Position numbers and translations under genes: made by a program
Sequence record: PP777464.1
Length of the DNA: 64,000 bases
DNA from: Escherichia phage fEgEco12
Reading direction: 5' to 3' (one strand)
Shown here: piece after piece, positions 1 through 64,000 of the stretch
How the letters are laid out: each line of letters starts with the position of its first letter
Numbering within the stretch: position 1 is the stretch's first letter
Notes under the pieces: generated by a model
Databases searched by the model: none
What the model was told of the DNA's origin: nothing
Seen by the model: only the letters and a program-made list of their open reading frames with translations

Positions 1-26
1 AAACTTGTTTATGATAAGGTTGAATA

Positions 27-242
27 ATGACTACCAATGAAATGATGCAGGTTATTTGGGATAAAGGTTGCGATCTTAAAATCACCAGTACTGATGTTCG
101 TGTATTCAAAACTGAATATATGGAGTACTTGGACCTTGATACTTATAATAATATTGTATCAATTGAACACAAAGGTGCAGTACTGGAAACAATTGACGTA
201 GTACTGAAGAAAGCTACCGACCTATTAGGAGCGGCAGTGTGA
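27..242 (+). CDS. hypothetical protein (71 aa)
   Basis: ATG ORF at head of + strand gene series. Confidence 0.45.
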   Translation: MTTNEMMQVIWDKGCDLKITSTDVRVFKTEYMEYLDLDTYNNIVSIEHKGAVLETIDVVLKKATDLLGAAV

Positions 243-395
243 ATAACAAAGAGTGGGAAGAGTACCGTAAGAAGTGCAGGGAGTTTGATAAAGAACTAAC
301 TGGTACAGTGAATGCAGTAATGTGGGTATCTGTAATTATTGCAGTTCTTGCGTTGGGTGCTATTATTATTAATAAATTATTCTAAGGCGAATATC

Positions 396-596
396 ATGTT
401 TACTTTATATCTCGCAGTAGTTCTCACCAATGGTGAAATCACTCGTACTATTGGTGAAGGTGTATATAAAACACCAGACCAGTGCTACTCTGCTACTCAT
501 TGGCCTCGCGATAGTGGGGATGAAACACGCACTGAATTCAAATGCATGAAAGTAAAAGGTGATTTTGTTAACCTTAAGGTTATCGAGGCGAAATAA
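396..596 (+). CDS. hypothetical small protein, hydrophobic N-terminus
   Basis: in-frame ATG at 396; the track ORF at 339 begins with TTG. Confidence 0.4.
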   Translation: MFTLYLAVVLTNGEITRTIGEGVYKTPDQCYSATHWPRDSGDETRTEFKCMKVKGDFVNLKVIEAK

Positions 597-1111
597 TGGA
601 TATTAATGAGTTGTTGATCTTATTGTTTAATCGTGGAAATGATGTAAGACGTTCTGAATATCAAGACAAAATTCACATTGAAACTGATAAATGTTATGGT
701 AAAACAACTCATGAGATTTTGAAGCCAAATGGCAAACGATATGCCGATGTATGTTTTCATGAACGAAGTGATGGTAGTGAAATAATCAGTACTGAAATTG
801 TGTTTTATGATAGATCCTCGGCAGGTTCGTATGAAATAGAACTTATATATTGTCCTGGTTCAGAAACACACAATAAACGTCAGATATTATATGATGTTTA
901 TTCACCTCCAGGTGTAGCTGAATATTTTGTTATTGATTACAGTACTGAAGAAAGTGTGTTTCAACAGAGCTTGATTCATAACTTCCAGTTGAATGATCCA
1001 AATGTACCAAAGTTGTTCAAACTACTCGATACTATCGATGTTGATTTTGAATTTGTTATGTGCATTAGAACTTCCTTGATCGATGAATTTATGGAACTAC
1101 TTAATATATGA
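596..1111 (+). CDS. hypothetical protein (171 aa)
   Basis: ATG overlaps upstream stop (TAATGG), translational coupling. Confidence 0.5.
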   Translation: MDINELLILLFNRGNDVRRSEYQDKIHIETDKCYGKTTHEILKPNGKRYADVCFHERSDGSEIISTEIVFYDRSSAGSYEIELIYCPGSETHNKRQILYDVYSPPGVAEYFVIDYSTEESVFQQSLIHNFQLNDPNVPKLFKLLDTIDVDFEFVMCIRTSLIDEFMELLNI

Positions 1112-1329
1112 ATCGTTACTACATTGTGTATGAGCATGTATCTGAGTTTAATAATGTACGTGGTTATAAGAAAGAAGTACAGAAGATTGATGTATTTGTT
1201 CGTGCATTAAGTCCAACACATGCACTATTTAAATTGTTTGATGAAGTAACTAAGTACAACACACCAAAAACACAACGCTATATTGAAACAGTACATAGTG
1301 TAATACTCACTGAATATGATGGAGAATGA
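1108..1329 (+). CDS. hypothetical protein (73 aa)
   Basis: ATGA stop/start overlap with upstream gene. Confidence 0.5.
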   Translation: MNRYYIVYEHVSEFNNVRGYKKEVQKIDVFVRALSPTHALFKLFDEVTKYNTPKTQRYIETVHSVILTEYDGE

Positions 1330-1332
1330 CAA

Positions 1333-1551
1333 ATGAATTTATATCTAGTTGAAGGGTCAGTACAAGTATCCAAGCAAGACGGAGAAGGGTATCGTTTTTC
1401 ACATGTAGAATATTTTAAGTACGTAGTAAAGGCCGATGGTCAGTACGACGCAGAAATTCAGGTTGAAGAATCATTCCGTAAGAAGAATGATATTGGTAAA
1501 TTTGAATACCAAGACTTACAATTCACTGTATGGCCTAGCATTAATGACTAA
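1333..1551 (+). CDS. hypothetical protein (72 aa)
   Basis: ATG 4 nt after upstream stop. Confidence 0.5.
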   Translation: MNLYLVEGSVQVSKQDGEGYRFSHVEYFKYVVKADGQYDAEIQVEESFRKKNDIGKFEYQDLQFTVWPSIND

Positions 1552-1552
1552 G

Positions 1553-1759
1553 ATGTGGTGGTGTCATGGTGTCTACAATGTCTATGAATATGGTAGATTC
1601 AAAATGAGCAGTACCTATGCCAGACGTGTTAATGCGAAAACCCAAGTTGATGCTGCTTGTGAGATTGTAGAGTGGTATGCAGAGTTCAATGCAATTGAAT
1701 ATATGTACGAAATAGTTACAATAAATGTTGTACAAATTGACACGTCTTTGATACAATAA
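1553..1759 (+). CDS. hypothetical protein (68 aa)
   Basis: in-frame ATG just after upstream stop; longer track ORF 1436 overlaps the previous gene. Confidence 0.4.
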   Translation: MWWCHGVYNVYEYGRFKMSSTYARRVNAKTQVDAACEIVEWYAEFNAIEYMYEIVTINVVQIDTSLIQ

Positions 1760-1792
1760 CTACATCAAAAAACAACTGCAACTGAGGATACT

Positions 1793-2455
1793 ATGTTAGT
1801 AAATCTTAATTTCATCACTTCTCCTGATTGGGCATTGCGTGGTGTTTCTTTGAACTTTAAAGAAACTAATTTCGACTACATTGGTGATTGTACTTTAGTT
1901 AATGCTACATTTGATCCTCATCATCCTTTTTGGGCTGAAATTCATGATCCTAATGTAAACAATAGTACATCTGTTATGACTATTGTACAGACGAAACATA
2001 CAGGTATCCTCGCAGGTTACAGACCAGGACATGCGATTGAACACTTCACTGATTATGATGTAGTAGATGAGTATCCAATGATCCATGAAGATGGAAGTTT
2101 ATACACGTCAGAAGACTTCCGTGCTATCTTTAATAGTACTGATGACATTCTACCAAGTGGTCGTCCACGCCCTGAGTCTTATCTTATGCACCCGTCTTAT
2201 GGTGTAGCAGATACGCTTGAACAGATTTTGACGAAGTACAAGAACCTTATTGAAGGTCCAGAAGAAATTGTCTTGTGCTATCATCCAGTACTGAAGTCTG
2301 ACCAACCAGAGAGTGGTGGGTGGCGTTGGCATAAGAATGGTGAGTACATCGGTACTAAGCGTAGTAAAGAACGCTTTGAGTACTTGTATGATGAGCCAGA
2401 TGTTGAGGTTGTTTTATGTTATAATTTTCTTAAGGTGAAAAAGAAATGTATCTAG
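1793..2455 (+). CDS. hypothetical protein (220 aa)
   Basis: ATG with GAGGA RBS upstream. Confidence 0.55.
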   Translation: MLVNLNFITSPDWALRGVSLNFKETNFDYIGDCTLVNATFDPHHPFWAEIHDPNVNNSTSVMTIVQTKHTGILAGYRPGHAIEHFTDYDVVDEYPMIHEDGSLYTSEDFRAIFNSTDDILPSGRPRPESYLMHPSYGVADTLEQILTKYKNLIEGPEEIVLCYHPVLKSDQPESGGWRWHKNGEYIGTKRSKERFEYLYDEPDVEVVLCYNFLKVKKKCI

Positions 2456-2688
2456 TATTGAGTTTTGTAGTTGCATTATTGTTTATGTTCTACCCTACAC
2501 TAGTAGCAGTAGCCACTAAACGAAAGCTGGTGGATATCACTACTGTATTCTTGCTAAACGTGGCACTCGTTCTAGTGTCTATTATCATTCCCGTGAGCTT
2601 TACGGTTATTGATATGGCATCTGTATTACTATTCGTCTTCAGTTATCTTATGCTTATTGAAGAAAAACCTGTTGACAAACGTTTGTAG
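2446..2688 (+). CDS. small hydrophobic membrane protein
   Basis: ORF; two predicted hydrophobic helices. Confidence 0.5.
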   Translation: MYLVLSFVVALLFMFYPTLVAVATKRKLVDITTVFLLNVALVLVSIIIPVSFTVIDMASVLLFVFSYLMLIEEKPVDKRL

Positions 2689-2746
2689 TACTGTATAATG
2701 GTTCTTGTAGTCTGAAACTTAACACTTAAACTTGAGGATATAAAAC

Positions 2747-3073
2747 ATGTTATCAGTTCTAATTTCAATTCCTGCTCTAATTCTTTTATGGGTTATGGTT
2801 TTCGAATTCTTCATTAAAGACGAAACCGAGCGTGATGAGTTTCGTGAGTTGTTTATGTTAGACTCACCCATTGCACGAATCTTCTTCGTTGTAGTACTTA
2901 TTTCAGTACTGTCATGGTTAGTAAGTTTTGTATTACCAATTGGACCATTTGTTTCAATTATGAATTTAGTTGAGAACATTGTTGGTATTGTGTGGTTTAC
3001 TAATGCATTGTTTGCTGGTAAAGTTTCCATTTGGTTTGATATCTTGAAAGATAAACTAACTAGTAAGAAGTAA
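2747..3073 (+). CDS. small membrane protein
   Basis: ATG with GAGGA RBS; hydrophobic segments. Confidence 0.5.
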   Translation: MLSVLISIPALILLWVMVFEFFIKDETERDEFRELFMLDSPIARIFFVVVLISVLSWLVSFVLPIGPFVSIMNLVENIVGIVWFTNALFAGKVSIWFDILKDKLTSKK

Positions 3074-3099
3074 CGTTCAAAAAGTCTCTAATAGTATTA

Positions 3100-3134
3100 A
3101 ATACTTCTGTACAAATAATATGTGCAGAAGTATT
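3100..3134 (+). other. intergenic hairpin (10-bp perfect inverted repeat AATACTTCTG/CAGAAGTATT)
   Basis: inverted repeat between stop 3073 and ATG 3152; no T-run. Confidence 0.5.
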
Positions 3135-3151
3135 ACTCGTTAGAGGTTATA

Positions 3152-3517
3152 ATGAAAAAATATATAAGAATGATAATGGTGTTTGTAGTATTCATGCTTT
3201 ATTCAAGGTTCAGTACAGCCGTACCTGCTTACCTTGATTGTATGGGAAACGATGGAACATGGCATGTACTTTCTAATGACCCACAAAATGGAAACAATAT
3301 TGTCGTAGATAATGAGGTTTACCGTTTCAGGGCCGAGAGTTTGATTGGGAATAAAAAGGTATCGACATATAAATCAGATGCTGGTATAATAGCAAATGTA
3401 ATATTGATAGTGGACCCCAAGACAAAGGATGGGGATATTTACATAGTCATTTATCAAGATTCGTCGAACAAACGCGATCAGGATATTGATAAATTGAATA
3501 TTCATTGTGAACTTTAA
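3152..3517 (+). CDS. putative secreted protein (signal-peptide-like N-terminus)
   Basis: ATG with GAGG RBS; N-term MKKYIRMIMVFVVFML. Confidence 0.5.
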   Translation: MKKYIRMIMVFVVFMLYSRFSTAVPAYLDCMGNDGTWHVLSNDPQNGNNIVVDNEVYRFRAESLIGNKKVSTYKSDAGIIANVILIVDPKTKDGDIYIVIYQDSSNKRDQDIDKLNIHCEL

Positions 3518-3527
3518 GGTATAACAA

Positions 3528-3911
3528 ATGATAAACGATGTAATGCTTTATGTATTAATTACTCCGATTCTTATTAACTCAGTAATAACTATTTCAATGG
3601 CATTATTTGGTATAGTAGCAATTGTTTATGCTGTTAGTACTGGGAAGTATACTTTAATTAGTAAGGTTGATTCATGGTTCGCATCTGATAGTGTACCATA
3701 TTCAGCTAGTATGATTACGATTGGTATTCTAATCGTTGCATTTACACTGCACTGTATTGGTTTTATTAATACAAGTATTTTTTCAGTTTTTATTGGTCTA
3801 TCATTATATCCATCACTTTGGTACTTGATTTATGTAATCGATGTTTGGTATAATAACTACAAGCAGTACAAAGTGAAGAAATCCATTTTATCCAAAGGAA
3901 ACAAATCATGA
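3528..3911 (+). CDS. membrane protein (about 4 hydrophobic helices)
   Basis: ORF; strongly hydrophobic. Confidence 0.5.
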   Translation: MINDVMLYVLITPILINSVITISMALFGIVAIVYAVSTGKYTLISKVDSWFASDSVPYSASMITIGILIVAFTLHCIGFINTSIFSVFIGLSLYPSLWYLIYVIDVWYNNYKQYKVKKSILSKGNKS

Positions 3912-4258
3912 AAGTAATTTTGTTTTTTGTTTGTATGATTATATGTGGTATGTCTTATGCAGAACCATTACCTGGACTAGTCTGTACTGAAGGTGATATT
4001 AAACACATTTACCAAGGTGATAGCGATGACCATACTATCGTTTATATCGATGGTGAAGTGTATAATTTTGTTAAAGAACATACTGTAGGTGACATTAGTT
4101 TTACGCAGTACTCGAATGATACTGATCCCAATATGCTTGCATTTCTTCAAGTTGATGTATATGAAGAAAGTAATGGCGAACAGTATGTTAAACTTGTGAT
4201 GATGCGTAAGGCAGCAAAACAGGCAACATTCGGTGGCTTGTGTAAATATGAGGACTAA
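3908..4258 (+). CDS. putative secreted protein
   Basis: ATGA overlap with upstream gene; signal-like N-terminus. Confidence 0.5.
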   Translation: MKVILFFVCMIICGMSYAEPLPGLVCTEGDIKHIYQGDSDDHTIVYIDGEVYNFVKEHTVGDISFTQYSNDTDPNMLAFLQVDVYEESNGEQYVKLVMMRKAAKQATFGGLCKYED

Positions 4259-4454
4259 ACATATGTTGATTTATCAATGTGGTAACATTCGTGTTATGCA
4301 GCATCCCTACTTACAAATCTTTGATGTGCAGCAGTATATGGAAGGTGATGATCCAAGAACCTATGGTCGTAAGTATGATTACTTCACTGTAAAGCAGTGT
4401 CATAACATCAAAGAAGTACGACAATTAGTTCAAGAACTTCAAAATAAAGGTTGA
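4233..4454 (+). CDS. hypothetical protein
   Basis: ORF; start uncertain (alternative ATGs at 4248 and 4263). Confidence 0.4.
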   Translation: MACVNMRTKHMLIYQCGNIRVMQHPYLQIFDVQQYMEGDDPRTYGRKYDYFTVKQCHNIKEVRQLVQELQNKG

Positions 4455-4481
4455 CTTCGGTCAACCTTTTTTGTTATAATT
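4449..4481 (+). terminator. composite terminator-promoter: hairpin AGGTTGACTTCGGTCAACCT + T-run, TTGACT inside stem, TATAAT downstream
   Basis: 8-bp stem hairpin, T6 run, -10 TATAAT 4475-4480. Confidence 0.7.
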
Positions 4482-4509
4482 ATTTCATCAACTACTGGGG
4501 ATTTTAATT

Positions 4510-4950
4510 ATGTACGTATATCGTTTTGAACTTAAATTCAGTTATATTGAACCTAACTTAGATCCAGCAAAAACAGTAGGGCCGTTCGCACGGTACTCTT
4601 CACGATACAGTACTAAAAATGGATTTGACCGTTTGTGCATGACCACGCCTTCGCAATTCCAACCAGAACCAACTGAAGATGGAATCTATTCAATCAAACG
4701 TGGCTGGGCATTTGGCTGTCAGAGTTTGAATGATTTGTTTAAGTTCTTTACTATGGACTTGGGTAAATTACATCGTGCAGGGTTTGCTGTATCAGTATAT
4801 GAAGTTCCTGATAATCATGTTGACATTGGTCGTAGTCAAGTTCAGTACTATTGTGGTAGTGCCAATCTGGTTCGTATCATGTCAGTGAGAGAAGCAAAGG
4901 ATGAGTACCGCCAAAGTAAAAGAGTAATACATGAGGCTGTATATGGATAA
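4510..4950 (+). CDS. hypothetical protein (146 aa)
   Basis: ATG after conserved leader CATCAACTACTGGGG. Confidence 0.55.
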   Translation: MYVYRFELKFSYIEPNLDPAKTVGPFARYSSRYSTKNGFDRLCMTTPSQFQPEPTEDGIYSIKRGWAFGCQSLNDLFKFFTMDLGKLHRAGFAVSVYEVPDNHVDIGRSQVQYYCGSANLVRIMSVREAKDEYRQSKRVIHEAVYG

Positions 4951-5287
4951 GACACAAATAGAATTAAAAAAATTTGTATCGTTTTATCTACCCAATGACC
5001 CACGTTGTACACAATATGATGTTGCATATTACAATGCATTGACTACACAGTTAATGAAGAAATTCAAACAGTGTTTGACTGTATTCAATGATGATGGTAG
5101 ACGTAGATATAGAATCATTCCAATGAATGATGAAAACGATAACTACTTTGACTTTGATGTTGTTTTTCGAGCATACAATGATGATAGAATAAAATTAAAT
5201 TATGAGCAAATAATGCTTGACCTGAGTGTTATCTGTGTTATAATTACTCACATAGCCGAACTTGATGGTTTAAAAGAATGGTATTAA
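4931..5287 (+). CDS. hypothetical protein
   Basis: ORF; alternative ATG at 4943. Confidence 0.45.
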   Translation: MRLYMDKTQIELKKFVSFYLPNDPRCTQYDVAYYNALTTQLMKKFKQCLTVFNDDGRRRYRIIPMNDENDNYFDFDVVFRAYNDDRIKLNYEQIMLDLSVICVIITHIAELDGLKEWY

Positions 5288-5301
5288 CTTAGAGGATAAT
5301 C

Positions 5302-5568
5302 ATGAAGCTTAAATTACAATACAATGGTTTTACTTTGCGTAACGACACTGAGTTTGTCAATCGTTCACCAGGTGCTGAGTTGTTTTTGCGAGAGATGAAC
5401 ATTCCTTTCGTCATCACTACTGTTGGTGACCGTGAAGTGCTACAATACGCAGAGCATCCAGTTATTGATGTTCCGTGGTATTCTGAGCATATGTATATGG
5501 ATATGGCCCGTCGCTACGACTGTAAGTTCGTAGTTGAAGGTGATAAAATTACAGTCCAATTCAAATAA
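5302..5568 (+). CDS. hypothetical protein (88 aa)
   Basis: ATG with GAGGA RBS. Confidence 0.5.
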   Translation: MKLKLQYNGFTLRNDTEFVNRSPGAELFLREMNIPFVITTVGDREVLQYAEHPVIDVPWYSEHMYMDMARRYDCKFVVEGDKITVQFK

Positions 5569-5579
5569 GGTAACTTAAA

Positions 5580-5873
5580 ATGATCAGTACTTCAGTAAAT
5601 GCAAGCATCGTGGCAGACGTAGAAATGGTTAAAGAATGTACAGACGAAACCCTTCGCAACATGTACATCAATGATTTGATTTCAGAGTACGGAAGTCGTG
5701 GTGTTCATGAGTTTGTTCGCCTAAGCGGTGAATTGATGAAGAATCGCATTCGTATGAAGCTTAATGTGCATCCAAAAGCATGGGCGTTTACAATGAAGTA
5801 CGCTGAAGATATTGTTGAGTTGCGTCGCAATGATGTGTATAATCGTTTACACAATGGTACATTAAAGGACTAA
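5580..5873 (+). CDS. hypothetical protein (97 aa)
   Basis: ATG ORF. Confidence 0.5.
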   Translation: MISTSVNASIVADVEMVKECTDETLRNMYINDLISEYGSRGVHEFVRLSGELMKNRIRMKLNVHPKAWAFTMKYAEDIVELRRNDVYNRLHNGTLKD

Positions 5874-5879
5874 ATTATA

Positions 5880-5911
5880 GGAATCCGTAAAAGGATTCCT
5901 GTTCTTGTTTG
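5880..5911 (+). terminator. intrinsic terminator-like hairpin GGAATCC(GTAAAA)GGATTCC + T-rich tail
   Basis: 7-bp stem, followed by TGTTCTTGTTT. Confidence 0.55.
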
Positions 5912-5923
5912 TAAGGTAATAAA

Positions 5924-6148
5924 ATGAAATATCTAGTACTAGTACTGCTATTCTTGAGTACTGTTGTATGTGCTAAACCAAAGTATCATGTAGTGTGTAT
6001 CAACGAGATGGAAGGATATACTGAAACATATAAGAACCATATTGTTGAAGTTGCAGCCCAAGGTTCCTATGGGACCATCATCTTCCTTAAGAACAATGTG
6101 ATTGTTCAGTACAAAAAAGATTCAAATTGTAAAGTGACTAAAAATTGA
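5924..6148 (+). CDS. putative secreted small protein
   Basis: signal-like N-term MKYLVLVLLFLSTVVCA. Confidence 0.5.
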   Translation: MKYLVLVLLFLSTVVCAKPKYHVVCINEMEGYTETYKNHIVEVAAQGSYGTIIFLKNNVIVQYKKDSNCKVTKN

Positions 6149-6163
6149 TCTAGATCATTTTTT
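6146..6163 (+). terminator. palindrome TGATCTAGATCA + T6
   Basis: 12-bp perfect palindrome followed by TTTTTT. Confidence 0.35.
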
Positions 6164-6218
6164 CAGATATTCTCTGTAAATAATAGCAGTACAGAACATT
6201 ATTTTACGGAGGTGTAAT

Positions 6219-6455
6219 ATGGAAACTATAATCATCATATGTGCGTTGTTTGCATTTTTGGTAATGTGGTCACCAACATTCATTGCATATAAAATGAAAA
6301 ATAAAAATGCAGAAGCAATTATGTACGTAAACTTATGTTGCATACTAACTTATGGAATACTTTTATTCTTTACTGAATTTACATTAATCCCAGTAGTAGT
6401 TTGTTCATCAATGTTTATTTGGTTGTTTCTGCTTTATGAATCTATTAAAAAATAA
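6219..6455 (+). CDS. small membrane protein
   Basis: ATG with GGAGG RBS; hydrophobic. Confidence 0.5.
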   Translation: METIIIICALFAFLVMWSPTFIAYKMKNKNAEAIMYVNLCCILTYGILLFFTEFTLIPVVVCSSMFIWLFLLYESIKK

Positions 6456-6463
6456 AAGATATA

Positions 6464-6490
6464 GGGTTGGTAATATGCCATCCCTTTTAC
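6464..6490 (+). terminator. hairpin GGGTTGG..CCATCCC + T-run
   Basis: imperfect 7-bp stem then TTTTAC. Confidence 0.4.
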
Positions 6491-6509
6491 TTTATGTGGG
6501 GTTTAATTA

Positions 6510-7082
6510 ATGAATAGAAAAGGTAAGTTCAAAGTATCAAAGAAGAACAAAAGTTCTAGATTTAGACCTATAACTTTAACTTTTAAGGCTAAAGAAGAAT
6601 TAACTGCACTTAGTAAAAAGATAATTTCATCTAAGATTAAAGTATCATACGTAAATTCGTTAAAATTTCAGAAGGTTAAACCACAAGACAAACTCATTTC
6701 ACTTATATTTGAACGTAATGATTTTGAGATATTAGTAGATGATTATAGAGCCTATAATGCTGGATTCATCCATGTCACTTGTAATACCGAACTAACTGAG
6801 TTGGAACATTTGACATGTATCATAAGTGTAGATAACGGTGTGGTGAAGTACAAATTTTTACATTTTACCAATATCAATAATGGAATGGGTGTACAATCCA
6901 GAACTATAGTACCTACATGTGATGTGACTAATTTAGCAAAGCTCAATGAAGAAGAATATTTTCAAGAAAGCATTGTAACTGAGCATTTAGATGCTATAAT
7001 AGCAACTTACAAAGAATGCATATGGGTTTTGAATGCGATAAAGCCCAAATTGTGTTTAATGAATGTCGTTCGTGATTTATAA
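6510..7082 (+). CDS. hypothetical protein (190 aa), basic N-terminus
   Basis: ATG ORF. Confidence 0.5.
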   Translation: MNRKGKFKVSKKNKSSRFRPITLTFKAKEELTALSKKIISSKIKVSYVNSLKFQKVKPQDKLISLIFERNDFEILVDDYRAYNAGFIHVTCNTELTELEHLTCIISVDNGVVKYKFLHFTNINNGMGVQSRTIVPTCDVTNLAKLNEEEYFQESIVTEHLDAIIATYKECIWVLNAIKPKLCLMNVVRDL

Positions 7083-7095
7083 CTGGAGATGTAGT

Positions 7096-7539
7096 ATGGG
7101 TTGGATTAACGTTAATAGCATTGAGCTAAATGAGCAAGACATATTTGCCTTTGTTAATTTGGTAGAGAACATTGCTATTAAAGGTCGTCTGTTTAGTTCA
7201 TCGGACGGTAAAAAATGGATCTCTCTTATGAACGACAATGGCGAGATTTATGACGTTATGCAACTACCTCATTGGGCTTATAAGAATACATCTGATGATG
7301 TGATGGCTGCTGTTATGCGTGAGTTTGAGAAGCTGCCAGGTGGTGATATTAAGAACATCGTATTCAATGCAGAACGCATGAACTACACACCAGAGCAGCT
7401 TCAACAGTTGGCAATTGCTGCCTATCAAGCTGCCATTAAGAAACCTGAATGTGTGATATTAAAGTACACACCGGACTTGAAGTTAACACTAGAAGATATG
7501 GATTCCTTTATCTTCAGTTCAGAACTTAAACAGTACTGA
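7096..7539 (+). CDS. hypothetical protein (147 aa)
   Basis: ATG with GGAG RBS; track start 7063 overlaps the upstream gene. Confidence 0.5.
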   Translation: MGWINVNSIELNEQDIFAFVNLVENIAIKGRLFSSSDGKKWISLMNDNGEIYDVMQLPHWAYKNTSDDVMAAVMREFEKLPGGDIKNIVFNAERMNYTPEQLQQLAIAAYQAAIKKPECVILKYTPDLKLTLEDMDSFIFSSELKQY

Positions 7540-7577
7540 TTTGACTTTGGGACAACCATTTCTTACGTGATATAATC
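7540..7577 (+). promoter_or_regulatory. candidate promoter with TGATATAAT -10 region
   Basis: TG immediately upstream of ATATAAT at 7568-7576. Confidence 0.3.
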
Positions 7578-7650
7578 TTAAGTGTCTGTAGAAATAAACA
7601 GCACATGAAGTATAAATATTAAAGTAATTTATCTCTTTAAGGAGTATGAA

Positions 7651-8034
7651 ATGGTTGATAAATGGAATAAGAAAGATCCATCGCATGATGTGGATATTTC
7701 TGGAATTGATAATGCACATAAGCATAAGTATCTTGATTCACTAGGTCTACTAAAGCCTGACCAAAGTCTTGCACATGATCGTCCTTCACGTGAAAAAGCT
7801 TTCAGTCTAGAATCACTAGGTCATGAATTGAATCGTGTATTTGAAGATCATCCAATTTATGTACGTGATATCATTGAGAAACTTAAAGTGACTCCTAAAG
7901 AGCACTTCAAGGCAACAGTACACGCAGCATTCCGTGCACTACATGAAGCACTAAAGAAAACTCATAACCTTCGTAAGATTCATGATGATATCGTGAACTC
8001 TATTGAAGGTGAAAAACATAAGTTTAAAAAATAA
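7651..8034 (+). CDS. hypothetical protein with SLGLL motif
   Basis: ATG with AAGGAG RBS. Confidence 0.55.
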   Translation: MVDKWNKKDPSHDVDISGIDNAHKHKYLDSLGLLKPDQSLAHDRPSREKAFSLESLGHELNRVFEDHPIYVRDIIEKLKVTPKEHFKATVHAAFRALHEALKKTHNLRKIHDDIVNSIEGEKHKFKK

Positions 8035-8040
8035 TTAAAA

Positions 8041-8074
8041 GGGGTTGACTTCAGTCAGCCCTTTGTCGTATAAT
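8041..8074 (+). terminator. composite terminator-promoter (GGGGTTGACTTCAGTCAGCCC hairpin, TATAAT 8069-8074)
   Basis: member of repeated hairpin family. Confidence 0.65.
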
Positions 8075-8121
8075 ATTTTCATCAAGTGATACAAAATACA
8101 AACAACGTGAGGTATTAAATT

Positions 8122-8235
8122 ATGCAAGGTACTAAATTCATCATCGCTGCCCTAATCGCTGCTGTTGTAGTGGGTACAGTATGTTATTCAATTGACACCT
8201 ATATCAATACACCTAGTGTTGAACAAACCAAATAA
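8122..8235 (+). CDS. very small membrane protein (37 aa)
   Basis: ATG with GTGAGG RBS; below the track length cutoff. Confidence 0.35.
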   Translation: MQGTKFIIAALIAAVVVGTVCYSIDTYINTPSVEQTK

Positions 8236-8243
8236 GGGATATC

Positions 8244-8507
8244 ATGGCTGAAACATTATCACTATATGCGTTAGTACTGTTATTTGTCGGATTTCTTCCC
8301 GCACTCATTACAGCCATTCGTGTTGTTAAACATGAAGCTGCATTGATTGTATGTAGTATTGGGTCGAACATTCTATTGTATTTCTTTTTGACAAATACTA
8401 TTGTACTGTTTGCTTTCTTTATCATGATTCTGTGGGTACTTGTAATTCTCGGATTCTTCATTTGGTCATTGGTTGATCCTAAGAAAAAAACAGGAGAAGT
8501 GAAATGA
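8244..8507 (+). CDS. small membrane protein
   Basis: ORF; hydrophobic. Confidence 0.5.
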   Translation: MAETLSLYALVLLFVGFLPALITAIRVVKHEAALIVCSIGSNILLYFFLTNTIVLFAFFIMILWVLVILGFFIWSLVDPKKKTGEVK

Positions 8508-8800
8508 AATTAATTATTGTAATGATGATGTGTTTGGCTTTCCCAGTACTGGCTACTCCTAATCTGGACTGCACACTGTTGCGTTCAGATGGTGACACAC
8601 TTGAAATCAACACATATGAACTCTTTGGTCCAAGTGTAGTGGAGAATGAAACCACCTACAATTTCAAAGCTATTGACTTTGAAGGTAATGTTCCAGTACT
8701 AACTACAATGACTATTGACAAAACTACTTTGCTCGGACGAATCACCACACAACGCGGAGAAAGTAAAACATTCACAGCGAAAGCTGACTGTAACTACTAA
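8504..8800 (+). CDS. putative secreted protein
   Basis: ATGA overlap; RBS GGAGAAG; signal-like N-terminus. Confidence 0.55.
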   Translation: MKLIIVMMMCLAFPVLATPNLDCTLLRSDGDTLEINTYELFGPSVVENETTYNFKAIDFEGNVPVLTTMTIDKTTLLGRITTQRGESKTFTAKADCNY

Positions 8801-8821
8801 TGGTATAGTACAGTGAAAATA

Positions 8822-8852
8822 GGGTTGACTTCGGTCAACCTTTTCTTTATAC
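8822..8852 (+). terminator. composite terminator-promoter (GGGTTGACTTCGGTCAACC hairpin)
   Basis: hairpin + T-run, TATACT downstream. Confidence 0.65.
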
Positions 8853-8881
8853 TATAAATATAGTCATAGAGAATAAACAAT

Positions 8882-10393
8882 ATGAAATCTATGGAGAGAA
8901 ATCAAATGCCAGGTCAATTTACTGATAAAAATGGCGGGAACATGGCAGGTCACTCTGATAAATGGAGTGAACGCAATCGTCGTCAAAATAGCTACCAAGC
9001 AGGACAGGGGTCACGTGGTTCACGTAATCAAGGGACAGGTTTAGCTGGTAAGGCAAACGCAGAAGCAGGTGAAGTTAAGAGTACTGAGAACATGACTGAG
9101 CTAGAAAAGCTACGTTATGTTAACTCATTAGGTCTTCTTAACGCAACACAGAAACAACGCCTTGCTGATATGGAACGTGCTGAGAAAGAACAAGCAGTTC
9201 CTAAAGAAGAACCAAAACCAGAAGCTCCTAAAGCAGCTAACCCTGTTAAAGAGTTATCTGATAACTTAGGTAAGATCTTTGCTAACAAACCACAGTTGAT
9301 TCAGGGTATTGTCAAAGCACTACAGGCAGTTCCTAAAGAAGAACTCAAAGGTAAAGCACAAGCTGTACTTGATGCAATGAAAGGTAATAAGAGCACTGAA
9401 CCTACTGAAGTATTCAGTACTATCATGCGTGCACTTGAAGGTACACACAAAGAAGATTCGAAAGAACCTGAACAGGGTGAAGCAAGTCTTGATGGTATTC
9501 TTAAAACTTTTGATAGTATTGGTAAAGCAGACCGTGCTAATGCCCAGCAAGTCAAGAATGTACTGGCTAAACTTGAAAACCGTTTAGAAGGTAAAGACGA
9601 TAAGGTTAAGCTCGTATCAGATGCAGTTAACAGTGCACTTAAATCTTATGTACAAGGTGAGAAAAGTCGCTTCGTAACAGCTATGGATGCTGCATTCAAC
9701 ACTATGAAAAAGTATGAAGCAGAACATGGTGAGAAAGTGACACCTGATGGATATCTACTACGTAAAGATGAAGAAGGTGCAGTTGAACAGAAAGATGTTG
9801 AGCCTGAGCAAGAAGATCTACCTGATACCGTTGATATGGATGGATACATTCATCGTCCTGAGATGGAAGAGTTTGGGTCAGATAAAGAAGGTTTTGAACA
9901 TGCAATGGCAGTATATAAAGCATTAGTTAAAAATCCAGATTATGCTAACCGTTTTGTTGACGAGTTTGATAGTGCATGGAATAACTATAAAGACAAAGGT
10001 TATGACTTCCCTGCTGAAGCTGCATTCTTTGAACTTGGTAAACTATTAGCTAAACATGGAATTGACGTTGGTTCATCTGATTCTGATGGTATGGAAGAAG
10101 AACATCTTGAAATGACTGATAAATCAATTCATGAACTTCAAAAGTTAATGATGTGGATATCCGAGATTGGTAAAAAAGCAGGTGCTGATAGTAAAAGTAT
10201 CAACAAAAATATTAGTTGGATTAAAGATAATGTTGGTAACAATGCTCGTAAACTTCAAAAGGCTTGGGCTGATTTAGTAAATGGTGCAGATGATGTTGAC
10301 ATTGAATCACCAGAAGCATATGAGTATGCACTAACTACACTTGATAACTCATTCAAAGAGTACGACCGTGGTGTTGGAAAGGATAAAAAATAA
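8882..10393 (+). CDS. large acidic/lysine-rich low-complexity protein with SLGLL motif
   Basis: longest ORF; better RBS (GGAGAG) favours ATG 8906. Confidence 0.6.
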   Translation: MKSMERNQMPGQFTDKNGGNMAGHSDKWSERNRRQNSYQAGQGSRGSRNQGTGLAGKANAEAGEVKSTENMTELEKLRYVNSLGLLNATQKQRLADMERAEKEQAVPKEEPKPEAPKAANPVKELSDNLGKIFANKPQLIQGIVKALQAVPKEELKGKAQAVLDAMKGNKSTEPTEVFSTIMRALEGTHKEDSKEPEQGEASLDGILKTFDSIGKADRANAQQVKNVLAKLENRLEGKDDKVKLVSDAVNSALKSYVQGEKSRFVTAMDAAFNTMKKYEAEHGEKVTPDGYLLRKDEEGAVEQKDVEPEQEDLPDTVDMDGYIHRPEMEEFGSDKEGFEHAMAVYKALVKNPDYANRFVDEFDSAWNNYKDKGYDFPAEAAFFELGKLLAKHGIDVGSSDSDGMEEEHLEMTDKSIHELQKLMMWISEIGKKAGADSKSINKNISWIKDNVGNNARKLQKAWADLVNGADDVDIESPEAYEYALTTLDNSFKEYDRGVGKDKK

Positions 10394-10402
10394 ACATTTA
10401 AA

Positions 10403-10428
10403 AGGTTGACTTCGGTCAACCTTTTTTT
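10403..10428 (+). terminator. terminator hairpin AGGTTGACTTCGGTCAACCT + T7
   Basis: same hairpin family. Confidence 0.7.
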
Positions 10429-10464
10429 GTAAATATTGTAGAGGGTTTTATAAGAGGTAATGCA

Positions 10465-10716
10465 ATGTTTAAATATGTTTTATTTTCACTTGTATTGTTT
10501 ACTGATATAGTTTATAGTACTGAATACCAGTGCTCCATTGCTAGACAGGAGTTTAGAAACGGTGAGTTCTATACCAAGTCTTACACTAGAGGATTGGTAC
10601 ATGACAATAATAAAACTATAGGGTTCAATGCATTTGATAACAAAGATCGATATACGTCTGGAATACTATCTGAACGTAAGTCGGATGTAATAGGTATCGA
10701 GCATGAATTCCGGTGA
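10465..10716 (+). CDS. putative secreted small protein
   Basis: signal-like N-terminus. Confidence 0.5.
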   Translation: MFKYVLFSLVLFTDIVYSTEYQCSIARQEFRNGEFYTKSYTRGLVHDNNKTIGFNAFDNKDRYTSGILSERKSDVIGIEHEFR

Positions 10717-11077
10717 CACAGTTGCAATGTGTAATGATATTGAGAGTACTAAGAAAGTATATACTAATGGTGAAACTACCTTTAGATTCCACAATCTTAC
10801 TACTAATGAAAGTTTATACTTCTACAACTGTAAAGAGTTCATTAAACCTGTGGATAACTCATGTGATATGCCGGAGCCAAAAGCTGCTGTATGTGAGGAA
10901 CCACAATCCAAAGCTGACAAAGATTCAAAAGATAAGAAAGACAAAGCTGACAAATCGGATAAAAAAGAAAACAAAAAGAAAGCTAAAGATGATAAAGATA
11001 AAAAGTCCCCTAAGCCAAATCCATTTGAAAAGCCAAAGAATGAAAAGCCAAAACCAGACATGACATGTAAAATATAA
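10703..11077 (+). CDS. hypothetical protein with lysine/aspartate-rich C-terminal tail
   Basis: ORF; KDKKDKADKSDKK low-complexity tail. Confidence 0.5.
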   Translation: MNSGDTVAMCNDIESTKKVYTNGETTFRFHNLTTNESLYFYNCKEFIKPVDNSCDMPEPKAAVCEEPQSKADKDSKDKKDKADKSDKKENKKKAKDDKDKKSPKPNPFEKPKNEKPKPDMTCKI

Positions 11078-11084
11078 AAGAAAA

Positions 11085-11117
11085 GGGTTGACTTCGGTCG
11101 GCCCTTTTTGCTATAAT
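11085..11117 (+). terminator. composite terminator-promoter (GGGTTGACTTCGGTCGGCCC, TATAAT 11112-11117)
   Basis: hairpin family; conserved leader CATTTCATCAACTACTGGAGG follows. Confidence 0.7.
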
Positions 11118-11143
11118 CATTTCATCAACTACTGGAGGCAAAC

Positions 11144-11557
11144 ATGTTAAAAGTTATTTTCCGTTCTATCAGTTCATTACTTCTTATGATTAGTTCAGTT
11201 TGTTATGCAAATGAAGTATCTGATTTATTTGAGAAGAATTACCCAACTGCACAAGAGATGGGTGTTTTAAAATGCAAGCTAACTTCGTACAACATCATCG
11301 GCAGTAAACTTGTACTGGAACATGAACGTAGTACACCAATCCCTCTAGTGGAAGAAGGTAGTACCTTTAGCTTCAAGTACGGGGTGAATGTAACATCTGG
11401 TGTAATGAACAATGTTGATGCAGAGACTGGTTCAACATGGAGTACTAGCGGTAAAGATGTGTTTCATCGTATGCGTGAAAATGGTAAACTGAAGTACGTA
11501 TATGAAAGTTCATTCATGAAACGTGTATTCATTATAAAAAATTGTGTACCAGCATAA
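11144..11557 (+). CDS. putative secreted protein
   Basis: signal-like N-terminus; RBS GGAGG. Confidence 0.55.
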   Translation: MLKVIFRSISSLLLMISSVCYANEVSDLFEKNYPTAQEMGVLKCKLTSYNIIGSKLVLEHERSTPIPLVEEGSTFSFKYGVNVTSGVMNNVDAETGSTWSTSGKDVFHRMRENGKLKYVYESSFMKRVFIIKNCVPA

Positions 11558-11568
11558 GGAACAACATC

Positions 11569-11844
11569 ATGCGTTCATTTGAAAACTTAATCGGTAAACT
11601 TCGCTTACAAGAAATTGAAGCTGATGTGAAGGAATTATCTGAAACTAAGAGTTACATTCATTTAGATGAACTGTTTATTAAGTACGGTGAGATTGGTTTT
11701 AAGTCATTATTTGTGTTTGTCATGAAGGTGCATAGTTTAAAGTACTTTGATTTGAGTTCAAAAGACGGACAACCAAATCTGTATTACATGTATTATCTTA
11801 AGAACATAGACGAAGCTAATACATTATTCTTAGAATATATGTAG
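11569..11844 (+). CDS. hypothetical protein (91 aa)
   Basis: ATG with AAGGAAC RBS; track start 11542 is TTG. Confidence 0.5.
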   Translation: MRSFENLIGKLRLQEIEADVKELSETKSYIHLDELFIKYGEIGFKSLFVFVMKVHSLKYFDLSSKDGQPNLYYMYYLKNIDEANTLFLEYM

Positions 11845-11853
11845 GGGTAAAAA

Positions 11854-12192
11854 ATGGAACAACATTTTGAATTAATTAATAAGGTATCATTTTATGTAGT
11901 ATCGTTAATTTGGGTGTATTACATGTTTTGTTACATTATTGCATTCTTCCGATACACGACCTTGTATCAACGCATATACTACGATGCACCAATTTCATTT
12001 TTGATGTTCAGTGCATGTACGTGGGGGATAATTGAAGCACTGGCATGTGGATATAGTACGGACGAATTAAATCTCGTATCGGTGTTGACATTACTAACAA
12101 TTGCTACTATGATAGCTACAGTTCCGATATTTTTGCTCTTTAAACTGCTTCATCGCATCGATGAGTGGCGTAATAAAATCCCTGAAAAGTAA
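11854..12192 (+). CDS. small 3-helix membrane protein, paralog family
   Basis: hydrophobic; C-terminal R..KIPE-type tail. Confidence 0.55.
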   Translation: MEQHFELINKVSFYVVSLIWVYYMFCYIIAFFRYTTLYQRIYYDAPISFLMFSACTWGIIEALACGYSTDELNLVSVLTLLTIATMIATVPIFLLFKLLHRIDEWRNKIPEK

Positions 12193-12201
12193 GGATTGAT
12201 A

Positions 12202-12543
12202 ATGATTTTTTACACTAATGCGTTTGCTTATGCCGTTGCATCAATCTACATTGTGTACTTCTTATTTGGTGGAGTACTGTACTTCTTTAAGTACAAAACA
12301 TTGTTTAACCGAATGTATCCAAATCATCCAATTGTAGTAGTACTTTTGATTATTTCTGTTGCTCACATCATTGTAGAAACAATAATGGGTATTAGTGCAG
12401 TACATTACAGTCTAGGTACTATTGTGATTATTACTATGATCATCGCATACATTTTAGTAATGGGTTCTGGTTTATTTGGGAATGTAGCAATGAAATTGTA
12501 TAATCGAATTAAAACCTTACGTGATAATCTACCGGAGCGTTGA
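12202..12543 (+). CDS. small 3-helix membrane protein, paralog family
   Basis: ATG with AAGGA RBS; track start 12196 is TTG. Confidence 0.55.
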   Translation: MIFYTNAFAYAVASIYIVYFLFGGVLYFFKYKTLFNRMYPNHPIVVVLLIISVAHIIVETIMGISAVHYSLGTIVIITMIIAYILVMGSGLFGNVAMKLYNRIKTLRDNLPER

Positions 12544-12544
12544 G

Positions 12545-12889
12545 ATGTATAATTTAAATTTAATCTCATATATCATAACAACACTGTTTACTTTCTATAC
12601 CTTTGTTGGTATACTCCTACTGTACTTTAAATTTTATAAACTCTTTGACCGTTTATATCCATCATTGGAACATGAATTCTTATTGGTGATGTACATCTGT
12701 TTAACGTGTATGTCTACATTTTTCACTGTATTTGATGGTATCATCGGTATTAAAGCTGAAGATCCAAATGGTAGTACACTTGTTGCCTTTATCCTGGTAG
12801 GATTCTTCGGTACTTATATCACTTTCATTTCAACATGGTCTGTGGTTGATTATCTCATTAGATTACGAGATAAAATGCCAAATCGATAG
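12545..12889 (+). CDS. small 3-helix membrane protein, paralog family
   Basis: ATG with GGAG RBS; track start 12521 is GTG. Confidence 0.55.
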   Translation: MYNLNLISYIITTLFTFYTFVGILLLYFKFYKLFDRLYPSLEHEFLLVMYICLTCMSTFFTVFDGIIGIKAEDPNGSTLVAFILVGFFGTYITFISTWSVVDYLIRLRDKMPNR

Positions 12890-12898
12890 GGGGTTGCT

Positions 12899-13156
12899 AT
12901 GTTTGCATTGCGTAATAAAAATACAAAAGAGATTCTATGTATCTCAACAGTATGGGATTGTGCAGGAAGTGAAATGATTCTCGAAGAAGGTTCAGGTGAT
13001 TGTGTTTATGTTGTTCAGGATCGTCGCGAACTGGAATCATTACTTGACGAATTTAATGCTGGTGGAAATCCTAAAAGTACTCAATTCCCTGAGATCAGGA
13101 ATCCAGCACCACCAGGCTCTTATGAAATTCTACAACTGTGGGAGATGGATAAGTAA
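12899..13156 (+). CDS. hypothetical protein (85 aa)
   Basis: ATG ORF. Confidence 0.5.
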   Translation: MFALRNKNTKEILCISTVWDCAGSEMILEEGSGDCVYVVQDRRELESLLDEFNAGGNPKSTQFPEIRNPAPPGSYEILQLWEMDK

Positions 13157-13536
13157 TGCGTCAAATGCACAAAGTAACCGAGCTAAACAAGCGTCTGATT
13201 AAACAATCAATGTTTGAGGATAAAGAGTCTTACTATAACTTCAAACGTGCTGTAGAGGCTGCTATCCACATTCAGAAGCTTAAAGATAGTGGATGTATTA
13301 TTCTCGAAAATGGTTCTGACGTTGTTACTGATGACTTCAGTGTAGCGTTTGATGTTTCACCTGATGGTTCGCTATCAATGCCACGCTTAGGGACTGGTGA
13401 CATGACTGTGTGGGTAGGTTTCACTATGGGGAATGTACCAGGTACGGTGTATGTAGATGATGCTGAGTTGAAAGAAAGCTTCAAAAACTTATCGCATCTT
13501 GAACCACAATACGCACATGAAATGAATTTATTTTGA
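13156..13536 (+). CDS. hypothetical protein (126 aa)
   Basis: stop/start overlap. Confidence 0.5.
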   Translation: MRQMHKVTELNKRLIKQSMFEDKESYYNFKRAVEAAIHIQKLKDSGCIILENGSDVVTDDFSVAFDVSPDGSLSMPRLGTGDMTVWVGFTMGNVPGTVYVDDAELKESFKNLSHLEPQYAHEMNLF

Positions 13537-13537
13537 G

Positions 13538-13595
13538 TTGACAAACTCATTCAGTACTGTATAATGTTTATCAAGGGGATGAACTTCTCATCCCC
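13538..13595 (+). promoter_or_regulatory. sigma70-like promoter with leader hairpin
   Basis: TTGACA 13538-13543, TATAAT 13560-13565, hairpin GGGGATGAACTTCTCATCCCC. Confidence 0.6.
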
Positions 13596-13612
13596 ACAAT
13601 CGAGGAATTGTC

Positions 13613-14167
13613 ATGATTACTTTTAAGAAAACTGCTAACCACATCCATGAGATCTACATTAACGGTCACAAAGCTGGCCTTCTTCGTTTACTCGCCCATC
13701 ATCCGAATATTACCGTATCTGATAATGAACCTAAAGATTGGCGTGTATTTTTCTTTGGAAAGTACAGTGATTTTCAAGTATCAAACCTGAAGAACATTCG
13801 TTCAGTATGCACGTTAACTGAAATTAAAGAAAAGTTAACCAAAGCATTGAAAACTAATCCAGATAGTGTTCTTCCACCTGATAACTTTGTAGAGAAAGGA
13901 TATGCCTTAGCTCATTTCAAAGATGGTACTATTCAATCTATCAGTACTGAATATGAATATCAATGGACTGAGTACTTCACTTATGGATCGCGTAATACAT
14001 TGATGGCTTCACGTAGTAAATTGGAAGAAGTACTGACTCGTATGAATGAACGCGAGCGTCAATTTTATGACAAACCAGAAATGTGGAGTTCAACTTACAT
14101 TGACCGTATTGACTATGTTATTATGACTCCAATCTTTGACACTGCTTACTATGATTCTTTGAAATAA
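13613..14167 (+). CDS. hypothetical protein (184 aa)
   Basis: ATG with GAGGAA RBS. Confidence 0.55.
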   Translation: MITFKKTANHIHEIYINGHKAGLLRLLAHHPNITVSDNEPKDWRVFFFGKYSDFQVSNLKNIRSVCTLTEIKEKLTKALKTNPDSVLPPDNFVEKGYALAHFKDGTIQSISTEYEYQWTEYFTYGSRNTLMASRSKLEEVLTRMNERERQFYDKPEMWSSTYIDRIDYVIMTPIFDTAYYDSLK

Positions 14168-14178
14168 GGATAACTTAT

Positions 14179-14355
14179 ATGAAACTACGTACTCGTAATC
14201 GACTGATGGATGCACTGTACCATGAACAGCTTTCACTGAATGAAGTGAAGCGACAGTTAATGTACACATATCTGTTACCCGCTCGCATTGCAAAACAACG
14301 TGCTAAAGAATTGCTGAAAGAAGCAATCGAGTACTGGGAATCTGATTCGTACTAA
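14179..14355 (+). CDS. hypothetical small protein (58 aa)
   Basis: ATG with AAGGA RBS; below track cutoff. Confidence 0.4.
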   Translation: MKLRTRNRLMDALYHEQLSLNEVKRQLMYTYLLPARIAKQRAKELLKEAIEYWESDSY

Positions 14356-14383
14356 TTGTCACGTTAATTAAGTGAGGCGATAA

Positions 14384-14635
14384 ATGAAAATTTTATTAGT
14401 TCTAATACTACTAATTGTTTTACCATTTACGTTAGTATCCCCTGAACTTGCATGGAATGTGTTTGTGTACTTACTATGTACTATTGTAGTAAATGGTATC
14501 TTGTTCTTAGTTCTATTCATAAATGGAATAGGACACGGTGGAGGATGGACCAGTACTGCTGATATTGTACATAAAACCACTATGTCTTTATTTGTAGTGT
14601 GGAATTTATTCTGGACTTGGTTTGTGTTCTTCTAA
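14384..14635 (+). CDS. small membrane protein
   Basis: RBS GTGAGG; hydrophobic. Confidence 0.5.
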   Translation: MKILLVLILLIVLPFTLVSPELAWNVFVYLLCTIVVNGILFLVLFINGIGHGGGWTSTADIVHKTTMSLFVVWNLFWTWFVFF

Positions 14636-14644
14636 TTAAAAAAT

Positions 14645-15016
14645 ATGAATATAGATTTGAAAGGTGCAACACGAACTGTCATACTCATTGGGGAATATGC
14701 TATCAAGATTCCAACCTTTAAAAGTTGGAAGCTATTCTTAACAGGGATGATAGCTAACCTCAATGAACGTTCGTGGATGCAGTACTCCAAGCGTAGTAAT
14801 AGTGGTATCTGCCCTACGTTGTGGTCATCATGTACTGGACTAGTAACTGTACAGAAGCGTTGTAAGCCAGTGCAACATAGGGGTTTATTTTGGGTGGAGT
14901 TGTGTGCTTTAGCATTGGATTCAGAGTTAAGTACTGACTTCTTCTATTCAGATGCGAAGCCAGAAAACTTTGGGTATCTGTGTGGTAAGTTGGTTAAACT
15001 TGATTATGGAGATTAA
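14645..15016 (+). CDS. hypothetical protein (123 aa)
   Basis: ATG ORF. Confidence 0.5.
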   Translation: MNIDLKGATRTVILIGEYAIKIPTFKSWKLFLTGMIANLNERSWMQYSKRSNSGICPTLWSSCTGLVTVQKRCKPVQHRGLFWVELCALALDSELSTDFFYSDAKPENFGYLCGKLVKLDYGD

Positions 15017-15017
15017 T

Positions 15018-15287
15018 ATGTACGCATTGTATAATAAAGAAAAGAAACGATTTGCTAAGGTTGAAATTTCGATTGATACATTTGACATGTTGGAGTACTG
15101 TATTGTAACGGATTTATATGCTAACTTGTATTACGTTCTTGATGACGTATCAGTACTGCAACGATTGCTTGAGAATTCCAAAAGTCAATGCCAGGGCATC
15201 CATGATGGTTCATCTTATGAAACACCTGAGTGTTCCTACGGCTATCTGGACGGGTATGAGATTGTGAAGTTGGGGATTGTTGAATAA
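15018..15287 (+). CDS. hypothetical protein (89 aa)
   Basis: ATG with GGAG RBS; track start 14952 overlaps the upstream gene. Confidence 0.45.
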   Translation: MYALYNKEKKRFAKVEISIDTFDMLEYCIVTDLYANLYYVLDDVSVLQRLLENSKSQCQGIHDGSSYETPECSYGYLDGYEIVKLGIVE

Positions 15288-15299
15288 ATGGATTAAACA

Positions 15300-15713
15300 A
15301 TGAAGAAGTGTATCACGTGTAATATTGAAAAAGACATTAGTGAATTTGGTATAAGAAAAGATACTGGGAAACATAGAAATACATGCAAAGGTTGTAGTAA
15401 TATTACCAGTAAGAAAACCAGAAATAAAAAAACTGATGTCAAAAAACTTGAAGAAATCAAAAGAAAAAATAAAGATTTCATGACCAGAGTTAAATCATTT
15501 TATGGTTGTAGTATTTGCATGATGAAGTATCCAGAATGTTTAGACTTTCACCATCTTGATCCTAATACCAAAGAACATACACCAAGTTCTATGTTCAGTA
15601 AAAGTCGAGAATCTATCAAAGATGAAATTCGAAAGTGTATGATTCTTTGTTCTAATCACCATCGCATGGTACATTCTGGTAGACTATGTTTGATTGAAAG
15701 AAAAAAGGGTTGA
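15300..15713 (+). CDS. HNH-family endonuclease (putative homing endonuclease)
   Basis: paired CxxC motifs and DFHHLDP...N...CSNHHRMVH His-Asn-His signature. Confidence 0.65.
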   Translation: MKKCITCNIEKDISEFGIRKDTGKHRNTCKGCSNITSKKTRNKKTDVKKLEEIKRKNKDFMTRVKSFYGCSICMMKYPECLDFHHLDPNTKEHTPSSMFSKSRESIKDEIRKCMILCSNHHRMVHSGRLCLIERKKG

Positions 15714-15739
15714 CTTCGGTCAGCCCTTTTTGCTATAAT
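15707..15739 (+). terminator. composite terminator-promoter (GGGTTGACTTCGGTCAGCCC, TATAAT 15734-15739)
   Basis: hairpin overlaps the HNH stop codon. Confidence 0.7.
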
Positions 15740-15767
15740 CATTTCATCGAAACGAGAGGATGAATAC

Positions 15768-16283
15768 ATGACACGCATTAACTTAGTACACGTTAAAGAA
15801 CTTGCTGACCAACATCTGATGGCTGAATATCGTGAACTCCCACGTGTGTTTGGTGCTGTACAAAAACATGTTCAAGCACGTAAGCGAGTCCGTGATTTCA
15901 AAATTAACAGTACTTATCTGTTAGGTTCAGGTCATGTAACATTCTTCTACGACAAGTTATTGTACTTACAGAAGCGTCATATTGAAATTGTTAACGAATG
16001 TTTGCGTCGTGGGATGAAGATTCAAAACACTGAAGTAAACGACATTAGCGGCATCCCTGCTGAGTTTTGTAATGACTACGCACCATCGGAGTCAGAGATT
16101 AAAATGTCTCGTGAGCGTTTGATTGAGAAGCTCCAGATGAAGCCTACTTGGTATAAATTTACTGACGTTGAACGCCCAGAGTACGTTAAAGATATGCAGG
16201 ACGTAAGTAGTAATATAGAATCTAGTACTGATATGTTCGACGAAATTGAAGAACAAATCAAAGATGAAATGAATAATTATTAA
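15768..16283 (+). CDS. denV: pyrimidine dimer DNA glycosylase (T4 endonuclease V homolog) with C-terminal acidic extension
   Basis: N-terminal block [30 protein letters not shown]...KRVRDFKI.....[12 protein letters not shown] matches my recollection of T4 endo V. Confidence 0.85.
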
Positions 16284-16289
16284 AGGAAA

Positions 16290-16322
16290 GGGTTGACTTC
16301 GGTCAGCCCTTTTTGCTATAAT
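16290..16322 (+). terminator. composite terminator-promoter (GGGTTGACTTCGGTCAGCCC, TATAAT 16317-16322)
   Basis: hairpin family. Confidence 0.7.
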
Positions 16323-16350
16323 TATTTCATCAACTGATGAGGATAACGAA

Positions 16351-17121
16351 ATGACCAGAGAAGCACGTAGCATTCAAATCCAGAAAAACTTCAACTCCAT
16401 GATGGTTGCTCTTGAGTGTTTGCTCGACGATAGCAGTACTGTAAAAAGTATGGTTGTCAGCGGTGCACCTGGTGTTGGTAAGACTTACACCCTGTCACAA
16501 CGCCTCCAGAAAGCTCATGACGCAGCAGAATGGAACGTAGCCACTATCAGTGGTAAGATGACTACTCTTGCTCTGTATGAAGTTCTGTACAAGAATCGTC
16601 ACAGCACTAATGTATTAGTACTGGATGATATGGACAGCATCTTTGATTCAGAAGACGGTATGAACCTGCTCAAAGCAGTACTGGACAGTGGTAAACGTAC
16701 TGTGTCTTACATGACTAGCTCTAAGTACTTAACTACCAACGGTATCCCTAACAGCTTTGATTTTAACGGTCGTATCGTATTCATTACTAACAAAGATTTA
16801 GCACTGAATGCTAAAGCTAAAACCAAAATGTCTGCTCACTATGCTGCTCTTATGTCTCGCTCTGTGTATGTTGACTTACAGATCCAGACTAAAAGCGATA
16901 TCATGATTCACATTGAAAACGTAATGAACAAGACCAACATCCTGTCAACTAAAGGTGTTAATAGTAATGGTAGCAAAGCAATCCTGAATTGGATGCTGAA
17001 ACATGAAGATGCACTTCGTGCTCCTTCACTGCGTATGCCTCTGTTGATTTCAGCAGTATACAACAACAACCCGTATGATTGGGAAGAGCAGTGCGAAAAC
17101 TTGTTCCTTGAGAAAATTTAA
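16351..17121 (+). CDS. P-loop NTPase (Walker A GAPGVGKT, Walker B VLVLDD)
   Basis: Walker A and B motifs. Confidence 0.65.
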   Translation: MTREARSIQIQKNFNSMMVALECLLDDSSTVKSMVVSGAPGVGKTYTLSQRLQKAHDAAEWNVATISGKMTTLALYEVLYKNRHSTNVLVLDDMDSIFDSEDGMNLLKAVLDSGKRTVSYMTSSKYLTTNGIPNSFDFNGRIVFITNKDLALNAKAKTKMSAHYAALMSRSVYVDLQIQTKSDIMIHIENVMNKTNILSTKGVNSNGSKAILNWMLKHEDALRAPSLRMPLLISAVYNNNPYDWEEQCENLFLEKI

Positions 17122-17130
17122 TTACATGTA

Positions 17131-17160
17131 TTGACAGTACTACCATAGTGTAGTACTATA
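17131..17160 (+). promoter_or_regulatory. candidate promoter TTGACA-17-TACTAT
   Basis: TTGACA 17131-17136. Confidence 0.4.
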
Positions 17161-17188
17161 ACTTAATATTCACCACCGGAGATACGAT

Positions 17189-17527
17189 ATGCTTGAGTTT
17201 TTTAATTCAGATACAATGCTTAGTATTACTTTGATTTATCTATTTGGTTTTTTCTTTTATCATGCACTAGTTGTAGTACTATGGTATTTTAAAAAGAAAA
17301 TCGTTTTCAAACTGTATCCTGATGGAAACATTTCACTACTTCTTTTCACTATTATCCAAGGTATGTTTGCAATTGTTGGTCTTATCGCACACTTAATTTA
17401 TTGTGCTAATCCACAGTTGAACTCAATATCACAATATATTGTATTCCTTGGATTACTAATTTGGGTGCTGATATACTTGTTTAATCTCATTATTAATGGT
17501 AGAGCAAAAATTCGTGGGGACTTCTAA
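17189..17527 (+). CDS. small 3-helix membrane protein, paralog family
   Basis: RBS GGAG; hydrophobic; basic C-terminal tail. Confidence 0.55.
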   Translation: MLEFFNSDTMLSITLIYLFGFFFYHALVVVLWYFKKKIVFKLYPDGNISLLLFTIIQGMFAIVGLIAHLIYCANPQLNSISQYIVFLGLLIWVLIYLFNLIINGRAKIRGDF

Positions 17528-17874
17528 TGTTTGAATCTTATCTTGAGTTTTTAAAGAGTAGTTCTGTTGCACATTCAATTGCAGGGATTATTCTAACAGG
17601 TTATGTAACATTTTGGGTGGTTATGTTTCTAGGATGGTATTTTAAACGACAATTCTATAAGCGTAATGGTGAAGATTTTATGAATTCTGTTATTAATCAA
17701 TCGTTGTTTGCATCAACATTGATAGCATGTATTGTAGCAACACTCACAGGAAAGGTACTGCCAGCATTCTCCGCAGTTTACGGTACATTGGGTATGATAT
17801 GTGTAGTTTTTTACTTGACCATTAAACTTTGTTGTGTTATGATTGACCTTCGAAACAAGATACCGGAGGAATGA
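17527..17874 (+). CDS. small 3-helix membrane protein, paralog family
   Basis: stop/start overlap; tail DLRNKIPEE. Confidence 0.55.
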   Translation: MFESYLEFLKSSSVAHSIAGIILTGYVTFWVVMFLGWYFKRQFYKRNGEDFMNSVINQSLFASTLIACIVATLTGKVLPAFSAVYGTLGMICVVFYLTIKLCCVMIDLRNKIPEE

Positions 17875-18209
17875 TGGAATATTTTTTACACTTACTGCCG
17901 TGGTATATGAAAGTTAGTACTATGTACTATATTCTTAGTGCTGGATTCTACTTTCTGATGTGGTTCTTCAAACGACCAATTTCAGTATTCATCTCTGATA
18001 ACATGCTGCAATTAAAATTACACGCATGGTTTTTTATGGCGATGTTTATGCCTATTATTCACTACTCAATGATTAGTAGAGGTTTACGTTCTAATGGTGA
18101 ACCAATTATATTAGTATTCTATTGGGGTTCAACTATTGCATATGTAAGTTTGTTGTTGATCCCAGCCGTTCATAAATTACGTGCTAAAGTTCCTGATGCG
18201 AGGTACTAA
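17871..18209 (+). CDS. small 3-helix membrane protein, paralog family
   Basis: ATGA overlap. Confidence 0.55.
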   Translation: MMEYFLHLLPWYMKVSTMYYILSAGFYFLMWFFKRPISVFISDNMLQLKLHAWFFMAMFMPIIHYSMISRGLRSNGEPIILVFYWGSTIAYVSLLLIPAVHKLRAKVPDARY

Positions 18210-18523
18210 TGGATATCGTAACATTGATTTACACGCTTTATTCATTCTATTTTATTATGTGTTGGGTTGGATTTTTATTTGTATTGAAGATGTTTGATTA
18301 TGTTGAAAAACAGATAAAAGAATTTTGTATTCCTTTTATTGGGTCAACCATAATTAGTATTACTTGTTTGTATTATTTGGTATGTGATCCACCTGTTAAT
18401 ACAGCAATGATTGACTTCATGTTATTACCAACAACTGTTATTTTTTTATGTAGTCTGATGCCACCGATTAGTCGTGGGCTAACCGAATTTAGACGCAATC
18501 AAAAGCGTAAACGAGGGATGTGA
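18209..18523 (+). CDS. small membrane protein, paralog family
   Basis: stop/start overlap. Confidence 0.5.
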   Translation: MDIVTLIYTLYSFYFIMCWVGFLFVLKMFDYVEKQIKEFCIPFIGSTIISITCLYYLVCDPPVNTAMIDFMLLPTTVIFLCSLMPPISRGLTEFRRNQKRKRGM

Positions 18524-18891
18524 TGGAAATTGCACTTATTATATTAACTGCTATGTTGTTTATTAGTACAATTGTTATTATTGGCAAGTTCTTCTGTGTA
18601 TCCTTCTTGGAAACCGTATACGATGAAATTGCTGATGATTATGAATTACATGCGGGATTTTTTACTACGTATTGGATTAGTTTATTACTACTTATCACTG
18701 TATGGATTTTACATATATTCAAATGGGGTATGGTAGATGGTGATCCAGTACTGGCAATTATCTGTGTAGTGTTTGGTCTACTCGGTGGTGCTGTCCATAA
18801 TCTGATGGTAATTTGGCAAACCGTACAATATGTATTAGTTCCACATTTTCAGAGAATGCACCAAAGCATCAAATACCGCAAACGAGGATAA
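18523..18891 (+). CDS. small membrane protein, paralog family
   Basis: ATG with GAGGG RBS; track start 18520 is GTG. Confidence 0.5.
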   Translation: MEIALIILTAMLFISTIVIIGKFFCVSFLETVYDEIADDYELHAGFFTTYWISLLLLITVWILHIFKWGMVDGDPVLAIICVVFGLLGGAVHNLMVIWQTVQYVLVPHFQRMHQSIKYRKRG

Positions 18892-18892
18892 C

Positions 18893-19255
18893 ATGAATAA
18901 TATTGAATTATCTTTTATTGGTCAATTAATGGTAATGGCGTATACATTTATCTTCTCACTGAATGCATTCGTGTGCATTGGGAAGTACTTCCATAAGCGA
19001 CCATTATCAAATATATATGATGTAATACAAAGGAGATATAGTCCAGCATATACTGTGTTGAGTACAGCATTCAATTTTGGTTTTATTCTAATGCTGGTTG
19101 CATTATTAACATCGAGTTCGAATTTTATAACATTTGGTATTATGGTATGTTCACTAACACTGTGTGTGGTTATTCTCTGTGCATCCGTTGAGTTGCTGGC
19201 ATGGATGTATAATAAGATTTCCGAAATCCATGAGCGTTTAGGTAAGAGGAACTAA
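18893..19255 (+). CDS. small membrane protein, paralog family
   Basis: RBS GAGGA. Confidence 0.5.
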   Translation: MNNIELSFIGQLMVMAYTFIFSLNAFVCIGKYFHKRPLSNIYDVIQRRYSPAYTVLSTAFNFGFILMLVALLTSSSNFITFGIMVCSLTLCVVILCASVELLAWMYNKISEIHERLGKRN

Positions 19256-19256
19256 A

Positions 19257-19628
19257 ATGAGTTATCGTGAAATATTTTCGATCATTACTATTATTGTGTT
19301 TAGTTTAGGTTCTTTGATTTGGTTATTGTATTACTTCTGTGTAACCCCAGTATATAATATGCTAAATTCAGTTCGCTCTGATGTTGGTATTGTTTCTTTT
19401 ATTATCTTCATGACATATTATATGCTAAGTATCACAGGTTTGGTTTTGGTTGTTATCTTTGACCTTGGACCGAATCAAGATGGCATGGAGATGTGGGAAT
19501 TGATAACGATGTTTGCATGTATGATACCTGCATTTGGTGTATGTGCTGGTGTATTTTATGGGTTGTGTAAAGGTGTGAACTACTTAAAAAATATCCACAA
19601 TACTATTCGTAAAAAACGTATGTTATAA
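19257..19628 (+). CDS. small membrane protein, paralog family
   Basis: RBS AAGAGGA. Confidence 0.5.
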   Translation: MSYREIFSIITIIVFSLGSLIWLLYYFCVTPVYNMLNSVRSDVGIVSFIIFMTYYMLSITGLVLVVIFDLGPNQDGMEMWELITMFACMIPAFGVCAGVFYGLCKGVNYLKNIHNTIRKKRML

Positions 19629-19632
19629 TAAA

Positions 19633-19660
19633 AAATCCAGTACTATAATAGTACTGGATT
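19633..19660. terminator. bidirectional terminator hairpin (ATCCAGTACTATAATAGTACTGGAT) between convergent genes
   Basis: perfect inverted repeat flanked by A/T runs between + gene end 19628 and - gene end 19665. Confidence 0.7.
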
Positions 19661-19664
19661 AATT

Positions 19665-20789
19665 TTAATTATCTAAGCCACCAATTACACTGAACTGTGT
19701 GGTAACGTCTGAACTATTATCTATGTAAGTTCTTCTACCAACATAATATAGTTGTCCTTTTGCTTGAATAAAAGTTACGGTCCCTGTATTGAATGTTATA
19801 ATATCATTGTATGTAATGTCAGGTGGTAGTGCTGCTGATAACGCAGTAACTTTACTTAATGCAGCACTAGTACTACCATTTATACCAGCAGCAATACTAC
19901 CAGTACCATAGAACTTATTATCTTTACCAATGAATACGTTGGCTGATGCTTGTGTAGCTGATGTTATTGCCTTACCAATTTGGAATGCGGTTCCTATGGT
20001 GTATGGTGTGCTCCTGGCTGCGTCTATGCTTTGTGTATATCCATCCCCTAGCTGACCATTAACTTTGTCACCACATGAGTATAGAGTACCATTGAGGCTG
20101 TATATGATCCCACGGTTAGAGAAGCTAACAGCTTCTGCATTAGTCCATACTGGTGCGGTGTATGAGTTTACACGACTAGCGGTAGTTCCTAGACCTAGTA
20201 TACCATATGTGTTATCACCACATCCAAACCATTGTCCAGAACTGTTTTGATAGAACACTGAACGTTCTGTTGATTCCATGCGTACAGCATCCACAGCACC
20301 ACTTTTAACGAACGAAGTTGATGAGGATGTAGTACCAGTACCCAATGCACCATAAGTGTTTGTACCAATCGCATAGATTGATCCTAGTGGTGTCATAACA
20401 CGTATGCAGTTATATCCCAATTGAACTTTACATTCAAATAGGTTGTCCCATATTTCAGGAACAGCAGAAAATAAATTTGTAATTTCGAACCATGATGTTG
20501 TCGAATCAGTTAATCCAATACTGCTTTTGTTTCCTAAAATGAAAACAGTTTTGTCCTTCTTAATTATCCATGATGATAGGAAACCTATCTCACAGCTATG
20601 AACATTTGATTCTATTTGGGTAATATAATACTTAACTGTGTTATCACCCATGAATGCCGCAGCACCGGATGCAAAAAGGTTTCCAGTTTGTTTATTTAAA
20701 ATGTAGTTATTGTTTCCATATACACTAACATCATAAGAACTTTCTTGTTTTTCGTTCCCATAATCAAATAACAATACGAAAGGTAACAT
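19665..20789 (-). CDS. RCC1-like repeat protein, array member 1 (leader MLPFVLLFDYGN)
   Basis: repeated G.N..GQLGDG-type motifs; shared N-terminal leader. Confidence 0.75.
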   Translation of the reverse strand: MLPFVLLFDYGNEKQESSYDVSVYGNNNYILNKQTGNLFASGAAAFMGDNTVKYYITQIESNVHSCEIGFLSSWIIKKDKTVFILGNKSSIGLTDSTTSWFEITNLFSAVPEIWDNLFECKVQLGYNCIRVMTPLGSIYAIGTNTYGALGTGTTSSSTSFVKSGAVDAVRMESTERSVFYQNSSGQWFGCGDNTYGILGLGTTASRVNSYTAPVWTNAEAVSFSNRGIIYSLNGTLYSCGDKVNGQLGDGYTQSIDAARSTPYTIGTAFQIGKAITSATQASANVFIGKDNKFYGTGSIAAGINGSTSAALSKVTALSAALPPDITYNDIITFNTGTVTFIQAKGQLYYVGRRTYIDNSSDVTTQFSVIGGLDN

Positions 20790-20866
20790 GATAAAATCTC
20801 CTTGTGTTATACTTTATTTAATCATTTTATAATGTACAATTTTACAGCGATTTAATTGAGGTACTC
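20790..20866. promoter_or_regulatory. divergent promoter region (array member 1 and + gene 20867)
   Basis: AT-rich; TATAAT-like boxes on both strands. Confidence 0.4.
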
Positions 20867-21517
20867 ATGAATAAAAGAAGTAAGTTCTATCAAGAATATT
20901 TCACTAAACAGAAACGATTCACAAAAAAATACTTTACATCATCCCACCGACCAGTTGCAAGTTACAAACGTCCTAATACTAACTATCTTACTGGTGGCAA
21001 GTTTAGTGCAAAGTTCGAATTACTTATGCGTGAAAAGAATATCAAGATGCATTACGCAGAGACGAGAAAAAACTCATCAATTATTTGTTCTGATTTTCTT
21101 GAGTACGGTTGTTTAACTTATAAATTCAACGATGTATATTTGTATATTGATGTTGATTGTAACAGTACTCGTATGTTTGAGATTTCAATTCACCCAAATC
21201 ACAACCGTTATATAAACATTAACTTGGTTGATAAAGTACTGATTGGTATATCTAGTACTGATGGTGGTGGATTTGAATTTATTGCTTCAAAATATGATGA
21301 GGACTTTGTACTGTTCCCAGTACTTGATGATGTGAAAGATATTCTCAATTCATTAAAAGGAAGTCAATACAAATTATCTGAAGAACAGCTATTTCAGTAC
21401 TCACTTATTCATGATGATATCGAGATATACTTAGAGTGTGCGAGAATATTGGAGTATCTTTATAATGAACTAACAACAACTGGTAAAGTGACAGCATTCA
21501 CATTATATAATATGTAA
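20867..21517 (+). CDS. hypothetical protein (216 aa) embedded in the array on the opposite strand
   Basis: ATG with GAGG RBS. Confidence 0.55.
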   Translation: MNKRSKFYQEYFTKQKRFTKKYFTSSHRPVASYKRPNTNYLTGGKFSAKFELLMREKNIKMHYAETRKNSSIICSDFLEYGCLTYKFNDVYLYIDVDCNSTRMFEISIHPNHNRYININLVDKVLIGISSTDGGGFEFIASKYDEDFVLFPVLDDVKDILNSLKGSQYKLSEEQLFQYSLIHDDIEIYLECARILEYLYNELTTTGKVTAFTLYNM

Positions 21518-21549
21518 AAGAAAAGCCAGTACATAGTACTGGCATTATA
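21518..21549. terminator. bidirectional terminator hairpin GCCAGTACATAGTACTGGC
   Basis: inverted repeat between convergent genes. Confidence 0.6.
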
Positions 21550-22686
21550 TTAAACTGGTGGAGAATTATATGGCTCAAATTTATAAGTTGTCGTAGCAGT
21601 ACCAGCAATGGCGTTGTTAGCTAGTATGTACATAGTCCTGTAGTCGATTACCACTACAGTAATACTACCACCAAAAGCATAGTCTGTTATGTTATTAGTG
21701 TTGAATGGTAAATTAGATGAACTGGTCCATGTATTAGCTGTTGTGCTATTTGTACCATTGGAATAACCTACACTAGATGCACCAGTTGTCCATAAGTTTC
21801 CATCATTGAACAAGGAGACATGGTTAGTTGTATATGATTTATTAGGTATAGAACTATCAATTGGTGTATTCCAAACTTTAGTAACCCATGTTGTAACTGC
21901 TGTATTATTAGTAACGCCATTACCTAATGAACCATTTATTGGTATACCTCTTATATAAGAAGTGTTAGTACTAGGGTCAACATATCCAAATGTATATGTA
22001 TCAAATGCAAATTGAAAACAATCAGAACTCGGTAATGTGTACAGTAATGTATATGAAGACGTGTTTATTGATGAATTTGTACCGTTCACGCCTTGGTATA
22101 AAATACCACTAGCCAATATTTGATTATTATTTTTTGTTATAGTGTTCATTGATGGATATGTTTTCACATCACGCACATCATTAGTCACATATGTTTGTGT
22201 TGATAATGCAACGTTACTACCATTACCTATAACCCCTGTATTTGCACCACTCCCATAAAGTGAACCATCATTCAAAAGAACCATTGTAACATTACCATTT
22301 CCCGTAATTGTTTTAATATTACTAACATCCACCGCAGCAAATACAGTTGATGTTAAATCAGTGAAACGTGTATAATGTGATGTTGTGCCATTGATTGGTG
22401 TCGCAAAACCAGAATACAAAATTCTATTTTCTTTGGTAATAAGGAATGTGCCAGTAACACCATTTGAATGGATATCAACAATATTATCGCCCATTAATAC
22501 CCAATCACTTACGAATGTTGTTGTACCAGTACCCAACCCATATGTCGTATTGTATCCACGTCCATACACTCTACCATCACTGAGTAATGTTACCACACAT
22601 TGACCACCACCACCAAGGATAACTTTTTGGATAGTACTCTTTACTTTTATATTCCCGTACTTAACCATTCTTGCAAAAGGTAACAT
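21550..22686 (-). CDS. RCC1-like repeat protein, array member 2 (leader MLPFARMVKYGN)
   Basis: GYNTTYGLGTGTTT-type motifs; only RBS upstream, co-transcribed with member 3. Confidence 0.75.
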   Translation of the reverse strand: MLPFARMVKYGNIKVKSTIQKVILGGGGQCVVTLLSDGRVYGRGYNTTYGLGTGTTTFVSDWVLMGDNIVDIHSNGVTGTFLITKENRILYSGFATPINGTTSHYTRFTDLTSTVFAAVDVSNIKTITGNGNVTMVLLNDGSLYGSGANTGVIGNGSNVALSTQTYVTNDVRDVKTYPSMNTITKNNNQILASGILYQGVNGTNSSINTSSYTLLYTLPSSDCFQFAFDTYTFGYVDPSTNTSYIRGIPINGSLGNGVTNNTAVTTWVTKVWNTPIDSSIPNKSYTTNHVSLFNDGNLWTTGASSVGYSNGTNSTTANTWTSSSNLPFNTNNITDYAFGGSITVVVIDYRTMYILANNAIAGTATTTYKFEPYNSPPV

Positions 22687-22700
22687 TCTTTTTCTCCTTG

Positions 22701-23849
22701 TTATATTGATGGCATATCCAACACATATGAGTTGCTAGTGATTGATGAATATGTAGAATTTAAACCTGTACTATAAACATAATCACCTGCCCATAAGAAT
22801 GTTCTATCCAATGTTGTATGTATTTCAATATCATCATATGATGATAATGATATTTGTGCCAGTGTATATGTAGTAGCATCAATGTTTGAACCAATACCCA
22901 AAGTACCATTGTATTGTGATTGGGAGTTTTGACCAGTTGCATATATACCAGATTTGGTTATTAAATGCTGATTGTACATTGACGTACCTTTAAACAATTT
23001 AATTAAATTAGAGTTGGGTGTTGTTATTTGTGCAGGAGCAAGTATTGTTGTTGTAGTGCCACCATCACCCAATTGACCATATCGTTGGTAACCACCAGCG
23101 TATACCTGTTTAACTCCAGCAGTAGTTTCTATAATAAAGAATGAACCATAGCCAGTAGTATTAAAGTCTATTATTTTATTTGTACTCAAACCAACATTAT
23201 ATCTAGTAAATGTTGTTGCATTTGCTGAACCACCAGCATTCCCACCGACCATTTGACCACTATAATAAAATGCACCAGTACTGTCAGTATAAGCCATACA
23301 GTTTTCACTACCATATATTTTCACTGGTGTACTGGGGAAACTAGAGGTTATATTCACACATGTATTATATTTTGCAGTAGTTCCAGTAATTTCACCATTG
23401 TTGTTTTGACCAATGACCCAAACTGTGTCATCTGAACGTATAGCCATTGAGCTATAAAACGAGGATACAAATTGTTTAATAAAGGAACCAGGGAGAGAAG
23501 TAAGCATACTATTGATTTGTGCACTCACATTGGTCCATGTATTCACAACTGAATTGACACCTGCTGCTGCACCGGAACCAGAACTCCACCATGATTCATC
23601 ATTCTTTTTAATCAATGTACCGTTAGCAGAGCAATAAACATCAGCAACTGAACTATTAACTAATATCCATTCCCTCGCTGCTGTTGTATTACCAGTACCT
23701 AGCTGTCCTGCTGCATTACTACCCTTAGCATATAAATCGCCATTCTGCGTTAAAAGCATAGTATGTTGGTATCCAGTTGACAATTTCTTTATTTTTGGTA
23801 ATGCTGGTGCTTCATTTCCATAATCAAACATTCTAACAAAAGGTAACAT
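22701..23849 (-). CDS. RCC1-like repeat protein, array member 3 (leader MLPFVRMFDYGN)
   Basis: GSNAAGQLGTGNTT, YQRYGQLGDGGTTT motifs. Confidence 0.75.
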   Translation of the reverse strand: MLPFVRMFDYGNEAPALPKIKKLSTGYQHTMLLTQNGDLYAKGSNAAGQLGTGNTTAAREWILVNSSVADVYCSANGTLIKKNDESWWSSGSGAAAGVNSVVNTWTNVSAQINSMLTSLPGSFIKQFVSSFYSSMAIRSDDTVWVIGQNNNGEITGTTAKYNTCVNITSSFPSTPVKIYGSENCMAYTDSTGAFYYSGQMVGGNAGGSANATTFTRYNVGLSTNKIIDFNTTGYGSFFIIETTAGVKQVYAGGYQRYGQLGDGGTTTTILAPAQITTPNSNLIKLFKGTSMYNQHLITKSGIYATGQNSQSQYNGTLGIGSNIDATTYTLAQISLSSYDDIEIHTTLDRTFLWAGDYVYSTGLNSTYSSITSNSYVLDMPSI

Positions 23850-23926
23850 AATTCCCTCCTTTATTCATTATACTATATTTAATCAAAAAGAAAAGCCAGC
23901 ACTCTGTACTGGCATAGTATTAAGGT
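23850..23926 (-). promoter_or_regulatory. array cassette: terminator hairpin + TATAAT + AAGGAGG RBS
   Basis: conserved about 75-bp cassette. Confidence 0.6.
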
Positions 23927-25057
23927 TTAAATATTTTTATAATTAATTTCTACATAGTTACGTTGTGTTCCAGTATATCCTGGAACATTACCTATATTTC
24001 CATTACCTGCACCAAACAGACGTTCTCCGACTGCAAAATATGTCCCATAGAAACAACCATCAAACACAGGAACATCATTATAATTTGATATGTAATTATC
24101 CATAGAATCCATTCTAGTGTATACTGTCAGAGCTACATTCGTACCCATACCATATGCACCATACGGGTTAGTACCAGCAACATAATACCCAGTGGGTGTA
24201 CATATTACTGGTGAATTTGCCCCTGATCTCGTGTGGATAAATCTAAATGTACCTTCAGGTACTGGTGCTTCTTTACTGAATAATGTTGTAGCTACTACTG
24301 GGTAATCAATACCATAACTATTACCACTCAACCACGTTTTACCATCACTATCTTTGAATAATGAACAGGATTGTGTGCATCCGAACAGATTCAAATTGGT
24401 TACATTTGGAAATTTACTAATTTGTGTATATACCAGAACTGTGGTTGCGGCAGCACTACCAAGTTGTCCACGACCATTATCACCCGCACTGTACATGTAC
24501 CCATCGGTCTTTAATATTATACTAGCGTTTCCTAAAATATCAAAATCAACAACATCCGTTTGTGTTAATGTAGCTATAGGATAACGAAAATTCACTGCCT
24601 CACCAGTACCAAATTGACAATTGGTGTTTGCCCCACATCCATATAAGTTGCCGTTTTGCATTAATATAAACAAACCTGTTGTCATTTTAATTTTCTTAAT
24701 ATTAAGAATATCTATATCTTGGAATATGTGTGTTACATTTACAAATGTGGTTGAGTTAACAGCACTTGAACCATAATAAGAACCGTTCCCGCTGCCAAAG
24801 AATTCATCGCCTTTTCTGTACATTGCACATAGACTACCACCCCATACATCATCAACCCCAGTGTCAATTTGAATAACAGAAGTAACACTAGTTGTTGTAC
24901 CAGTGCCAAGTTCACCACCTGAATTGTATCCAAAACCATACAAATCCCCACTTTCTGTTAGCACCAAAACACTGTTATTGGTTGTGCATGAAATCTTTTT
25001 GATATTATTAGATGGTCTTTTATTTCCGTACTTAACCATTCTTGCAAAAGGTAACAT
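23927..25057 (-). CDS. RCC1-like repeat protein, array member 4 (MLPFARMVKYGN)
   Basis: GYNSGGELGTGTTT, GDNGRGQLG motifs. Confidence 0.75.
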   Translation of the reverse strand: MLPFARMVKYGNKRPSNNIKKISCTTNNSVLVLTESGDLYGFGYNSGGELGTGTTTSVTSVIQIDTGVDDVWGGSLCAMYRKGDEFFGSGNGSYYGSSAVNSTTFVNVTHIFQDIDILNIKKIKMTTGLFILMQNGNLYGCGANTNCQFGTGEAVNFRYPIATLTQTDVVDFDILGNASIILKTDGYMYSAGDNGRGQLGSAAATTVLVYTQISKFPNVTNLNLFGCTQSCSLFKDSDGKTWLSGNSYGIDYPVVATTLFSKEAPVPEGTFRFIHTRSGANSPVICTPTGYYVAGTNPYGAYGMGTNVALTVYTRMDSMDNYISNYNDVPVFDGCFYGTYFAVGERLFGAGNGNIGNVPGYTGTQRNYVEINYKNI

Positions 25058-25136
25058 ATTTCCCTCCTTTATTCATTATACTATATTTAATACAAAAAGA
25101 AATGCCAGTATCAAGTACTGGCATAGTTTTATAGTA
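25058..25136 (-). promoter_or_regulatory. array cassette: terminator hairpin GCCAGTA(CTTGA)TACTGGC + promoter + RBS
   Basis: conserved cassette. Confidence 0.6.
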
Positions 25137-26246
25137 TCATTTCGGCATTGTAATTGCAGACCATGAGTTCGTGGTAATAGGACCTGGCACATACAAAAAA
25201 GAACCACAAGCATAAATTTGATTATTACCATCAAATACTATACTAAAATGTGCACATGTGTATAATGCTGATTTTTCTGGGTTGTAATTATCTAAAGTTA
25301 GTGTATTGGTGAATCTACTCAAACCACCACCAGAACCATTTCTACCAAATTCACCAGTACTATATATCTTTCCTTCGGTTGTTGCGTACATATTAACATA
25401 TGAAGTTGCACTTGATTTTGATATTTTATGTATCTTACTATCAATAGTAGTGGAGTTAAATGCAAATGGATATACTTGTGTGTTCGTTGTAATACCGTTA
25501 CCAAGTTGACCAACATACTGCCAACCTGCGTTGTATATATTGCTGGCTGAATAAGCAAGAGTACCAGTACTGTTACCACCAAACAGTTTAACACTGGTTA
25601 ACCTGCTTACTAGTGTAGTATACTGTCCTGGACTTACGCCAAGTGAACCATACCCACTACTCCCACAACCGAGAAGTTCACCATTTGATGTTAATATTAA
25701 TGTGTTATTCTGTGTACCCAATATATCAAGGACTGTATTAGCTCCGGTATTAATAACTGAAACAAAAGTACTCTGAGCCGTGGAATACCCAGCACCGAGT
25801 GAATAGTTACCATTCATGCCTCTACCATAAACAATCGAACCACTAGCATCAACGTAGTGCATTGTATCTACACCAATTGATATCATTTTAATATTAGATA
25901 TATGTGGAAATGAAGAAGTAACATTCAAACCACCCAACTGAATCGTAGTATTTCCTGTGCCTAATTGTGTGGTAACTCCATGCATTATGAATTCTTCACC
26001 CTTGAGATAAAGAATATTGTACGCCCCAGCCCATGCATCAGTAACACCTTCTGAAATTAATATCCAAGTATTTCTTGTTGCTGTATTTTCAACGTTTAAC
26101 TGAAAATAAGTATTAACCCCACAACCATAAAGTGAGCCATCGCCATAGAGGACGTACAAATTATCAAGACCGCACAGTACTTTCTTTATCTTTGGATCTT
26201 CAGGTGCAATATTCCCGTAATCAAACATTCTAACAAAAGGTAACAT
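25137..26246 (-). CDS. RCC1-like repeat protein, array member 5 (MLPFVRMFDYGN)
   Basis: start set at the MLPF Met; track ORF extends through the cassette. Confidence 0.75.
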   Translation of the reverse strand: MLPFVRMFDYGNIAPEDPKIKKVLCGLDNLYVLYGDGSLYGCGVNTYFQLNVENTATRNTWILISEGVTDAWAGAYNILYLKGEEFIMHGVTTQLGTGNTTIQLGGLNVTSSFPHISNIKMISIGVDTMHYVDASGSIVYGRGMNGNYSLGAGYSTAQSTFVSVINTGANTVLDILGTQNNTLILTSNGELLGCGSSGYGSLGVSPGQYTTLVSRLTSVKLFGGNSTGTLAYSASNIYNAGWQYVGQLGNGITTNTQVYPFAFNSTTIDSKIHKISKSSATSYVNMYATTEGKIYSTGEFGRNGSGGGLSRFTNTLTLDNYNPEKSALYTCAHFSIVFDGNNQIYACGSFLYVPGPITTNSWSAITMPK

Positions 26247-26318
26247 ATTTCCTCCTTTATTCATTATACTATATTTAATACAAAAAGAAAAGCCAGTACT
26301 CAAGTACTGGCCTATATT
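26247..26318 (-). promoter_or_regulatory. array cassette (terminator hairpin + promoter + RBS)
   Basis: conserved cassette. Confidence 0.6.
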
Positions 26319-27056
26319 TTAGACTGAATTGTTAGGATAATATCTCCCACGTCCCCATATTATTCGCACAGCACCACCACCAGCAGCAGTATAAGAAGAA
26401 TTATCCCATATACTACCACCACCACCATACCTCTTACCAGCACCACCACTACCAGCACCACCATTATATGAACCACCGTAGCTACCACCAATACCATTAG
26501 CACCTTGAACAATGATACCAGTACCACCACCCGTACCAATGAACGAGGTACTATAGAATGTACCACCCCCACCGCCGCCGCCAGCACCATTTTCACCAGT
26601 GATTGCATCTCCGTTACCACCTTTACCAGTGTAGCCACCAGCACCACCACCAATGACTGCACCACCACTTACACCAGTGTTGCCACCATTACCACCACCA
26701 TCATTAATAGCGTTAGCAGCTTTTCCACCTAGTCCACCAACCGTATATGCACCAGTGAAGCTAACACATAGTTTTTCAGTTCCACGGTATAAACCGTTTT
26801 CAACTGCTGTAGTAGTGTTGGAATGTGTAAGAGAAACACTTAAGTACTCACCACCAGAAACTGGAATATTATTACGCCACGATAAGCCGCCACCAGCACC
26901 ACGTTGACCACCCGGTGAAATAACACATACTGATATTTCGGTAACGCCAGCAGGAACTGTAAATTGTGTTGTTCCTATTGCCGTGATTAATTGTTCACCA
27001 TGTGGCTTATATTCAATTTTATTCCCGTACTTAACCATTCTTGCAAAAGGTAACAT
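26319..27056 (-). CDS. glycine-rich protein carrying the array leader (MLPFARMVKYGN)
   Basis: same leader and cassette, body replaced by poly-Gly low-complexity sequence. Confidence 0.7.
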   Translation of the reverse strand: MLPFARMVKYGNKIEYKPHGEQLITAIGTTQFTVPAGVTEISVCVISPGGQRGAGGGLSWRNNIPVSGGEYLSVSLTHSNTTTAVENGLYRGTEKLCVSFTGAYTVGGLGGKAANAINDGGGNGGNTGVSGGAVIGGGAGGYTGKGGNGDAITGENGAGGGGGGGTFYSTSFIGTGGGTGIIVQGANGIGGSYGGSYNGGAGSGGAGKRYGGGGSIWDNSSYTAAGGGAVRIIWGRGRYYPNNSV

Positions 27057-27128
27057 AATTCCCTCCTTTATTCATTATACTATATTTAATACAAATAATA
27101 ATGCCAGTATCAAGTACTGGCATTATTA
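27057..27128 (-). promoter_or_regulatory. array cassette
   Basis: conserved cassette. Confidence 0.6.
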
Positions 27129-28319
27129 TTACAATTGTCTAGGTGTATCCAGAACATATCTATTTGTTTTAGGACCACCATCATCATAAGTTCCGGTTGA
27201 ATATATATTTTTCATATCAGCAGTCAGGAAAGTACGCAACGAACCGCGATATATTTTTATTTTATCATACATAGAATATGTTATTTCTGACGGCAATGGA
27301 CATGCAGTAAATTTACCAATGGTAGCATCATAACCAACACCCAATGTGCCAGCATAACTACTCGCATTTAAACCAGTTGCATATACACCTGTACTCGTAA
27401 CTAGTATACTAGATTGTGCTGGGTATCCAGTATGGATTGAATAATAAGTACCGGGTGGTAATGTAGCACTATTATTTCCTAAAACTCCATTAACAGTGCT
27501 AGATGTAGTTTTATTTCCCCATGCTCCATTATTAGCTAATCCACCAACTAGAAACTGACGTGCTCCTGTATTTGGATTCTCCACTAAAGCACTGACAGCA
27601 CCAAATGAACAAACAGTATATTGTAATGTTTTTGTATATGTGGTACTTGGCTTATACAAAGTATATTCATTAAATGGTGTCCATGTGGTACTAGTACTTA
27701 TGCCAGATGTACTACCACCAATATATAAATTATTTTGTGTATCATAAAACATTACACAGCTATTTGTTGACTGTATTCGTGCAATATCAACATTAGGCGT
27801 GACAGCTTTTACAAATGAACCATCTGATATTTGATAAGTAGTTCCTGTACCATCTGCGAATTGTCTAGCACTATTCCACCCTGTACTCCATATTGTATTA
27901 TTATCCATTAAGAAAGTAAACCACGTAGTACCTGCATACATCTGTTTAATTGAAGTACTTGAACTTTGTGTGTACAAATTTTCAATATATTGGTTATAAC
28001 TTAAAAATGATGTAGTACTAGTTTCTAAACCAATATGACTACCATATCCACAATAAAAATAATTTAAGTCCTTATCTTGAACTAACAAAGTTCCTTGTGT
28101 CATCCAGCAATCTTTGACATTTTCTCTAATTAATGTCCACGACCTTACTGCATTATTATTTCCTCTACCAAACTTCCCATAACTATTACTACCTCGTGCG
28201 TATAGTTGACCGTCGGTATAAAGTACAACAACCTCAGTATCAGTTGGTATTATTTTCTTAATTTGAAGAGGTTCAGGTGTGATATTCCCATAATCAAACA
28301 TTCTAACAAAAGGTAACAT
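27129..28319 (-). CDS. RCC1-like repeat protein, array member 7
   Basis: GSNSYGKFGRGNNNAVRSW motif; leader. Confidence 0.75.
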   Translation of the reverse strand: MLPFVRMFDYGNITPEPLQIKKIIPTDTEVVVLYTDGQLYARGSNSYGKFGRGNNNAVRSWTLIRENVKDCWMTQGTLLVQDKDLNYFYCGYGSHIGLETSTTSFLSYNQYIENLYTQSSSTSIKQMYAGTTWFTFLMDNNTIWSTGWNSARQFADGTGTTYQISDGSFVKAVTPNVDIARIQSTNSCVMFYDTQNNLYIGGSTSGISTSTTWTPFNEYTLYKPSTTYTKTLQYTVCSFGAVSALVENPNTGARQFLVGGLANNGAWGNKTTSSTVNGVLGNNSATLPPGTYYSIHTGYPAQSSILVTSTGVYATGLNASSYAGTLGVGYDATIGKFTACPLPSEITYSMYDKIKIYRGSLRTFLTADMKNIYSTGTYDDGGPKTNRYVLDTPRQL

Positions 28320-28390
28320 AATTCCCTCCTTTATTCATTATACTATATTTAATCAAAAAAGAAAAGCCAGTATCAAGTACTGGCGTAATG
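28320..28390 (-). promoter_or_regulatory. array cassette
   Basis: conserved cassette. Confidence 0.6.
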
Positions 28391-29533
28391 TCAATAAGTA
28401 TCCCAAGGTAATGGTGTCTTCCTAAATCCATACCTGGTTGTGCTCGCACCATCACCAGCAATGTATCTACCTATACCACATTGGTATAACTCTGTACTAC
28501 TACATATAGCACCACCAATAGTACCACTACTCCACTGAATTATATTAGAATATGTTATTGGTAAATCACTACATTTAGTATATATTCCAACAGTAGCACC
28601 ACCACTAATACCACCAAACATACTTCGGTTAGCACCAGTGTAATATATACCATCTGGACTCATAAATGCAGAGGTGTAAGTTGTACTGCAATCCACTGGA
28701 CTTCTTATTGTATTAAGATCGCCTGGGTATGTCCTGACACCAAAGGTGTATACATTACCATCAGTTGTAATACCATTACCTAACTGCCCACTGTTTTGTC
28801 CACCACATGTAAGCAACAATGCAGAACCAGAAACAATTGCAGTAGCATTATACGAAGTACCCATTGCAATAGAAGCACCAGACAATAGTTTTGGAGTAAC
28901 AATAGCTGTTGTATTACCCTGGCCTAATTCACCATTGATATTTCGTCCCCATGCGTATATAGAAGTCGTGTCCAATCGACATAGTACTGAACCATAACTA
29001 AACGTATATCGCATGTCAATTACCGCATTAGGCAAATTAACCTTAGTTGCAACACTAATAACACCACCAGTAACACCACTGTTTGCGTTCATGTTACGAC
29101 CATATGCATATAAAGAACCATCTGAAGTTTTAATATGCATCATACCATCTGTACAATATAATGCATCTATACTCTCCACCGCAACCGGACCCATACTGGT
29201 AGTTATATCGGTCCACCCAAGAGAGGTAGTACTAGAAATTAAGTTATTTCCGGCGTATAGTATTCTATTATTATTAGTAACTACAACTGTATATCTGGTA
29301 GTAACACCAATTAATCGAACATCAGTATATATCTTAGACCACGCACCTAATGAATTGGTGTTTGCATCCAAAAAGCCCAACTGCCCATCTGTATTGTATC
29401 CAATACCCCATACATCACCTGCACTGTCCAATAACACTTCATGTGAAAATCCAATCTTAAAATCTTTTATTGTAGGAACTACCGGAACTGGTGCAATATT
29501 CCCGTACTTAACCATTCTAGCAAAAGGTAACAT
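28391..29533 (-). CDS. RCC1-like repeat protein, array member 8
   Basis: GYNTDGQLG, GQNSGQLGNG, GRNINGELGQG motifs. Confidence 0.75.
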   Translation of the reverse strand: MLPFARMVKYGNIAPVPVVPTIKDFKIGFSHEVLLDSAGDVWGIGYNTDGQLGFLDANTNSLGAWSKIYTDVRLIGVTTRYTVVVTNNNRILYAGNNLISSTTSLGWTDITTSMGPVAVESIDALYCTDGMMHIKTSDGSLYAYGRNMNANSGVTGGVISVATKVNLPNAVIDMRYTFSYGSVLCRLDTTSIYAWGRNINGELGQGNTTAIVTPKLLSGASIAMGTSYNATAIVSGSALLLTCGGQNSGQLGNGITTDGNVYTFGVRTYPGDLNTIRSPVDCSTTYTSAFMSPDGIYYTGANRSMFGGISGGATVGIYTKCSDLPITYSNIIQWSSGTIGGAICSSTELYQCGIGRYIAGDGASTTRYGFRKTPLPWDTY

Positions 29534-29607
29534 AATTCCCTCCTTTATTCATTATACTATATTTAATACAAATAAGAATGCCAGTACTCTGTACTGGCAT
29601 TTTAATT
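29534..29607 (-). promoter_or_regulatory. array cassette
   Basis: conserved cassette. Confidence 0.6.
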
Positions 29608-30762
29608 TTAACTCGGTGTAACTATTTTTTTAAATAATCCTGTATTTCCGGCATTTTCTTCTTCATACGGAATTGTACCCATACCAGCAGTTCTACTACC
29701 ATTCCCTGAACCATATAATTCACCGTTTTTTAACATGAATGTTATCATATAACCATGTGTCATTTTATCATATGGAACTGGTTCAGTTATATTAGTACAT
29801 GCACGCCATGTTTTAATAACATTAGAGTTCGTTATTCCATCTCCAGAAGCGTTTCCACGCCCAGCGAAATACCATATACCACCTGCTCTAACGTGTGCTT
29901 CATAATTAGAACCACCTATGTAATCAATCGCAGTACTAGGAATACTAGAAGCTGGTATCTTTGTGATTGTTCTAAGACTGTTAATAGTGCCATCAGTGCC
30001 ATCACCCAACTGTCCATCTATTTGTGAACCGAATACATATAGCCCATCACTCTTTAATACGTAATTAGCACTATATGCATTTTCTGAATTTATCTGTAAT
30101 ACTCCAGTAGTAACAGTAGTCAATGTGGTAGTTGTACTAGTCGTACCAGTCGAACCAATACTAGATTTATTCCCACTGTACTTTAATGTCCCATCATTGT
30201 ATAATACAAATGAAGCATTATTCGCGGTTACACCAATATCTTTAACATCAACTTCAGGTGTCAATGTCAGTACTGATACTCTTTGTCCAACAGCCCCAGT
30301 AAAAACTTCACCGTTGTTATTGTCACCCATCTTATATAATTTATTATCTATTGTTAATAATAATGTAACGCCGTTTCCTATAACTATTTTACTATATGTG
30401 TCATTCACATTATTAAAAATACCAAGTATTTCTGTCCATACACGATAAGTAGTATTAACACCACGATAGATTTGAGTACCAGTACTCCACCATGTGCCAT
30501 CATTTTTACGTACTAATATTCCTTGTGTATCACCAGTAGTCCAAAATTCCTTTACATCAGTTAAACATAAAACCCACTCTTCAACTATAGTAGGAGAACT
30601 ACTACCAGTACCTAATTGATAGTAAAAATTATGCCCTCTGCCATATAATCTTCCGTCTTCTAATAAAATAAACACATTATTCTGTAAAACTTTTACCATC
30701 TTTATACCAACTGGCACAGGTGCTTCATTCCCATAATCAAACATTCTAACAAAAGGTAACAT
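29608..30762 (-). CDS. RCC1-like repeat protein, array member 9
   Basis: GHNFYYQLGTG, GSQIDGQLGDG motifs. Confidence 0.75.
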   Translation of the reverse strand: MLPFVRMFDYGNEAPVPVGIKMVKVLQNNVFILLEDGRLYGRGHNFYYQLGTGSSSPTIVEEWVLCLTDVKEFWTTGDTQGILVRKNDGTWWSTGTQIYRGVNTTYRVWTEILGIFNNVNDTYSKIVIGNGVTLLLTIDNKLYKMGDNNNGEVFTGAVGQRVSVLTLTPEVDVKDIGVTANNASFVLYNDGTLKYSGNKSSIGSTGTTSTTTTLTTVTTGVLQINSENAYSANYVLKSDGLYVFGSQIDGQLGDGTDGTINSLRTITKIPASSIPSTAIDYIGGSNYEAHVRAGGIWYFAGRGNASGDGITNSNVIKTWRACTNITEPVPYDKMTHGYMITFMLKNGELYGSGNGSRTAGMGTIPYEEENAGNTGLFKKIVTPS

Positions 30763-30832
30763 ATTTCCCTCCTTTATTCATTATACTATATTTAATCAAA
30801 AAGAATGCCAGTACTTGAGTACTGGCATTATG
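30763..30832 (-). promoter_or_regulatory. array cassette
   Basis: conserved cassette. Confidence 0.6.
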
Positions 30833-31942
30833 TTATTTTGGTAAATCAATTTTAGCAAAGACTGCAACATCTGCACTTGCACCTGGAATGGCGTAATACG
30901 ATCCAGTACTATATACATTCCCGTCTTTGGTTAATAATGATGTTAATCCGTCACTAAAAGCAACATCACTAATCTCACTAACTTCTACAGGTAATTGTAA
31001 ATTAGCAGCACTATAGATAGCACCCGTTTGAGAATTGTTTAATCCCAAACCACGGTTTCCCCCAATACCTTTCTGATATGCACTAGTTAATATAATTTGC
31101 GTAGCCGTGCTTGTTGCCTCTGAATTTGTCATAAACAAAGGTGAATTATTAGGTAAAGTACTTACAGGAACTGCTTTGAATGTAGTTGAATCTGAACTAA
31201 GAAAGTTTGGAGTTGTACCACATGTGAAATATGATGTACCATTATAGTAATTGAGTGTATGTCCACCAATAGCTGCATCTATTACACCAGAACTACGCAG
31301 TCCCCAAATGTTAACTTGTGTTCTGTTCCCTGTGCCATGTAATCCACGGTCATTCCACCCTGAACTATATAACTTATTATCTATGCTAATATACATACTA
31401 TCATTAGGAGTAGACATAACTTTACGCACATTAGAAGCACATAGTGTTAATGTATATATTGATGAAGAACCAATCCCCAATACACCACGGTATCCATTAG
31501 CCCCAGCACCATAGAGTACTGAACTTGAACTGAGTACAAATATTACACCACCATTGCATACAATATTAGCAATTTGATTCACAGGAATTGTATTTGTAAA
31601 CCACTCCGTTCTATCAACTAATGTAGTACTGTAAGAAGTTGTTGTTGATGATGTGAACCAATATGTTTCACCTGATGTCCATATCGTATTGTCATTTTTA
31701 ATAATAACAAGTGTTCGTCCTCCAGTGAAAAAATTAGAAACATCTGCACTTACTAATGTCCAAGAAGATACCGTGTTTTTATTACCATTTCCAGATTCAC
31801 CACCTTGATTTCTGCCTATGTAATATAATTCATGTGAATCAGTCAATACGAATTGACCTTGTGTAGAAGCACCAACTTTTATTATATTTTTAGGACCAGG
31901 TGTAATATTCCCATAATCAAATAGTCTTACAAAAGGTAACAT
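30833..31942 (-). CDS. RCC1-like repeat protein, array member 10
   Basis: start at MLPF Met; 8-nt gap with GGAGGAAT RBS, co-transcribed with member 11. Confidence 0.75.
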   Translation of the reverse strand: MLPFVRLFDYGNITPGPKNIIKVGASTQGQFVLTDSHELYYIGRNQGGESGNGNKNTVSSWTLVSADVSNFFTGGRTLVIIKNDNTIWTSGETYWFTSSTTTSYSTTLVDRTEWFTNTIPVNQIANIVCNGGVIFVLSSSSVLYGAGANGYRGVLGIGSSSIYTLTLCASNVRKVMSTPNDSMYISIDNKLYSSGWNDRGLHGTGNRTQVNIWGLRSSGVIDAAIGGHTLNYYNGTSYFTCGTTPNFLSSDSTTFKAVPVSTLPNNSPLFMTNSEATSTATQIILTSAYQKGIGGNRGLGLNNSQTGAIYSAANLQLPVEVSEISDVAFSDGLTSLLTKDGNVYSTGSYYAIPGASADVAVFAKIDLPK

Positions 31943-31950
31943 AATTCCTC

Positions 31951-33144
31951 CTATTGTTGCCATAACTGCGTTGGCATTAATGTTAATGTTTTAATTAAGT
32001 AAGTACCATCCGGTAATTTACTACCTGAACCGTTAAAGCCCCCACATGCATATAATTTATAATCTTTAGTTATAATTATTGTTCTGGACCAGTCTTTGGA
32101 TGCCATAAGAACATTGTCATATCCACCCTGTATCGCACTTAAAGAAAACGCCCCCCACGAAGTAATTATTGTTGTATTTCCCGTCCCTTCTTGACCATAT
32201 GTATTGATGCCTGCACTCCTGACATATGATGGGTATTGAGCCATAGGTGCACCAATTGTTGAGTTACCCATATTACTAGGACACAGGAAACCATCACTAA
32301 TATTCACTATAACCTGTGAATTCTGAACTGTAGTTAATTGGTTTGTAGTTGAAGTAGTACCATTCCCAGCTTGTCCAGAATTGTTTCTACCACTCCAGTA
32401 CACCCTACCGGCAGTAAACCACCAGGTAACATCATAAGTAGTACTTATATAATCGACGTTGGTTCGTATTAATTTATTAGTAAAAACGTATGAGCTAGTC
32501 CCACCACCACTTTCACCAAAGTTATCCTTACCACAAAACCATGCTTCTTTATTTGTTTTGAGATAGTGCGTACCCTGTAATGAACACGCCAATTGAGAAA
32601 CTTCACCCATACCAGTAACAACTGTTAGTACTGGAATGGGATTTTGGTTACCTGTTCCACATTCGGCATTTGCATTTTTACCACAAACAACGACTCTTCC
32701 ATCGTGTAGTAATATTCTAGTACTTTCACCTATATGTACACTCTTGATTAAATTAGCGTGTATATTTATTTTGTTAAATGCGGCAGTAACATCAGTCCAT
32801 GTTCTAAAATAACCATTAACTGGAGTTGCATCTCCATAATCGGGGAATGCTACTGTATTCCCTGTGAAATATATTCTATTATCCAAGTCAATCATCAATG
32901 ATCCATGAACGCCTAACCAAAAGGCTGCACAGTGCGTTGCCAGTACTGTAAAAGTTGAAACTGCCGATTGATTCCCTAGACCTAATTGGCTCAAGTTATT
33001 ACCACCATAACCGTATAGTGTATTCGTGGGCTTATGTAGATACATAGCATTAGTATAATGTTGCTGTAAAACATCAGTGAACTCAACTGGTTCAGGAATA
33101 GGCAGTTTATTCCCGTACTTAACCATTCTTGCAAAAGGTAACAT
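31951..33144 (-). CDS. RCC1-like repeat protein, array member 11
   Basis: GGNNLSQLGLG, GRNNSGQAGNG motifs; start at MLPF Met (alternative 33159). Confidence 0.7.
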   Translation of the reverse strand: MLPFARMVKYGNKLPIPEPVEFTDVLQQHYTNAMYLHKPTNTLYGYGGNNLSQLGLGNQSAVSTFTVLATHCAAFWLGVHGSLMIDLDNRIYFTGNTVAFPDYGDATPVNGYFRTWTDVTAAFNKINIHANLIKSVHIGESTRILLHDGRVVVCGKNANAECGTGNQNPIPVLTVVTGMGEVSQLACSLQGTHYLKTNKEAWFCGKDNFGESGGGTSSYVFTNKLIRTNVDYISTTYDVTWWFTAGRVYWSGRNNSGQAGNGTTSTTNQLTTVQNSQVIVNISDGFLCPSNMGNSTIGAPMAQYPSYVRSAGINTYGQEGTGNTTIITSWGAFSLSAIQGGYDNVLMASKDWSRTIIITKDYKLYACGGFNGSGSKLPDGTYLIKTLTLMPTQLWQQ

Positions 33145-33159
33145 AACTAAAATCTCCAT

Positions 33160-33219
33160 ATAATAATTATAATGTATTTACAAAAAAATACCAGTACGTA
33201 TTTCAGTACTGGTATAATG
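33160..33219 (-). promoter_or_regulatory. variant array cassette (hairpin ACCAGTAC..GTACTGGT, TATAAT, GGAG)
   Basis: diverged cassette. Confidence 0.5.
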
Positions 33220-34401
33220 TTATGGTAAAATAATAGCTTGTAACGAACTCATACCCAATGTTGGAACACTCGCCTGTGGTGCTGGTGCATTCACTTTTGG
33301 TGATGAAACCGCATATGTCATTCCTGAACCCAAATCTGGATCAAAAACTACAGCACAATAATTCCCACTATATATAAGTCCATTCTTGTATCCTTGTGCA
33401 CTTTGAATGCATTTCGTGAACGTCCCAATATCTGTAGTGGCATTTATTAAGTTCCTCCCACGATAACCGCAGGTGTATATGAAATTATCATCGCCTATGT
33501 ACATACTAGAATCCCCAGCAGAACTACATAGATACGACATATAAGCACGCATGTTTTTAGGAGCAACTGACAATGTACCAGCATAGAATTTATTATTCGA
33601 ACCCGAAATATCACCATCACCCAAAGCACCAAAACTCCCCCAACCAGTACCATAATATCTCTTATCACTCAAGAATATAATACAGTTGTTATTACACATC
33701 TTGACTTGATATATCAATGAAGGATCAACCCCAGGGAATGATTCAGTGTATGTTAGAACAGCCAGATCAGTACTAGCATTACATTGATGATATGTATTAG
33801 TACCAGAGGACAATATTGTACCATCAACTAATAGAATCCTCGAAGTGCCAGTACCAGCAGTACAAGCAACTGCACTTCCTGCACTTCCGGTGTATATTTG
33901 TCTGAAAGTAAAGAAACCAACAGTCTTACTCCCTTGTCCACTCCAACCAGTATTATCAACACCACACGCCCATACTGAACCATCTTCCATGATCATCATT
34001 ACACCATAACGTTCTATTGAAATATAAACAATCTTTTTAGTATCAACTGCACTAAATCTAGAAGTTATATCCGTCCAAACCTTTACACTTACCGCCGTCG
34101 CACTGGAAGTAGGATCTTCACCTGCTATCATTATCCTACCATTGTTAGTCAGATACATTGTCTGACTATAACCAGTACTACAAAACTTAACACTATCAGT
34201 CTCTGGAACTTTTAACCACTCGTTGTAACGTGTTACGTTAGTGTTATTACCTAACTGATAATAGTTATTCATCCCAGATACATATAACACACCATCCTTT
34301 ATTAAACTATAAGTCGCACTATAGTCACTACAGGTATAACGTGTACCCACAGGTGGCTCAACGACGTTCCCATAATCAAACATTCTAACAAAAGGTAACA
34401 T
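33220..34401 (-). CDS. RCC1-like repeat protein, array member 12
   Basis: GMNNYYQLGNNTN motif; leader. Confidence 0.75.
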   Translation of the reverse strand: MLPFVRMFDYGNVVEPPVGTRYTCSDYSATYSLIKDGVLYVSGMNNYYQLGNNTNVTRYNEWLKVPETDSVKFCSTGYSQTMYLTNNGRIMIAGEDPTSSATAVSVKVWTDITSRFSAVDTKKIVYISIERYGVMMIMEDGSVWACGVDNTGWSGQGSKTVGFFTFRQIYTGSAGSAVACTAGTGTSRILLVDGTILSSGTNTYHQCNASTDLAVLTYTESFPGVDPSLIYQVKMCNNNCIIFLSDKRYYGTGWGSFGALGDGDISGSNNKFYAGTLSVAPKNMRAYMSYLCSSAGDSSMYIGDDNFIYTCGYRGRNLINATTDIGTFTKCIQSAQGYKNGLIYSGNYCAVVFDPDLGSGMTYAVSSPKVNAPAPQASVPTLGMSSLQAIILP

Positions 34402-34474
34402 AATAAAATCTCCGTAATTAAATTATATAGTATTTACAAAAAATACCAGTACATATTTCAGTACTGACCTATTA
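34402..34474 (-). promoter_or_regulatory. variant array cassette
   Basis: hairpin + TATAAT + GGAG. Confidence 0.5.
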
Positions 34475-35596
34475 TTAAAAGGGCAACGGTAACTCAGTAA
34501 AAGTACTTACGTCCGGTAAACCATACATTGAATTAGCATCACCACAGTAATACCACTTCGTAGAATCATGTACCACCGATAAACGCTGTGCACATAACAC
34601 TTCCTGTATGTCATTAAACACCATCGGGACTAACTCATATGTATCCGCAAATGAAGATACACCACCACTCGCATGAAAAGTATTCGTCCCAGCATAAAAT
34701 AACTGATTAGTGTTCTTACCCACAGCAAATGTCATCAATATCCCATCATTCTCCCATAAAGAAGAAAACTTATCAACACTACCAGAAAGCTCTGTGTAAG
34801 TACTCGTAATGGCACTCGCAGCCGCCGCATTACCCATCTGTTTATTCAAGTTCTGTCCAGCAATAAAATATCTCGTTCGTGCACTAGAATCAGTATATAA
34901 TAACCCAGTGTTCGTAGTCATCATACCAATGTCCTTAATCGTCATACCAGTCTGTGAATAACTTAGATACGAAGTTAAATTAACATTATTACCCAACGAA
35001 CCGTTATCACTCATGCCACAACGATGTAATATACCACTTGTATCAACGTAGATTGTACTAACTAAACTCGTATACAACTCTTGTACATTATTCGCAATAA
35101 ACACAGCAGTCGCCTTATTACTAACCCCACCAAATGATAGGTTATTATCAAATCCCTTAGCGTATAATTGATTATTAGTAGTCAATAATCCAATCGTGAA
35201 ATAAGACATTTTCATATCCCTTACTGTACTCAAATCTACTGCCCCAAATTGGTGCGTAACATCTGTCCATGTGAAAATCTGTGCACTACCAACACCACCC
35301 GTTTCAAACCATTTGTCACCACAGTACAATATGCGATTACCCTTAGTAAAGATAACTGTTACCAATCCACTACCACACGCAAACTTTACATCACTTCTAA
35401 CCTTCGTCCAATCAAGTACATAGGTAGTGGTGTTATTACCTATACCTAACTTGCCATAACGGTTATAACCACGCACCCACAAATCACCACTCTTAGTAAT
35501 TAATAGTAATGCGTCTCCTGTACTTATTATTCGAAATCCCGAACTAGGATCAGGTACTTCATTTCCATAATCAAACATTCTAACAAAAGGTAACAT
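34475..35596 (-). CDS. RCC1-like repeat protein, array member 13
   Basis: GYNRYGKLGIGNNTT motif. Confidence 0.75.
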   Translation of the reverse strand: MLPFVRMFDYGNEVPDPSSGFRIISTGDALLLITKSGDLWVRGYNRYGKLGIGNNTTTYVLDWTKVRSDVKFACGSGLVTVIFTKGNRILYCGDKWFETGGVGSAQIFTWTDVTHQFGAVDLSTVRDMKMSYFTIGLLTTNNQLYAKGFDNNLSFGGVSNKATAVFIANNVQELYTSLVSTIYVDTSGILHRCGMSDNGSLGNNVNLTSYLSYSQTGMTIKDIGMMTTNTGLLYTDSSARTRYFIAGQNLNKQMGNAAAASAITSTYTELSGSVDKFSSLWENDGILMTFAVGKNTNQLFYAGTNTFHASGGVSSFADTYELVPMVFNDIQEVLCAQRLSVVHDSTKWYYCGDANSMYGLPDVSTFTELPLPF

Positions 35597-35668
35597 ATTT
35601 CCCTCCTTTATTCATTATAATATATTTAATACAAAAAAGAAAAGCCAGTACAGAGTACTGGCATAGTA
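35597..35668 (-). promoter_or_regulatory. array cassette
   Basis: conserved cassette. Confidence 0.6.
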
Positions 35669-36778
35669 TTACTTGGGTAATGGAATTGTAGTCCATCTAT
35701 TAGCGGCAACGCCCCCTGGTACATATGTAGGACTACCACTTACAGCAATAGTTTCATTACCATCATACACAACACTGAAGTTTGTGCACGTATACAACGA
35801 GGCGGTATCTGGATTGTAATTTATAAGTGTTAATGTATTGGTGAACAAATTCAATGCAGTAGTTGACCCGTTTTTACCAAACGAACCTGTCGTATATATC
35901 TTTCCTTCTGTTGTTGAGTACATGTTAACATATGACCCAGATGATGATTTGGCAATTTTATCTATCTTGCTATCTATCGTTTTAGAGTTAAATTGAAATG
36001 GATATACCTGTACGTTAGTATCTAAACCATTTCCTAGTTCCCCATTTAACTGCCACCCTGAGTGGTACATTCCCGAATTTGTATATGCAAGCGTACTATA
36101 CCCATTACCACCCATTATTTTAGTGCCAGATAATTTTAAACCAAACGATGTCCACTTACCAGTTTCATTTCCTATAGAACCATAAGCACTTGTCCCACAT
36201 GCTCGAAGCTCACCATTCGATGTTAGAAGCACTGTATTATTAACGTTACCAAATATATCAATAACCTGATTAGTTCCATTATTCAGTACTGAAGTGAAAG
36301 TACTCTGTGAGTAAGTACTACCTGAACCAACAGAACCATTTGTGTTCATACCTCTTCCATATACAGTTGTACCATCAGCACTAACATAGTGCATTGAATC
36401 AAAACCAATGGATATCATTTTAATATTAGAGATATCTGGGAATGAAGAAGTTACATCTACTCCACCTAATGGAATTGTAGTATTTCCTAAACCTAATGAG
36501 ACATTAGTTCCGTGCATTATAAATTTATCTTCTTTCAAATATAAAATATTGTATCCACCAGCCCATGCATTACTAACACCATTGGTAATTAGTACCCAAT
36601 TATTTTGTGTAGCAGTTCCATCAATATTTAACTGTTGATAGTTATTGATTCCACAACCATATAGCGAACCATCACCATATAGTACATATAAATTATCATA
36701 TCCTGCTATAACTTTCTTTATTTTTTTCGGTACTGGTGCAATATTCCCGTACTTAACCATTCTTACAAAAGGTAACAT
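35669..36778 (-). CDS. RCC1-like repeat protein, array member 14 (close paralog of member 5)
   Basis: start at MLPF Met. Confidence 0.75.
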   Translation of the reverse strand: MLPFVRMVKYGNIAPVPKKIKKVIAGYDNLYVLYGDGSLYGCGINNYQQLNIDGTATQNNWVLITNGVSNAWAGGYNILYLKEDKFIMHGTNVSLGLGNTTIPLGGVDVTSSFPDISNIKMISIGFDSMHYVSADGTTVYGRGMNTNGSVGSGSTYSQSTFTSVLNNGTNQVIDIFGNVNNTVLLTSNGELRACGTSAYGSIGNETGKWTSFGLKLSGTKIMGGNGYSTLAYTNSGMYHSGWQLNGELGNGLDTNVQVYPFQFNSKTIDSKIDKIAKSSSGSYVNMYSTTEGKIYTTGSFGKNGSTTALNLFTNTLTLINYNPDTASLYTCTNFSVVYDGNETIAVSGSPTYVPGGVAANRWTTIPLPK

Positions 36779-36850
36779 ATTTCCTCCTTTATTCATTATA
36801 CTATATTTAATACAAAAAGAAAAGCCAGTATCAAGTACTGGCATATTAAA
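36779..36850 (-). promoter_or_regulatory. array cassette
   Basis: conserved cassette. Confidence 0.6.
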
Positions 36851-37999
36851 TCACTGCCAAAATGACATATCAACTTCTGTGAAATTAAGCACGCTCTGCG
36901 TAGAAAGACCACCCATTGCTACCATCGCAATTCCACAATAATATAACTTCCCTTTGTCATTGAGTAACAATGTCCCAGATGGTGTTGTTACTAAATTGCA
37001 CGAAGTATTAAAAGAAGTATATGAAGGAGTATAGTAGTACTGATTAATGGTATTACCTACACCTAATTTTCCATACCCATTTTCTCCAGATGCGTAAAGT
37101 ACTTCATCACCTTTAGCAATATGTGATGCCATGTTACTAACACACGTGTATACAGCTCTAACTCCTGTACTCAATAATGTAGGAGTCTTGTATTGGATAT
37201 CAGTACTAGTAGATGTCCCACCTGTACCAAATTCATTACCGTATTGTGCACCGTATTGTTTACCACAAGCGTACAAATTATTATCCGATTTGATAAAAAA
37301 TGTACTCTGATAACTTACATTAAAATCTATAACATCCGAAGAAATCATCGTCACCCCAGTAATAGAAGTTTGATTACCCGTGCCCAACTGGTAGTAATAG
37401 TTAAAACCACAACCCCATAAAGTATTATCTTCTCGCAAATAAATGTTACCAACTGCCTTTTTAACCGAAGTTATAGTATCTACTCTTTTGAATGTGTTAA
37501 AAGAATTAATGTTTGTGCCATCACCAAATGATGATATGTTCGATATATTGTTAGTTCCACAACAATACAATGTACCATCGTTTGTTATCAAATTCACCTT
37601 CATATCATAAAAACTACTCATGTATTTTATATCAGAAACATTAATACCACTTGATGTTATCCACGTAGTACAGTCCGTCCACAAAGTTTTTCTATCAGTT
37701 ACACCAGTGAATGCCTTCGTGTTACCAGTGATAAAAACTTTTCCAGTACCTTTCTCTTCATACAATTGACAATCACTACTGTTATCTTCCAATAGAACTC
37801 GTTTAACATTCTCCGCACAAAGAATAAATTTACTCGATGCTACACCTGTACCAGTACCCCAATTCGTCGCAGAAGATGCATACAACTTGTCAGTATAAGT
37901 ATCATGAAGATACATAGAATCACTGGAATATATTTTATAACGACCAGAGTTGGTAGGAGCTTCATTCCCATAATCAAACATTCTAACAAAAGGTAACAT
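36851..37999 (-). CDS. RCC1-like repeat protein, array member 15
   Basis: GFNYYYQLGTGNQ, GENGYGKLGVGNT motifs; start at MLPF Met. Confidence 0.75.
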   Translation of the reverse strand: MLPFVRMFDYGNEAPTNSGRYKIYSSDSMYLHDTYTDKLYASSATNWGTGTGVASSKFILCAENVKRVLLEDNSSDCQLYEEKGTGKVFITGNTKAFTGVTDRKTLWTDCTTWITSSGINVSDIKYMSSFYDMKVNLITNDGTLYCCGTNNISNISSFGDGTNINSFNTFKRVDTITSVKKAVGNIYLREDNTLWGCGFNYYYQLGTGNQTSITGVTMISSDVIDFNVSYQSTFFIKSDNNLYACGKQYGAQYGNEFGTGGTSTSTDIQYKTPTLLSTGVRAVYTCVSNMASHIAKGDEVLYASGENGYGKLGVGNTINQYYYTPSYTSFNTSCNLVTTPSGTLLLNDKGKLYYCGIAMVAMGGLSTQSVLNFTEVDMSFWQ

Positions 38000-38047
38000 A
38001 TTTCCTCCTTTATTCATTATATCATATTTACCCCAAAAAGAAAACCC
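38000..38047 (-). promoter_or_regulatory. promoter/RBS cassette of array member 15
   Basis: same cassette sequence. Confidence 0.5.
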
Positions 38048-38094
38048 TTGACAACCTTTCAGTACTGGTGTACTATAGAAGGAATATAAGGAGA
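38048..38094 (+). promoter_or_regulatory. promoter of tiny-protein array (TTGACA-17-TACTAT, RBS AAGGAG)
   Basis: TTGACA 38048-38053, TACTAT 38071-38076. Confidence 0.6.
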
Positions 38095-38101
38095 ACTGTA
38101 C

Positions 38102-38329
38102 ATGACAACTACACTTAAGTACTACATTAATACTCTAACTGAACTAGAGTACGCGAAGTTTCTCGCGGATAGTTCGTGGCTAATTGAGCTAAAAACACAT
38201 AACAGTACTGGATGTAACCTTATGCTGAACAATGCACTTGATACCCTTGTAGTGAGTATTTTACACAGCAACATCTGCGGGAATAGCAATAAACAATTAT
38301 CAAAAATCTTAGTACTGGTAGCTCTATGA
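38102..38329 (+). CDS. tiny-protein family member (75 aa)
   Basis: first gene after promoter. Confidence 0.5.
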   Translation: MTTTLKYYINTLTELEYAKFLADSSWLIELKTHNSTGCNLMLNNALDTLVVSILHSNICGNSNKQLSKILVLVAL

Positions 38330-38538
38330 ACACTATGAACATTGAACAGTACTACATCGATGCACTACCAACAAAAGGTCTACGAGAAAGCCTACTGTAT
38401 ACACAAAATAATTATATAAACTTCAAACATTGTCCTAAACTCTTGAACTCGTACAGGAATAATAAAATAAGAAATGCTGTACAAGGGGTAGAAAGTATGC
38501 AATACTATTACATCCTAACCCTTTTAATCGAGCACTAA
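38326..38538 (+). CDS. tiny-protein family member (70 aa)
   Basis: ATGA overlap. Confidence 0.5.
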   Translation: MNTMNIEQYYIDALPTKGLRESLLYTQNNYINFKHCPKLLNSYRNNKIRNAVQGVESMQYYYILTLLIEH

Positions 38539-38539
38539 T

Positions 38540-38725
38540 ATGTATAAAGAATTCTACTGTAGTAAGCTGCACAAACAATACAGAGATTCATTTCCCAATG
38601 AACCTATGGATATGAATAGTCCCTTTTATAAATTTGACTTCAGACTGGAGACACGTTATGCAATAGAACATCAATTTCCTGAAACTAAGTACTTATCTAT
38701 CATGAACCTCATCTTTAAGTTCTAA
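38540..38725 (+). CDS. tiny-protein family member (61 aa, MYKEFY..)
   Basis: tandem paralog. Confidence 0.5.
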   Translation: MYKEFYCSKLHKQYRDSFPNEPMDMNSPFYKFDFRLETRYAIEHQFPETKYLSIMNLIFKF

Positions 38726-38736
38726 AAGAGTACTAT

Positions 38737-38949
38737 ATGAAAACTATGAACATACACCAGTACTACTTAGATATTCTCCCTAAAGATGTACAGTTCATCC
38801 TTAAACAAGAATACAGTACTTTAAAAAACCTTAAAAGAACCGCACCGAATGTATTAATCCTGCACCAAGAAAATGTAGTTGATAATATTCTACAAGGTGT
38901 ACCAGGGACCGAGTACTTTAACATAATAAGGCTAATTACATTACCATGA
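38737..38949 (+). CDS. tiny-protein family member (70 aa)
   Basis: tandem paralog. Confidence 0.5.
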   Translation: MKTMNIHQYYLDILPKDVQFILKQEYSTLKNLKRTAPNVLILHQENVVDNILQGVPGTEYFNIIRLITLP

Positions 38950-39131
38950 ATCATATATTATACTATTACCTAAATCTATCCGACAGGGACAAGTACACCC
39001 ACAACTCCAATGTATGGTACTACAAACGCGGTAGTATAAGAGACAAACAACATTACTTCTGTATTGCTATAAAAGAAGCACTAACAACTAAGTACACGTA
39101 CAGAGCAGTACTGAAACTTATTGATATGTAA
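38946..39131 (+). CDS. tiny-protein family member (61 aa, ..YRAVLKLIDM)
   Basis: tandem paralog. Confidence 0.5.
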   Translation: MNHILYYYLNLSDRDKYTHNSNVWYYKRGSIRDKQHYFCIAIKEALTTKYTYRAVLKLIDM

Positions 39132-39141
39132 AGAGAATACT

Positions 39142-39324
39142 ATGAGCATTGAATTGTACTTAAGTAAATTACAGCCTGGCGATAGATTCATCTACAATAA
39201 GTTCGAATTCAACTACAAGAACGGGAGCAACAAATATCGTCGAGGATACCTATATACAAGCACAAGAGATGCACAAAACGAAAAGTACACATACAGAGAA
39301 GTACTTAAACTAATCTCTATTTGA
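39142..39324 (+). CDS. tiny-protein family member (60 aa, ..YREVLKLISI)
   Basis: ATG start; track start 39121 is TTG. Confidence 0.5.
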   Translation: MSIELYLSKLQPGDRFIYNKFEFNYKNGSNKYRRGYLYTSTRDAQNEKYTYREVLKLISI

Positions 39325-39332
39325 GGTAATAT

Positions 39333-39518
39333 ATGAATACATTTGAGTACTATACAAATAAACTATCTATGCCTGAAAGATCTCATCTCTATGTGTGGAG
39401 AAATGCGTATAAAAGCGGCAATAAACTTATACAAAGAAATTCCCTTACAGTGTGTACAAATTTAATTAAAGCAGAGTACCGCACATATATTGAAGTACTC
39501 AAACTGATAGCAATATAA
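39333..39518 (+). CDS. tiny-protein family member (61 aa)
   Basis: tandem paralog. Confidence 0.5.
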   Translation: MNTFEYYTNKLSMPERSHLYVWRNAYKSGNKLIQRNSLTVCTNLIKAEYRTYIEVLKLIAI

Positions 39519-39526
39519 GGTACTCT

Positions 39527-39706
39527 ATGCAAGAATTCTATATCTATAACCTCCAGCACAAAGATAGATACAACTATAATAAATTCCAAAGGTACTACAC
39601 AGTCGGGAACAAAAGAGATAAAAAACGATACCTACTATCATGTACAGTAGAAGCACAAAACGAAAAGTACACGTACAGAGAAGTACTTAAACTAATCTTA
39701 ATCTAA
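39527..39706 (+). CDS. tiny-protein family member (59 aa, ..YREVLKLILI)
   Basis: below track cutoff; ATG ORF with family C-terminus. Confidence 0.45.
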   Translation: MQEFYIYNLQHKDRYNYNKFQRYYTVGNKRDKKRYLLSCTVEAQNEKYTYREVLKLILI

Positions 39707-39713
39707 GGTAGAC

Positions 39714-39902
39714 ATGAACACTTTTGAGTACTACTTCAATAAACTAAACCACATAGAACAAAGTATGCACAACTCATTTATTCAGCACCATCAATCATCT
39801 GCACATGGAATTAAAAATATATCGATTGAGATTATCACTACCCGTGTACTGTCATCTGAACGTTATATGTATATTGATGTACTGAAACTCATCTCTATGT
39901 AA
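39714..39902 (+). CDS. tiny-protein family member (62 aa)
   Basis: tandem paralog. Confidence 0.5.
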   Translation: MNTFEYYFNKLNHIEQSMHNSFIQHHQSSAHGIKNISIEIITTRVLSSERYMYIDVLKLISM

Positions 39903-39910
39903 GGAATAAT

Positions 39911-40090
39911 ATGCAAGAATACTATATAGAACACATAAGCATTAAAGACCGTTTCATGTACGACACCTTCGTGAAGTACTACAACCTGGCAACTAATAGT
40001 ACTAAAAATATTAATCTCAATAGCTGCATTCATCACGCACTAACAAAAGATAATCCCTTCAGGGAAATCCTCGCTCTCGCATCTGTATAA
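39911..40090 (+). CDS. tiny-protein family member (59 aa, MQEYYI..)
   Basis: below track cutoff. Confidence 0.4.
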   Translation: MQEYYIEHISIKDRFMYDTFVKYYNLATNSTKNINLNSCIHHALTKDNPFREILALASV

Positions 40091-40100
40091 AGGAAACCAA

Positions 40101-40760
40101 ATGAAACTTAATGCACACAGCAAACAATACCTTAAGCACTTTAAATACCTCAACAGTATTCAAGCAGAATCTTTTACACCAGCATATACTTACGACCCGT
40201 GTGTACTAAAGAAACGAAATAAAAAGAAAAAATCCAGAAATGTTCTCGTATCTAAGAACCTCAAATCGTACTTGAAGAAAAATAATATAGCTCTTGCTTT
40301 TATTAATATCTATAATACTGATTTAAAAGTATTGAGTACTAATACCAGCACAAAAGCACTAAAGAATGCATCTATCTATATACACATGGATAATATCCCG
40401 TGCACTATAATTCTATCTTTCGGGAATGTATACTTCTTCGGGAATTGTAATAGCACCCATGATATCAGTACTGCACAATTCCAAATCGGCGATATGTACT
40501 GCATGGGTTCAGAAAAAATACACGATAACATGCACTTCTTCCAAAAGCAACGTACTAACGAAACTGATACAGTACTGCAATTCCTCAAAGAACTAGAACA
40601 CAAAGAATTATCCGAGGAAGAAGAATTCATGTACAGTACTGTAATCGATAATCCAGGACTCTATAAAAACGCGTACAAACTAACAAAACATGTACAGGAA
40701 CTTATCAGTACTGATAAGAAATTTCATCACCTCATTACGTATATTTCAAACTATGTATAA
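40101..40760 (+). CDS. hypothetical protein (219 aa) inside the tiny-protein array
   Basis: ATG with AGGAAA RBS. Confidence 0.55.
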   Translation: MKLNAHSKQYLKHFKYLNSIQAESFTPAYTYDPCVLKKRNKKKKSRNVLVSKNLKSYLKKNNIALAFINIYNTDLKVLSTNTSTKALKNASIYIHMDNIPCTIILSFGNVYFFGNCNSTHDISTAQFQIGDMYCMGSEKIHDNMHFFQKQRTNETDTVLQFLKELEHKELSEEEEFMYSTVIDNPGLYKNAYKLTKHVQELISTDKKFHHLITYISNYV

Positions 40761-40926
40761 AGAATTCTACCTCTCGTACCTTAATTCCGATATAGTAACA
40801 TCCAATACATTCAGTACTAAAATTATCTATAATGAAGTAATGAAAGAATGTATTAAAGGTGCTATTAACCCTAAAGATACGTATGACTTGTACTATGCAG
40901 TACTAACCCTTGTTTTCACGAAATAA
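40753..40926 (+). CDS. tiny-protein family member (57 aa, MYKEFYLSYL..)
   Basis: in-frame ATG; track start 40690 overlaps upstream gene. Confidence 0.45.
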   Translation: MYKEFYLSYLNSDIVTSNTFSTKIIYNEVMKECIKGAINPKDTYDLYYAVLTLVFTK

Positions 40927-40934
40927 CACATAAT

Positions 40935-41126
40935 ATGAATAACCACAAAGAATACTACATAGAGAAACTCCCAATGTATCTCCAACACCTTCTACCAACA
41001 GAACCATTGGGTATAGAAAAAAACTACGAAAAAGACTACTTCATTCAGTGCACTAAATCCTCGATATATATTGAAGACTATAATCGAGTACTGTATCACA
41101 TCCTTTTACTAATATATAGGTACTAA
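40935..41126 (+). CDS. tiny-protein family member (63 aa, MNNHKEYY..LLIYRY)
   Basis: tandem paralog. Confidence 0.5.
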   Translation: MNNHKEYYIEKLPMYLQHLLPTEPLGIEKNYEKDYFIQCTKSSIYIEDYNRVLYHILLLIYRY

Positions 41127-41127
41127 T

Positions 41128-41310
41128 ATGCACAAAGAATACTACACACAATTTCTCCCCAGTATATTTGAACACTACGCCAGATATAAAGTCCCCCTGG
41201 ATAACGATTTGGCAGTACTGGGATTCAATAATTGCATAGAACGCAGTATAGAAAATAGTAGTAGCTATGACCAATTATATAACACTATCCTACTTATATT
41301 CAGGTACTAA
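41128..41310 (+). CDS. tiny-protein family member (60 aa)
   Basis: tandem paralog. Confidence 0.5.
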   Translation: MHKEYYTQFLPSIFEHYARYKVPLDNDLAVLGFNNCIERSIENSSSYDQLYNTILLIFRY

Positions 41311-41311
41311 T

Positions 41312-41500
41312 ATGCATAAAGAATACTACACAAAATATTTCCCAATGTACCTCAGTACTAATCTATTAGATAAACCTCGCGGTATCAATGCACAAAACGA
41401 TAAAGTGTACTTTACTATGTGCACTAAAGCATGTATACTAGATTTTGATAGCTATCATCGAGTACTGTATCATACCCTGTACCTAGCTTTCGTGTACTAA
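41312..41500 (+). CDS. tiny-protein family member (62 aa, MHKEYYTKYF..)
   Basis: in-frame ATG after upstream stop. Confidence 0.5.
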   Translation: MHKEYYTKYFPMYLSTNLLDKPRGINAQNDKVYFTMCTKACILDFDSYHRVLYHTLYLAFVY

Positions 41501-41510
41501 AGAGGCCAAT

Positions 41511-41717
41511 ATGAACGAACAGAAAGAATTTTACACCAAACACCTCAGTGCATCAGAACAAATGTTTCTAAGGAGTGTATCACCTTTACGTTTAGATACA
41601 CCACACGCCAGAGATTGCTTTAATAATTGTATACGTATTACTCTAGAAGCTTTAGAAAACAATAACAAAAATATTCAGTACTCAGGCGTAATGGGACTAA
41701 TATTTTTCTATGAATAA
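41511..41717 (+). CDS. tiny-protein family member (68 aa, MNEQKEFYTKHLS..)
   Basis: near-duplicate of 42094. Confidence 0.5.
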   Translation: MNEQKEFYTKHLSASEQMFLRSVSPLRLDTPHARDCFNNCIRITLEALENNNKNIQYSGVMGLIFFYE

Positions 41718-41901
41718 TTACAAAGAATTCTACTTAAGCCATCTCGATCTAAACTCCCAAATGCTTATACCACTAAACCCAATAGATATCAAGGATAAGA
41801 AAAATACCAAACAATTCCACTACCACACACTATGTGCTATCAACCCAGATTATAATACATATAAACTGTACTACATTCTCGCCCTAATATATAGGTACTG
41901 A
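41710..41901 (+). CDS. tiny-protein family member (63 aa)
   Basis: tandem paralog. Confidence 0.5.
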   Translation: MNNYKEFYLSHLDLNSQMLIPLNPIDIKDKKNTKQFHYHTLCAINPDYNTYKLYYILALIYRY

Positions 41902-41902
41902 T

Positions 41903-42088
41903 ATGCATAGAGAATACTATATACAATTTGTTAAAGGGAACTACAAACACGCCGTCCCCGTAAACCCCTTAAATTCTAATGACCCAAGTACTATATTCTT
42001 GTTCCATGACGCAATACGTACAGTACTCAATACTAAAGATGAACAGGTGCAGTACGTATTCTTACTATTACTTATATACAGACACTAA
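41903..42088 (+). CDS. tiny-protein family member (61 aa)
   Basis: tandem paralog. Confidence 0.5.
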   Translation: MHREYYIQFVKGNYKHAVPVNPLNSNDPSTIFLFHDAIRTVLNTKDEQVQYVFLLLLIYRH

Positions 42089-42093
42089 CTAAT

Positions 42094-42303
42094 ATGAATA
42101 AAGAACATAAAGAATTCTATTCCAAACACCTCAGCCCCACAGAACAAATGTTTCTAAGGACTACAGCACCTTTAAGTACTGATACTTATTTCGGCAGAGT
42201 ATGCTACAATAATTGTATTCAAATGACTTTAAACGCAAACGACAATAATAACAGTACTAATATGTACTCCGGCATCATAGGTATACTATTTCTATATGAA
42301 TAA
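42094..42303 (+). CDS. tiny-protein family member (69 aa)
   Basis: near-duplicate of 41511. Confidence 0.5.
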   Translation: MNKEHKEFYSKHLSPTEQMFLRTTAPLSTDTYFGRVCYNNCIQMTLNANDNNNSTNMYSGIIGILFLYE

Positions 42304-42487
42304 AGAACATAAAGAGTACTATATAAGTAAACTCAAAGAGAATGAACAAGCATGGGTTAACAATTTAATCCCCCTGGCAATGACTCAATACGAATTTAAT
42401 ATGTGTACAAAGATTGTTTTAACTACTAATGATATCTCTAATACGTACTACTTCCTATTAAGAGTACTATATGGTACTTTGAAATAA
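42296..42487 (+). CDS. tiny-protein family member (63 aa)
   Basis: tandem paralog. Confidence 0.5.
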   Translation: MNKEHKEYYISKLKENEQAWVNNLIPLAMTQYEFNMCTKIVLTTNDISNTYYFLLRVLYGTLK

Positions 42488-42498
42488 TAAGGTATACT

Positions 42499-42705
42499 AT
42501 GCAGAACATAAAAAACTATAAAGAGTACTATATAAGTAAACTACCACCGACTGACCAAGCATGGATTAGATCTATAATAGTACTGGCATTTAATAGATAT
42601 GCATTTAACAGATGTACCGAGATTGCTATAGACCCTTATAATATTAAAGAGAATGTACAGCATAATCAGTACTACTATATGTTAATGCTTATATATAGGA
42701 AGTAA
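42499..42705 (+). CDS. tiny-protein family member (68 aa)
   Basis: last array member. Confidence 0.5.
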   Translation: MQNIKNYKEYYISKLPPTDQAWIRSIIVLAFNRYAFNRCTEIAIDPYNIKENVQHNQYYYMLMLIYRK

Positions 42706-43372
42706 TTCAACATATAGACAGGGGAAGCTCCGCAGGGAAAGCATTGGACAGGCTTTAACAATTAGAAGAATTGTTAAAATTCAGCCTGGACAAATGCGAT
42801 CACTAGGATTCTCCCCAGGCTAAACCCCGTAATCATATGTAGTCATAAGTAATCATATATAAACATTTATATGAGCACCGTAGAATCACAGAATGATTAT
42901 ATATGATTCAGTACTGATTATTATAGACAAGATTACTCAAGAATGCTAGGGAAGGATTCAGTACTGCCCTAAAAGTATTCAGTACTGAAGGTGGCGATAT
43001 CCCACTAAGTAGGCAGAGGAAGTCTGCCGTACTTTGTAGTTTCCAAGCTCCTTTTCCATTTTGCAAATTACATCAAATGTAATCAAAAGTAATCACGCAA
43101 TGATTAGTACTGAATTATTACTTTCACCTTAATTACAATTACCCTTTTACCCTTCGGGGTAAAATTCCATTACCCCTTGAGGCTCCAGCAAAAAGTTGGT
43201 TAGTACTCCATCCTAAATCTCGATCCTAAAAATTTTGGAGTACCTATGAAATAAAAGTTGGATCTTCGAAAGTTGAAATTTACGTTGGGACGTTTATGAT
43301 TTGTGGGATATAATGATGTTTGTAATCGGGTAGTTCTCAAGAATATCAGTACTGAAAGATGAAAGAAAGTTA

Positions 43373-43400
43373 TTGACTTTATGATTCAGTACTGTATAAT
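43373..43400 (+). promoter_or_regulatory. orphan sigma70-like promoter (TTGACT-16-TATAAT) with no ORF downstream
   Basis: TTGACT 43373-43378, TATAAT 43395-43400. Confidence 0.45.
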
Positions 43401-43584
43401 GTTCTACATAGGGTGATGAGTTGCTGCGAACAATTCATTTACTCTACCTCCTGTCGTGAGACAGTACAGAAAAGATAGTTCCTCCTGTGGTGGTACATCT
43501 TTTTGAACCTCATATGAAAATCGTAATAACAGTACTGATATTAACAGAATGGTGTCAGTACTGATTTTAATCTAAAGCATTATG

Positions 43585-43604
43585 CCACCAGCTTGTGCTG
43601 GTGG
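43585..43604 (+). other. hairpin CCACCAGC(TTGT)GCTGGTGG containing a Chi octamer
   Basis: perfect 8-bp inverted repeat; GCTGGTGG at 43597-43604. Confidence 0.5.
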
Positions 43605-43740
43605 ATTCCCTCTAACAGTATTCAGTACTACATGATGGTCTTCATCCTCCTAGGGTAACATAGTGAGGGCTATGATGGCAGTACTGAATACTCCCTTTCA
43701 AAAGATAGATCTATGGTATAGTACTGACGGATTTTGGGTG

Positions 43741-43920
43741 TAGTTACCCTGGATGGATTTTGGGCGTAGATATGTCTAGCCCTCCAGAAGTCTGGAAGTA
43801 AAGATGGCTATCCATCTAGACGGCTAAACGGCTAGATTTCTGGATGGCTGGATGGCTGGATGGCTAGACGTTTGGACGGCTAAACGGCTAGATGGTTACA
43901 CGTCTGGAAGTATAGACGGC
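43741..43920. repeat. iteron-like repeat cluster (3x tandem TGGATGGC; 2x 19-bp GACGGCTAAACGGCTAGAT; 2x GTCTGGAAGTA) followed by AT-rich stretch
   Basis: direct repeats read from sequence; no ORF. Confidence 0.6.
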
Positions 43921-44551
43921 TAAATCAAAATTTTATTTTGTTTTTTCCAATAGTTCCCCTACCGCGTGGGGATAGTTTCCCCGCAGTATCTGGTGTTAGA
44001 TTTTTCTGAATCTGGAATCATTATCTTATAAACTGGGGGCAATGTCAACGGCCTGGACGGATATTTTTAAAAATTTTTTCAGTACTGAATTTTGGGCGTA
44101 ACTATGCACCCGGTGGGCTTGAGTCTTTCTCGACTTGATGGAACTATTATACAGTACTGAAAAAATAAAGCAATACCCTGGAAGCAAAAAAGTTTTAATT
44201 AATTTGCTTGCTATCCTGGGCCGGACTATGGTACTATATTTCAGTACTGAGAAAGTGCGTTTACCTGCTAGGGTGCGGGAGTGTATCCTTTTTTTATATC
44301 TTGAATTTTGGACGGATCTTCCCACCCCCTGGGGTATCCGCTTTCTCGCGTCTATGTAGTAATTATACGCTTTTTCAGGATCAAGTCAATACCTAAAAAC
44401 AAAATAATTGAAAATAATTTAACGCGTTTAAACGGCCTGTAAAGCCCTGGAATGATTGGAATGGTGCAAATGTATAGCTTATGTGTATTAATGCGTTAGA
44501 ATGCGTCTGAGGACGTTTTACGGGGTATAGGGATGATTTAGTGGATTGATT

Positions 44552-44638
44552 CAGTACTGAATAATAGTACTCCTATATAGAAAGATAGTTCCCCTGGATG
44601 ATTGCAGTACTGAATAATAGTACTCCTATATAGAAAGA
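44552..44638. repeat. 34-bp direct repeat CAGTACTGAATAATAGTACTCCTATATAGAAAGA x2 (period 53)
   Basis: copies at 44552-44585 and 44605-44638. Confidence 0.65.
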
Positions 44639-44666
44639 AAACTATTTTAAAAGTATTTGTAGAAAG

Positions 44667-44729
44667 TACTTGCACCGTACTGATAAAAGCGTATAATGTT
44701 TTACATCGAGAGCGGGAACACTTCCCGCT
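44667..44729 (+). promoter_or_regulatory. promoter + leader stem-loop module
   Basis: TTGCAC 44670-44675, TATAAT 44692-44697, hairpin AGCGGGAACACTTCCCGCT. Confidence 0.65.
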
Positions 44730-44752
44730 ACACATTAAGAGAGATTAAAACG

Positions 44753-45115
44753 ATGGCGACTCAAATCAATAAAATCATGCTTAACCTGGTAAACTTCCGC
44801 GATGAGATGAAAGGTCTTCCGGCTGAAACTGTAAAAATTCACATTGCAGCTTATCGGGAACTTATTGCAATGTTGCCGCTTAAGCGTGAACAATACGCCG
44901 CTACTTTGATGCTGGATTCAATGATCCATATAATGATCTCAAATGATTTGACGATGGTTTATCAGTATATGGGCGAAAATTTCGCGGTGTGTAGTAAGCC
45001 AGTACCAGGGATGGCAACAACTGAGGAATTGCACGGCTTAAACTTAAAACAAGATGCATGGGATAATATGCCTCGTTTCCTGGTATGGGCTGACAGTGGC
45101 AAAATTTACAAATAA
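44753..45115 (+). CDS. hypothetical protein (120 aa)
   Basis: ATG downstream of the module; track ORF N-terminus is promoter read-through. Confidence 0.55.
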   Translation: MATQINKIMLNLVNFRDEMKGLPAETVKIHIAAYRELIAMLPLKREQYAATLMLDSMIHIMISNDLTMVYQYMGENFAVCSKPVPGMATTEELHGLNLKQDAWDNMPRFLVWADSGKIYK

Positions 45116-45125
45116 GTTTAATAAA

Positions 45126-45188
45126 GTACTTGCAAACTATGTTTAATGGCGTATAATGTTTTACATCAGGTGGGGAATAGTTCCCCCC
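45126..45188 (+). promoter_or_regulatory. promoter + leader stem-loop module
   Basis: TTGCAA 45130-45135, TATAAT 45152-45157, hairpin GGGGAATAGTTCCCC. Confidence 0.65.
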
Positions 45189-45208
45189 TATATAAGAGGA
45201 TTAAAAAA

Positions 45209-45448
45209 ATGGCTAAATCAAAAATGTTCTTAGGTCACAAAAACAAAACTCATTGGAATGTAAGCCTGTGGATTAATAACGATGAGGGATTGTATCGGTT
45301 GGCCCTGGACTTTATTGCCGCCAATACTAATCGCAATGATGCGGCCCGTCATATGATGTTATTTTTAGAACAGACTGGACAAGATAAAACACCGGACGGA
45401 TTCAAATATAGCACTACTGCGATCCGTGCGGCGATGGTTGGAATGTAA
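45209..45448 (+). CDS. hypothetical protein (79 aa)
   Basis: ATG after leader hairpin and AGAGGA RBS. Confidence 0.5.
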   Translation: MAKSKMFLGHKNKTHWNVSLWINNDEGLYRLALDFIAANTNRNDAARHMMLFLEQTGQDKTPDGFKYSTTAIRAAMVGM

Positions 45449-45534
45449 TAGAATTTATTTAAAGTACTATCATTTTTTTGCGATAGTACTTTATAATAGT
45501 GTTTTATTCATACACCAACGATAAGGGCAACAGC

Positions 45535-45801
45535 ATGAATATTAAGTATTTTGCGACGCGTGAACAAGCTCGGATCGCCGCACGCCAGGACGGGGCAACG
45601 TTTAAAGATATGGGCGTACAATCGGAACGTGGTAAACGTTGGGCCATTGTAAAGCGTAGTACCGCCAGATCATTACAGTACTGGTTAGCGGCCTTAAAAA
45701 GTCCCGATAGTGTATCGCGTCGAGTGGTAGAAATAAAGCTCGACCGAAAGGGCAACCGCGTGACCGTGTACCGTACTAAAAAGATTGCAGTACTTGAATA
45801 A
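45535..45801 (+). CDS. hypothetical protein (88 aa), KYFATREQARIAAR family
   Basis: paralog of 57853-58248. Confidence 0.5.
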   Translation: MNIKYFATREQARIAARQDGATFKDMGVQSERGKRWAIVKRSTARSLQYWLAALKSPDSVSRRVVEIKLDRKGNRVTVYRTKKIAVLE

Positions 45802-45804
45802 AAA

Positions 45805-45868
45805 GTACTTGCAAACTATGTTTAAAGGCGTATAATGTTTTACATCGAGAGCGGGAACTCTTCCCGCC
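45805..45868 (+). promoter_or_regulatory. promoter + leader stem-loop module
   Basis: TTGCAA 45809-45814, TATAAT 45831-45836, hairpin GCGGGAACTCTTCCCGC. Confidence 0.65.
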
Positions 45869-45882
45869 TATAACCTGGAGTA

Positions 45883-46119
45883 ATGAAAATGACTAATATG
45901 TATATGACTGAAGTTAAAACCGTAAAAGATACTACCACGAATAAAACTACTTACTTACAGCGGATCTGTGGTGTATGGCAACGTATCAGCAAATCAAAGT
46001 ACTTTAAATTAACATCATATGCAAACCGTTCGGATTCATTCAGTACTGAAATAAAAGGTAATAAAGTACACCAATACGGCACTTATTATTATTATAGCCT
46101 GGACGCGATTGCAGTATAA
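45883..46119 (+). CDS. hypothetical protein (78 aa)
   Basis: ATG after GGAG RBS. Confidence 0.5.
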   Translation: MKMTNMYMTEVKTVKDTTTNKTTYLQRICGVWQRISKSKYFKLTSYANRSDSFSTEIKGNKVHQYGTYYYYSLDAIAV

Positions 46120-46149
46120 GCAGTTTACAAATCTTTACAATTGCCGGTA

Positions 46150-46178
46150 TTGACTTATTTTGTCAGTACTGGCATAAT
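46150..46178 (+). promoter_or_regulatory. orphan promoter TTGACT-17-CATAAT (rightward)
   Basis: TTGACT 46150-46155, CATAAT 46173-46178; no ORF downstream. Confidence 0.5.
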
Positions 46179-46293
46179 GTATTCATTGGCAGATAAGCCG
46201 TAGCCCATAGGGTGCGGGAGTGTATCTATAGAAAAAGTAGTTTATTACAGTTACAATTGTGCACCCGGTGGGTTAGCTGTTGTCATGGGGTAT
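46179..46293. ncRNA. candidate small RNA locus between convergent promoters
   Basis: contains TAGCCCATAGGGTGC (46201-46215) and its near reverse complement (46260-46276); no ORF. Confidence 0.3.
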
Positions 46294-46322
46294 ATTATGC
46301 CAGTACTTGATAATGCTGTCAA
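46294..46322 (-). promoter_or_regulatory. orphan promoter on minus strand (TTGACA-17-CATAAT), convergent with 46150
   Basis: reverse complement of 46294-46322 gives TTGACA and CATAAT boxes. Confidence 0.5.
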
Positions 46323-46364
46323 TACTTTTTTTTACTATTCAGTACTGAAAACTATTTTTAAAAA

Positions 46365-46396
46365 GTACTTGCAAACTATGTTTAAAGGCGTATAAT
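46365..46396 (+). promoter_or_regulatory. promoter (TTGCAA-16-TATAAT) upstream of a structured non-coding element
   Basis: TTGCAA 46369-46374, TATAAT 46391-46396. Confidence 0.6.
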
Positions 46397-46397
46397 G

Positions 46398-46486
46398 TTT
46401 TACATCAGGACGGGGAACGAAATAAGTAACTTCCCGTTAAGTAGCCCAGGAGTAAGGCACACGAAAAACTCCCCTGATAAAATAGT
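46398..46486 (+). ncRNA. candidate small RNA / structured leader (copy 1 of duplicated element)
   Basis: about 85 nt between two promoters, no ORF; near-identical copy at 56652-56738. Confidence 0.35.
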
Positions 46487-46514
46487 TTGACAAATGTTTT
46501 TAAAAGCGTATAAT
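46487..46514 (+). promoter_or_regulatory. promoter TTGACA-16-TATAAT for gene 46547
   Basis: TTGACA 46487-46492, TATAAT 46509-46514. Confidence 0.6.
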
Positions 46515-46546
46515 ACTTACATCAACTACTGAATGAGGGTTACAAA

Positions 46547-47158
46547 ATGAAAACTATCACTACTACTACTTTCGTTATGGATTTTTCTGAATTGAACGCA
46601 GAACAAAAAACGTCAGCTATCGAACTGGTTCGGGAACGTGAAAAAAACTCAAACGACAATTATTTTTCTGAAAGTGAAATTGAATACTATAAAGAAACAG
46701 TACTACCGGAATATGGCATTAATGACGCTGAAATACAATTCAGTGGCTTTTGGTCCCAGGGTGACGGTGCATCAATCAGTACTGACCACGTTGACGCAGT
46801 GAAGTTTTTACGCAAGGTAAGAGCATTAACTAAGTATCGCTCAATCCGTCACTTGCTGAATGAAGATGATTTGGCGATGAGTGTAAAGCGTTCGCACTCC
46901 CACTACTCGCATGAGAATACTGTAAGCGGGTACATTGAATCGGCTTACACTGATTTAACCGCAAAACAAGAAACGTTAGTTAATGAGCTTGAGGAACTAC
47001 TCACTGAAACTATTCGTGAATTATCCCGCAAGTTGTACCGTGATTTAGAGAATGCATATGAGGATCAATTCACTACTGAAAACATTACGGCACTGATTGA
47101 GGGTAACGAGTATCAATTCAATGTTATTGATGGCGTAGTGGAATCAATCGAATATTAA
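46547..47158 (+). CDS. hypothetical acidic protein (203 aa)
   Basis: ATG with GAGGG RBS. Confidence 0.6.
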   Translation: MKTITTTTFVMDFSELNAEQKTSAIELVREREKNSNDNYFSESEIEYYKETVLPEYGINDAEIQFSGFWSQGDGASISTDHVDAVKFLRKVRALTKYRSIRHLLNEDDLAMSVKRSHSHYSHENTVSGYIESAYTDLTAKQETLVNELEELLTETIRELSRKLYRDLENAYEDQFTTENITALIEGNEYQFNVIDGVVESIEY

Positions 47159-47166
47159 TTTAAAAA

Positions 47167-47230
47167 GTACTTGCAAACTAAGTTTAAAAGCGTATAATAC
47201 TTTATATCGAGAGCGGGAATAGTTCCCGCT
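47167..47230 (+). promoter_or_regulatory. promoter + leader stem-loop module
   Basis: TTGCAA 47171-47176, TATAAT 47193-47198, hairpin AGCGGGAATAGTTCCCGCT. Confidence 0.65.
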
Positions 47231-47250
47231 ACTAATGAGGAATACTACAA

Positions 47251-47415
47251 ATGAATACTTTTACCTTCGCTCAATTGAACGCCCTGGATGTATTGTCTGA
47301 TGCTTTGCGGGATGCAACTGAAAGCGGTTTATTTGACAATGTTGACATTCACCCTGATGTAATTAATAATTTTTGTGATGCTATCGCAGAAGTACTGGAA
47401 GATCTAAAAAAATAA
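47251..47415 (+). CDS. hypothetical small acidic protein (54 aa)
   Basis: ATG after module with GAGGAA RBS; below track cutoff. Confidence 0.45.
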   Translation: MNTFTFAQLNALDVLSDALRDATESGLFDNVDIHPDVINNFCDAIAEVLEDLKK

Positions 47416-47421
47416 TAGAAA

Positions 47422-47485
47422 GTACTTGCAATTAGTTTTCAGTACTGTATAATGGTTTACATCAAAGGGAGAAATGGTTCTCCCT
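47422..47485 (+). promoter_or_regulatory. promoter + leader stem-loop module
   Basis: TTGCAA 47426-47431, TATAAT 47448-47453, hairpin GGGAGAAATGGTTCTCCC. Confidence 0.65.
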
Positions 47486-47503
47486 GGTAATGAGGAAAAT
47501 ACA

Positions 47504-47725
47504 ATGGCTAATATCACTACTCTTTCCCAACTGGAAGCACTGGTTAAATCTATGCGGGAACATGCTGACAAAATCGGCGTACAAGATCCAGCCGTTTGCT
47601 TCTGCGACGAATTGAATGATGATACCCTGGTAATAGCAGAAGTCCAGGACGTTTCTAACTATTCCTCGCGTTACACTGGCGGCGTAGCAAATAAAGGTGA
47701 CTTCTGTTTATACCTTACAAAATAA
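47504..47725 (+). CDS. hypothetical protein (73 aa)
   Basis: ATG after GAGGAAA RBS. Confidence 0.5.
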   Translation: MANITTLSQLEALVKSMREHADKIGVQDPAVCFCDELNDDTLVIAEVQDVSNYSSRYTGGVANKGDFCLYLTK

Positions 47726-47728
47726 CAA

Positions 47729-47760
47729 CGCGGGGAGATAATAACTCCCCGTTACTTTTT
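47729..47760 (+). terminator. intrinsic terminator hairpin CGGGGAG..CTCCCCG + T-run
   Basis: 7-bp stem then TTACTTTTT. Confidence 0.6.
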
Positions 47761-47839
47761 CAGTACTGAATCATTTAATAGACGGATCTCGGCACCCGGT
47801 GGGTTAGTGACAGTTTCGTCTTGATGTAATAATTATGCC

Positions 47840-47876
47840 AGTACTGGATGCACTTGTCAACAACTATTTTTTCAAA
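47840..47876 (-). promoter_or_regulatory. orphan minus-strand promoter (TTGACA-17-CATAAT) reading into the 3' end of gene 47504
   Basis: reverse complement gives TTGACAAGTGCATCCAGTACTGGCATAAT; leader carries the TAACCCACCGGGTGC motif. Confidence 0.45.
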
Positions 47877-47890
47877 TACTTTTTATTAAA

Positions 47891-47950
47891 ATACTTGCAA
47901 TTAGTTTTTAAACGCGTATAATGTTTTGCATAGGGGGAGCGGTTCCCCTG
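47891..47950 (+). promoter_or_regulatory. promoter + leader stem-loop module
   Basis: TTGCAA 47895-47900, TATAAT 47917-47922, hairpin GGGGAGCGGTTCCCC. Confidence 0.65.
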
Positions 47951-47969
47951 GTAACTAAGGAATAAGAAA

Positions 47970-48206
47970 ATGCTTGAACAAATCAAATCAACGTCTGCGA
48001 ATGTAACGGGAACGGTAGTACACTTTACTAGTGATGAATCGCGGGGTGTACCCTATTGTGCTGTACATGTAAACACTGAGGGTAACTACTGGTTTACGGT
48101 TTACGGATCATATTCATTTGGACGGCCTGGGCATCAAAAAATTCTGGATAAAGTACAACCAACGGGTAAAAATATCACGGCTGAAATGTTTTATAAAAAA
48201 TCATAA
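47970..48206 (+). CDS. hypothetical protein (78 aa)
   Basis: ATG after AAGGAA RBS. Confidence 0.55.
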   Translation: MLEQIKSTSANVTGTVVHFTSDESRGVPYCAVHVNTEGNYWFTVYGSYSFGRPGHQKILDKVQPTGKNITAEMFYKKS

Positions 48207-48271
48207 AGTACTTGATAATAGTTTTTAGTACTGTATAATATTTTACATCGCAAGGGGGAGCGGTTCCCCCT
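48207..48271 (+). promoter_or_regulatory. promoter + leader stem-loop module
   Basis: CTTGAT -35, TATAAT 48234-48239, hairpin GGGGGAGCGGTTCCCCC. Confidence 0.6.
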
Positions 48272-48290
48272 GGTAACTAAGGATAATCAA

Positions 48291-48590
48291 ATGAAAATTG
48301 CAATCATCGCCCTGGCTTTATCTGTTTCCTCTTTCGCTGTTAATGCGTCATTAGATGTAAGTAGTGAAAAATTCATTCAGTGCACTGTTGCAATGACCGA
48401 TGAAAGAACTGGCGAGATTGTATTAAAGGATTTAGAGATCCAGCCGGAAGCATTTAAAAACGGCCCGTTCCATGAAGAAGACGAAAACGGTAGCACAACA
48501 ATTTATTATGATGCCAGTACTAAACGCGGTTCGGTCACTGTTATGGATACCGAGAAAGTAACTCATACCGGCGTTATTAATTGCCGTTGA
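48291..48590 (+). CDS. putative secreted protein (99 aa)
   Basis: signal-like N-term MKIAIIALALSVSSFAVNA. Confidence 0.55.
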   Translation: MKIAIIALALSVSSFAVNASLDVSSEKFIQCTVAMTDERTGEIVLKDLEIQPEAFKNGPFHEEDENGSTTIYYDASTKRGSVTVMDTEKVTHTGVINCR

Positions 48591-48611
48591 TAGATACTAC
48601 GGGGTAACATC

Positions 48612-48842
48612 ATGACTAAGCGAATTGTTTTACTTAACGAAAGCAGTACTACACAACTACTTAACGCCGTGCATTATGATATTGAAACGAGCGTTAATCT
48701 TATCAGTACTGTAGTTCTGTTGGACACTGGAAAGGTAGCCAATGATAAAGCGATTGCAGGTATACTAACGGATCTTGTGCCTGGTAGCAGTGCACCAATA
48801 ACGTTAAATGGTAAAGTGTTTAATATTTTACTCACTGATTAA
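48612..48842 (+). CDS. hypothetical protein (76 aa)
   Basis: ATG ORF. Confidence 0.5.
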   Translation: MTKRIVLLNESSTTQLLNAVHYDIETSVNLISTVVLLDTGKVANDKAIAGILTDLVPGSSAPITLNGKVFNILLTD

Positions 48843-48847
48843 GTACA

Positions 48848-48870
48848 TAGCCCACCTGGTGGGCTTTTTT
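48848..48870 (+). terminator. intrinsic terminator AGCCCACC/TGGTGGGCT + T6
   Basis: hairpin + TTTTTTG. Confidence 0.7.
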
Positions 48871-48924
48871 GTTTTTGTAGTATCGTAGTACTGAGATACT
48901 TTGAAAATAGTTTTAAAAAAGTAG

Positions 48925-48952
48925 TTGACATTACCACAGAAAAGCGTAGAAT
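48925..48952 (+). promoter_or_regulatory. promoter TTGACA-16-TAGAAT with long structured leader
   Basis: TTGACA 48925-48930; about 120-nt leader resembling the 46398 element. Confidence 0.5.
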
Positions 48953-49075
48953 GTATTACATCAAGACGGGGAGCACTAAGTAGACCGCCAGTAAGTCGAA
49001 CGAAAAACTGGACACGTCGAGAAAACTTTGATACACTAATAAACGTAAACTAAACTTTAATTGAGGATTTATAAA

Positions 49076-49558
49076 ATGGCTAATGTAAAATCATTCATCA
49101 AAGCACTGGTAGCAAATGAAACTAACGTCGCGGCTGAGATCCTGGCTGAACTGGATAACGATACCATGAAAGCGGTACGCAATAATTTTAACATCGCGTA
49201 CAGTACTGCGAAAGAACTACAAGCAAATAAAGCGGCAGAAATTGAAGCGGCAAAGGCGGCCCGTGAAGCAGAACTACAAGCAACAATCGAAAGTATTCAG
49301 GCGGCAGTAGTTGGATTGGATCTGGAAGTAGTTACAGAGATGGCACAAAAAGCCCTGGCGGTTAAGTATGGGGAAGACAAGCCAGAAGTAAAAGCCAAAA
49401 AATGGATTCAGGAACGCGTAGCGGTAGTACTGGACAACGGGGAAGAATATCTGATTCCGGTGCGTGGTAACTGTATTGCGGTAGTACTGGACGCGATTAA
49501 CTCCAGTGGTATGACTCGCGAGGAATGGATCGAAGCTCATCGCAAAGTTGAAGCATAA
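49076..49558 (+). CDS. hypothetical alanine-rich protein (160 aa)
   Basis: ATG after GAGGA RBS; track start 49061 is TTG. Confidence 0.55.
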   Translation: MANVKSFIKALVANETNVAAEILAELDNDTMKAVRNNFNIAYSTAKELQANKAAEIEAAKAAREAELQATIESIQAAVVGLDLEVVTEMAQKALAVKYGEDKPEVKAKKWIQERVAVVLDNGEEYLIPVRGNCIAVVLDAINSSGMTREEWIEAHRKVEA

Positions 49559-49578
49559 CAATTAAAGTACTGAATCAC

Positions 49579-49607
49579 TAGCCCACCTTAAACAGTGGGC
49601 TTTTTTG
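49579..49607 (+). terminator. intrinsic terminator GCCCAC..GTGGGC + T6
   Basis: hairpin + TTTTTTG. Confidence 0.7.
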
Positions 49608-49623
49608 TGTCTATAGTATTCCA

Positions 49624-49720
49624 GGCCACCAGCACCGCCTAGAAACGATTCTAACGCATTAAACTGATTATCTGATGCATCGCCCTAGCTGGTGGCGTTA
49701 AGGTCGTTAGAATGCGATTG
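49624..49720. repeat. interleaved inverted repeats (CCACCAGC/GCTGGTGG and TTCTAACGC/CGTTAGAATGCG)
   Basis: X-Y-X'-Y' arrangement; contains Chi octamer at 49688-49695. Confidence 0.4.
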
Positions 49721-49756
49721 AGAGCGTTTAAAGTATTTTGCAAAAAGTAATAAAAA

Positions 49757-49790
49757 GTACTTGCACGATTAAGAGATTAGCGTATAATTA
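49757..49790 (+). promoter_or_regulatory. promoter TTGCAC-16-TATAAT
   Basis: TTGCAC 49761-49766, TATAAT 49783-49788. Confidence 0.6.
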
Positions 49791-49833
49791 ATTACATCAA
49801 GGCGAGACACCTTAACTAACTGAGGATATAAAG

Positions 49834-49986
49834 ATGAATACTTATGAACTGGATTGTTTTACTTTACAAGTAATGTCAGTATGCAGTAAGAAAGATTGGT
49901 CATCAAAGGAATTTAAAGCAGTTATCGCGTGTGCAAAACACGGCAAGACTATCAATGAAACGGCATCAATCATTGATAAACTTTAA
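49834..49986 (+). CDS. hypothetical small protein (50 aa)
   Basis: ATG after GAGGA RBS; paralog of 53710-53853; below track cutoff. Confidence 0.45.
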   Translation: MNTYELDCFTLQVMSVCSKKDWSSKEFKAVIACAKHGKTINETASIIDKL

Positions 49987-49994
49987 AAAATAGT

Positions 49995-50023
49995 TTGACA
50001 ATAGTTTTAAGTACTGGCATAAT
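49995..50023 (+). promoter_or_regulatory. promoter TTGACA-17-CATAAT
   Basis: TTGACA 49995-50000, CATAAT 50018-50023. Confidence 0.6.
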
Positions 50024-50056
50024 ACATACATCAACTACTGAATAGGAATTAAAAAA

Positions 50057-50284
50057 ATGGCTATTATCATTACTCGCGTATCTGGTACTACTGGCAACGA
50101 ACAAGTAGTTGCAGTCATTACCAACAAGGAAGGTGCGGAATTGCAAAATGCAATGAATACCTGGGCCGTTAATGAGTTCGGTCAGTGGGCAAGTGTAGCA
50201 TACATTGAAACCTATCAAGTGCCGTCGATTAGTTTAACTGATTTGGGCGTTGAGCGTATCCTTTGCCTGGATGAATTAAATTAA
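50057..50284 (+). CDS. hypothetical protein (75 aa)
   Basis: ATG with AGGAA RBS. Confidence 0.55.
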   Translation: MAIIITRVSGTTGNEQVVAVITNKEGAELQNAMNTWAVNEFGQWASVAYIETYQVPSISLTDLGVERILCLDELN

Positions 50285-50288
50285 AAAA

Positions 50289-50352
50289 GTACTTGCAAAG
50301 TAAATCGAATAAAGTATAATACATTACATCAAGGGGAGAAATGATTCTCCCC
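50289..50352 (+). promoter_or_regulatory. promoter + leader stem-loop module
   Basis: TTGCAA 50293-50298, TATAAT 50315-50320, hairpin GGGGAGAAATGATTCTCCCC. Confidence 0.65.
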
Positions 50353-50369
50353 ACTACAAGGAAACTAAT

Positions 50370-50513
50370 ATGAAAACTTGTCAATGTGGTCAGAAATCTA
50401 TTACGGGTTTAAAGCGGGGCGTTGCTCTTTGCCAGTACCATTATAATTTACAAGTATGGGGTAAAGAATGGGCCGACCAGGTGGAAGCAGCAAAGAAAGC
50501 AAAAAGTAAGTAA
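50370..50513 (+). CDS. small cysteine-containing protein (47 aa; CxC..C..H)
   Basis: ATG after AAGGAAA RBS; below track cutoff. Confidence 0.45.
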   Translation: MKTCQCGQKSITGLKRGVALCQYHYNLQVWGKEWADQVEAAKKAKSK

Positions 50514-50525
50514 AAATATTATCAC

Positions 50526-50561
50526 AGTACTATTGACATAGTTTGATAGTACTGGCATAAT
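50526..50561 (+). promoter_or_regulatory. palindrome-embedded promoter (AGTACTAT-N12-ATAGTACT spanning -35 TTGACA; -10 CATAAT)
   Basis: TTGACA 50533-50538, CATAAT 50556-50561. Confidence 0.6.
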
Positions 50562-50602
50562 AGATTTTATCAAGACAACATATTAATTTAAGGAATACAA
50601 AA

Positions 50603-50926
50603 ATGGCTAAAACTATCATTAACACCGTTTCCCTGGCTGCAATCCGTGCAATCAATGTTGACGGTAAACGTTGGACTGATTCATATGGCAATACTTATCA
50701 TTCTTGTCATGTAAGCGTCGAACTGGATAACGGTTTGAATGATCTGGCGGTTGAATCATTTACTTATGGCTATGAAGATGCATATCAACAAACGGCGTTA
50801 GATCTATTAAAGGAATCAGTAGACGGGCTTAATACTGATGAAACCTCCCTTACTCGTTTGTGCAATGATCTTAATATCCCGTTGCATTGTACTGTACAGA
50901 ATGTTAAACGCAAAAAAGATCTTTAA
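50603..50926 (+). CDS. hypothetical protein (107 aa), RWTDSYGNTYHSC family
   Basis: paralog of 57434-57757. Confidence 0.55.
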   Translation: MAKTIINTVSLAAIRAINVDGKRWTDSYGNTYHSCHVSVELDNGLNDLAVESFTYGYEDAYQQTALDLLKESVDGLNTDETSLTRLCNDLNIPLHCTVQNVKRKKDL

Positions 50927-50940
50927 TTAGCTTTACTTTA

Positions 50941-50972
50941 TGCAGATACTTTGATATAGTGTCTGCATAGGG
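50941..50972 (+). other. intergenic hairpin TATGCAGATACT..AGTGTCTGCATA
   Basis: 11-bp inverted repeat with one mismatch. Confidence 0.45.
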
Positions 50973-51006
50973 GAAAGAAATTAAATTAACTTAAGAGGAA
51001 CGTATA

Positions 51007-51276
51007 ATGAAAAATATCAGTACTTTAATCGACGCAGGTACACATGTTCGGCGGTCTATGGTTGCAACCAGTACTACAAAACAAGTAGCGAGCGGTTATC
51101 TTGTATTTGTGCACGATGGTAAACTACTGGAACGTTCAATCAATTTTGATGTTAAAAACAATTGCCGTTTTATTATCTTTAAGCGTGAGCAATATAAAAT
51201 TGATTTACCAGCAAAGCCCATTAGTGGGGCGTACAACGTGCAATCATTGTTTGAACGTCAACCATACACCTATTAA
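51007..51276 (+). CDS. hypothetical protein (89 aa)
   Basis: ATG with GAGGAA RBS. Confidence 0.55.
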   Translation: MKNISTLIDAGTHVRRSMVATSTTKQVASGYLVFVHDGKLLERSINFDVKNNCRFIIFKREQYKIDLPAKPISGAYNVQSLFERQPYTY

Positions 51277-51327
51277 TCAAAACATCGTTAGCGGTCGATT
51301 CAGGCCGCTTATATTGGGGATTATACC

Positions 51328-51600
51328 ATGAACGTTAATCAAGTACTGAATGAAGTTGAAAGCATCATTAAACCAATGAAACGCATTGATGCTATGTTAA
51401 CACCGGAAGAATGCCGCCTATATGAGCGTTATAGCGTCGAACAAGTCCAGGCGATGGCTATGGCTACCCCAGCCGTTAAACCGCCTGAGAATGCGTTACA
51501 GGACGTTACAGGGGATTATATCATTAATCCAGTACTAGGGAAGATGGCTGCAATCACCGAAGATCAACAAGACTACTTAAGCCAGTACTTAAAAGGTTAA
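51328..51600 (+). CDS. hypothetical protein (90 aa)
   Basis: ATG ORF. Confidence 0.5.
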   Translation: MNVNQVLNEVESIIKPMKRIDAMLTPEECRLYERYSVEQVQAMAMATPAVKPPENALQDVTGDYIINPVLGKMAAITEDQQDYLSQYLKG

Positions 51601-51605
51601 TTAAT

Positions 51606-51815
51606 ATGCTTACTGTACAGGATAAGATCGACATCTTAAAGGTTAATATGTATGTGATTGATGCAGTACCTGGTAAAGTATTTGCATACGATGACACCAC
51701 TGTAAGCGATTTCTACTATAGCCAGGACGTGGGGGATCTTTCTGTACAGTCGGTTATTGAAAACGTAGTTAATGTAGCGTATGAGCATTTACTTTCAAAT
51801 AGTACTTGCAATTAG
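51606..51815 (+). CDS. hypothetical protein (69 aa)
   Basis: ATG 5 nt after upstream stop. Confidence 0.45.
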   Translation: MLTVQDKIDILKVNMYVIDAVPGKVFAYDDTTVSDFYYSQDVGDLSVQSVIENVVNVAYEHLLSNSTCN

Positions 51816-51866
51816 TTTTTAAACGCGTATAATGTTTTACATGAAGGGGAGAAATGATTCTCCCCA
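51802..51866 (+). promoter_or_regulatory. promoter + leader stem-loop module
   Basis: TTGCAA 51806-51811, TATAAT 51828-51833, hairpin GGGGAGAAATGATTCTCCCC. Confidence 0.65.
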
Positions 51867-51884
51867 CTAATTAAGGAATATGAA

Positions 51885-52031
51885 ATGAAAGCATCAAAAA
51901 AGAGTAATACTAAGAAAGCACGTTCACCTTTCGCTGGGGTATTCCCTTTACGTTTCGTTGATGAAGTAGTTTCCTACCCGCCGGGCCTTACTCCTGAGAT
52001 GGTAGAAAGTTTGCGTAAATCTAAAAAATAG
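51885..52031 (+). CDS. hypothetical small basic protein (48 aa)
   Basis: ATG after AAGGAA RBS; below track cutoff. Confidence 0.45.
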   Translation: MKASKKSNTKKARSPFAGVFPLRFVDEVVSYPPGLTPEMVESLRKSKK

Positions 52032-52094
52032 TACTTGCAATTAGTTTTTAGTACTGTATAATGTTTTACATGAAGGGGAGAAATGATTCTCCCC
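52031..52094 (+). promoter_or_regulatory. promoter + leader stem-loop module
   Basis: TTGCAA 52035-52040, TATAAT 52057-52062, hairpin GGGGAGAAATGATTCTCCCC. Confidence 0.65.
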
Positions 52095-52112
52095 AATAAC
52101 AGGAGAATCAAA

Positions 52113-52265
52113 ATGAAACAATACAACGCTCGGTTTGATGTTACTATCGGTAACGGCAAAGGTCAATTCTCTTTCAGTACTCGCAAAAGTTATACAGAAA
52201 ACTTCCTGCGTAATTGTGCACTGACCGCCGCACAAATTAAACATTACTTTCAGGCTAAAAAATGA
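52113..52265 (+). CDS. hypothetical small protein (50 aa)
   Basis: ATG after AGGAGAA RBS. Confidence 0.5.
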   Translation: MKQYNARFDVTIGNGKGQFSFSTRKSYTENFLRNCALTAAQIKHYFQAKK

Positions 52266-52351
52266 AATCATTAGCTTATTACAGTTCGGCCCTGGTCGGT
52301 GCATTGATCGCGGCGTTGTTAGTAACCTATCTATTCTTTATGGTGATTTAA
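52262..52351 (+). CDS. tiny hydrophobic peptide (29 aa)
   Basis: ATGA overlap; single predicted TM helix; speculative. Confidence 0.25.
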   Translation: MKSLAYYSSALVGALIAALLVTYLFFMVI

Positions 52352-52495
52352 ATGAATCCAACAGGTTTAAACTATAAAAGTTGTTCGGCGTTTACGAAAG
52401 CAAATAAAGCGAATGCACGTAAAGCGAAAGTACAGGAATACATCAAGCAAGGCATGACGCGAAAGGCGGCGATTCTAAAAGCTAAAAATAAATGA
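52352..52495 (+). CDS. small basic protein (47 aa)
   Basis: TAAATG overlap; speculative. Confidence 0.3.
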   Translation: MNPTGLNYKSCSAFTKANKANARKAKVQEYIKQGMTRKAAILKAKNK

Positions 52496-52501
52496 AAAAA
52501 G

Positions 52502-52533
52502 TGGTTGACTCCGGTCAGCCATTTTGCTATTAT
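52502..52533 (+). terminator. composite terminator-promoter (TGGTTGACTCCGGTCAGCCA; -10 TATTAT)
   Basis: right-arm variant of the left-arm hairpin family. Confidence 0.6.
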
Positions 52534-52622
52534 ATATTCATTGAGAGATAGCTCACTAGCCCACAGGGTGCATAAGTGTATCTATTATATAAGTATTGAG
52601 TACTGAAAACTATTTTTAAAAA
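52534..52622 (+). ncRNA. candidate short transcript carrying TAGCCCACAGGGTGCATAAGTGTATC motif
   Basis: between composite element and next promoter; no ORF. Confidence 0.3.
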
Positions 52623-52687
52623 GTACTTGCAAACTATCTCAATAAGCGTATAATGTTTTACATCGAAAGGGGAAACGGTTTCCCCTG
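52623..52687 (+). promoter_or_regulatory. promoter + leader stem-loop module
   Basis: TTGCAA 52627-52632, TATAAT 52649-52654, hairpin GGGGAAACGGTTTCCCC. Confidence 0.65.
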
Positions 52688-52705
52688 GTAATAAGGAAAC
52701 AAATC

Positions 52706-53047
52706 ATGACTATCTCAATTGCTCAATCTAACTTTGAAAATGAAATCATCGCCCAGGCACTGCGTTTAAATGATGGTCGGGCCGAAATTAATTACGGTTT
52801 CAATTCAGGCGGTTGTGAAAAATATCAGTACTTTGTAACGGCTGATGGCGGTGTCCTGGGTATCAATACAGTTATTGTAAACATACAGAAAATTAATTTC
52901 AATGATCCAGACGATAGCCAGTTTTACATCACTGGCGTAGACGTGAACTATGAGGATGACTCACTAACTGATGATCACACTGGCGAGCGGTTAGAAAGTG
53001 CATACGGTGAAGATGATTATCAGTCCGGTCCAGAAGATTTCGAATAA
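52706..53047 (+). CDS. hypothetical acidic protein (113 aa)
   Basis: ATG after AAGGAAA RBS. Confidence 0.55.
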   Translation: MTISIAQSNFENEIIAQALRLNDGRAEINYGFNSGGCEKYQYFVTADGGVLGINTVIVNIQKINFNDPDDSQFYITGVDVNYEDDSLTDDHTGERLESAYGEDDYQSGPEDFE

Positions 53048-53057
53048 TATAAAAAAA

Positions 53058-53121
53058 TAGTTTGACAATAGATTATAGTACTGTATAATAGTTTACATCA
53101 AGGGGAGAAAAACTTCTCCCC
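53058..53121 (+). promoter_or_regulatory. promoter + leader stem-loop module
   Basis: TTGACA 53062-53067, TATAAT 53084-53089, hairpin GGGGAGAAAAACTTCTCCCC. Confidence 0.65.
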
Positions 53122-53143
53122 ACTAACAGAGAGAAAAAACAAA

Positions 53144-53356
53144 ATGGCTAATATCTGCACTGTACTGAAAAATGCAAAACAAGTTTTATTTTCTGATCAC
53201 GATCATTTAAACAAGGATATTACTGGCGTTCGGAATATCAAAGATGTAAAAAGTGTTATGGGTATCTATTGCAATATGAAACGTGTTGGAACGTTCGGCG
53301 ACAAAGTACTATACCAGGCAGGGGATTACAATTTTACACTGACTATCATTAACTAA
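53144..53356 (+). CDS. hypothetical protein (70 aa)
   Basis: ATG after GAGAGA RBS. Confidence 0.5.
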   Translation: MANICTVLKNAKQVLFSDHDHLNKDITGVRNIKDVKSVMGIYCNMKRVGTFGDKVLYQAGDYNFTLTIIN

Positions 53357-53368
53357 AAATATTATCAC

Positions 53369-53404
53369 AGTACTATTGACATAGTTTGATAGTACTGACA
53401 TAAT
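53369..53404 (+). promoter_or_regulatory. palindrome-embedded promoter (near-duplicate of 50526-50561)
   Basis: TTGACA 53376-53381, CATAAT 53399-53404. Confidence 0.6.
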
Positions 53405-53439
53405 AACTTTTATCAACTACACTACTAAGGAATTAAAAA

Positions 53440-53619
53440 ATGGCTATCATCGCAAAAACTGAAATCGTTGGTCTGGATTCTATCATCATGACGTTTGAAG
53501 ATCAAAAAGGTATGTATGTAGTTTCATATGGTGATTATGTTCGGGAGTATGAAACGGTAGACGAAGCCTTTGAAAGTTATATTCGCCAGGTGAATAAAGC
53601 ATACGACGACTACCGCTAA
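53440..53619 (+). CDS. hypothetical small acidic protein (59 aa)
   Basis: ATG after AAGGAA RBS; below track cutoff. Confidence 0.45.
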   Translation: MAIIAKTEIVGLDSIIMTFEDQKGMYVVSYGDYVREYETVDEAFESYIRQVNKAYDDYR

Positions 53620-53630
53620 AATATATTACC

Positions 53631-53665
53631 AGTACTATTGACATAGATTGATAGTACTGTATAAT
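53631..53665 (+). promoter_or_regulatory. palindrome-embedded promoter variant
   Basis: TTGACA 53638-53643, TATAAT 53660-53665. Confidence 0.6.
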
Positions 53666-53709
53666 AAGTTTTATAAACAGTAGTTAACTTAACCTAAGAG
53701 AGAAATAAA

Positions 53710-53853
53710 ATGATCGCACTGGATTCATTCATCGACGCAGTACTGGCAAAAACTGGCGAGGATCTGACCGCAGAACAATACGCGATGATCGAGCAATGTC
53801 AGCAAAACGGTAAATCGGTGAAAGATACTGTTAAGATTATCCGCAAGATGTAA
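53710..53853 (+). CDS. hypothetical small protein (47 aa)
   Basis: ATG after AGAGAGAAA RBS; paralog of 49834-49986. Confidence 0.45.
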   Translation: MIALDSFIDAVLAKTGEDLTAEQYAMIEQCQQNGKSVKDTVKIIRKM

Positions 53854-53859
53854 TATTAT

Positions 53860-53890
53860 AGCCCACTGGTTAACGCTGGTGGGCTTTAAT
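53860..53890 (+). terminator. hairpin GCCCAC..GTGGGC containing a Chi octamer
   Basis: inverted repeat after stop; weak T-run; GCTGGTGG 53875-53882. Confidence 0.45.
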
Positions 53891-53958
53891 CATTTACCCT
53901 ATACAATGCCAGTACTAAACCGTTTATCTCGTTAGAATGCGTTACAGGACGTTTGACA

Positions 53959-54156
53959 ATGATTAGCATGAAATCAGTACAAAAACAAATAGAAACATTA
54001 TCAAAAATTAAACGTAAACAGTACTCGTTAGAATATACAATCAATGGTAACTATCATCTAATGAAAGAGAATAATTTCATTGTCATTGATGAATCATTGC
54101 AAGTTATTAGTATAGTACTGAAAGCATTAATCAATGACAGAAAAAAATTAAAATAA
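53959..54156 (+). CDS. hypothetical protein (65 aa), uncertain
   Basis: AT-rich ORF without a clear RBS; track start is TTG. Confidence 0.3.
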   Translation: MISMKSVQKQIETLSKIKRKQYSLEYTINGNYHLMKENNFIVIDESLQVISIVLKALINDRKKLK

Positions 54157-54160
54157 TCTA

Positions 54161-54189
54161 TTGACAATATCCTCCAGTACTGGCATAAT
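54161..54189 (+). promoter_or_regulatory. orphan promoter TTGACA-17-CATAAT
   Basis: TTGACA 54161-54166, CATAAT 54184-54189; leader carries AACCCATAGGGTGCAC. Confidence 0.5.
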
Positions 54190-54250
54190 ACTTACATCAA
54201 GACGAGAACGTCACTAACCCATAGGGTGCACAAATGTAACTATATAATAT
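54190..54250 (+). ncRNA. candidate short transcript with ACCCATAGGGTGC motif
   Basis: no ORF downstream. Confidence 0.3.
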
Positions 54251-54251
54251 C

Positions 54252-54324
54252 GATCAATAAATGATCAAAAAAGTACTGGATCAATTTAGCATAAGGCGTA
54301 TAATTCTGATCAATTCTTGATCAA
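54252..54324 (+). promoter_or_regulatory. cluster of five GATCAA repeats around a promoter (TATAAT 54299-54304)
   Basis: GATCAA at 54252, 54263, 54279, 54308, 54319; two pairs spaced 11 bp. Confidence 0.5.
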
Positions 54325-54485
54325 AGGCAATATACGCAGTTGAATTTATATAGACAGTACAAAGGCGTTACTATTCGTGGTAATGCTGGTGGATATGTAG
54401 TATCATATGGTTTGAATAAGATAAACACTAGTAGTATTATTGTAGCATTACAGTACTATAGTATTTTTATAATGAGGTTAAAATA

Positions 54486-54743
54486 ATGGCAGTAGGATAC
54501 GCGAAAGACGGGGCCGAACAAGACGAGATTCATGCAGTGATTCAGGCCGCCGTTAACCACGCTAGAAAGCAAATTAACGCACAAAGAGAATCACTTGTAC
54601 ATTGCCTCGACTGCGGCGATAAAATCCCTGAGAATCGACGCCAGGCCGTTATAGGGTGCATGTATTGTATTACTTGCCAGGAGGATCATGATAGTACTTT
54701 TAAAAGAGATCCGCGTAATTGTTGGCATAGATCTATGAGATAA
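54486..54743 (+). CDS. TraR/DksA-family C4 zinc-finger protein
   Basis: CLDCGDKIPENRR...CMYCITCQ C-x2-C-x17-C-x2-C motif. Confidence 0.7.
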   Translation: MAVGYAKDGAEQDEIHAVIQAAVNHARKQINAQRESLVHCLDCGDKIPENRRQAVIGCMYCITCQEDHDSTFKRDPRNCWHRSMR

Positions 54744-54748
54744 AAAGT

Positions 54749-54776
54749 ATTGACAGTACTGAAAGATAGTGTATAA
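54749..54776 (+). promoter_or_regulatory. promoter TTGACA-16-TATAAT
   Basis: TTGACA 54749-54754, TATAAT 54771-54776. Confidence 0.6.
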
Positions 54777-54806
54777 TGTTTTATATCTTAACTGAGGATA
54801 GTAATC

Positions 54807-55163
54807 ATGGGAATACAACATATCACGCGTACTACTGACAATGGCGAGATCACTGGCTATCAAGTACAGGGCAAAGTAGCACAATTGCAGTACTGGTTTG
54901 TTAAACGTGGAATCATTGCACCGGATCTTGATTATGACCGTGTAGCGTTTATTGATTCTCTTTATGTTGATCCTGATAGTCGGGGCAATGGTGAAGGTAA
55001 CGAATTAATGAATGCCTTTATTGATGCCGCCGATGATTCAGATTGTATCATCTTAGAATGCGATACGGGAGAAGATAACGCCTTTAATCTTAAAGAATGG
55101 TACGAAGGTTTCGGATTCGAGGTATTGATAGATAGTGAATATCCTATCATGATTTTATCATAG
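54807..55163 (+). CDS. GNAT-like N-acetyltransferase (small)
   Basis: VDPDSRGNGEGNELMNAF resembles GNAT motif A; C-terminal Y..GF. Confidence 0.5.
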   Translation: MGIQHITRTTDNGEITGYQVQGKVAQLQYWFVKRGIIAPDLDYDRVAFIDSLYVDPDSRGNGEGNELMNAFIDAADDSDCIILECDTGEDNAFNLKEWYEGFGFEVLIDSEYPIMILS

Positions 55164-55166
55164 TAC

Positions 55167-55223
55167 TTGCATTTAGTTTTCAGTACTGTTATAGTACTTG
55201 CATCAAGGGGAAACATCTTCCCC
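55167..55223 (+). promoter_or_regulatory. promoter + leader stem-loop module
   Basis: TTGCAT, TATAGT, hairpin GGGGAAACATCTTCCCC. Confidence 0.6.
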
Positions 55224-55241
55224 TACTAAGAGGAAATAAAA

Positions 55242-55430
55242 ATGGAAAACTTATCAAGTATTTTAGTACAAGATGATTTCGGTAATCCTGGAAGTGCTAT
55301 CATTGTTCGGGGCAATAAAGCAACGTTTGTTATTGCTGGTGGACCCGTACAGCGTAGCATTAAAAATAATGCTGTTACCATTAATAATGTACGCTATCGC
55401 TTAGATAAAGAATTAATTCATAAACTGTAA
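55242..55430 (+). CDS. hypothetical protein (62 aa)
   Basis: ATG after AGAGGAAA RBS. Confidence 0.5.
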   Translation: MENLSSILVQDDFGNPGSAIIVRGNKATFVIAGGPVQRSIKNNAVTINNVRYRLDKELIHKL

Positions 55431-55457
55431 TATTAATTTAATAGAGGATAACAATAA

Positions 55458-55781
55458 ATGTACATTCATACTACTGTCACAAAGGAAGTCCGTTGCCAGT
55501 TCGAAAGTATTCCGGGCGTATGTTTCATCACTGGTACGTTTTCCCCTGGTGATCGTGATAATCCAGTACTGTTACAGTTACGCCATCCATTATGGGATAA
55601 AGCATTTGATCTGCCGTTGAATGAATTCGCAACCACTGCTGATAAGTACATTAAAAATATTCGCGAGAATGATTGCCTATTCATTAATGCTTTTAGTGAT
55701 GCCGCGTTAAGTGAGATCCATGCTGTATTGGTTGCAATCATGGAATCAATGGAGAAAACTATATTCAAACAAGGTGAATAA
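55458..55781 (+). CDS. hypothetical protein (107 aa)
   Basis: ATG after GAGGA RBS. Confidence 0.55.
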   Translation: MYIHTTVTKEVRCQFESIPGVCFITGTFSPGDRDNPVLLQLRHPLWDKAFDLPLNEFATTADKYIKNIRENDCLFINAFSDAALSEIHAVLVAIMESMEKTIFKQGE

Positions 55782-55786
55782 AAACT

Positions 55787-55846
55787 ATTGACAATGCAAT
55801 CCAGTACTGTATAATAGTTTACATGAAGGGGAGAAATGATTCTCCC
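55787..55846 (+). promoter_or_regulatory. promoter + leader stem-loop module
   Basis: TTGACA 55787-55792, TATAAT 55808-55813, hairpin GGGGAGAAATGATTCTCCCC. Confidence 0.65.
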
Positions 55847-55864
55847 CACTAAGAGGAAAGAAAA

Positions 55865-56077
55865 ATGCAAGGTCAACTAATCGTTCGTAAATGGTCTGAT
55901 ACTAACGAAAAACCGTGGGATGTACAATACATCGCCCCAAATGGTGAATCCAGATATCAACCAGGTGTAACGCATAGTACTGAGCAATTCGCCGCCGCTC
56001 ATCGCGAACGTCTGTTACAATCAATGCAGCAAGGTTCCGGTGAAAAATTCATTCAGGATCATTGGCTGAAAGATTAA
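55865..56077 (+). CDS. hypothetical protein (70 aa)
   Basis: ATG after AGAGGAAAG RBS. Confidence 0.55.
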   Translation: MQGQLIVRKWSDTNEKPWDVQYIAPNGESRYQPGVTHSTEQFAAAHRERLLQSMQQGSGEKFIQDHWLKD

Positions 56078-56085
56078 AAAAGTAC

Positions 56086-56143
56086 TTGCACAGTACTGAA
56101 TAAAGTGTATAATGTTTTATATCGGAAGGGGAATAGTTCCCCT
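56086..56143 (+). promoter_or_regulatory. promoter + leader stem-loop module
   Basis: TTGCAC 56086-56091, TATAAT 56108-56113, hairpin AGGGGAATAGTTCCCCT. Confidence 0.65.
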
Positions 56144-56164
56144 CCTAACAAAGAGGAAAGTATA

Positions 56165-56338
56165 ATGGTCCAGGTAGAATTAACAGTACTGAAAGATCTG
56201 TTTTATCGGATTGGTACTACTGGCGAATATCCGAAGGGTGATAATGCAAAACTTTACGTATCACTCGACTTATGGCAACGCGAACAATTAGCAACGGCCT
56301 GGCGTAAAGGCAAAGCAGATCGAGAGGTGAAAGCATGA
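56165..56338 (+). CDS. hypothetical small protein (57 aa)
   Basis: ATG after AGAGGAAAG RBS. Confidence 0.5.
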   Translation: MVQVELTVLKDLFYRIGTTGEYPKGDNAKLYVSLDLWQREQLATAWRKGKADREVKA

Positions 56339-56484
56339 AAGAATTCTTATTTGAAGTAGTGTTTCAAGGTGTCGGTAATAACCAACTGATTCGATCAAGT
56401 GGTTATAATGTTAACCAGGCATGGAATAACATTAAACAAATGTACCCGAACGCTATCACATATCGCAACCCGAAAGAAGTTTAA
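56335..56484 (+). CDS. hypothetical small protein (49 aa)
   Basis: ATGA overlap; below track cutoff. Confidence 0.4.
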   Translation: MKEFLFEVVFQGVGNNQLIRSSGYNVNQAWNNIKQMYPNAITYRNPKEV

Positions 56485-56498
56485 AAATATTTGAAAAA

Positions 56499-56532
56499 GG
56501 GATTGACTCCGGTCAGTCCCTTTGCTATTATA
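56499..56532 (+). terminator. composite terminator-promoter (GGGATTGACTCCGGTCAGTCCC; -10 TATTAT)
   Basis: hairpin + TTTGC; TTGACT inside stem. Confidence 0.65.
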
Positions 56533-56622
56533 TACGCATAGAAACAAATTAGCCCACAGGGTGCATAAATGTATCTATTGTTTGCTGGTGGCTAGTACTG
56601 AAAACTATTTTTAAAAAAGTAC
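56533..56622 (+). ncRNA. candidate short transcript with TAGCCCACAGGGTGCATAAATGTATC motif and Chi octamer
   Basis: no ORF; GCTGGTGG 56584-56591. Confidence 0.3.
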
Positions 56623-56650
56623 TTGCATTGTACTTAGAATCAAGTATAAT
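56623..56650 (+). promoter_or_regulatory. promoter TTGCAT-16-TATAAT
   Basis: TTGCAT 56623-56628, TATAAT 56645-56650. Confidence 0.6.
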
Positions 56651-56651
56651 G

Positions 56652-56738
56652 TTTTACATCAGGACGGGGAACGAAATAAGTAACCCCGTTAAGTAGTCCA
56701 GGAGTAAGACATACGAAAAACTCCCCTGATAAAATAGT
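56652..56738 (+). ncRNA. candidate small RNA / structured leader (copy 2 of duplicated element)
   Basis: near-identical to 46398-46486; no ORF. Confidence 0.35.
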
Positions 56739-56766
56739 TTGACAATAGAAAGTAAACGAGTATAAT
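56739..56766 (+). promoter_or_regulatory. promoter TTGACA-16-TATAAT
   Basis: TTGACA 56739-56744, TATAAT 56761-56766. Confidence 0.6.
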
Positions 56767-56799
56767 ACTTACATCAACCACTGATAAGGAAACATTAAA

Positions 56800-57075
56800 A
56801 TGCGGACTTTACTTACAGCTAACGAAATCGAGCAAGTACTGACTACTAATCTGGAACAATGGAAACGTGAAGCAGATATCCAGGCGGTTCAATGCCTTAA
56901 CGATAAGTTAACGCCAGATGACTTAAGCACGATTGTTGATCCACAATTTTATGAAGATATTCACGACACGTCTTTAAGCGTCGAGGATGTACTTGATAAG
57001 CACTACATTGATACTGATTTACATGTTTACGGTCGTAAAAACTTTATCACTATTCACGACATTTACAATACTTAA
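56800..57075 (+). CDS. hypothetical protein (91 aa)
   Basis: ATG after AAGGAAA RBS. Confidence 0.55.
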   Translation: MRTLLTANEIEQVLTTNLEQWKREADIQAVQCLNDKLTPDDLSTIVDPQFYEDIHDTSLSVEDVLDKHYIDTDLHVYGRKNFITIHDIYNT

Positions 57076-57078
57076 GTA

Positions 57079-57140
57079 TTGACAAAGTATCTTAGTACTG
57101 TATAATAGTTTACATCAAGTGAGGGGAAACGGTTCCCCTC
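57079..57140 (+). promoter_or_regulatory. promoter + leader stem-loop module
   Basis: TTGACA 57079-57084, TATAAT 57101-57106, hairpin GAGGGGAAACGGTTCCCCTC. Confidence 0.65.
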
Positions 57141-57163
57141 CTAACAAAGAGAGAGAAATAAAA

Positions 57164-57346
57164 ATGGCTAAGTGCACTATCTGTAATAAAGAAATAGTAT
57201 TAGTTCCAAGTGCCCGTGAACGTGCCGCTCGGTTCGGTGGCAAAGCGTCAGACTATACAAAAATGTTTACTGCCCATACAGCTTGCCAGGTAGCAAAACG
57301 TTCACAAGAAAGCGTAGAATTAATGCGTAAACTTTCCAAAAAATAA
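57164..57346 (+). CDS. small protein with CxxC (60 aa)
   Basis: ATG after AGAGAGAGAAA RBS. Confidence 0.5.
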   Translation: MAKCTICNKEIVLVPSARERAARFGGKASDYTKMFTAHTACQVAKRSQESVELMRKLSKK

Positions 57347-57349
57347 GTA

Positions 57350-57411
57350 TTGACAAAGTATCTTAGTACTGTATAATAGTTTACATCAAGCGAGGGGAAT
57401 AGTTCCCCTCC
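57350..57411 (+). promoter_or_regulatory. promoter + leader stem-loop module (duplicate of 57079-57140)
   Basis: TTGACA 57350-57355, TATAAT 57372-57377, hairpin GAGGGGAATAGTTCCCCTC. Confidence 0.65.
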
Positions 57412-57433
57412 TAACAAAGAGAGAGAAATAAAA

Positions 57434-57757
57434 ATGGCTATGATCCTTGCCCAGAAAGTAGAATTGAAAATTGTAACCTCCTTTGACATTAACGTTAATC
57501 GGTGGACTGATTCACACGGCAATACTTACCACTCTTGCTACGTGTCTGCGTTAATTGGCGACCGCTGGGAAGACCTGGGACACGAAACCTTTACATACGG
57601 TTACGGTACACAAGGCGAATACACGGGCTTGGAGATCATTAAAGAAACCGTTATAGGTTTCAACCCGAAAGAAAAAGTTATTCATCGCATCGAGGAAGAG
57701 ATCAACAAAGAAATAACAGTTCGCTACCACGATGTAAAACGTAAGAAAGACATGTAA
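57434..57757 (+). CDS. hypothetical protein (107 aa), paralog of 50603-50926
   Basis: shared NRWTDSHGNTYHSC block. Confidence 0.55.
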   Translation: MAMILAQKVELKIVTSFDINVNRWTDSHGNTYHSCYVSALIGDRWEDLGHETFTYGYGTQGEYTGLEIIKETVIGFNPKEKVIHRIEEEINKEITVRYHDVKRKKDM

Positions 57758-57788
57758 TAGAATCCATTTAAAGTACTATTTGACATTG

Positions 57789-57817
57789 CCCAGATAGTAC
57801 TTTATAATAGACTCTAA
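57789..57817 (+). promoter_or_regulatory. promoter TTGACA-17-TATAAT
   Basis: TTGACA 57789-57794, TATAAT 57812-57817. Confidence 0.6.
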
Positions 57818-57852
57818 CTTGTAGTACTAACTCAACTAATAGGATGTATACC

Positions 57853-58248
57853 ATGATTACTAAATTCTACGCTACCCGTGAAGCTGCCCGTATTGTTGCA
57901 CGCGAGGAAGGAGCAGCATTTAAAGACATGGGCAAAGATGCAACGAAAGGACAACGCTGGGCCGTACAGTTCAAAGAAATCTCTGATATTGTGAATTCAC
58001 CTGAGCCAGTACTGACAGCAGCAGAACTAAAACGAGCGGATATGCTGGCGGCAATACTTGACGCACAAGATGAGTTTATCGCTGATTCTGATATCAAAGT
58101 ACAGGTAAACCACACCGCATGGACTCACGCGGATCACCTGGCAAACCTTAAGCGTCCAAGTGAACTGATTCGCAACCAGAAAGAGATCCGACATGATCGT
58201 AAGGGTAATCGTGTAACAGTATACAGTAAACGCCGCCAGGTTATCTAA
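57853..58248 (+). CDS. hypothetical protein (131 aa), paralog of 45535-45801
   Basis: shared KFYATREAARI...RKGNRVTVY blocks. Confidence 0.55.
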   Translation: MITKFYATREAARIVAREEGAAFKDMGKDATKGQRWAVQFKEISDIVNSPEPVLTAAELKRADMLAAILDAQDEFIADSDIKVQVNHTAWTHADHLANLKRPSELIRNQKEIRHDRKGNRVTVYSKRRQVI

Positions 58249-58270
58249 TAACTTGCAGTACTAACAACAC

Positions 58271-58295
58271 GGCGGGATCAGTTCCCGCCTTTTTT
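58271..58295 (+). terminator. intrinsic terminator GGCGGGATCAGTTCCCGCC + T6
   Basis: hairpin + TTTTTT. Confidence 0.7.
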
Positions 58296-58309
58296 ATAGG
58301 ACAAACAAA

Positions 58310-58564
58310 ATGATTAAGGTTCAACTATATAAAGATAACATCTTACGGGTACACTATAAAGCACCTCAGAGAATCATCACAAAGGCCGTACAGCTTGCTA
58401 ATGAGTTTATTAATGGTAACCTATTACCTAGGAAGTTAAGCAACGGGAAACTGCGTGTAATCGACGTGGACACTAACAACAGGATAGTAATCGAGAACAC
58501 AGGAAAGATAAACCTTTATGAGCATCAACAATACAATAAGAAAATAAAACTAATATCACGTTGA
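58310..58564 (+). CDS. hypothetical protein (84 aa)
   Basis: ATG ORF. Confidence 0.5.
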   Translation: MIKVQLYKDNILRVHYKAPQRIITKAVQLANEFINGNLLPRKLSNGKLRVIDVDTNNRIVIENTGKINLYEHQQYNKKIKLISR

Positions 58565-58589
58565 CAGTACTCAATTGTTTTAGTACTAT
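58561..58589 (+). promoter_or_regulatory. promoter TTGACA-17-TACTAT
   Basis: TTGACA 58561-58566; duplicated at 58837. Confidence 0.55.
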
Positions 58590-58617
58590 GTACACATACC
58601 AACACGGGAGAAACAAA

Positions 58618-58836
58618 ATGAAATTATCTAAAATCGAAAAGAAAACTATTGATGAAGCAGTTAAGCACGGTTATACCTTTCGTAATGATTCACATTTTAC
58701 CAATTTTCAACAAGGGTATCGTACTATTAAAAAACTAATTGACAAAGGTTTATTAGTTGAAGTCAATAACGGTAACGGTATCGAGTATCAACCAACACAG
58801 GACGCATTTTATTTTAAGAAATATAATATTATCTAA
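58618..58836 (+). CDS. hypothetical protein (72 aa)
   Basis: ATG after GGGAGAAA RBS; track ORF begins at TTG within the promoter. Confidence 0.5.
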   Translation: MKLSKIEKKTIDEAVKHGYTFRNDSHFTNFQQGYRTIKKLIDKGLLVEVNNGNGIEYQPTQDAFYFKKYNII

Positions 58837-58865
58837 TTGACAGTACTCAAATGTTTTAGTACTAT
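58837..58865 (+). promoter_or_regulatory. promoter TTGACA-17-TACTAT (duplicate of 58561)
   Basis: TTGACA 58837-58842. Confidence 0.55.
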
Positions 58866-58893
58866 ATGTACATACCAACACGGGGGAAACAAA

Positions 58894-59136
58894 ATGATTA
58901 CTTTAGAAAAACGTATCAAAGAAACTACATCGCTGGTGGAACTGTTAACAGTACTCAAATGTAAAACAACACCATTCAGCACGCCGGACTTTATTAATAT
59001 GGTTGATGTTAATGGTCGCTATCGTATCACGGTCGAACAAGGAGCGGCGAAAGTATTCAGTACTAAAAACACGAAGGAAGTGATCCACGCCGTTAATGTT
59101 AAAAAAGTAGTTGCCATTGATAGTAAAGTACTGTAA
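58894..59136 (+). CDS. hypothetical protein (80 aa)
   Basis: ATG after GGGGGAAA RBS. Confidence 0.5.
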   Translation: MITLEKRIKETTSLVELLTVLKCKTTPFSTPDFINMVDVNGRYRITVEQGAAKVFSTKNTKEVIHAVNVKKVVAIDSKVL

Positions 59137-59167
59137 TATAGTTTCATTAACTCAAGGAGAACATGCA

Positions 59168-59752
59168 ATGCGTAATTATACTAAATTCATCCGTACACTG
59201 TCAGAAATGGAAACCAACAAAGAGATCCTTTCAGCTTGTCGGTTAGCTGGCCTGGAGATCATCGGTGCTGGTTCTTCCCGTATAGTTTTCGCTTTAAATG
59301 ATCGGTTAGTGATTAAGGTCGCGAATTGTGATGCGGGTGTAGAACAAAATGAAACTGAATGTAAGGTATGGAATTTTTTAGACTATGACCGCCCTCAATT
59401 GAAACAGTACTTTGCAAAGGTGCATATGCATTTATGCGATCCTGATAATATGTTTATCGTTATGGATCGGTTGAGTACTGCAAGCAAAGGCAGTGTGAAG
59501 CACGTAAACGCGTGCAATGAATTAAAGTACAATATTAAACGTAATGCAATCGAACGCCAGCACCGCTTTGCTGATGCACTACAACACGTTGATGATACAT
59601 TATCAACACTAACGATAAGAGATATCAGAAAACAGAATATCGGCCAGGATCGTAATGGACTTATTAAAGTACTTGATTACGGTTTAACCAGCAATATCTG
59701 GAATCAGTACTATAAAAAGCGTGATGTGGCAGCAAGTAAGGTAACACGATAA
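59168..59752 (+). CDS. protein-kinase-like protein (ePK-fold motifs)
   Basis: GAGSSRIV glycine loop, VIKV lysine, IRDIRKQN catalytic-loop-like, DYG (DFG-like). Confidence 0.55.
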   Translation: MRNYTKFIRTLSEMETNKEILSACRLAGLEIIGAGSSRIVFALNDRLVIKVANCDAGVEQNETECKVWNFLDYDRPQLKQYFAKVHMHLCDPDNMFIVMDRLSTASKGSVKHVNACNELKYNIKRNAIERQHRFADALQHVDDTLSTLTIRDIRKQNIGQDRNGLIKVLDYGLTSNIWNQYYKKRDVAASKVTR

Positions 59753-59767
59753 AAAAAGATTAAAAAA

Positions 59768-59800
59768 GGGATTGACTCCGGTCAGTCCCTTTGCTATTAT
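59768..59800 (+). terminator. composite terminator-promoter (GGGATTGACTCCGGTCAGTCCC; -10 TATTAT)
   Basis: same element as 56499 and 62520. Confidence 0.65.
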
Positions 59801-59893
59801 ATATCCATTGAGAGATAACTCACTGACCCATAGGGTGCGGAAGTGTATCTATTATATAAGTATTCAGTACTGAAAACTATTTTTAAAAAAGTA
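59801..59893 (+). ncRNA. candidate short transcript with ACCCATAGGGTGCGGAAGTGTATC motif
   Basis: no ORF before next promoter. Confidence 0.3.
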
Positions 59894-59954
59894 CTTGCAT
59901 TGTACTTAGAATCAAGTATAATGTTTTATATCGAGAGGGGGAATGGTTCTCCCT
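59894..59954 (+). promoter_or_regulatory. promoter + leader stem-loop module
   Basis: TTGCAT 59894-59899, TATAAT 59917-59922, hairpin GGGGGAATGGTTCTCCC. Confidence 0.65.
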
Positions 59955-59973
59955 GGCAATAAGGAATAAAATC

Positions 59974-60195
59974 ATGACTACAATGACTTGCATTTACGCT
60001 TCTAATCTTCTGAATGATGCGGCCTTTAATGTTGATTCAGAATATCAATGTTATCGGGATGAAAATAAAAAAGTTTTTGTAGTTGATAATAATGGTTTCC
60101 ATATTGAATTACAATCCGGCTTCACTGGTGTTGATGGTAAATCAGTATGGGGCGTACAGGATGATAAAGGCACATATCATTTTAAACGTAATTAA
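59974..60195 (+). CDS. hypothetical protein (73 aa)
   Basis: ATG after AAGGAATAAA RBS. Confidence 0.55.
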   Translation: MTTMTCIYASNLLNDAAFNVDSEYQCYRDENKKVFVVDNNGFHIELQSGFTGVDGKSVWGVQDDKGTYHFKRN

Positions 60196-60198
60196 GTA

Positions 60199-60257
60199 TT
60201 GACAAAGTATATCAGTACTGTATAATAGTTTACATCAAGGGGAGAATAGTTCTCCCC
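60199..60257 (+). promoter_or_regulatory. promoter + leader stem-loop module
   Basis: TTGACA 60199-60204, TATAAT 60221-60226, hairpin GGGGAGAATAGTTCTCCCC. Confidence 0.65.
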
Positions 60258-60278
60258 GATACTAAAAGGAATAAAATC

Positions 60279-60683
60279 ATGACTACTACTAATCAAGCTC
60301 GGTCCATCGCCAACGATAAAAATCATGCTGCAATGGTCGCTGGTTACATTGAAGCTATGCAATTCAGTACTGTACACAATGAGAACGGCGATTACCTGGA
60401 AGATTATGAGTTATCTGATGAAGCACGTCAAGCGGCGGTGATTGCATGTTCTCGCTTCATTGAGAAACACGGTAATGATCTGGAAGTAGTTCGCGGTATG
60501 TTTATTGATTACGGTTATGAGCAAGCTGGTCATGATCTGTTCCTTACCCGCGAAGGTCACGGAACTGGTTTTTGGGATCGTGGTTTAGGTCACTATGGCG
60601 ATGTATTCACGAAGTACTGCGAAGAAATCAACGTTTGCGATCCCTATGTAGGCGATGATAATCTAATCTATATGGGCGAATAA
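60279..60683 (+). CDS. hypothetical protein (134 aa)
   Basis: ATG after AAAGGAA RBS. Confidence 0.55.
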   Translation: MTTTNQARSIANDKNHAAMVAGYIEAMQFSTVHNENGDYLEDYELSDEARQAAVIACSRFIEKHGNDLEVVRGMFIDYGYEQAGHDLFLTREGHGTGFWDRGLGHYGDVFTKYCEEINVCDPYVGDDNLIYMGE

Positions 60684-60689
60684 AAGTAT

Positions 60690-60748
60690 TTGACAAAGTA
60701 TATCAGTACTGTATAATAGTTTACATCAAGGGGAGAACTATTCTCCCC
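60690..60748 (+). promoter_or_regulatory. promoter + leader stem-loop module
   Basis: TTGACA 60690-60695, TATAAT 60712-60717, hairpin GGGGAGAACTATTCTCCCC. Confidence 0.65.
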
Positions 60749-60772
60749 ACACCAATAAAAGGAAACAAAATT

Positions 60773-61045
60773 ATGTCCAGCTACTCCGCTACTATGATCA
60801 TTAAAGATATGAACGGTAATCCTACTTCTGCTGGTGGATCATTTGGAAATATTAACTTAGATGGGCGGTTATCCATGCAATCAGCCATCGATACAGCGAA
60901 AGAAGTTTTTAAGAATGAATGTACTGTTAGTAAGCTGGATTATATGGGATTCGCTATCGAGAAAACTACTCGTTTTGTGAACTACAAAAATCCACTGATG
61001 ATTGATACTAACCTGAAAGCTAACGAAGTGGGGTACTTATTATGA
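60773..61045 (+). CDS. hypothetical protein (90 aa)
   Basis: ATG after AAAGGAAA RBS. Confidence 0.55.
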   Translation: MSSYSATMIIKDMNGNPTSAGGSFGNINLDGRLSMQSAIDTAKEVFKNECTVSKLDYMGFAIEKTTRFVNYKNPLMIDTNLKANEVGYLL

Positions 61046-61233
61046 CAGTAGAAGAAGTTAAAAAAGTACTGGCAGTACTACGATATCATAATCATTGCAA
61101 GGTGAAGAATGATCCTGATTATCTTGATTCATCCCTGGAGGAAGACACCTTGAACGCTATAAGCCATATGCAGACATTAGCAAAGCGTATGACTGAAAAG
61201 AACATGCCGGACTATATCGGAAATAAAATTTAA
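61042..61233 (+). CDS. hypothetical protein (63 aa)
   Basis: ATGA overlap. Confidence 0.5.
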   Translation: MTVEEVKKVLAVLRYHNHCKVKNDPDYLDSSLEEDTLNAISHMQTLAKRMTEKNMPDYIGNKI

Positions 61234-61239
61234 AAAGTA

Positions 61240-61302
61240 CTTGCATTGTAGTTAGATTAACGTATAATGTTTTATATCGAGAGGGGGAAATGGTTTCCCC
61301 TC
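61240..61302 (+). promoter_or_regulatory. promoter + leader stem-loop module
   Basis: TTGCAT 61240-61245, TATAAT 61263-61268, hairpin GAGGGGGAAATGGTTTCCCCTC. Confidence 0.65.
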
Positions 61303-61320
61303 AAGTCCAGGAGATACACC

Positions 61321-61584
61321 ATGAACACTATCGAAATCACTATCAATGCACACGTATACGACAACGTAGTACTGCAAACTACTATGACCGCCAATGATAC
61401 CAGTACTTTGCGGAATACTGTTATTAGTGCCGTATGTGCCGCTATCGGTGATGTCGCCCTGGAAAATGCAAAACACGTAAACGATGGTTTCACTATGTGC
61501 AAACGTGATAACGCAAAACATATCATCGTGGAAGGTTACGGCGGTGTAGAATTTAATGTTTATATGAAAAAAGTACTTGCATAA
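61321..61584 (+). CDS. hypothetical protein (87 aa)
   Basis: ATG after CAGGAGA RBS. Confidence 0.55.
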   Translation: MNTIEITINAHVYDNVVLQTTMTANDTSTLRNTVISAVCAAIGDVALENAKHVNDGFTMCKRDNAKHIIVEGYGGVEFNVYMKKVLA

Positions 61585-61632
61585 TAACTAAAACAAAGTA
61601 TAATGTTTTGCATAGGGGGAGATATCCTCCCC
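61577..61632 (+). promoter_or_regulatory. promoter + leader stem-loop module
   Basis: TTGCAT 61577-61582, TATAAT 61599-61604, hairpin GGGGGAGATATCCTCCCCC. Confidence 0.65.
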
Positions 61633-61651
61633 CACTAAAAGGAGTAATAAA

Positions 61652-61876
61652 ATGGCTAACTTTGATGAACTGATGCGGGAAGTAGCTAACCTGGCAGAAG
61701 AGAAGAAATCATTCGATTCTATCTATAACACCGCTCACCGTGATTCAGTACTGGCATGTAACCAGGATCAAAAAGATGAACTAATCGCCACCTATCATGA
61801 AGCATGGAAGTACTACCGACAATGGGAGAAAGAAGAAAGTGAGTCTACCATTGACGGCCTCAATAATCTAATCTAA
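61652..61876 (+). CDS. hypothetical protein (74 aa)
   Basis: ATG after AAGGAG RBS. Confidence 0.55.
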   Translation: MANFDELMREVANLAEEKKSFDSIYNTAHRDSVLACNQDQKDELIATYHEAWKYYRQWEKEESESTIDGLNNLI

Positions 61877-61888
61877 AAGTTTTATTTC

Positions 61889-61924
61889 AGTACTATTGAC
61901 ATAGCTTGATAGTACTGATGTAAT
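61889..61924 (+). promoter_or_regulatory. palindrome-embedded promoter (AGTACTATTGACATAGCTTGATAGTACT)
   Basis: TTGACA 61896-61901; weak -10. Confidence 0.5.
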
Positions 61925-61952
61925 AACTTTACTAACTACAAGGGGAAACATA

Positions 61953-62210
61953 ATGGATCAGTTCACACAATATCGGGTAAATCCACAAGCTATGGCCTAC
62001 GTAGAAGACCATAAAACGTTACCAGTACTGCAACCAGTTAAAGGCCATATCTATCGTGCAATGTCGTGGTGTACGGCCCAGGATGGCTATAAAACCGTAG
62101 CCGTGGGTATGTATTGCGGTGATGGTGAATGGTTTGATCCAAATAATCCGGTAGCCATTGACAGTACTGAAAAAATGAAATGGGCCGACTACATCGAAGA
62201 TATTTCATAA
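61953..62210 (+). CDS. hypothetical protein (85 aa)
   Basis: ATG after AAGGGGAAA RBS. Confidence 0.55.
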   Translation: MDQFTQYRVNPQAMAYVEDHKTLPVLQPVKGHIYRAMSWCTAQDGYKTVAVGMYCGDGEWFDPNNPVAIDSTEKMKWADYIEDIS

Positions 62211-62217
62211 AAACTAT

Positions 62218-62279
62218 TTGACAGTACTAACCAATAATGTATAATGTTTTACATAGAGCGGGGGAATAGTTCTCCCGCC
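62218..62279 (+). promoter_or_regulatory. promoter + leader stem-loop module
   Basis: TTGACA 62218-62223, TATAAT 62240-62245, hairpin GCGGGGGAATAGTTCTCCCGC. Confidence 0.65.
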
Positions 62280-62300
62280 AATAGTTTGGAGTAAAACATT

Positions 62301-62501
62301 ATGTCTATCGCTATCGCCCTGGTTGAAGTACTGAAAGAAGCTAAAGCCAACCAGATCGACGTAAAGATCCAGGAACTACAAAACGGCTTAATCGGCTGTA
62401 CTTGTACCGCTGGTGGAGCGGCAGACTATCGAGAACACGAATCACTCGAATCACTGGTTCGGTATCTTACCATGATCGTTGATGATTGGAGAATCATCTA
62501 A
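62301..62501 (+). CDS. hypothetical protein (66 aa)
   Basis: ATG after TGGAG RBS. Confidence 0.55.
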   Translation: MSIAIALVEVLKEAKANQIDVKIQELQNGLIGCTCTAGGAADYREHESLESLVRYLTMIVDDWRII

Positions 62502-62519
62502 CAAAAAAGAATAAAAAAA

Positions 62520-62552
62520 GGGATTGACTCCGGTCAGTCCCTTTGCTATTAT
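62520..62552 (+). terminator. composite terminator-promoter (GGGATTGACTCCGGTCAGTCCC; -10 TATTAT)
   Basis: third identical right-arm copy. Confidence 0.65.
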
Positions 62553-62660
62553 ATACGCATAGACAAAAACTAGCCCACAGGGTGCATAGGTGTATCCAAA
62601 ATATATAGTTAATAACGGTGAGTAACTATCTGCTGGTGGAACTAAAACTATTAATAAAAA
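62553..62660 (+). ncRNA. candidate short transcript with CTAGCCCACAGGGTGCATAGGTGTATC motif and Chi octamer
   Basis: no ORF; GCTGGTGG 62632-62639. Confidence 0.3.
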
Positions 62661-62664
62661 AGTA

Positions 62665-62692
62665 TTGACAAAGTATATCAGTACTGCAATAA
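62665..62692 (+). promoter_or_regulatory. promoter TTGACA with weak -10 (CAATAAT)
   Basis: TTGACA 62665-62670. Confidence 0.45.
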
Positions 62693-62746
62693 TGTATCTC
62701 GTAGGGCGGCAATGGTGCGACGGCCCACAAAGTTAGGAGATTCACC

Positions 62747-63079
62747 ATGAGTACTTCAATCGCTATCGTTAAAGCTTTCATCCGTACTAATGTTTCCTCT
62801 GTATTCATCGACGGCCTCGACCGTAACGTAGAATACTCAATCATTATCGCACAAACGGCAAACGGTTCTCGGTACATCCTGAATGATAGTGAAGCAAATC
62901 ACTACTACTTCACTAAAGCCACTGGCTTTAAACGCATCGATGCTGATGTAGTATACGCTAAGATGAATAAGCTGGTAGATAAGATTAACGCTAAAGGTAC
63001 TATAGATTTACAGTACTGGACCGAAACCGATCCAGAGTATGGATCTCACCGCTACCTGAATCCAGGTATCAAAATGTAA
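62747..63079 (+). CDS. hypothetical protein (110 aa)
   Basis: ATG after TAGGAGA RBS. Confidence 0.55.
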   Translation: MSTSIAIVKAFIRTNVSSVFIDGLDRNVEYSIIIAQTANGSRYILNDSEANHYYFTKATGFKRIDADVVYAKMNKLVDKINAKGTIDLQYWTETDPEYGSHRYLNPGIKM

Positions 63080-63086
63080 AAAGTAC

Positions 63087-63148
63087 TTGCATAGTACTTA
63101 GATTCATGTATAATGTTTTACATAGAGAGGGGGAAATGGTTCTCCCTC
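63087..63148 (+). promoter_or_regulatory. promoter + leader stem-loop module
   Basis: TTGCAT 63087-63092, TATAAT 63109-63114, hairpin GAGGGGGAAATGGTTCTCCCTC. Confidence 0.65.
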
Positions 63149-63168
63149 CTAAATTAAGGAGTTTTATC

Positions 63169-63570
63169 ATGACCTTCTCAATCACTTCCTTCGCTGACGT
63201 TTTAGTACTGGCCCGGACTTTTGGTAAAGATGCACTGGAGTACGCTGTAAGTAATGGCACTATCCAACCGGAACAGTGCCGCATCATTGGAAACTGCAAA
63301 CGTTGGGCGGTTTCCAATACTATTGCACTGGAAAACTTCCACGATGGCAACAATGAATATTCTGTTGATGTAGTATTCGAAGCCGTTGATCTCGGCGGTA
63401 TCTATAATACTAACCTGAATGATGTGCGTATCGTTCGCACTGGGTTCGGTGCTTATGATGTATCTATTCGTGAAGCTATGAACACCGGATACATTAGCAA
63501 GGACTTACTTGCTCACATCATGCAGCTGTGTACGGAACGTAACGAAGCACGCACTATCTTAGGACTGTAA
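63169..63570 (+). CDS. hypothetical protein (133 aa)
   Basis: ATG after TAAGGAG RBS; track N-terminus is promoter read-through. Confidence 0.55.
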   Translation: MTFSITSFADVLVLARTFGKDALEYAVSNGTIQPEQCRIIGNCKRWAVSNTIALENFHDGNNEYSVDVVFEAVDLGGIYNTNLNDVRIVRTGFGAYDVSIREAMNTGYISKDLLAHIMQLCTERNEARTILGL

Positions 63571-63584
63571 GCGTTACACATCAC

Positions 63585-63604
63585 CAAACATCATAGGCCG
63601 CCTT
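63585..63604 (+). other. hairpin AGGCCGC(CTTGTA)GCGGCCT
   Basis: 7-bp inverted repeat; no T-run. Confidence 0.35.
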
Positions 63605-63638
63605 GTAGCGGCCTTAACTATATCAGGAGTACATACAC

Positions 63639-63848
63639 ATGATCTATACAGTATACAACGTTCTAGGCACTATTGCAGGCGTACATGATAACGTCGATGG
63701 TGCTATGCGTACAGTACTGCAACAGGTTCCACTAAAGCCTAAGACCATTAAGCAGATGACAGCACGACTAACCAGGGCGACGGCTGGCGTGGAAGTATGG
63801 CAGGACTATGGGGATACACAGATAATCGTAAGCGTAACGAAGGATTAA
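63639..63848 (+). CDS. hypothetical protein (69 aa)
   Basis: ATG after CAGGAG RBS. Confidence 0.55.
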   Translation: MIYTVYNVLGTIAGVHDNVDGAMRTVLQQVPLKPKTIKQMTARLTRATAGVEVWQDYGDTQIIVSVTKD

Positions 63849-64000
63849 TGCGTAAAAGGATTTAGTACTGAATCATAAAAAAGTCAAGGCATTTTTAAAC
63901 TTCAGCGTTAAAAAAATGCATAGGTAATCCCTTGACTTTTATGAATAAAAAGGGATTGGACTATGGCAAAATGCGTAGGGGGCTAAAGGGCGGGTAACCT

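What the first reader, a model, noticed from the sequence alone, without database searches (positions are those of the whole stretch)
23850..38047. Near-identical terminator/promoter/RBS cassette repeated in front of most array genes
Between array genes the same roughly 75-bp sequence recurs on the minus strand: a hairpin of the form GCCAGTA(loop)TACTGGC followed by a T-run, then TTGTATTAAATATAGTATAATGAATAAAGGAGGGAAAT and the ATG. The TATAAT box has no good -35 and the leader is only about 17 nt, which resembles phage late-type promoters more than the sigma70 promoters elsewhere in the window. Two gene pairs (21550/22701 and 30833/31951) lack the cassette and are joined by an RBS only. The repeated cassette plus conserved leader codons gives about 110 bp of homology every 1.2 kb, an obvious substrate for recombinational shuffling or copy-number change.
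Basis: seen in the sequence. Interest (0 to 1): 0.65.

Follow-up and report, generated by a model that had tools for sequence, protein, structure and literature searches.

The report
Repeated terminator-promoter cassettes shuffle phage genes
In this giant E. coli phage, a near-identical terminator, promoter-like box, ribosome site and 12-codon leader precede most of 15 very different virion-protein genes, and comparison with related phages shows the genes are swapped, lost and reordered exactly at this shared piece.

Summary
The window comes from an Asteriusvirus (121Q/PBECO4-like) jumbo coliphage. It holds 15 minus-strand genes: 14 RCC1-like beta-propellers and one Gly-rich protein, sharing only 21-30% amino-acid identity. 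Ten carry the promoter/RBS core, nine of them behind a GCCAGTAC hairpin and T-run; two have a diverged version, two are RBS-coupled and one (gene O) has a diverged remnant.

Promoter/RBS copies are 95% identical and the first 36 coding bases 90%, against 53% for gene bodies. The cassette occurs in all 35 Asteriusvirus records and in no other phage record.

Across 8 relatives the array holds 33 orthogroups in different orders. All 75 internal homology-block ends lie between -74 and +66 of an array start codon (P about 5e-72). This strongly supports the recombination idea.

The promoter class is unresolved. This phage's late genes use TATAAATA, which the cassette lacks.

The closest known analogues are T4-type PeSL cassettes and the T-even internal-protein locus. 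I rate it a new variant of a known kind. No transcript data exist.

The parts
19665..37999 (-). Array of 15 genes, all starting ATGTTACCTTT (MLPF..). A 36851-37999, B 35669-36778, C 34475-35596, D 33220-34401, E 31951-33144, F 30833-31942, G 29608-30762, H 28391-29533, I 27129-28319, J 26319-27056 (Gly-rich, not RCC1), K 25137-26246, L 23927-25057, M 22701-23849, N 21550-22686, O 19665-20789.
   Evidence: Pfam RCC1/RCC1_2 matches. The AlphaFold model is a propeller matching UVR8, RPGR and RCC1 at TM about 0.73. Paralogs share 21-30% amino-acid identity.
38000..38047 (-). Boundary cassette before the first gene A: GGGGTAAATATGATATAATGAATAAAGGAGGAAAT. It has no GCCAGTAC terminator hairpin. The TAAATA..TATAAT 16-mer lies at 38031-38016.
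   Evidence: The same variant precedes whichever gene is first in 9 phages (orthogroups A, P, C, Ae, E) and the first array gene of Salmonella phage Munch.
36779..36850 (-). Canonical cassette between A and B: hairpin 36842-36824, T-run, TTAAATATAGTATAAT 36810-36795, GGAGG.
35597..35668 (-). Canonical cassette between B and C (1 mismatch, TATATTATAAT): hairpin 35662-35644, box 35629-35614.
34402..34474 (-). Variant cassette 1 between C and D: hairpin 34468-34445, T-run, GTAAATACTATATAAT 34437-34422, GGAGATTTTATT.
   Evidence: It follows orthogroup C in three phages (window, UE-S1 and, in a diverged form, TH47).
33145..33219 (-). Variant cassette 2 between D and E: hairpin 33215-33188, T-run, GTAAATACATTATAAT 33181-33166, GGAGATTTTAGTT.
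   Evidence: It always follows orthogroup D but precedes E, Q or F in different phages.
31943..31950 (-). RBS-only coupled junction between E and F, with no cassette.
   Evidence: The same 3' end of E is coupled to D in BF17.
30763..30832 (-). Canonical cassette between F and G: hairpin 30829-30804, box 30795-30780.
29534..29607 (-). Canonical cassette between G and H: hairpin 29601-29577, box 29566-29551.
28320..28390 (-). Canonical cassette between H and I: hairpin 28384-28366, T-run, TTAAATA 28352-28346, TATAAT 28342-28337, GGAGG 28329-28325.
27057..27128 (-). Canonical cassette between I and J: extended hairpin AATAATAATGCCAGTAC..TACTGGCATTATTATT (-19.5 kcal/mol), box 27089-27074.
26247..26318 (-). 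Canonical cassette between J and K: hairpin 26313-26290, box 26278-26263.
25058..25136 (-). Canonical cassette between K and L: hairpin 25124-25102, box 25090-25075.
23850..23926 (-). Canonical cassette between L and M: hairpin 23913-23895, box 23882-23867.
22687..22700 (-). RBS-only coupled junction between M and N.
21525..21543 (-). GCCAGTAC hairpin plus T-run after gene N. It is a terminator with no following cassette promoter.
20790..20866 (-). Upstream region of gene O, with a diverged remnant GATTAAATAAAGTATAACACAAGGAGATTTTATC. It is divergent with the plus-strand gene 20867-21517.
19634..19660 (.). Bidirectional CCAGTAC hairpin at the array's 3' end, between convergent genes.

Best explanation
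Each array gene is a self-contained expression module. It is bounded upstream by a composite regulatory cassette: an intrinsic terminator that ends the previous gene's transcript, a promoter without a -35 box whose conserved core is (T/G)TAAATA-N3-TATAA, and a strong GGAGG ribosome site. The gene then opens with 12 conserved codons, M-L-P-F-x-R-M-x-x-Y-G-N.

I read the promoter as most likely a variant T4-type late promoter used by the phage's gp55-like sigma factor. Transcription would then start inside or just after TATAAT, giving a leader of about 20 nt.

The N-terminal peptide is probably an unstructured tag. It is common to proteins of unrelated fold that end up in the virion.

The same roughly 110 bp recurs every 1.2 kb and in every related phage, so it serves as the crossover site for homologous recombination. 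Gene bodies are exchanged, deleted, inserted and reordered as whole units that stay correctly expressed. The cassettes and leaders themselves are kept alike by the same exchanges.

Shown: the repeat itself, its genus-wide distribution, the gene shuffling with breakpoints confined to the cassette and leader, and nucleotide-level homogenisation. Inferred: terminator and promoter activity, promoter class, and the function of the leader.
For: Repeat and its restriction:
- The repeat is real and far beyond chance.
- A 74-nt cassette query hits 35 phage records, all Asteriusvirus-like, with 3-12 places each, and nothing else among 50,697 records.

Old genes, young cassettes:
- Paralogs share 21-30% amino-acid identity and 53% nucleotide identity. 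Promoter/RBS copies are 95% identical and leaders 90%.
- Synonymous sites are frozen. Leu2 is TTA in 109/109 genes and Pro3 is CCT in 109/109. Arg6, where the residue is Arg, is AGA in 103/105. Body codon usage for these is 0.45, 0.30 and 0.41.
- Two leader haplotypes, TTTGATTAT and GTTAAGTAC, are spread over unrelated paralogs.
- Leaders of orthologs in different clades are no more alike (0.872) than leaders of paralogs within one genome (0.870).

Shuffling:
- There are 33 orthogroups in 9 phages, in different orders.
- All 75 internal blastn block ends fall between -74 and +66 of an array ATG, a zone that covers 11.2% of the array (binomial P about 5e-72).
- The boundary cassette stays in place while the first gene changes. 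Variant cassette 2 always follows D but precedes E, Q or F.

Terminators:
- Stems have 7-13 pairs, -10 to -19.5 kcal/mol, followed by a T-run. ARNOLD-predicted terminators are annotated at these sites in G17.

Promoter:
- TAAATAT and TATAA are at least 98% invariant in 78 copies.
- The 16-mer TTAAATATAGTATAAT is conserved in Salmonella phage Munch although its flanks have diverged.
- GTAAATA is kept in GAP32 gp1 and Serratia phage BF.
- The first array gene, which has no upstream array gene, keeps the box.
- ATAAATA followed 4 nt later by TATAAT also precedes the phAPEC6 virion protein gp231c.

Late expression is plausible:
- Eight array proteins are found in phAPEC6 virions (PMC7247149, Table 1) and GAP32 gp1 is structural (PMC5259590).
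- A late sigma factor gene is present, gp237c.
- T4 late promoters have no -35 box, position -13 varies among T4's own late promoters and -13/-12 differ in phage Aeh1 (PMC2988020).

Leader:
- M(L/I)PFxR(M/I)xxYGN is conserved in GAP32, Munch and (in one of three genes examined) Yen9-04. Serratia BF and the other two Yen9-04 genes keep only MLPFP.
- It heads the Gly-rich protein J, and the shorter MLPFP form heads a PE-PGRS-like protein in Serratia BF.
- Residues 1-19 have no predicted secondary structure and residues 1-10 have low pLDDT (mean 49).
Against: - No transcript, 5'-end or 3'-end data exist for any Asteriusvirus in the searchable literature.
- The cassette lacks this phage's canonical late box TATAAATA/ATAAATA. 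Outside the array, TTAAATA is not enriched upstream of genes (2 of 21).
- Very high identity could result from gene conversion alone, so within-genus conservation is not proof of function.
- Blastn block ends mark the outer limits of shared homology, not the crossover point itself. Selection for intact genes would also favour gene-sized units.
- Some related records are unverified or frameshifted assemblies (CMSTMSU, TH47, EC22.5-2), and short repeats can disturb assembly.
- The AlphaFold model rests on only 14 sequences.
Confidence: 0.7

Rival explanations
1. The promoter is a host sigma70-type element. TATAAT acts as a -10-only box, or TATAGT acts as a -10 paired with a weak -35 (CTGGCA) inside the 3' arm of the hairpin, as in PeSL cassettes where the stem-loop overlaps the -35. 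The array would then be expressed early or middle, perhaps with a phage activator or the phage's second sigma70-family factor.
For: - AGTATAATG is the exact -10 context of five of the window's early promoters. Roughly 20 early-promoter copies lie at 44.6-63.1 kb, most with GCGTATAATG.
- The hairpin arm GTACTGGCA differs by one base from the early -35 region GTACTTGCA. The scan reports CTGGCA-17-TATAGT at two copies.
- Asteriusviruses encode an additional sigma70-family factor (PMC5259590; PMC13070987).
Against: - There is no usable -35 for TATAAT. About half the copies have CTGGCT, and T-run indels change the hairpin-to-box spacing from 15 to 18 nt.
- The first-gene cassette and its Munch counterpart have no -35-like sequence.
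- The key last T of TATAAT is C or A in intact copies in 121Q, UE-S1, G17, PBECO4, TH47 and WPEC5.
- TATAAT degenerates to GATATT or TATATA in GAP32 and Serratia BF, while TAAATA is kept.
- There is no TGn extended -10.
- A start 7 nt after TATAAT would leave the Shine-Dalgarno site at the very 5' end of the mRNA.
- The gene products are virion proteins.
Confidence: 0.2
2. There are no internal promoters. The array is transcribed from its boundary promoter as a long RNA. The hairpins act as attenuators, 3'-end stabilisers or processing sites, and the A/T-rich stretch plus GGAGG is a translation-initiation enhancer. Its near-identity is maintained only by gene conversion.
For: - In other Rak2-like genera (Munch, Yersinia phage fHe-Yen9-04) most array genes are translationally coupled in operon style. 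Two pairs in the window are coupled as well.
- The hairpins are short, with 4-5 G-C pairs.
- Homogenisation is demonstrably active.
Against: - The same box precedes the first gene, where a promoter is needed.
- The 16-mer TTAAATATAGTATAAT is conserved between genera while the adjacent T-run, spacer and Shine-Dalgarno site diverged. This points to a sequence-specific DNA element rather than a general A/T-rich enhancer.
- Each hairpin is followed by a proper T-run.
Confidence: 0.15
3. The cassettes are merely leftovers of recent tandem duplication, and the apparent shuffling is an assembly artefact.
For: - The genes are tandem paralogs.
- Several related records are flagged UNVERIFIED.
Against: - Gene bodies share only 21-30% amino-acid identity, so the duplications are old, yet the cassettes are 95% identical.
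- The repeat (about 110 bp) is shorter than typical reads.
- Sub-blocks such as H-I-J-K-L and A-B-D recur in independently sequenced phages.
- Leader haplotypes switch in parallel in many paralogs.
Confidence: 0.03

Closest known systems
PeSL (promoter-early stem-loop) mobile regulatory cassettes of T4-type phages (Arbiol et al. 2010, PMC2839356; Comeau et al. 2014, PMC4122927)
   Same: - Both are short composite intergenic motifs running from the stop codon of one gene to the start codon of the next.
- Both hold a terminator-like stem-loop, a promoter and a Shine-Dalgarno site.
- Both are repeated many times in a hyperplastic region.
- In both, insertions, deletions and replacements between related phages have their junctions in the motif, which is read as homologous recombination giving modular shuffling.
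   Different: - PeSLs have strong sigma70 early promoters with -35, -10 and an upstream A/T tract, and they flank small ORFans. Promoter and terminator activity and mini-circles were shown experimentally.
- Here there is no -35 box and the core looks late-type.
- The homology extends 36 nt into the coding sequence.
- The flanked genes are 1.2-kb paralogs encoding virion proteins.
- The host lineage is a Rak2-like jumbo phage.
- Nothing has been tested experimentally.
- Classic PeSL-like early cassettes do occur elsewhere in the same window, at 44.6-63.1 kb.
T-even internal protein (Ip) hotspot with the capsid targeting sequence (Repoila et al. 1994, as cited in PMC3012670 and PMC12373910)
   Same: In both, a polymorphic locus encodes proteins that share no similarity except a short conserved N-terminal leader, and the proteins are found in the virion.
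   Different: - The Ip leader is a proven capsid-packaging signal that is cleaved by the prohead protease. Ips are small injected inhibitors of GmrSD-type restriction enzymes.
- Here the leader's role, any cleavage, the location in the virion and the protein function are all unknown.
- The bodies are mostly one fold, the RCC1-like propeller.
T4-type late promoters (TATAAATA, gp55) (Geiduschek and Kassavetis 2010, PMC2988020)
   Same: - Both have a single A/T box about one helical turn upstream of the start, no -35 element and A/T-rich sequence downstream.
- The phage has a gp55-like sigma factor and uses TATAAATA before its capsid genes.
- The cassette keeps the TAAATA core.
   Different: - The cassette has T or G instead of A at the position equivalent to -12, and is not TATAAATA.
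- TTAAATA is not used upstream of genes outside the array.
- No gp33 or gp45 homologues were reported for related phages (PMC5259590).
RCC1-like 'DNA condensation protein' paralog arrays of Rak2-like jumbo phages (PMC5259590; PMC7247149)
   Same: This is the same gene family and the same locus. The multiple copies in 121Q, PBECO4 and phAPEC6, and their presence in virions, are already published.
   Different: The papers I could search note only the copy number. None of them describes the cassette, the shared leader or the shuffling.

Membership tests
PeSL regulatory cassette | Strong sigma70-like early promoter with -35 and -10 boxes and an upstream A/T-rich tract | tested here: not met
   A perfect TATAAT is present, but the hexamers 16-18 nt upstream are TTTTCT-like. 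The alternative CTGGCA/CTGGCT-TATAGT register has variable spacing of 15-18 nt. The window's true early promoters look different.
PeSL regulatory cassette | Stable stem-loop able to terminate or attenuate transcription | tested here: met
   This is met by prediction only. Stems have 7-13 pairs, -10 to -19.5 kcal/mol, followed by a T-run. ARNOLD-predicted terminators are annotated at these sites in G17.
PeSL regulatory cassette | Spans from the upstream stop codon to the Shine-Dalgarno site and start codon of the next gene, and is repeated in a hyperplastic region | tested here: met
   Intergenic spans are 70-79 nt at 11 junctions. Array content varies from 7 to 16 genes and 33 orthogroups in 9 phages.
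PeSL regulatory cassette | Junctions of insertions, deletions and replacements between related phages lie in the motif | tested here: met
   All 75 internal block ends fall between -74 and +66 of an array ATG.
PeSL regulatory cassette | Formation of mini-circles by recombination between neighbouring motifs | not testable with these tools
   This needs outward-facing PCR or long reads on phage DNA.
Intrinsic (Rho-independent) terminator | G+C-rich hairpin immediately followed by a U-run on the transcribed strand | tested here: met
   There are 25 sites in 19000-38900 against 8.1 expected. Array hairpins are followed by TTTTCTTTTT. Activity has not been measured.
T4-type late promoter | 8-bp TATAAATA box at -13 to -6 | tested here: not met
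   The cassette has ATTAAATA, GGTAAATA or TGTAAATA. The exact box is absent from all cassettes. The TAAATA core is invariant.
T4-type late promoter | No -35 element and A/T-rich sequence downstream of the box | tested here: met
   There is no conserved -35 element. The downstream sequence TAGTATAATGAATAAA has 13 A/T in 16 positions.
T4-type late promoter | Phage encodes a gp55-type sigma factor and uses the box before late genes | tested here: met
   phAPEC6 gp237c is annotated as the sigma factor for late transcription. TATAAATA lies 16-55 nt upstream of the major capsid gene and six other genes. In the window it precedes two virion-protein genes.
T4-type late promoter | Late, gp55-dependent initiation about 6 nt downstream of the box | not testable with these tools
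   No transcriptome was found for any Asteriusvirus.
T-even Ip / capsid targeting sequence | Conserved N-terminal leader on otherwise unrelated proteins | tested here: met
   M1 L2 P3 F4 Y10 G11 N12 are invariant among paralogs with 21-30% identity. The Gly-rich protein J shares the leader. M(L/I)PFxR(M/I)xxYGN is conserved in GAP32, Munch and one Yen9-04 gene; Serratia BF and two other Yen9-04 genes keep only MLPFP.
T-even Ip / capsid targeting sequence | The leader directs packaging into the head and is removed by the prohead protease, and the proteins are injected | not testable with these tools
   Presence in the virion is known only from mass spectrometry of phAPEC6 (PMC7247149) and GAP32 (PMC5259590). 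Location and processing are unknown.
T-even Ip / capsid targeting sequence | Sequence similarity to the T4 CTS | not tested
   No sequence comparison with the T4 CTS was run. The resemblance is functional analogy only.

The most novel reading that the evidence does not exclude
The array is a built-in diversification locus for virion-carried proteins. The 12-residue MLPF..YGN peptide would be a packaging or attachment tag. The beta-propeller or Gly-rich bodies would be interchangeable effectors, either host-surface binders or injected anti-defence proteins, like the T-even Ip proteins. The terminator-promoter-RBS-leader unit would be a plug-and-play adaptor that lets any body be swapped between co-infecting phages by homologous recombination while keeping expression level and virion targeting. 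On this reading a 'pan-array' of dozens of variants is maintained by selection from host diversity.
Probability: 0.3. Interest if true: 0.8.

Novelty: new variant of a known kind. Interest (0 to 1): 0.55.

Why it matters
The locus gives a clean natural example outside the T4 group of how a phage keeps a large family of very different genes interchangeable. A short shared regulatory and coding adaptor acts both as the expression signal and as the recombination site.

It also makes several open questions testable:
- What are the multi-copy RCC1-like virion proteins of Rak2-like jumbo phages for?
- Does the conserved N-terminal peptide target proteins to the virion?
- Which polymerase form reads a promoter that lies between the host -10 consensus and the T4 late box?

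In practice, the cassette and leader could serve as a ready-made site for inserting foreign genes into these therapeutic-candidate phages. The repeat also warns that array order in short-read assemblies needs checking.

Tried and rejected
- **Known RNA genes.** Rfam at gathering thresholds and a tRNA scan over the whole window found nothing. The cassette is not a known RNA family.
- **Extended -10.** The bases before TATAAT are TAG, not TGn.
- **T4 MotA-type middle promoter.** TTTGTATTA resembles the MotA box, but it ends only 7 nt from TATAAT. From my own knowledge of T4 the expected distance is about 12 nt, so I rejected this on spacing.
- **The CBB/GAP32 'TGAAACG + TATA' promoter class** (PMC5259590). 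It is absent from the cassette.
- **Exact late box.** TATAAATA is absent from all cassettes.
- **A -35 box hidden in the hairpin arm.** It fits at some copies, but the spacing varies and half the copies have CTGGCT.
- **The ATG inside TATAATG as the true start.** It is in frame only in copies with GGAGGAAAT and out of frame in copies with GGAGGGAAAT, so I rejected it.
- **The leader as the closing strand of the propeller.** The model shows residues 1-19 without secondary structure, and the Gly-rich protein J has the same leader.
- **Literature.** Searches on 121Q, PBECO4, phAPEC6, G17, Sharanji, UE-S1, JP4 and fEgEco12 found no description of the cassette and no transcriptome. Repoila et al. 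1994 could not be opened.
- **Large database searches.** I did not use the large protein-database or metagenome searches, because the phage collection already answered the questions.

Full report
**What the window is**

A 7-kb piece of the region matches Escherichia phage CMSTMSU at 95.8% and 35 other records of Asteriusvirus (121Q/PBECO4-like) jumbo phages of E. coli and Salmonella. The region holds 15 minus-strand genes that all begin ATGTTACCTTT. I call them A to O, from 37999 down to 19665.

Fourteen are RCC1-like (Pfam RCC1 and RCC1_2). An AlphaFold model of gene M is a beta-propeller (pTM 0.80) matching UVR8, RPGR and RCC1 at TM about 0.73. Gene J (26319-27056) is a Gly-rich 245-aa protein with no Pfam match. 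The paralogs share only 21-30% amino-acid identity. The invariant columns are M1 L2 P3 F4 Y10 G11 N12 and a few glycines.

**Check of the observation**

The 23-nt core TATAGTATAATGAATAAAGGAGG occurs 10 times with at most 2 mismatches, where none is expected. Nine copies sit behind a GCCAGTA(C)-loop-(G)TACTGGC hairpin and a T-run. The tenth, in front of the first gene A, has the promoter/RBS part only.

- Two junctions (C/D and D/E) carry a diverged version.
- Gene O has a diverged remnant.

Terminator-like sites are enriched, at 25 against 8.1 expected. The CCAGTAC hairpin occurs only in the array within this window.

| Segment (9 canonical copies) | Pairwise nucleotide identity |
|---|---|
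| Hairpin plus T-run | 83% |
| Promoter/RBS, -38..-1 | 95% |
| Leader, +1..+36 | 90% |
| Codons 13-40 | 62% |
| Gene bodies | 53% |

**The repeat is a genus-wide feature**

A 74-nt cassette query finds 35 phage records, all of this genus-level group, with 3-12 places each. It finds nothing in the other roughly 50,660 phage records. GenBank annotators of G17 marked ARNOLD terminators between the array genes. Those of UE-S1 marked repeat_region, terminator and RBS features. I found no paper that describes the cassette.

**Shuffling**

I fetched the arrays of CMSTMSU, UE-S1, 121Q, EC22.5-2, TH47, BF17, G17, PBECO4 and WPEC5. Eight of them were usable, the CMSTMSU array being too frameshifted to group. 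I grouped gene bodies, without the first 16 residues, at 70% amino-acid identity or more. Nine phages, counting the window, give 33 orthogroups in clearly different orders:

| Phage | Order of orthogroups |
|---|---|
| window | A B C D E F G H I J K L M N O |
| BF17 | P A G E D Q F H I J K L R M N O |
| WPEC5 | A B D F H I J L S T M U V N O |
| UE-S1 | A C D F H J I X R |
| PBECO4 | E F R A I x H X Ag |

In blastn of the window array against the 8 usable relatives, all 75 internal ends of blocks (at least 500 bp, at least 80% identity) fall between -74 and +66 of an array ATG. Block starts lie at -74..-32 (cassette junctions, half of them at -74..-65) or at -16..0 (coupled junctions). Block ends lie at +20..+66, mostly +35..+54. 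That zone covers 11.2% of the array, giving a binomial P of about 5e-72.

These ends mark the outer limits of the shared piece, so each crossover lies somewhere inside it. The boundary cassette (GGGGTAAATATGATATAATG) stays at the array edge while the first gene is A, P, C, Ae or E. Variant cassette 2 always follows D but precedes E, Q or F. The 3' end of E is coupled to F in some phages and to D in BF17. Where the intergenic sequences differ, the only shared homology is the leader. The first 36 coding bases are therefore themselves a crossover site.

**Homogenisation**

Synonymous positions in the leader are frozen:

- Leu2 is TTA in 109 of 109 genes.
- Pro3 is CCT in 109 of 109 genes.
- Arg6, where the residue is Arg, is AGA in 103 of 105 genes.
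- Gly11 is mostly GGG.

In the gene bodies these codons have frequencies of 0.45, 0.30, 0.41 and 0.11. My gene finder required TT[AG] CCN, which slightly limits this test.

Two haplotypes, TTT GAT TAT (FDY) and GTT AAG TAC (VKY), are spread over unrelated paralogs. Other phages have other dominant forms, such as GRMVKYG in UE-S1 and ARMMNYG in G17 and PBECO4. Leaders of orthologs from different clades are no more alike (0.872) than leaders of paralogs in one genome (0.870).

**Which promoter?**

The window shows the phage's other promoter classes.

Early promoters. About 20 copies of AAAAAGTACTTGCA-N17-TATAATGTTTTACATC lie at 44.6-63.1 kb on the plus strand. Each is followed by a GGGGA..TCCCC stem-loop and a Shine-Dalgarno site. 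These are classic PeSL-like cassettes.

Late promoters. TATAAATA is strongly avoided, at 2 copies against 13.6 expected. Both copies lie just upstream of genes that match PHROG 'virion structural protein' families. In the phAPEC6 structural region it occurs 7 times in 50 kb, each 16-55 nt upstream of a gene, including the major capsid gene. A late sigma factor gene (gp237c) lies nearby. ATAAATA sits upstream of a gene start in 17 of 21 occurrences.

The cassette has neither a -35 box nor TATAAATA. Over 78 copies from 9 genomes, the invariant core is TAAATAT-nn-TATAA. The last T of TATAAT is somewhat less conserved, and it is C or A in intact copies in six phages.

In other genera:

- Salmonella phage Munch has the same hairpin, T-run and TTAAATATA(T/G)TATAAT, and the same boundary variant, with diverged flanks.
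- GAP32 gp1 and Serratia phage BF keep GTAAATA, but TATAAT has decayed to GATATT or TATATA.

T4 late promoters have no -35 box. Position -13 varies among T4's own late promoters, and -13/-12 together differ in phage Aeh1 (PMC2988020). The phAPEC6 virion protein gp231c has ATAAATA-TTTC-TATAAT upstream. Eight array proteins are found in phAPEC6 virions (PMC7247149) and GAP32 gp1 is structural (PMC5259590).

I therefore favour a variant late-type promoter whose box is (T/G)TAAATA. There are reservations. TTAAATA is not used upstream of genes outside the array (2 of 21). The sequence AGTATAATG also matches the -10 context of five of the early promoters. A weak CTGGCA-17-TATAGT register exists at some copies, but its spacing varies.

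**The leader peptide**

M(L/I)PFxR(M/I)xxYGN is conserved in GAP32, Munch and one of three Yen9-04 genes, while Serratia BF and the other two Yen9-04 genes keep only MLPFP. The full leader also heads the Gly-rich protein J, and the MLPFP form heads a PE-PGRS-like protein in Serratia BF. In the model, residues 1-19 have no secondary structure and residues 1-10 have low confidence. The peptide looks like a tag shared by proteins that reach the virion. In those other genera the array genes are mostly translationally coupled. One cassette per gene is thus a particular development of Asteriusvirus, seen in part in Munch.

**Comparison with known systems**

The closest concept is the PeSL of T4-type phages. 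It is a composite terminator/promoter/RBS motif that mediates modular shuffling (PMC2839356, PMC4122927). The cassette shares the architecture, the repetition and the breakpoints. It fails the defining strong sigma70 promoter with a -35 box. It also differs in extending into the coding sequence and in flanking large paralogous virion-protein genes.

The T-even Ip locus is a second analogue. There, unrelated proteins share only a capsid-targeting leader (PMC3012670, PMC12373910).

**Verdict**

- The recombination interpretation is strongly supported by comparative data.
- The terminator and RBS are well supported by sequence.
- I rate it a new variant of a known kind, of moderate interest.

Noticed in passing
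window 44660-63180, + strand: About 20 copies of a second, different regulatory cassette lie in front of small ORFs. Each has an A-tract, AAAGTACTTGCA (-35 region), a 17-nt spacer, TATAATGTTTTACATC, a GGGGA..TCCCC stem-loop (-10 to -16 kcal/mol), a Shine-Dalgarno site and an ATG. There are 17 exact copies of AAAGTACTTGCA, and 62 matches with up to 2 mismatches against 9.5 expected. This looks like a classic PeSL-type early promoter/stem-loop array in a non-T4 jumbo phage.
   Followed up: partly
window 7611-7618 and 8853-8860, + strand: TATAAATA is strongly avoided in the window (2 copies against 13.6 expected). Both copies sit 21-32 nt upstream of genes 7651-8034 and 8882-10393, which match PHROG 'virion structural protein' families. 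The copy at 8853 follows a terminator hairpin and reads TATAAATATAGT, close to the array cassette's TATTAAATATAGT.
   Followed up: partly
window 26319-27056, - strand (gene J): A Gly-rich 245-aa protein (PHROG 4474, unknown function, no Pfam match) sits inside the RCC1-like array with the same cassette and the same MLPFARMVKYGN leader. Serratia phage BF has a 'PE-PGRS family' gene (L013 from 1729) that begins MLPFPIISNT next to its RCC1-like gene.
   Followed up: partly
window 20867-21517, + strand: A 216-aa gene of unknown function (PHROG 34359) lies on the opposite strand between array genes N and O. The same 760-nt gap between N and O is present in BF17, WPEC5 and TH47.
   Followed up: no
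window 38100-44000: This stretch has few ORFs of 100 aa or more, but several families of direct repeats (for example 39151-39328 with 39533-39710, and 41094-41159, 41278-41343 and 41869-41934). It corresponds to runs of roughly 60-aa genes (121Q_249-265) in relatives.
   Followed up: no
window 36779-36850, 26247-26318 and 38000-38017, - strand: The ATG inside TATAATG is in frame with the gene in cassettes that have GGAGGAAAT. ORF finders therefore extend genes A, B and K by MNKGGN or more, and K is called from a TTG at 26303. In cassettes with GGAGGGAAAT it opens a short out-of-frame ORF instead. This is an annotation hazard rather than a real start.
   Followed up: yes
array hairpins such as 25102-25124 and 29577-29601, compared with early promoters such as 56616-56627: The 3' arm of the terminator hairpin (GTACTGGCA) differs by one base from the -35 region of the early promoters (GTACTTGCA). 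In some copies it lies 17 nt from TATAGT. It may be a relic of descent from an early-promoter cassette, or it may be coincidence in a GTAC-rich genome.
   Followed up: partly
L012 (Salmonella phage Munch) and L014 (Yersinia phage fHe-Yen9-04): Other Rak2-like genera also have arrays of RCC1-like genes that open with an MLPF/MIPF leader. Most of their genes overlap or are translationally coupled, and only some junctions in Munch carry the hairpin plus TTAAATATAGTATAAT cassette.
   Followed up: partly
L001 (CMSTMSU, MH494197), L003 (121Q), L004 (EC22.5-2) and L008 (PBECO4): Several array genes in related records are split or truncated, with 49-70-aa ORFs followed by gaps of about 1 kb. The closest relative, CMSTMSU, is flagged UNVERIFIED and has a heavily frameshifted array. 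These may be sequencing errors or real pseudogenes.
   Followed up: no
window 17189-19628, + strand: Seven back-to-back ORFs of 104-123 aa, with overlapping stop and start codons, lie just upstream of the array. Equivalent runs are annotated in 121Q, G17 and WPEC5. I did not examine whether they are paralogs.
   Followed up: no

Follow-up and report, generated by a model that had tools for sequence, protein, structure and literature searches.

What is a glycine-rich protein doing in an array of propeller genes, behind the same N-terminal leader as its neighbours? The question is raised by a gene of Escherichia phage fEgEco12 (PP777464.1), of which a stretch of 64,000 nt, i.e., the window, was studied. 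The phage is an Asteriusvirus, one of the 121Q/PBECO4/phAPEC6-like jumbo coliphages of ~350 kb. Positions 25000-29000 of the window matched Escherichia phages BF17 and CMSTMSU at ~95% over the full length, and 121Q at 92% over the shared parts. No tRNA genes or Rfam matches were found in the window. The 245-aa protein begins with MLPFARMVKYGN, and the initial annotation described the rest as poly-glycine low complexity, placed by domain replacement behind a fixed leader. The array and the parts of the gene are given below.

19665..37999, minus strand: array of 15 leader-bearing genes, i.e., 14 RCC1-like genes and the glycine-rich gene (ORF scan of the window)
26319..27056, minus strand: complete gene for leader and glycine-rich protein, 245 aa, stop codon included; orthologue of 121Q gp243
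27021..27056, minus strand: leader, codons 1-12 (MLPFARMVKYGN), FARMVKYGN variant; DNA identical or nearly identical to array paralogues
27000..27020, minus strand: linker, residues 13-19 (KIEYKPH); the homology to the neighbours ends here in the alignment, and that of the wider glycine-rich family starts at G20
26322..26999, minus strand: body, residues 20-245, predicted TNF-like β-sandwich with a glycine-rich lattice insert (AF2 model)

Several features could suggest that the ORF is a degraded or spurious low-complexity frame. Glycine makes up 29% of the 245-aa protein vs 10-13% in the 14 other leader-bearing array ORFs, and direct matches in Pfam and among PDB sequences are lacking. The copy in CMSTMSU is fragmented, and a truncated variant without leader exists (P0002). 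However, the CMSTMSU record is flagged UNVERIFIED, and its neighbour genes are split as well. The ORF is intact in 121Q (gp243), BF17, and phAPEC6; of the four genomes compared, three encode 245 aa, and phAPEC6, in which one glycine is deleted, encodes 244 aa. The gene was found by tblastn in 17 Escherichia-phage records. Pairwise dN/dS of the orthologues was 0.4-0.8 with few substitutions, which is modest constraint and indecisive alone. The protein has 175 homologues, an alignment with 7 invariant and 36 nearly invariant columns, and an AF2 model with pLDDT 93.5, and its homologue in Pectobacterium phage CBB was detected as a protein. The pseudogene or junk reading, which the initial annotation had named as a threat to its own view, was rejected on intactness, homologues, fold, and protein detection; its probability is negligible.

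The gene lies between two RCC1-like paralogues (25137-26246 and 27129-28319). Three array neighbours tested by Pfam hit WD40_RLD/RCC1_2 at 1e-8 to 1e-23, one neighbour was assigned to phrog_4219, and all 14 joined one propeller BLAST cluster. The glycine-rich ORF matched neither RCC1 or WD40_RLD in Pfam nor phrog_4219, and its own PHROG is 4474. Of two plus-strand genes that flank or interrupt the array (20867-21517 and 40101-40760), neither was detectably a paralogue (E 0.63). The following elements surround the glycine-rich gene.

27100..27124, minus strand: hairpin AATGCCAGTACTTGATACTGGCATT (GCCAGTACTTGATACTGGC in the cassette shared with the neighbours), then a T-rich tail; first element of the cassette, read from the sequence (the hairpin family scored terminator-like elsewhere in the array)
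27074..27092, minus strand: promoter-like AT-rich box GTATTAAATATAGTATAAT, which contains TATAAT and is conserved 5' of array genes
27062..27068, minus strand: Shine-Dalgarno AAGGAGG, 5 nt before ATG, common to most array members
26290..26313, minus strand: terminator-like hairpin AGGCCAGTACTTGAGTACTGGCTT, then TTCTTTTT, directly 3' of the glycine-rich gene (hairpin scan)

The cassette thus runs from the hairpin and T-rich tail through GTATTAAATATAGTATAAT and AAAGGAGG to 5 nt and the ATG. It is repeated near base-for-base before 10 other array genes, and a diverged copy precedes 36851-37999. Judged from sequence, the hairpin at 27100..27124 presumably terminates the RCC1-like gene that lies upstream, and the box GTATTAAATATAGTATAAT probably acts as a promoter. 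Terminator-like hairpins are ~3-fold enriched in the array (25 vs 8.2 ± 2.8 in shuffles). Because the cassette lies 5' and a terminator-like hairpin directly 3', the glycine-rich gene appears to be its own promoter-to-terminator unit. The same 12 leader codons follow the cassette, so the sharing of cassette and leader with the neighbours, as first noticed, holds nearly at the level of single bases.

The leader has the consensus M-[LI]-P-F-x2-[ILM]-x2-Y-[GA]-N. Two variants, FARMVKYGN and FVRMFDYGN, largely alternate along the array. Over its 36 leader nucleotides, the glycine-rich gene matches the genes ending at 22686 and 33144 perfectly, and a single synonymous change separates it from the gene ending at 25057. 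The similarity to the array neighbours breaks off sharply after codon 12-13. In a set of 85 distinct leader proteins the consensus was M-[LI]-P-F-x-[R/I/Q]-[MIL]-x-x-Y-G-N, and a stretch rich in proline often comes next; since part of the set was collected with the pattern, the positions fixed by it are in part conserved by design. In the AF2 model, residues 1-19 are of low confidence, with pLDDT ~50 at residues 1-10 and 50-75 over the leader as a whole; therefore, the structure gives no clue to the leader.

The identity within the window could mean that the leader peptide does nothing by itself. Its codons would persist because the promoter-RBS-start cassette evolves in concert, either through gene conversion or because the region of translation initiation is under selection, and the glycine-rich gene would have come to lie behind one cassette as a passenger. 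The near identity of cassette and 36 nt, synonymous sites included, and the abrupt end after codon 12-13 agree with this. However, other phage genera tell differently. The leader codons of CBB, Xanthomonas phage XbC2, and Salmonella phage Munch vary synonymously (CCA/CCT/CCG, TTT/TTC, TAT/TAC, and GGA/GGG/GGT) and the upstream sequences differ, whereas the residues M, P, F, Y, G, and N of M-[LI]-P-F...Y-G-N are kept. A stand-alone CBB protein, CBB_144, also has the leader outside any array. Since synonymous sites vary across genera while the leader residues stay, selection acts on the peptide, and a leader without peptide function is very improbable. The leaders of the window, being identical even at synonymous sites, therefore point to recent duplication or gene conversion in addition.

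The spread of the leader was followed from an RCC1-like neighbour used as tblastn query. Relatives were found in Erwinia, Serratia, Yersinia, Xanthomonas, Cronobacter, Klebsiella, and Salmonella jumbo phages, and their alignments begin at residue 1. N-termini were read by translating the annotated genes in the relatives' loci. The leader is carried in five further jumbo-phage lineages.

Phage GAP32: GAP32_001 (RCC1) and GAP32_002 (210 aa)
Serratia phage BF: gp371 and gp374-376 (RCC1), and gp372
Xanthomonas phage XbC2: XbC2_581 (RCC1), 582 (LamG), and 583-585
Salmonella phage Munch: 535-550 (RCC1), 540, and 544 (267 aa, 31% glycine)
Pectobacterium phage CBB: gp425, 427, and 429 (Kelch); gp428 and 431 (Laminin_G_3); gp426, 430, 442, and 443
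CBB_144: stand-alone glycine-rich homologue, which starts MLPFSPLIVYGNK and lies between nrdD and nrdG, outside any array

Four Pfam classes stand behind the leader, i.e., RCC1, Kelch, Laminin_G_3, and Gly_rich_2, and several bodies are unclassified; by BLAST, 68 leader proteins fell into 10 clusters. A degenerate DNA pattern of the leader was also scanned over 2.9 million IMG/VR contigs, with a gene start defined as a Shine-Dalgarno plus an ORF of at least 168 aa. Genuine leader gene starts occurred only on contigs of 348-378 kb, and the other matches were short or internal chance ones. The glycine-rich protein fits this MLPF-leader class, as its motif N-terminus comes right after a Shine-Dalgarno in a ~350 kb genome. 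The proposal of a fixed leader with an interchangeable body is thus supported also beyond the window, on RCC1, Kelch, Laminin_G_3/ConA-like, and Gly_rich_2 bodies.

Such an arrangement has known precedents. In phage T4, a short N-terminal peptide, the capsid-targeting sequence, is found on unrelated virion proteins (IPI-III), and Mullaney and Black reportedly carried out fusion work on it. Phage tailspikes and tail fibres have conserved N-terminal anchor domains. In these systems an N-terminal element sets the virion destination and the C-terminal body can be exchanged. This principle of a constant N-terminus with replaceable binding modules behind it is well known from phage fibres and spikes and from the T4 internal proteins. 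Unlike the anchor domains of fibres and spikes, the leader is far shorter (12 residues) and occurs in several genera, on four or more unrelated folds in all. The T4 sequence is closer in being a short N-terminal peptide common to otherwise unrelated virion proteins, but the leader does not end in a conserved prohead-protease motif with Glu at P1. A description of the shared leader motif or N-terminus was not found in the searchable literature. Its brevity, its use on at least four unrelated folds in six phage lineages, and its repeated packaging in an expression cassette appear to be new.

The glycine-rich body belongs to a recognizable family. Among 5.8 billion proteins, 175 homologues were found at E ≤ 1e-3, mostly of 240-280 aa, and many are annotated as PF21722 (Gly_rich_2). 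In an alignment of 91 homologues, the invariant and nearly invariant columns are mainly the glycines of GGGNGG, GGAGGY, and GGG and the closing VRIIWG strand. PF21722 matched 26 of these 91 homologues (best 3.5e-11), the leader-bearing Munch_544 exceeded the Pfam gathering score (25.6 vs 24.3), and the glycine-rich protein itself matched a PF21722-annotated homologue (P0035) at E 1.1e-15. On its own it had no Pfam match at E ≤ 1, and neither the sequence alone nor a profile gave a meaningful match among PDB sequences. Annotations such as 'PE-PGRS' or others of the M. tuberculosis type on some homologues were treated as compositional mis-annotations. The protein is a divergent member of a known domain family. 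It resembles the PF21722 proteins over ~90% of the length, at 240-280 aa, in the GGG/GNGG/GGAGGY/VRIIWG scaffold, whereas it falls below the Pfam HMM threshold and has the leader in place of the MLELL-type N-terminus, which is seen in at least 32 of its homologues.

The structure was predicted by AF2. The model made without alignment was unusable (pLDDT 32.8), and the one made with the 91-sequence alignment reached pLDDT 93.5 and pTM 0.90. The sandwich strands lie between residues 20 and 100, with a closing strand at 229-234, and the lattice insert covers residues ~105-228. The single helix has 4 residues (111-114), and only 19 residues precede the domain. The model therewith contains both a TNF-like β-sandwich and an ordered glycine-rich lattice, as expected of PF21722. 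Among solved structures the Pam3 tail fibre is the best match, and the nearest relatives are brush domains of tail fibres or tail tips; Foldseek against the PDB returned the same top two, but weakly (E 2.7e-3, TM 0.28). In BFVD, a set of predicted viral structures, the top matches were named 'glycine-rich domain-containing protein' (E 2e-13). The body is very probably a brush domain of the PF21722 type. The reading of the body as poly-glycine low complexity therefore stands in part. It is glycine-rich, but it is not of low complexity or disordered, because the alignment-based fold and the fold comparisons identify an ordered TNF-like/polyglycine domain. The structural and homology support, whose absence would have told against the first reading, was thus found.

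Similar domains are known from several receptor-binding proteins. The cyanophage Pam3 protein gp24 (PDB 7YPX) has distal TNF-like and glycine-rich receptor-recognition domains, a feature that the glycine-rich protein shares. However, its long N-terminal α-helical bundle trimerises and docks to the baseplate, and it has its own chaperone, gp25. In the glycine-rich protein, the 12-residue leader and 7-residue linker replace this shaft, and the identity to gp24 is 15-17%. Other named relatives are the mycobacteriophage Bxb1 'tail wing brush' gp33 and tail spike gp29 (PDB 9D93) and the polyglycine brushes of siphophage hubs, which differ in phage type, host envelope, and attachment mode and are without the shared leader. 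On siphophage hubs, brush domains are considered to act as antireceptors (PMC13243795). The tip adhesin gp38 of T4/S16, a polyglycine-II sandwich and the family to which the initial annotation alluded, is likewise a glycine-rich receptor-binding module at a fibre tip. The glycine-rich protein showed neither the specific polyglycine-sandwich similarity of gp38 nor its place beside a long-tail-fibre gene. With the extracellular glycine-rich domain of ALK/LTK (PDB 7LIR and 7LRZ), eukaryotic cytokine-binding receptor kinases, the relation is one of fold only. The predicted fold, whose nearest solved relatives are tail-fibre and tail-tip brush domains, gives support to the host-recognition role that had been thought conceivable, and the body presumably binds the host surface.

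Given these relatives, the protein might be a part of a conventional receptor-binding fibre, i.e., a baseplate fibre like Pam3 gp24 or a tip adhesin like gp38, for which the place in the array and the leader would be incidental. The Pam3 tail fibre is indeed the best structural match, and the CBB homologue, which is found in virions, has its gene outside any array. However, the N-terminal helical shaft is missing, with 19 residues before the domain, and the gene adjoins neither a Tfa-like chaperone gene nor a long-tail-fibre gene, both flanks being RCC1-like. The leader is not incidental, because it is kept on the CBB and Munch homologues too. A conventional fibre part is therefore improbable.

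The leader and the body do not seem to share one history. Bodies were compared by BLAST/NJ after removal of the first 18 residues, a crude comparison of compositionally biased glycine-rich sequences, and the body of the window was closest to two leader-bearing metagenomic proteins (P0003 and P0004, 59-60% identity). Next came MLELL-type proteins (P0005-P0012, 50-52%, ~190-207 bits). CBB_144 followed at 36% (112 bits), and Munch_544 was outside the 12 best matches. The best matches of CBB_144, Munch_544, and P0016 were each of the MLELL type. Taken at face value, these relations of sequences suggest that the leader was joined to glycine-rich bodies several times. Presence of the unit also varies. 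PBECO4 is without it, and there a cassette and an RCC1-like gene come right after the orthologue of the upstream gene; in Escherichia-phage records, the RCC1 query had 32 hits vs 17 for the glycine-rich protein. The unit is accessory within the genus. Because leader type does not track body relatedness and PBECO4 lacks the unit, bodies appear to have been swapped behind the leader. Domain replacement, as suggested before, is supported in this form and is not a one-off local event. The MLELL N-terminus showed no sign of being a swappable handle of its own, as in two large contigs only glycine-rich paralogues carry it. The ~110-nt repeat of cassette and leader, which flanks every body, would be an obvious substrate for gain, loss, and exchange.

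Many leader proteins are virion-associated. In phAPEC6, virion MS detected the RCC1-like gp003, 005, 006, 007, 009, and 010, although with low counts of 1-4 unique peptides (PMC7247149); all six begin with the MLPF leader. At the glycine-rich locus of phAPEC6 the annotation gives gp004, an ORF of 100 aa read in a different frame, and because of this wrong frame the true protein was missing from the MS search database. Its CBB homologue, CBB_144, was found in CBB virions with 5 unique peptides and 34% coverage (PMC5259590). In the terminal cluster of CBB, seven of nine leader genes are annotated as structural from the same MS data, and GAP32_001 was detected by MS as well. The glycine-rich protein is thus probably a virion component. 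Leader proteins of several folds are MS-verified in virions of phAPEC6, CBB, and GAP32, and across genera the peptide is kept although its synonymous sites vary; both give indirect support to the view of the leader as the functional handle.

Where in the virion these proteins reside is answered differently by the main rival explanation, i.e., a T4-like capsid-targeting signal. The leader would direct the bodies to the prohead core, and they would be internal and possibly ejected, either as components of an inner body or as injected binders of host factors. A peptide common to unrelated virion proteins is how the T4 sequence behaves, and MS gives virion association, not location. The phAPEC6 authors put forward the RCC1-like proteins as candidates for the inner-body rod of this phage, with an internal role in organising the DNA (PMC7247149). 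However, a protease site after the leader is not conserved. Glu is at position 13 in 10 of the 85 leader proteins, and among them neither an L/I-x-E or S/A/G-x-E motif nor a conserved acidic residue at positions 13-20 was found. All body types are typically outward-facing binders, and the solved phage relatives of the glycine-rich body all lie at the outer end of a tail fibre or tail tip. GAP32 lacks six of the CBB structural proteins, and five of these six bear the leader (144, 536, 537, 551, and 552); the CBB authors considered that the CBB-specific structural genes likely encode its tail 'whiskers' (PMC5259590). A capsid-targeting leader is accordingly unlikely, although it deserves more weight than the other alternatives. 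A bolder version, less likely again, would make the leader a packaging-and-ejection signal, by which the head is loaded with protein-binding modules (RCC1/BLIP-II-like and Kelch propellers, lectin folds, and the brush) that enter the cell together with the DNA and neutralise host factors; the array would in that case amount to an arsenal of injected binders, swappable by cassettes.

The reading that is preferred here, and that is rather probable as a whole, is a modular virion protein with the leader as virion-loading handle and the glycine-rich body as surface adhesin. It would consist of the leader (residues 1-12), the linker (13-19), and a compact TNF-like sandwich with polyglycine lattice (20-245). 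The leader would be a handle independent of the fold, which docks at a common site and loads proteins into the virion; for this function of the leader the balance is slightly favourable. The likeliest docking site would be on the hairs or fibres that decorate capsid and tail of phAPEC6 and CBB. A virion loaded in this way would present RCC1 and Kelch propellers side by side with ConA/LamG-like lectin folds, brush domains, and other modules, and the glycine-rich body would be one of them, an adhesin for a cell-envelope ligand. External display of the glycine-rich protein is a matter on which the chances are evenly divided. By recombination across the ~110-nt cassette and leader, whole bodies could be gained, lost, and swapped.

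In the wider pattern, six lineages of ~350-kb phages put one 12-residue peptide on four or more unrelated folds, and many of its bearers are virion components. If the leader is a loading handle, the arrays of 10-20 separately expressed RCC1-like genes, which are annotated as DNA-condensation proteins, would be explained, and the 'hairy' decorations of phAPEC6 and CBB, so far unexplained, would gain concrete candidates. The leader would also offer a very short tag to display or package foreign proteins on jumbo phages. In the internal or the external version, the leader would be a portable tag of 12 residues sufficient to load foreign proteins. Recombination across the terminator-promoter-RBS-leader repeat would give these phages a simple route to exchange host-interaction modules, and both the annotation 'DNA condensation protein' and the unexplained hairs become testable questions.

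Two leader variants, MLPFARMVKYGN and MLPFVRMFDYGN, were found along the array (window 19665-37999 (-)), and they mostly alternate from gene to gene. This alternation suggests that duplication proceeded in two-gene units. A hybrid leader, FVRMVKYGN, was carried by the array gene ending at 36778.

Five array genes were not preceded by the full cassette of hairpin terminator, promoter-like box, and RBS.

Array members with an incomplete or different cassette
19665-20789, minus strand
21550-22686, minus strand
30833-31942, minus strand
31951-33144, minus strand
33220-34401, minus strand

Two of the five start only 8-14 nt after the upstream neighbour, with the RBS alone between them, and because of this spacing they look like operon pairs with these neighbours. 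A different AT-rich promoter-like box, TGTAAATAC...TATAAT, was found at three of the five, so that the array may comprise several expression classes.

The counterpart of the glycine-rich gene (window 26319-27056) was located at 7117-7869 (-) of phage phAPEC6 (L003, MK817115.1). The annotated gp004 of phAPEC6, 100 aa, is an out-of-frame ORF within this gene, and the equivalent wrong-frame ORF is also present in the window at 26360-26668 (-).

Other N-termini were detected among the homologues of the glycine-rich protein. A variant of the protein itself, P0002, on a 26.7-kb Logan contig, has no leader, and its N-terminus reads MNKGGN followed directly by KIEYKPHG. The 36-nt leader is missing, with exact end points at two GGGAAT copies, one in the RBS region and one at codons 11-12; an additional 39 aa are absent from the glycine lattice. 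P0002 arose either by natural deletion or as an artefact of assembly. Another conserved N-terminus, M-[LI]-E-[LM]-[LM], was carried by at least 32 homologues outside Rak2-like phages (P0005-P0034 and others). A 150-kb Plesiomonas-associated contig (L011 9176-10744 (+)) has two such genes in tandem, a short way upstream of the terminase and portal genes; one of the two has no gene call.

Plus-strand genes were placed in and around the array, and a gene-poor stretch follows them.

Features outside the array genes
20867-21517, plus strand, 216-aa gene (phrog_34359), opposite strand, within the array
38102-42705, plus strand, about 20 small ORFs (59-78 aa each) in close succession, divergent from the array
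40101-40760, plus strand, 219-aa gene past the other end of the array
42700-44700, gene-poor stretch, including a tandem repeat at 43816-43922

The phrog_34359 gene is flanked on both sides by bidirectional hairpins, and no relationship to the 219-aa gene was detectable (E 0.63). The small ORFs, arranged similarly to gp249-254 of phage 121Q, are tiny genes that may form a second array of paralogues. The gene-poor stretch comes directly after the coding-strand switch, approximately 2 kb past the point (about 42 kb) where the cumulative GC skew is lowest, and its repeat consists of 3.3 copies of a 32-nt unit with 16-nt and 8-nt sub-periods, CTGGATGG. The stretch could be an origin or regulatory region.

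In the 121Q array (L002 920-4813), several short fragments were annotated, i.e., gp235 (74 aa), gp237 (42 aa), and gp240 (68 aa), indicating that single RCC1-like units decay while the array stays. Genes were split throughout the CMSTMSU record, which is flagged UNVERIFIED. In uncultivated relatives (L028, L036, and L053; IMG/VR jumbo contigs of 355-371 kb), two other sizes of leader protein were found, one of 667-676 aa, roughly double the usual length, and one of 168-169 aa; these would add new body types, or double modules, to those that the leader precedes.
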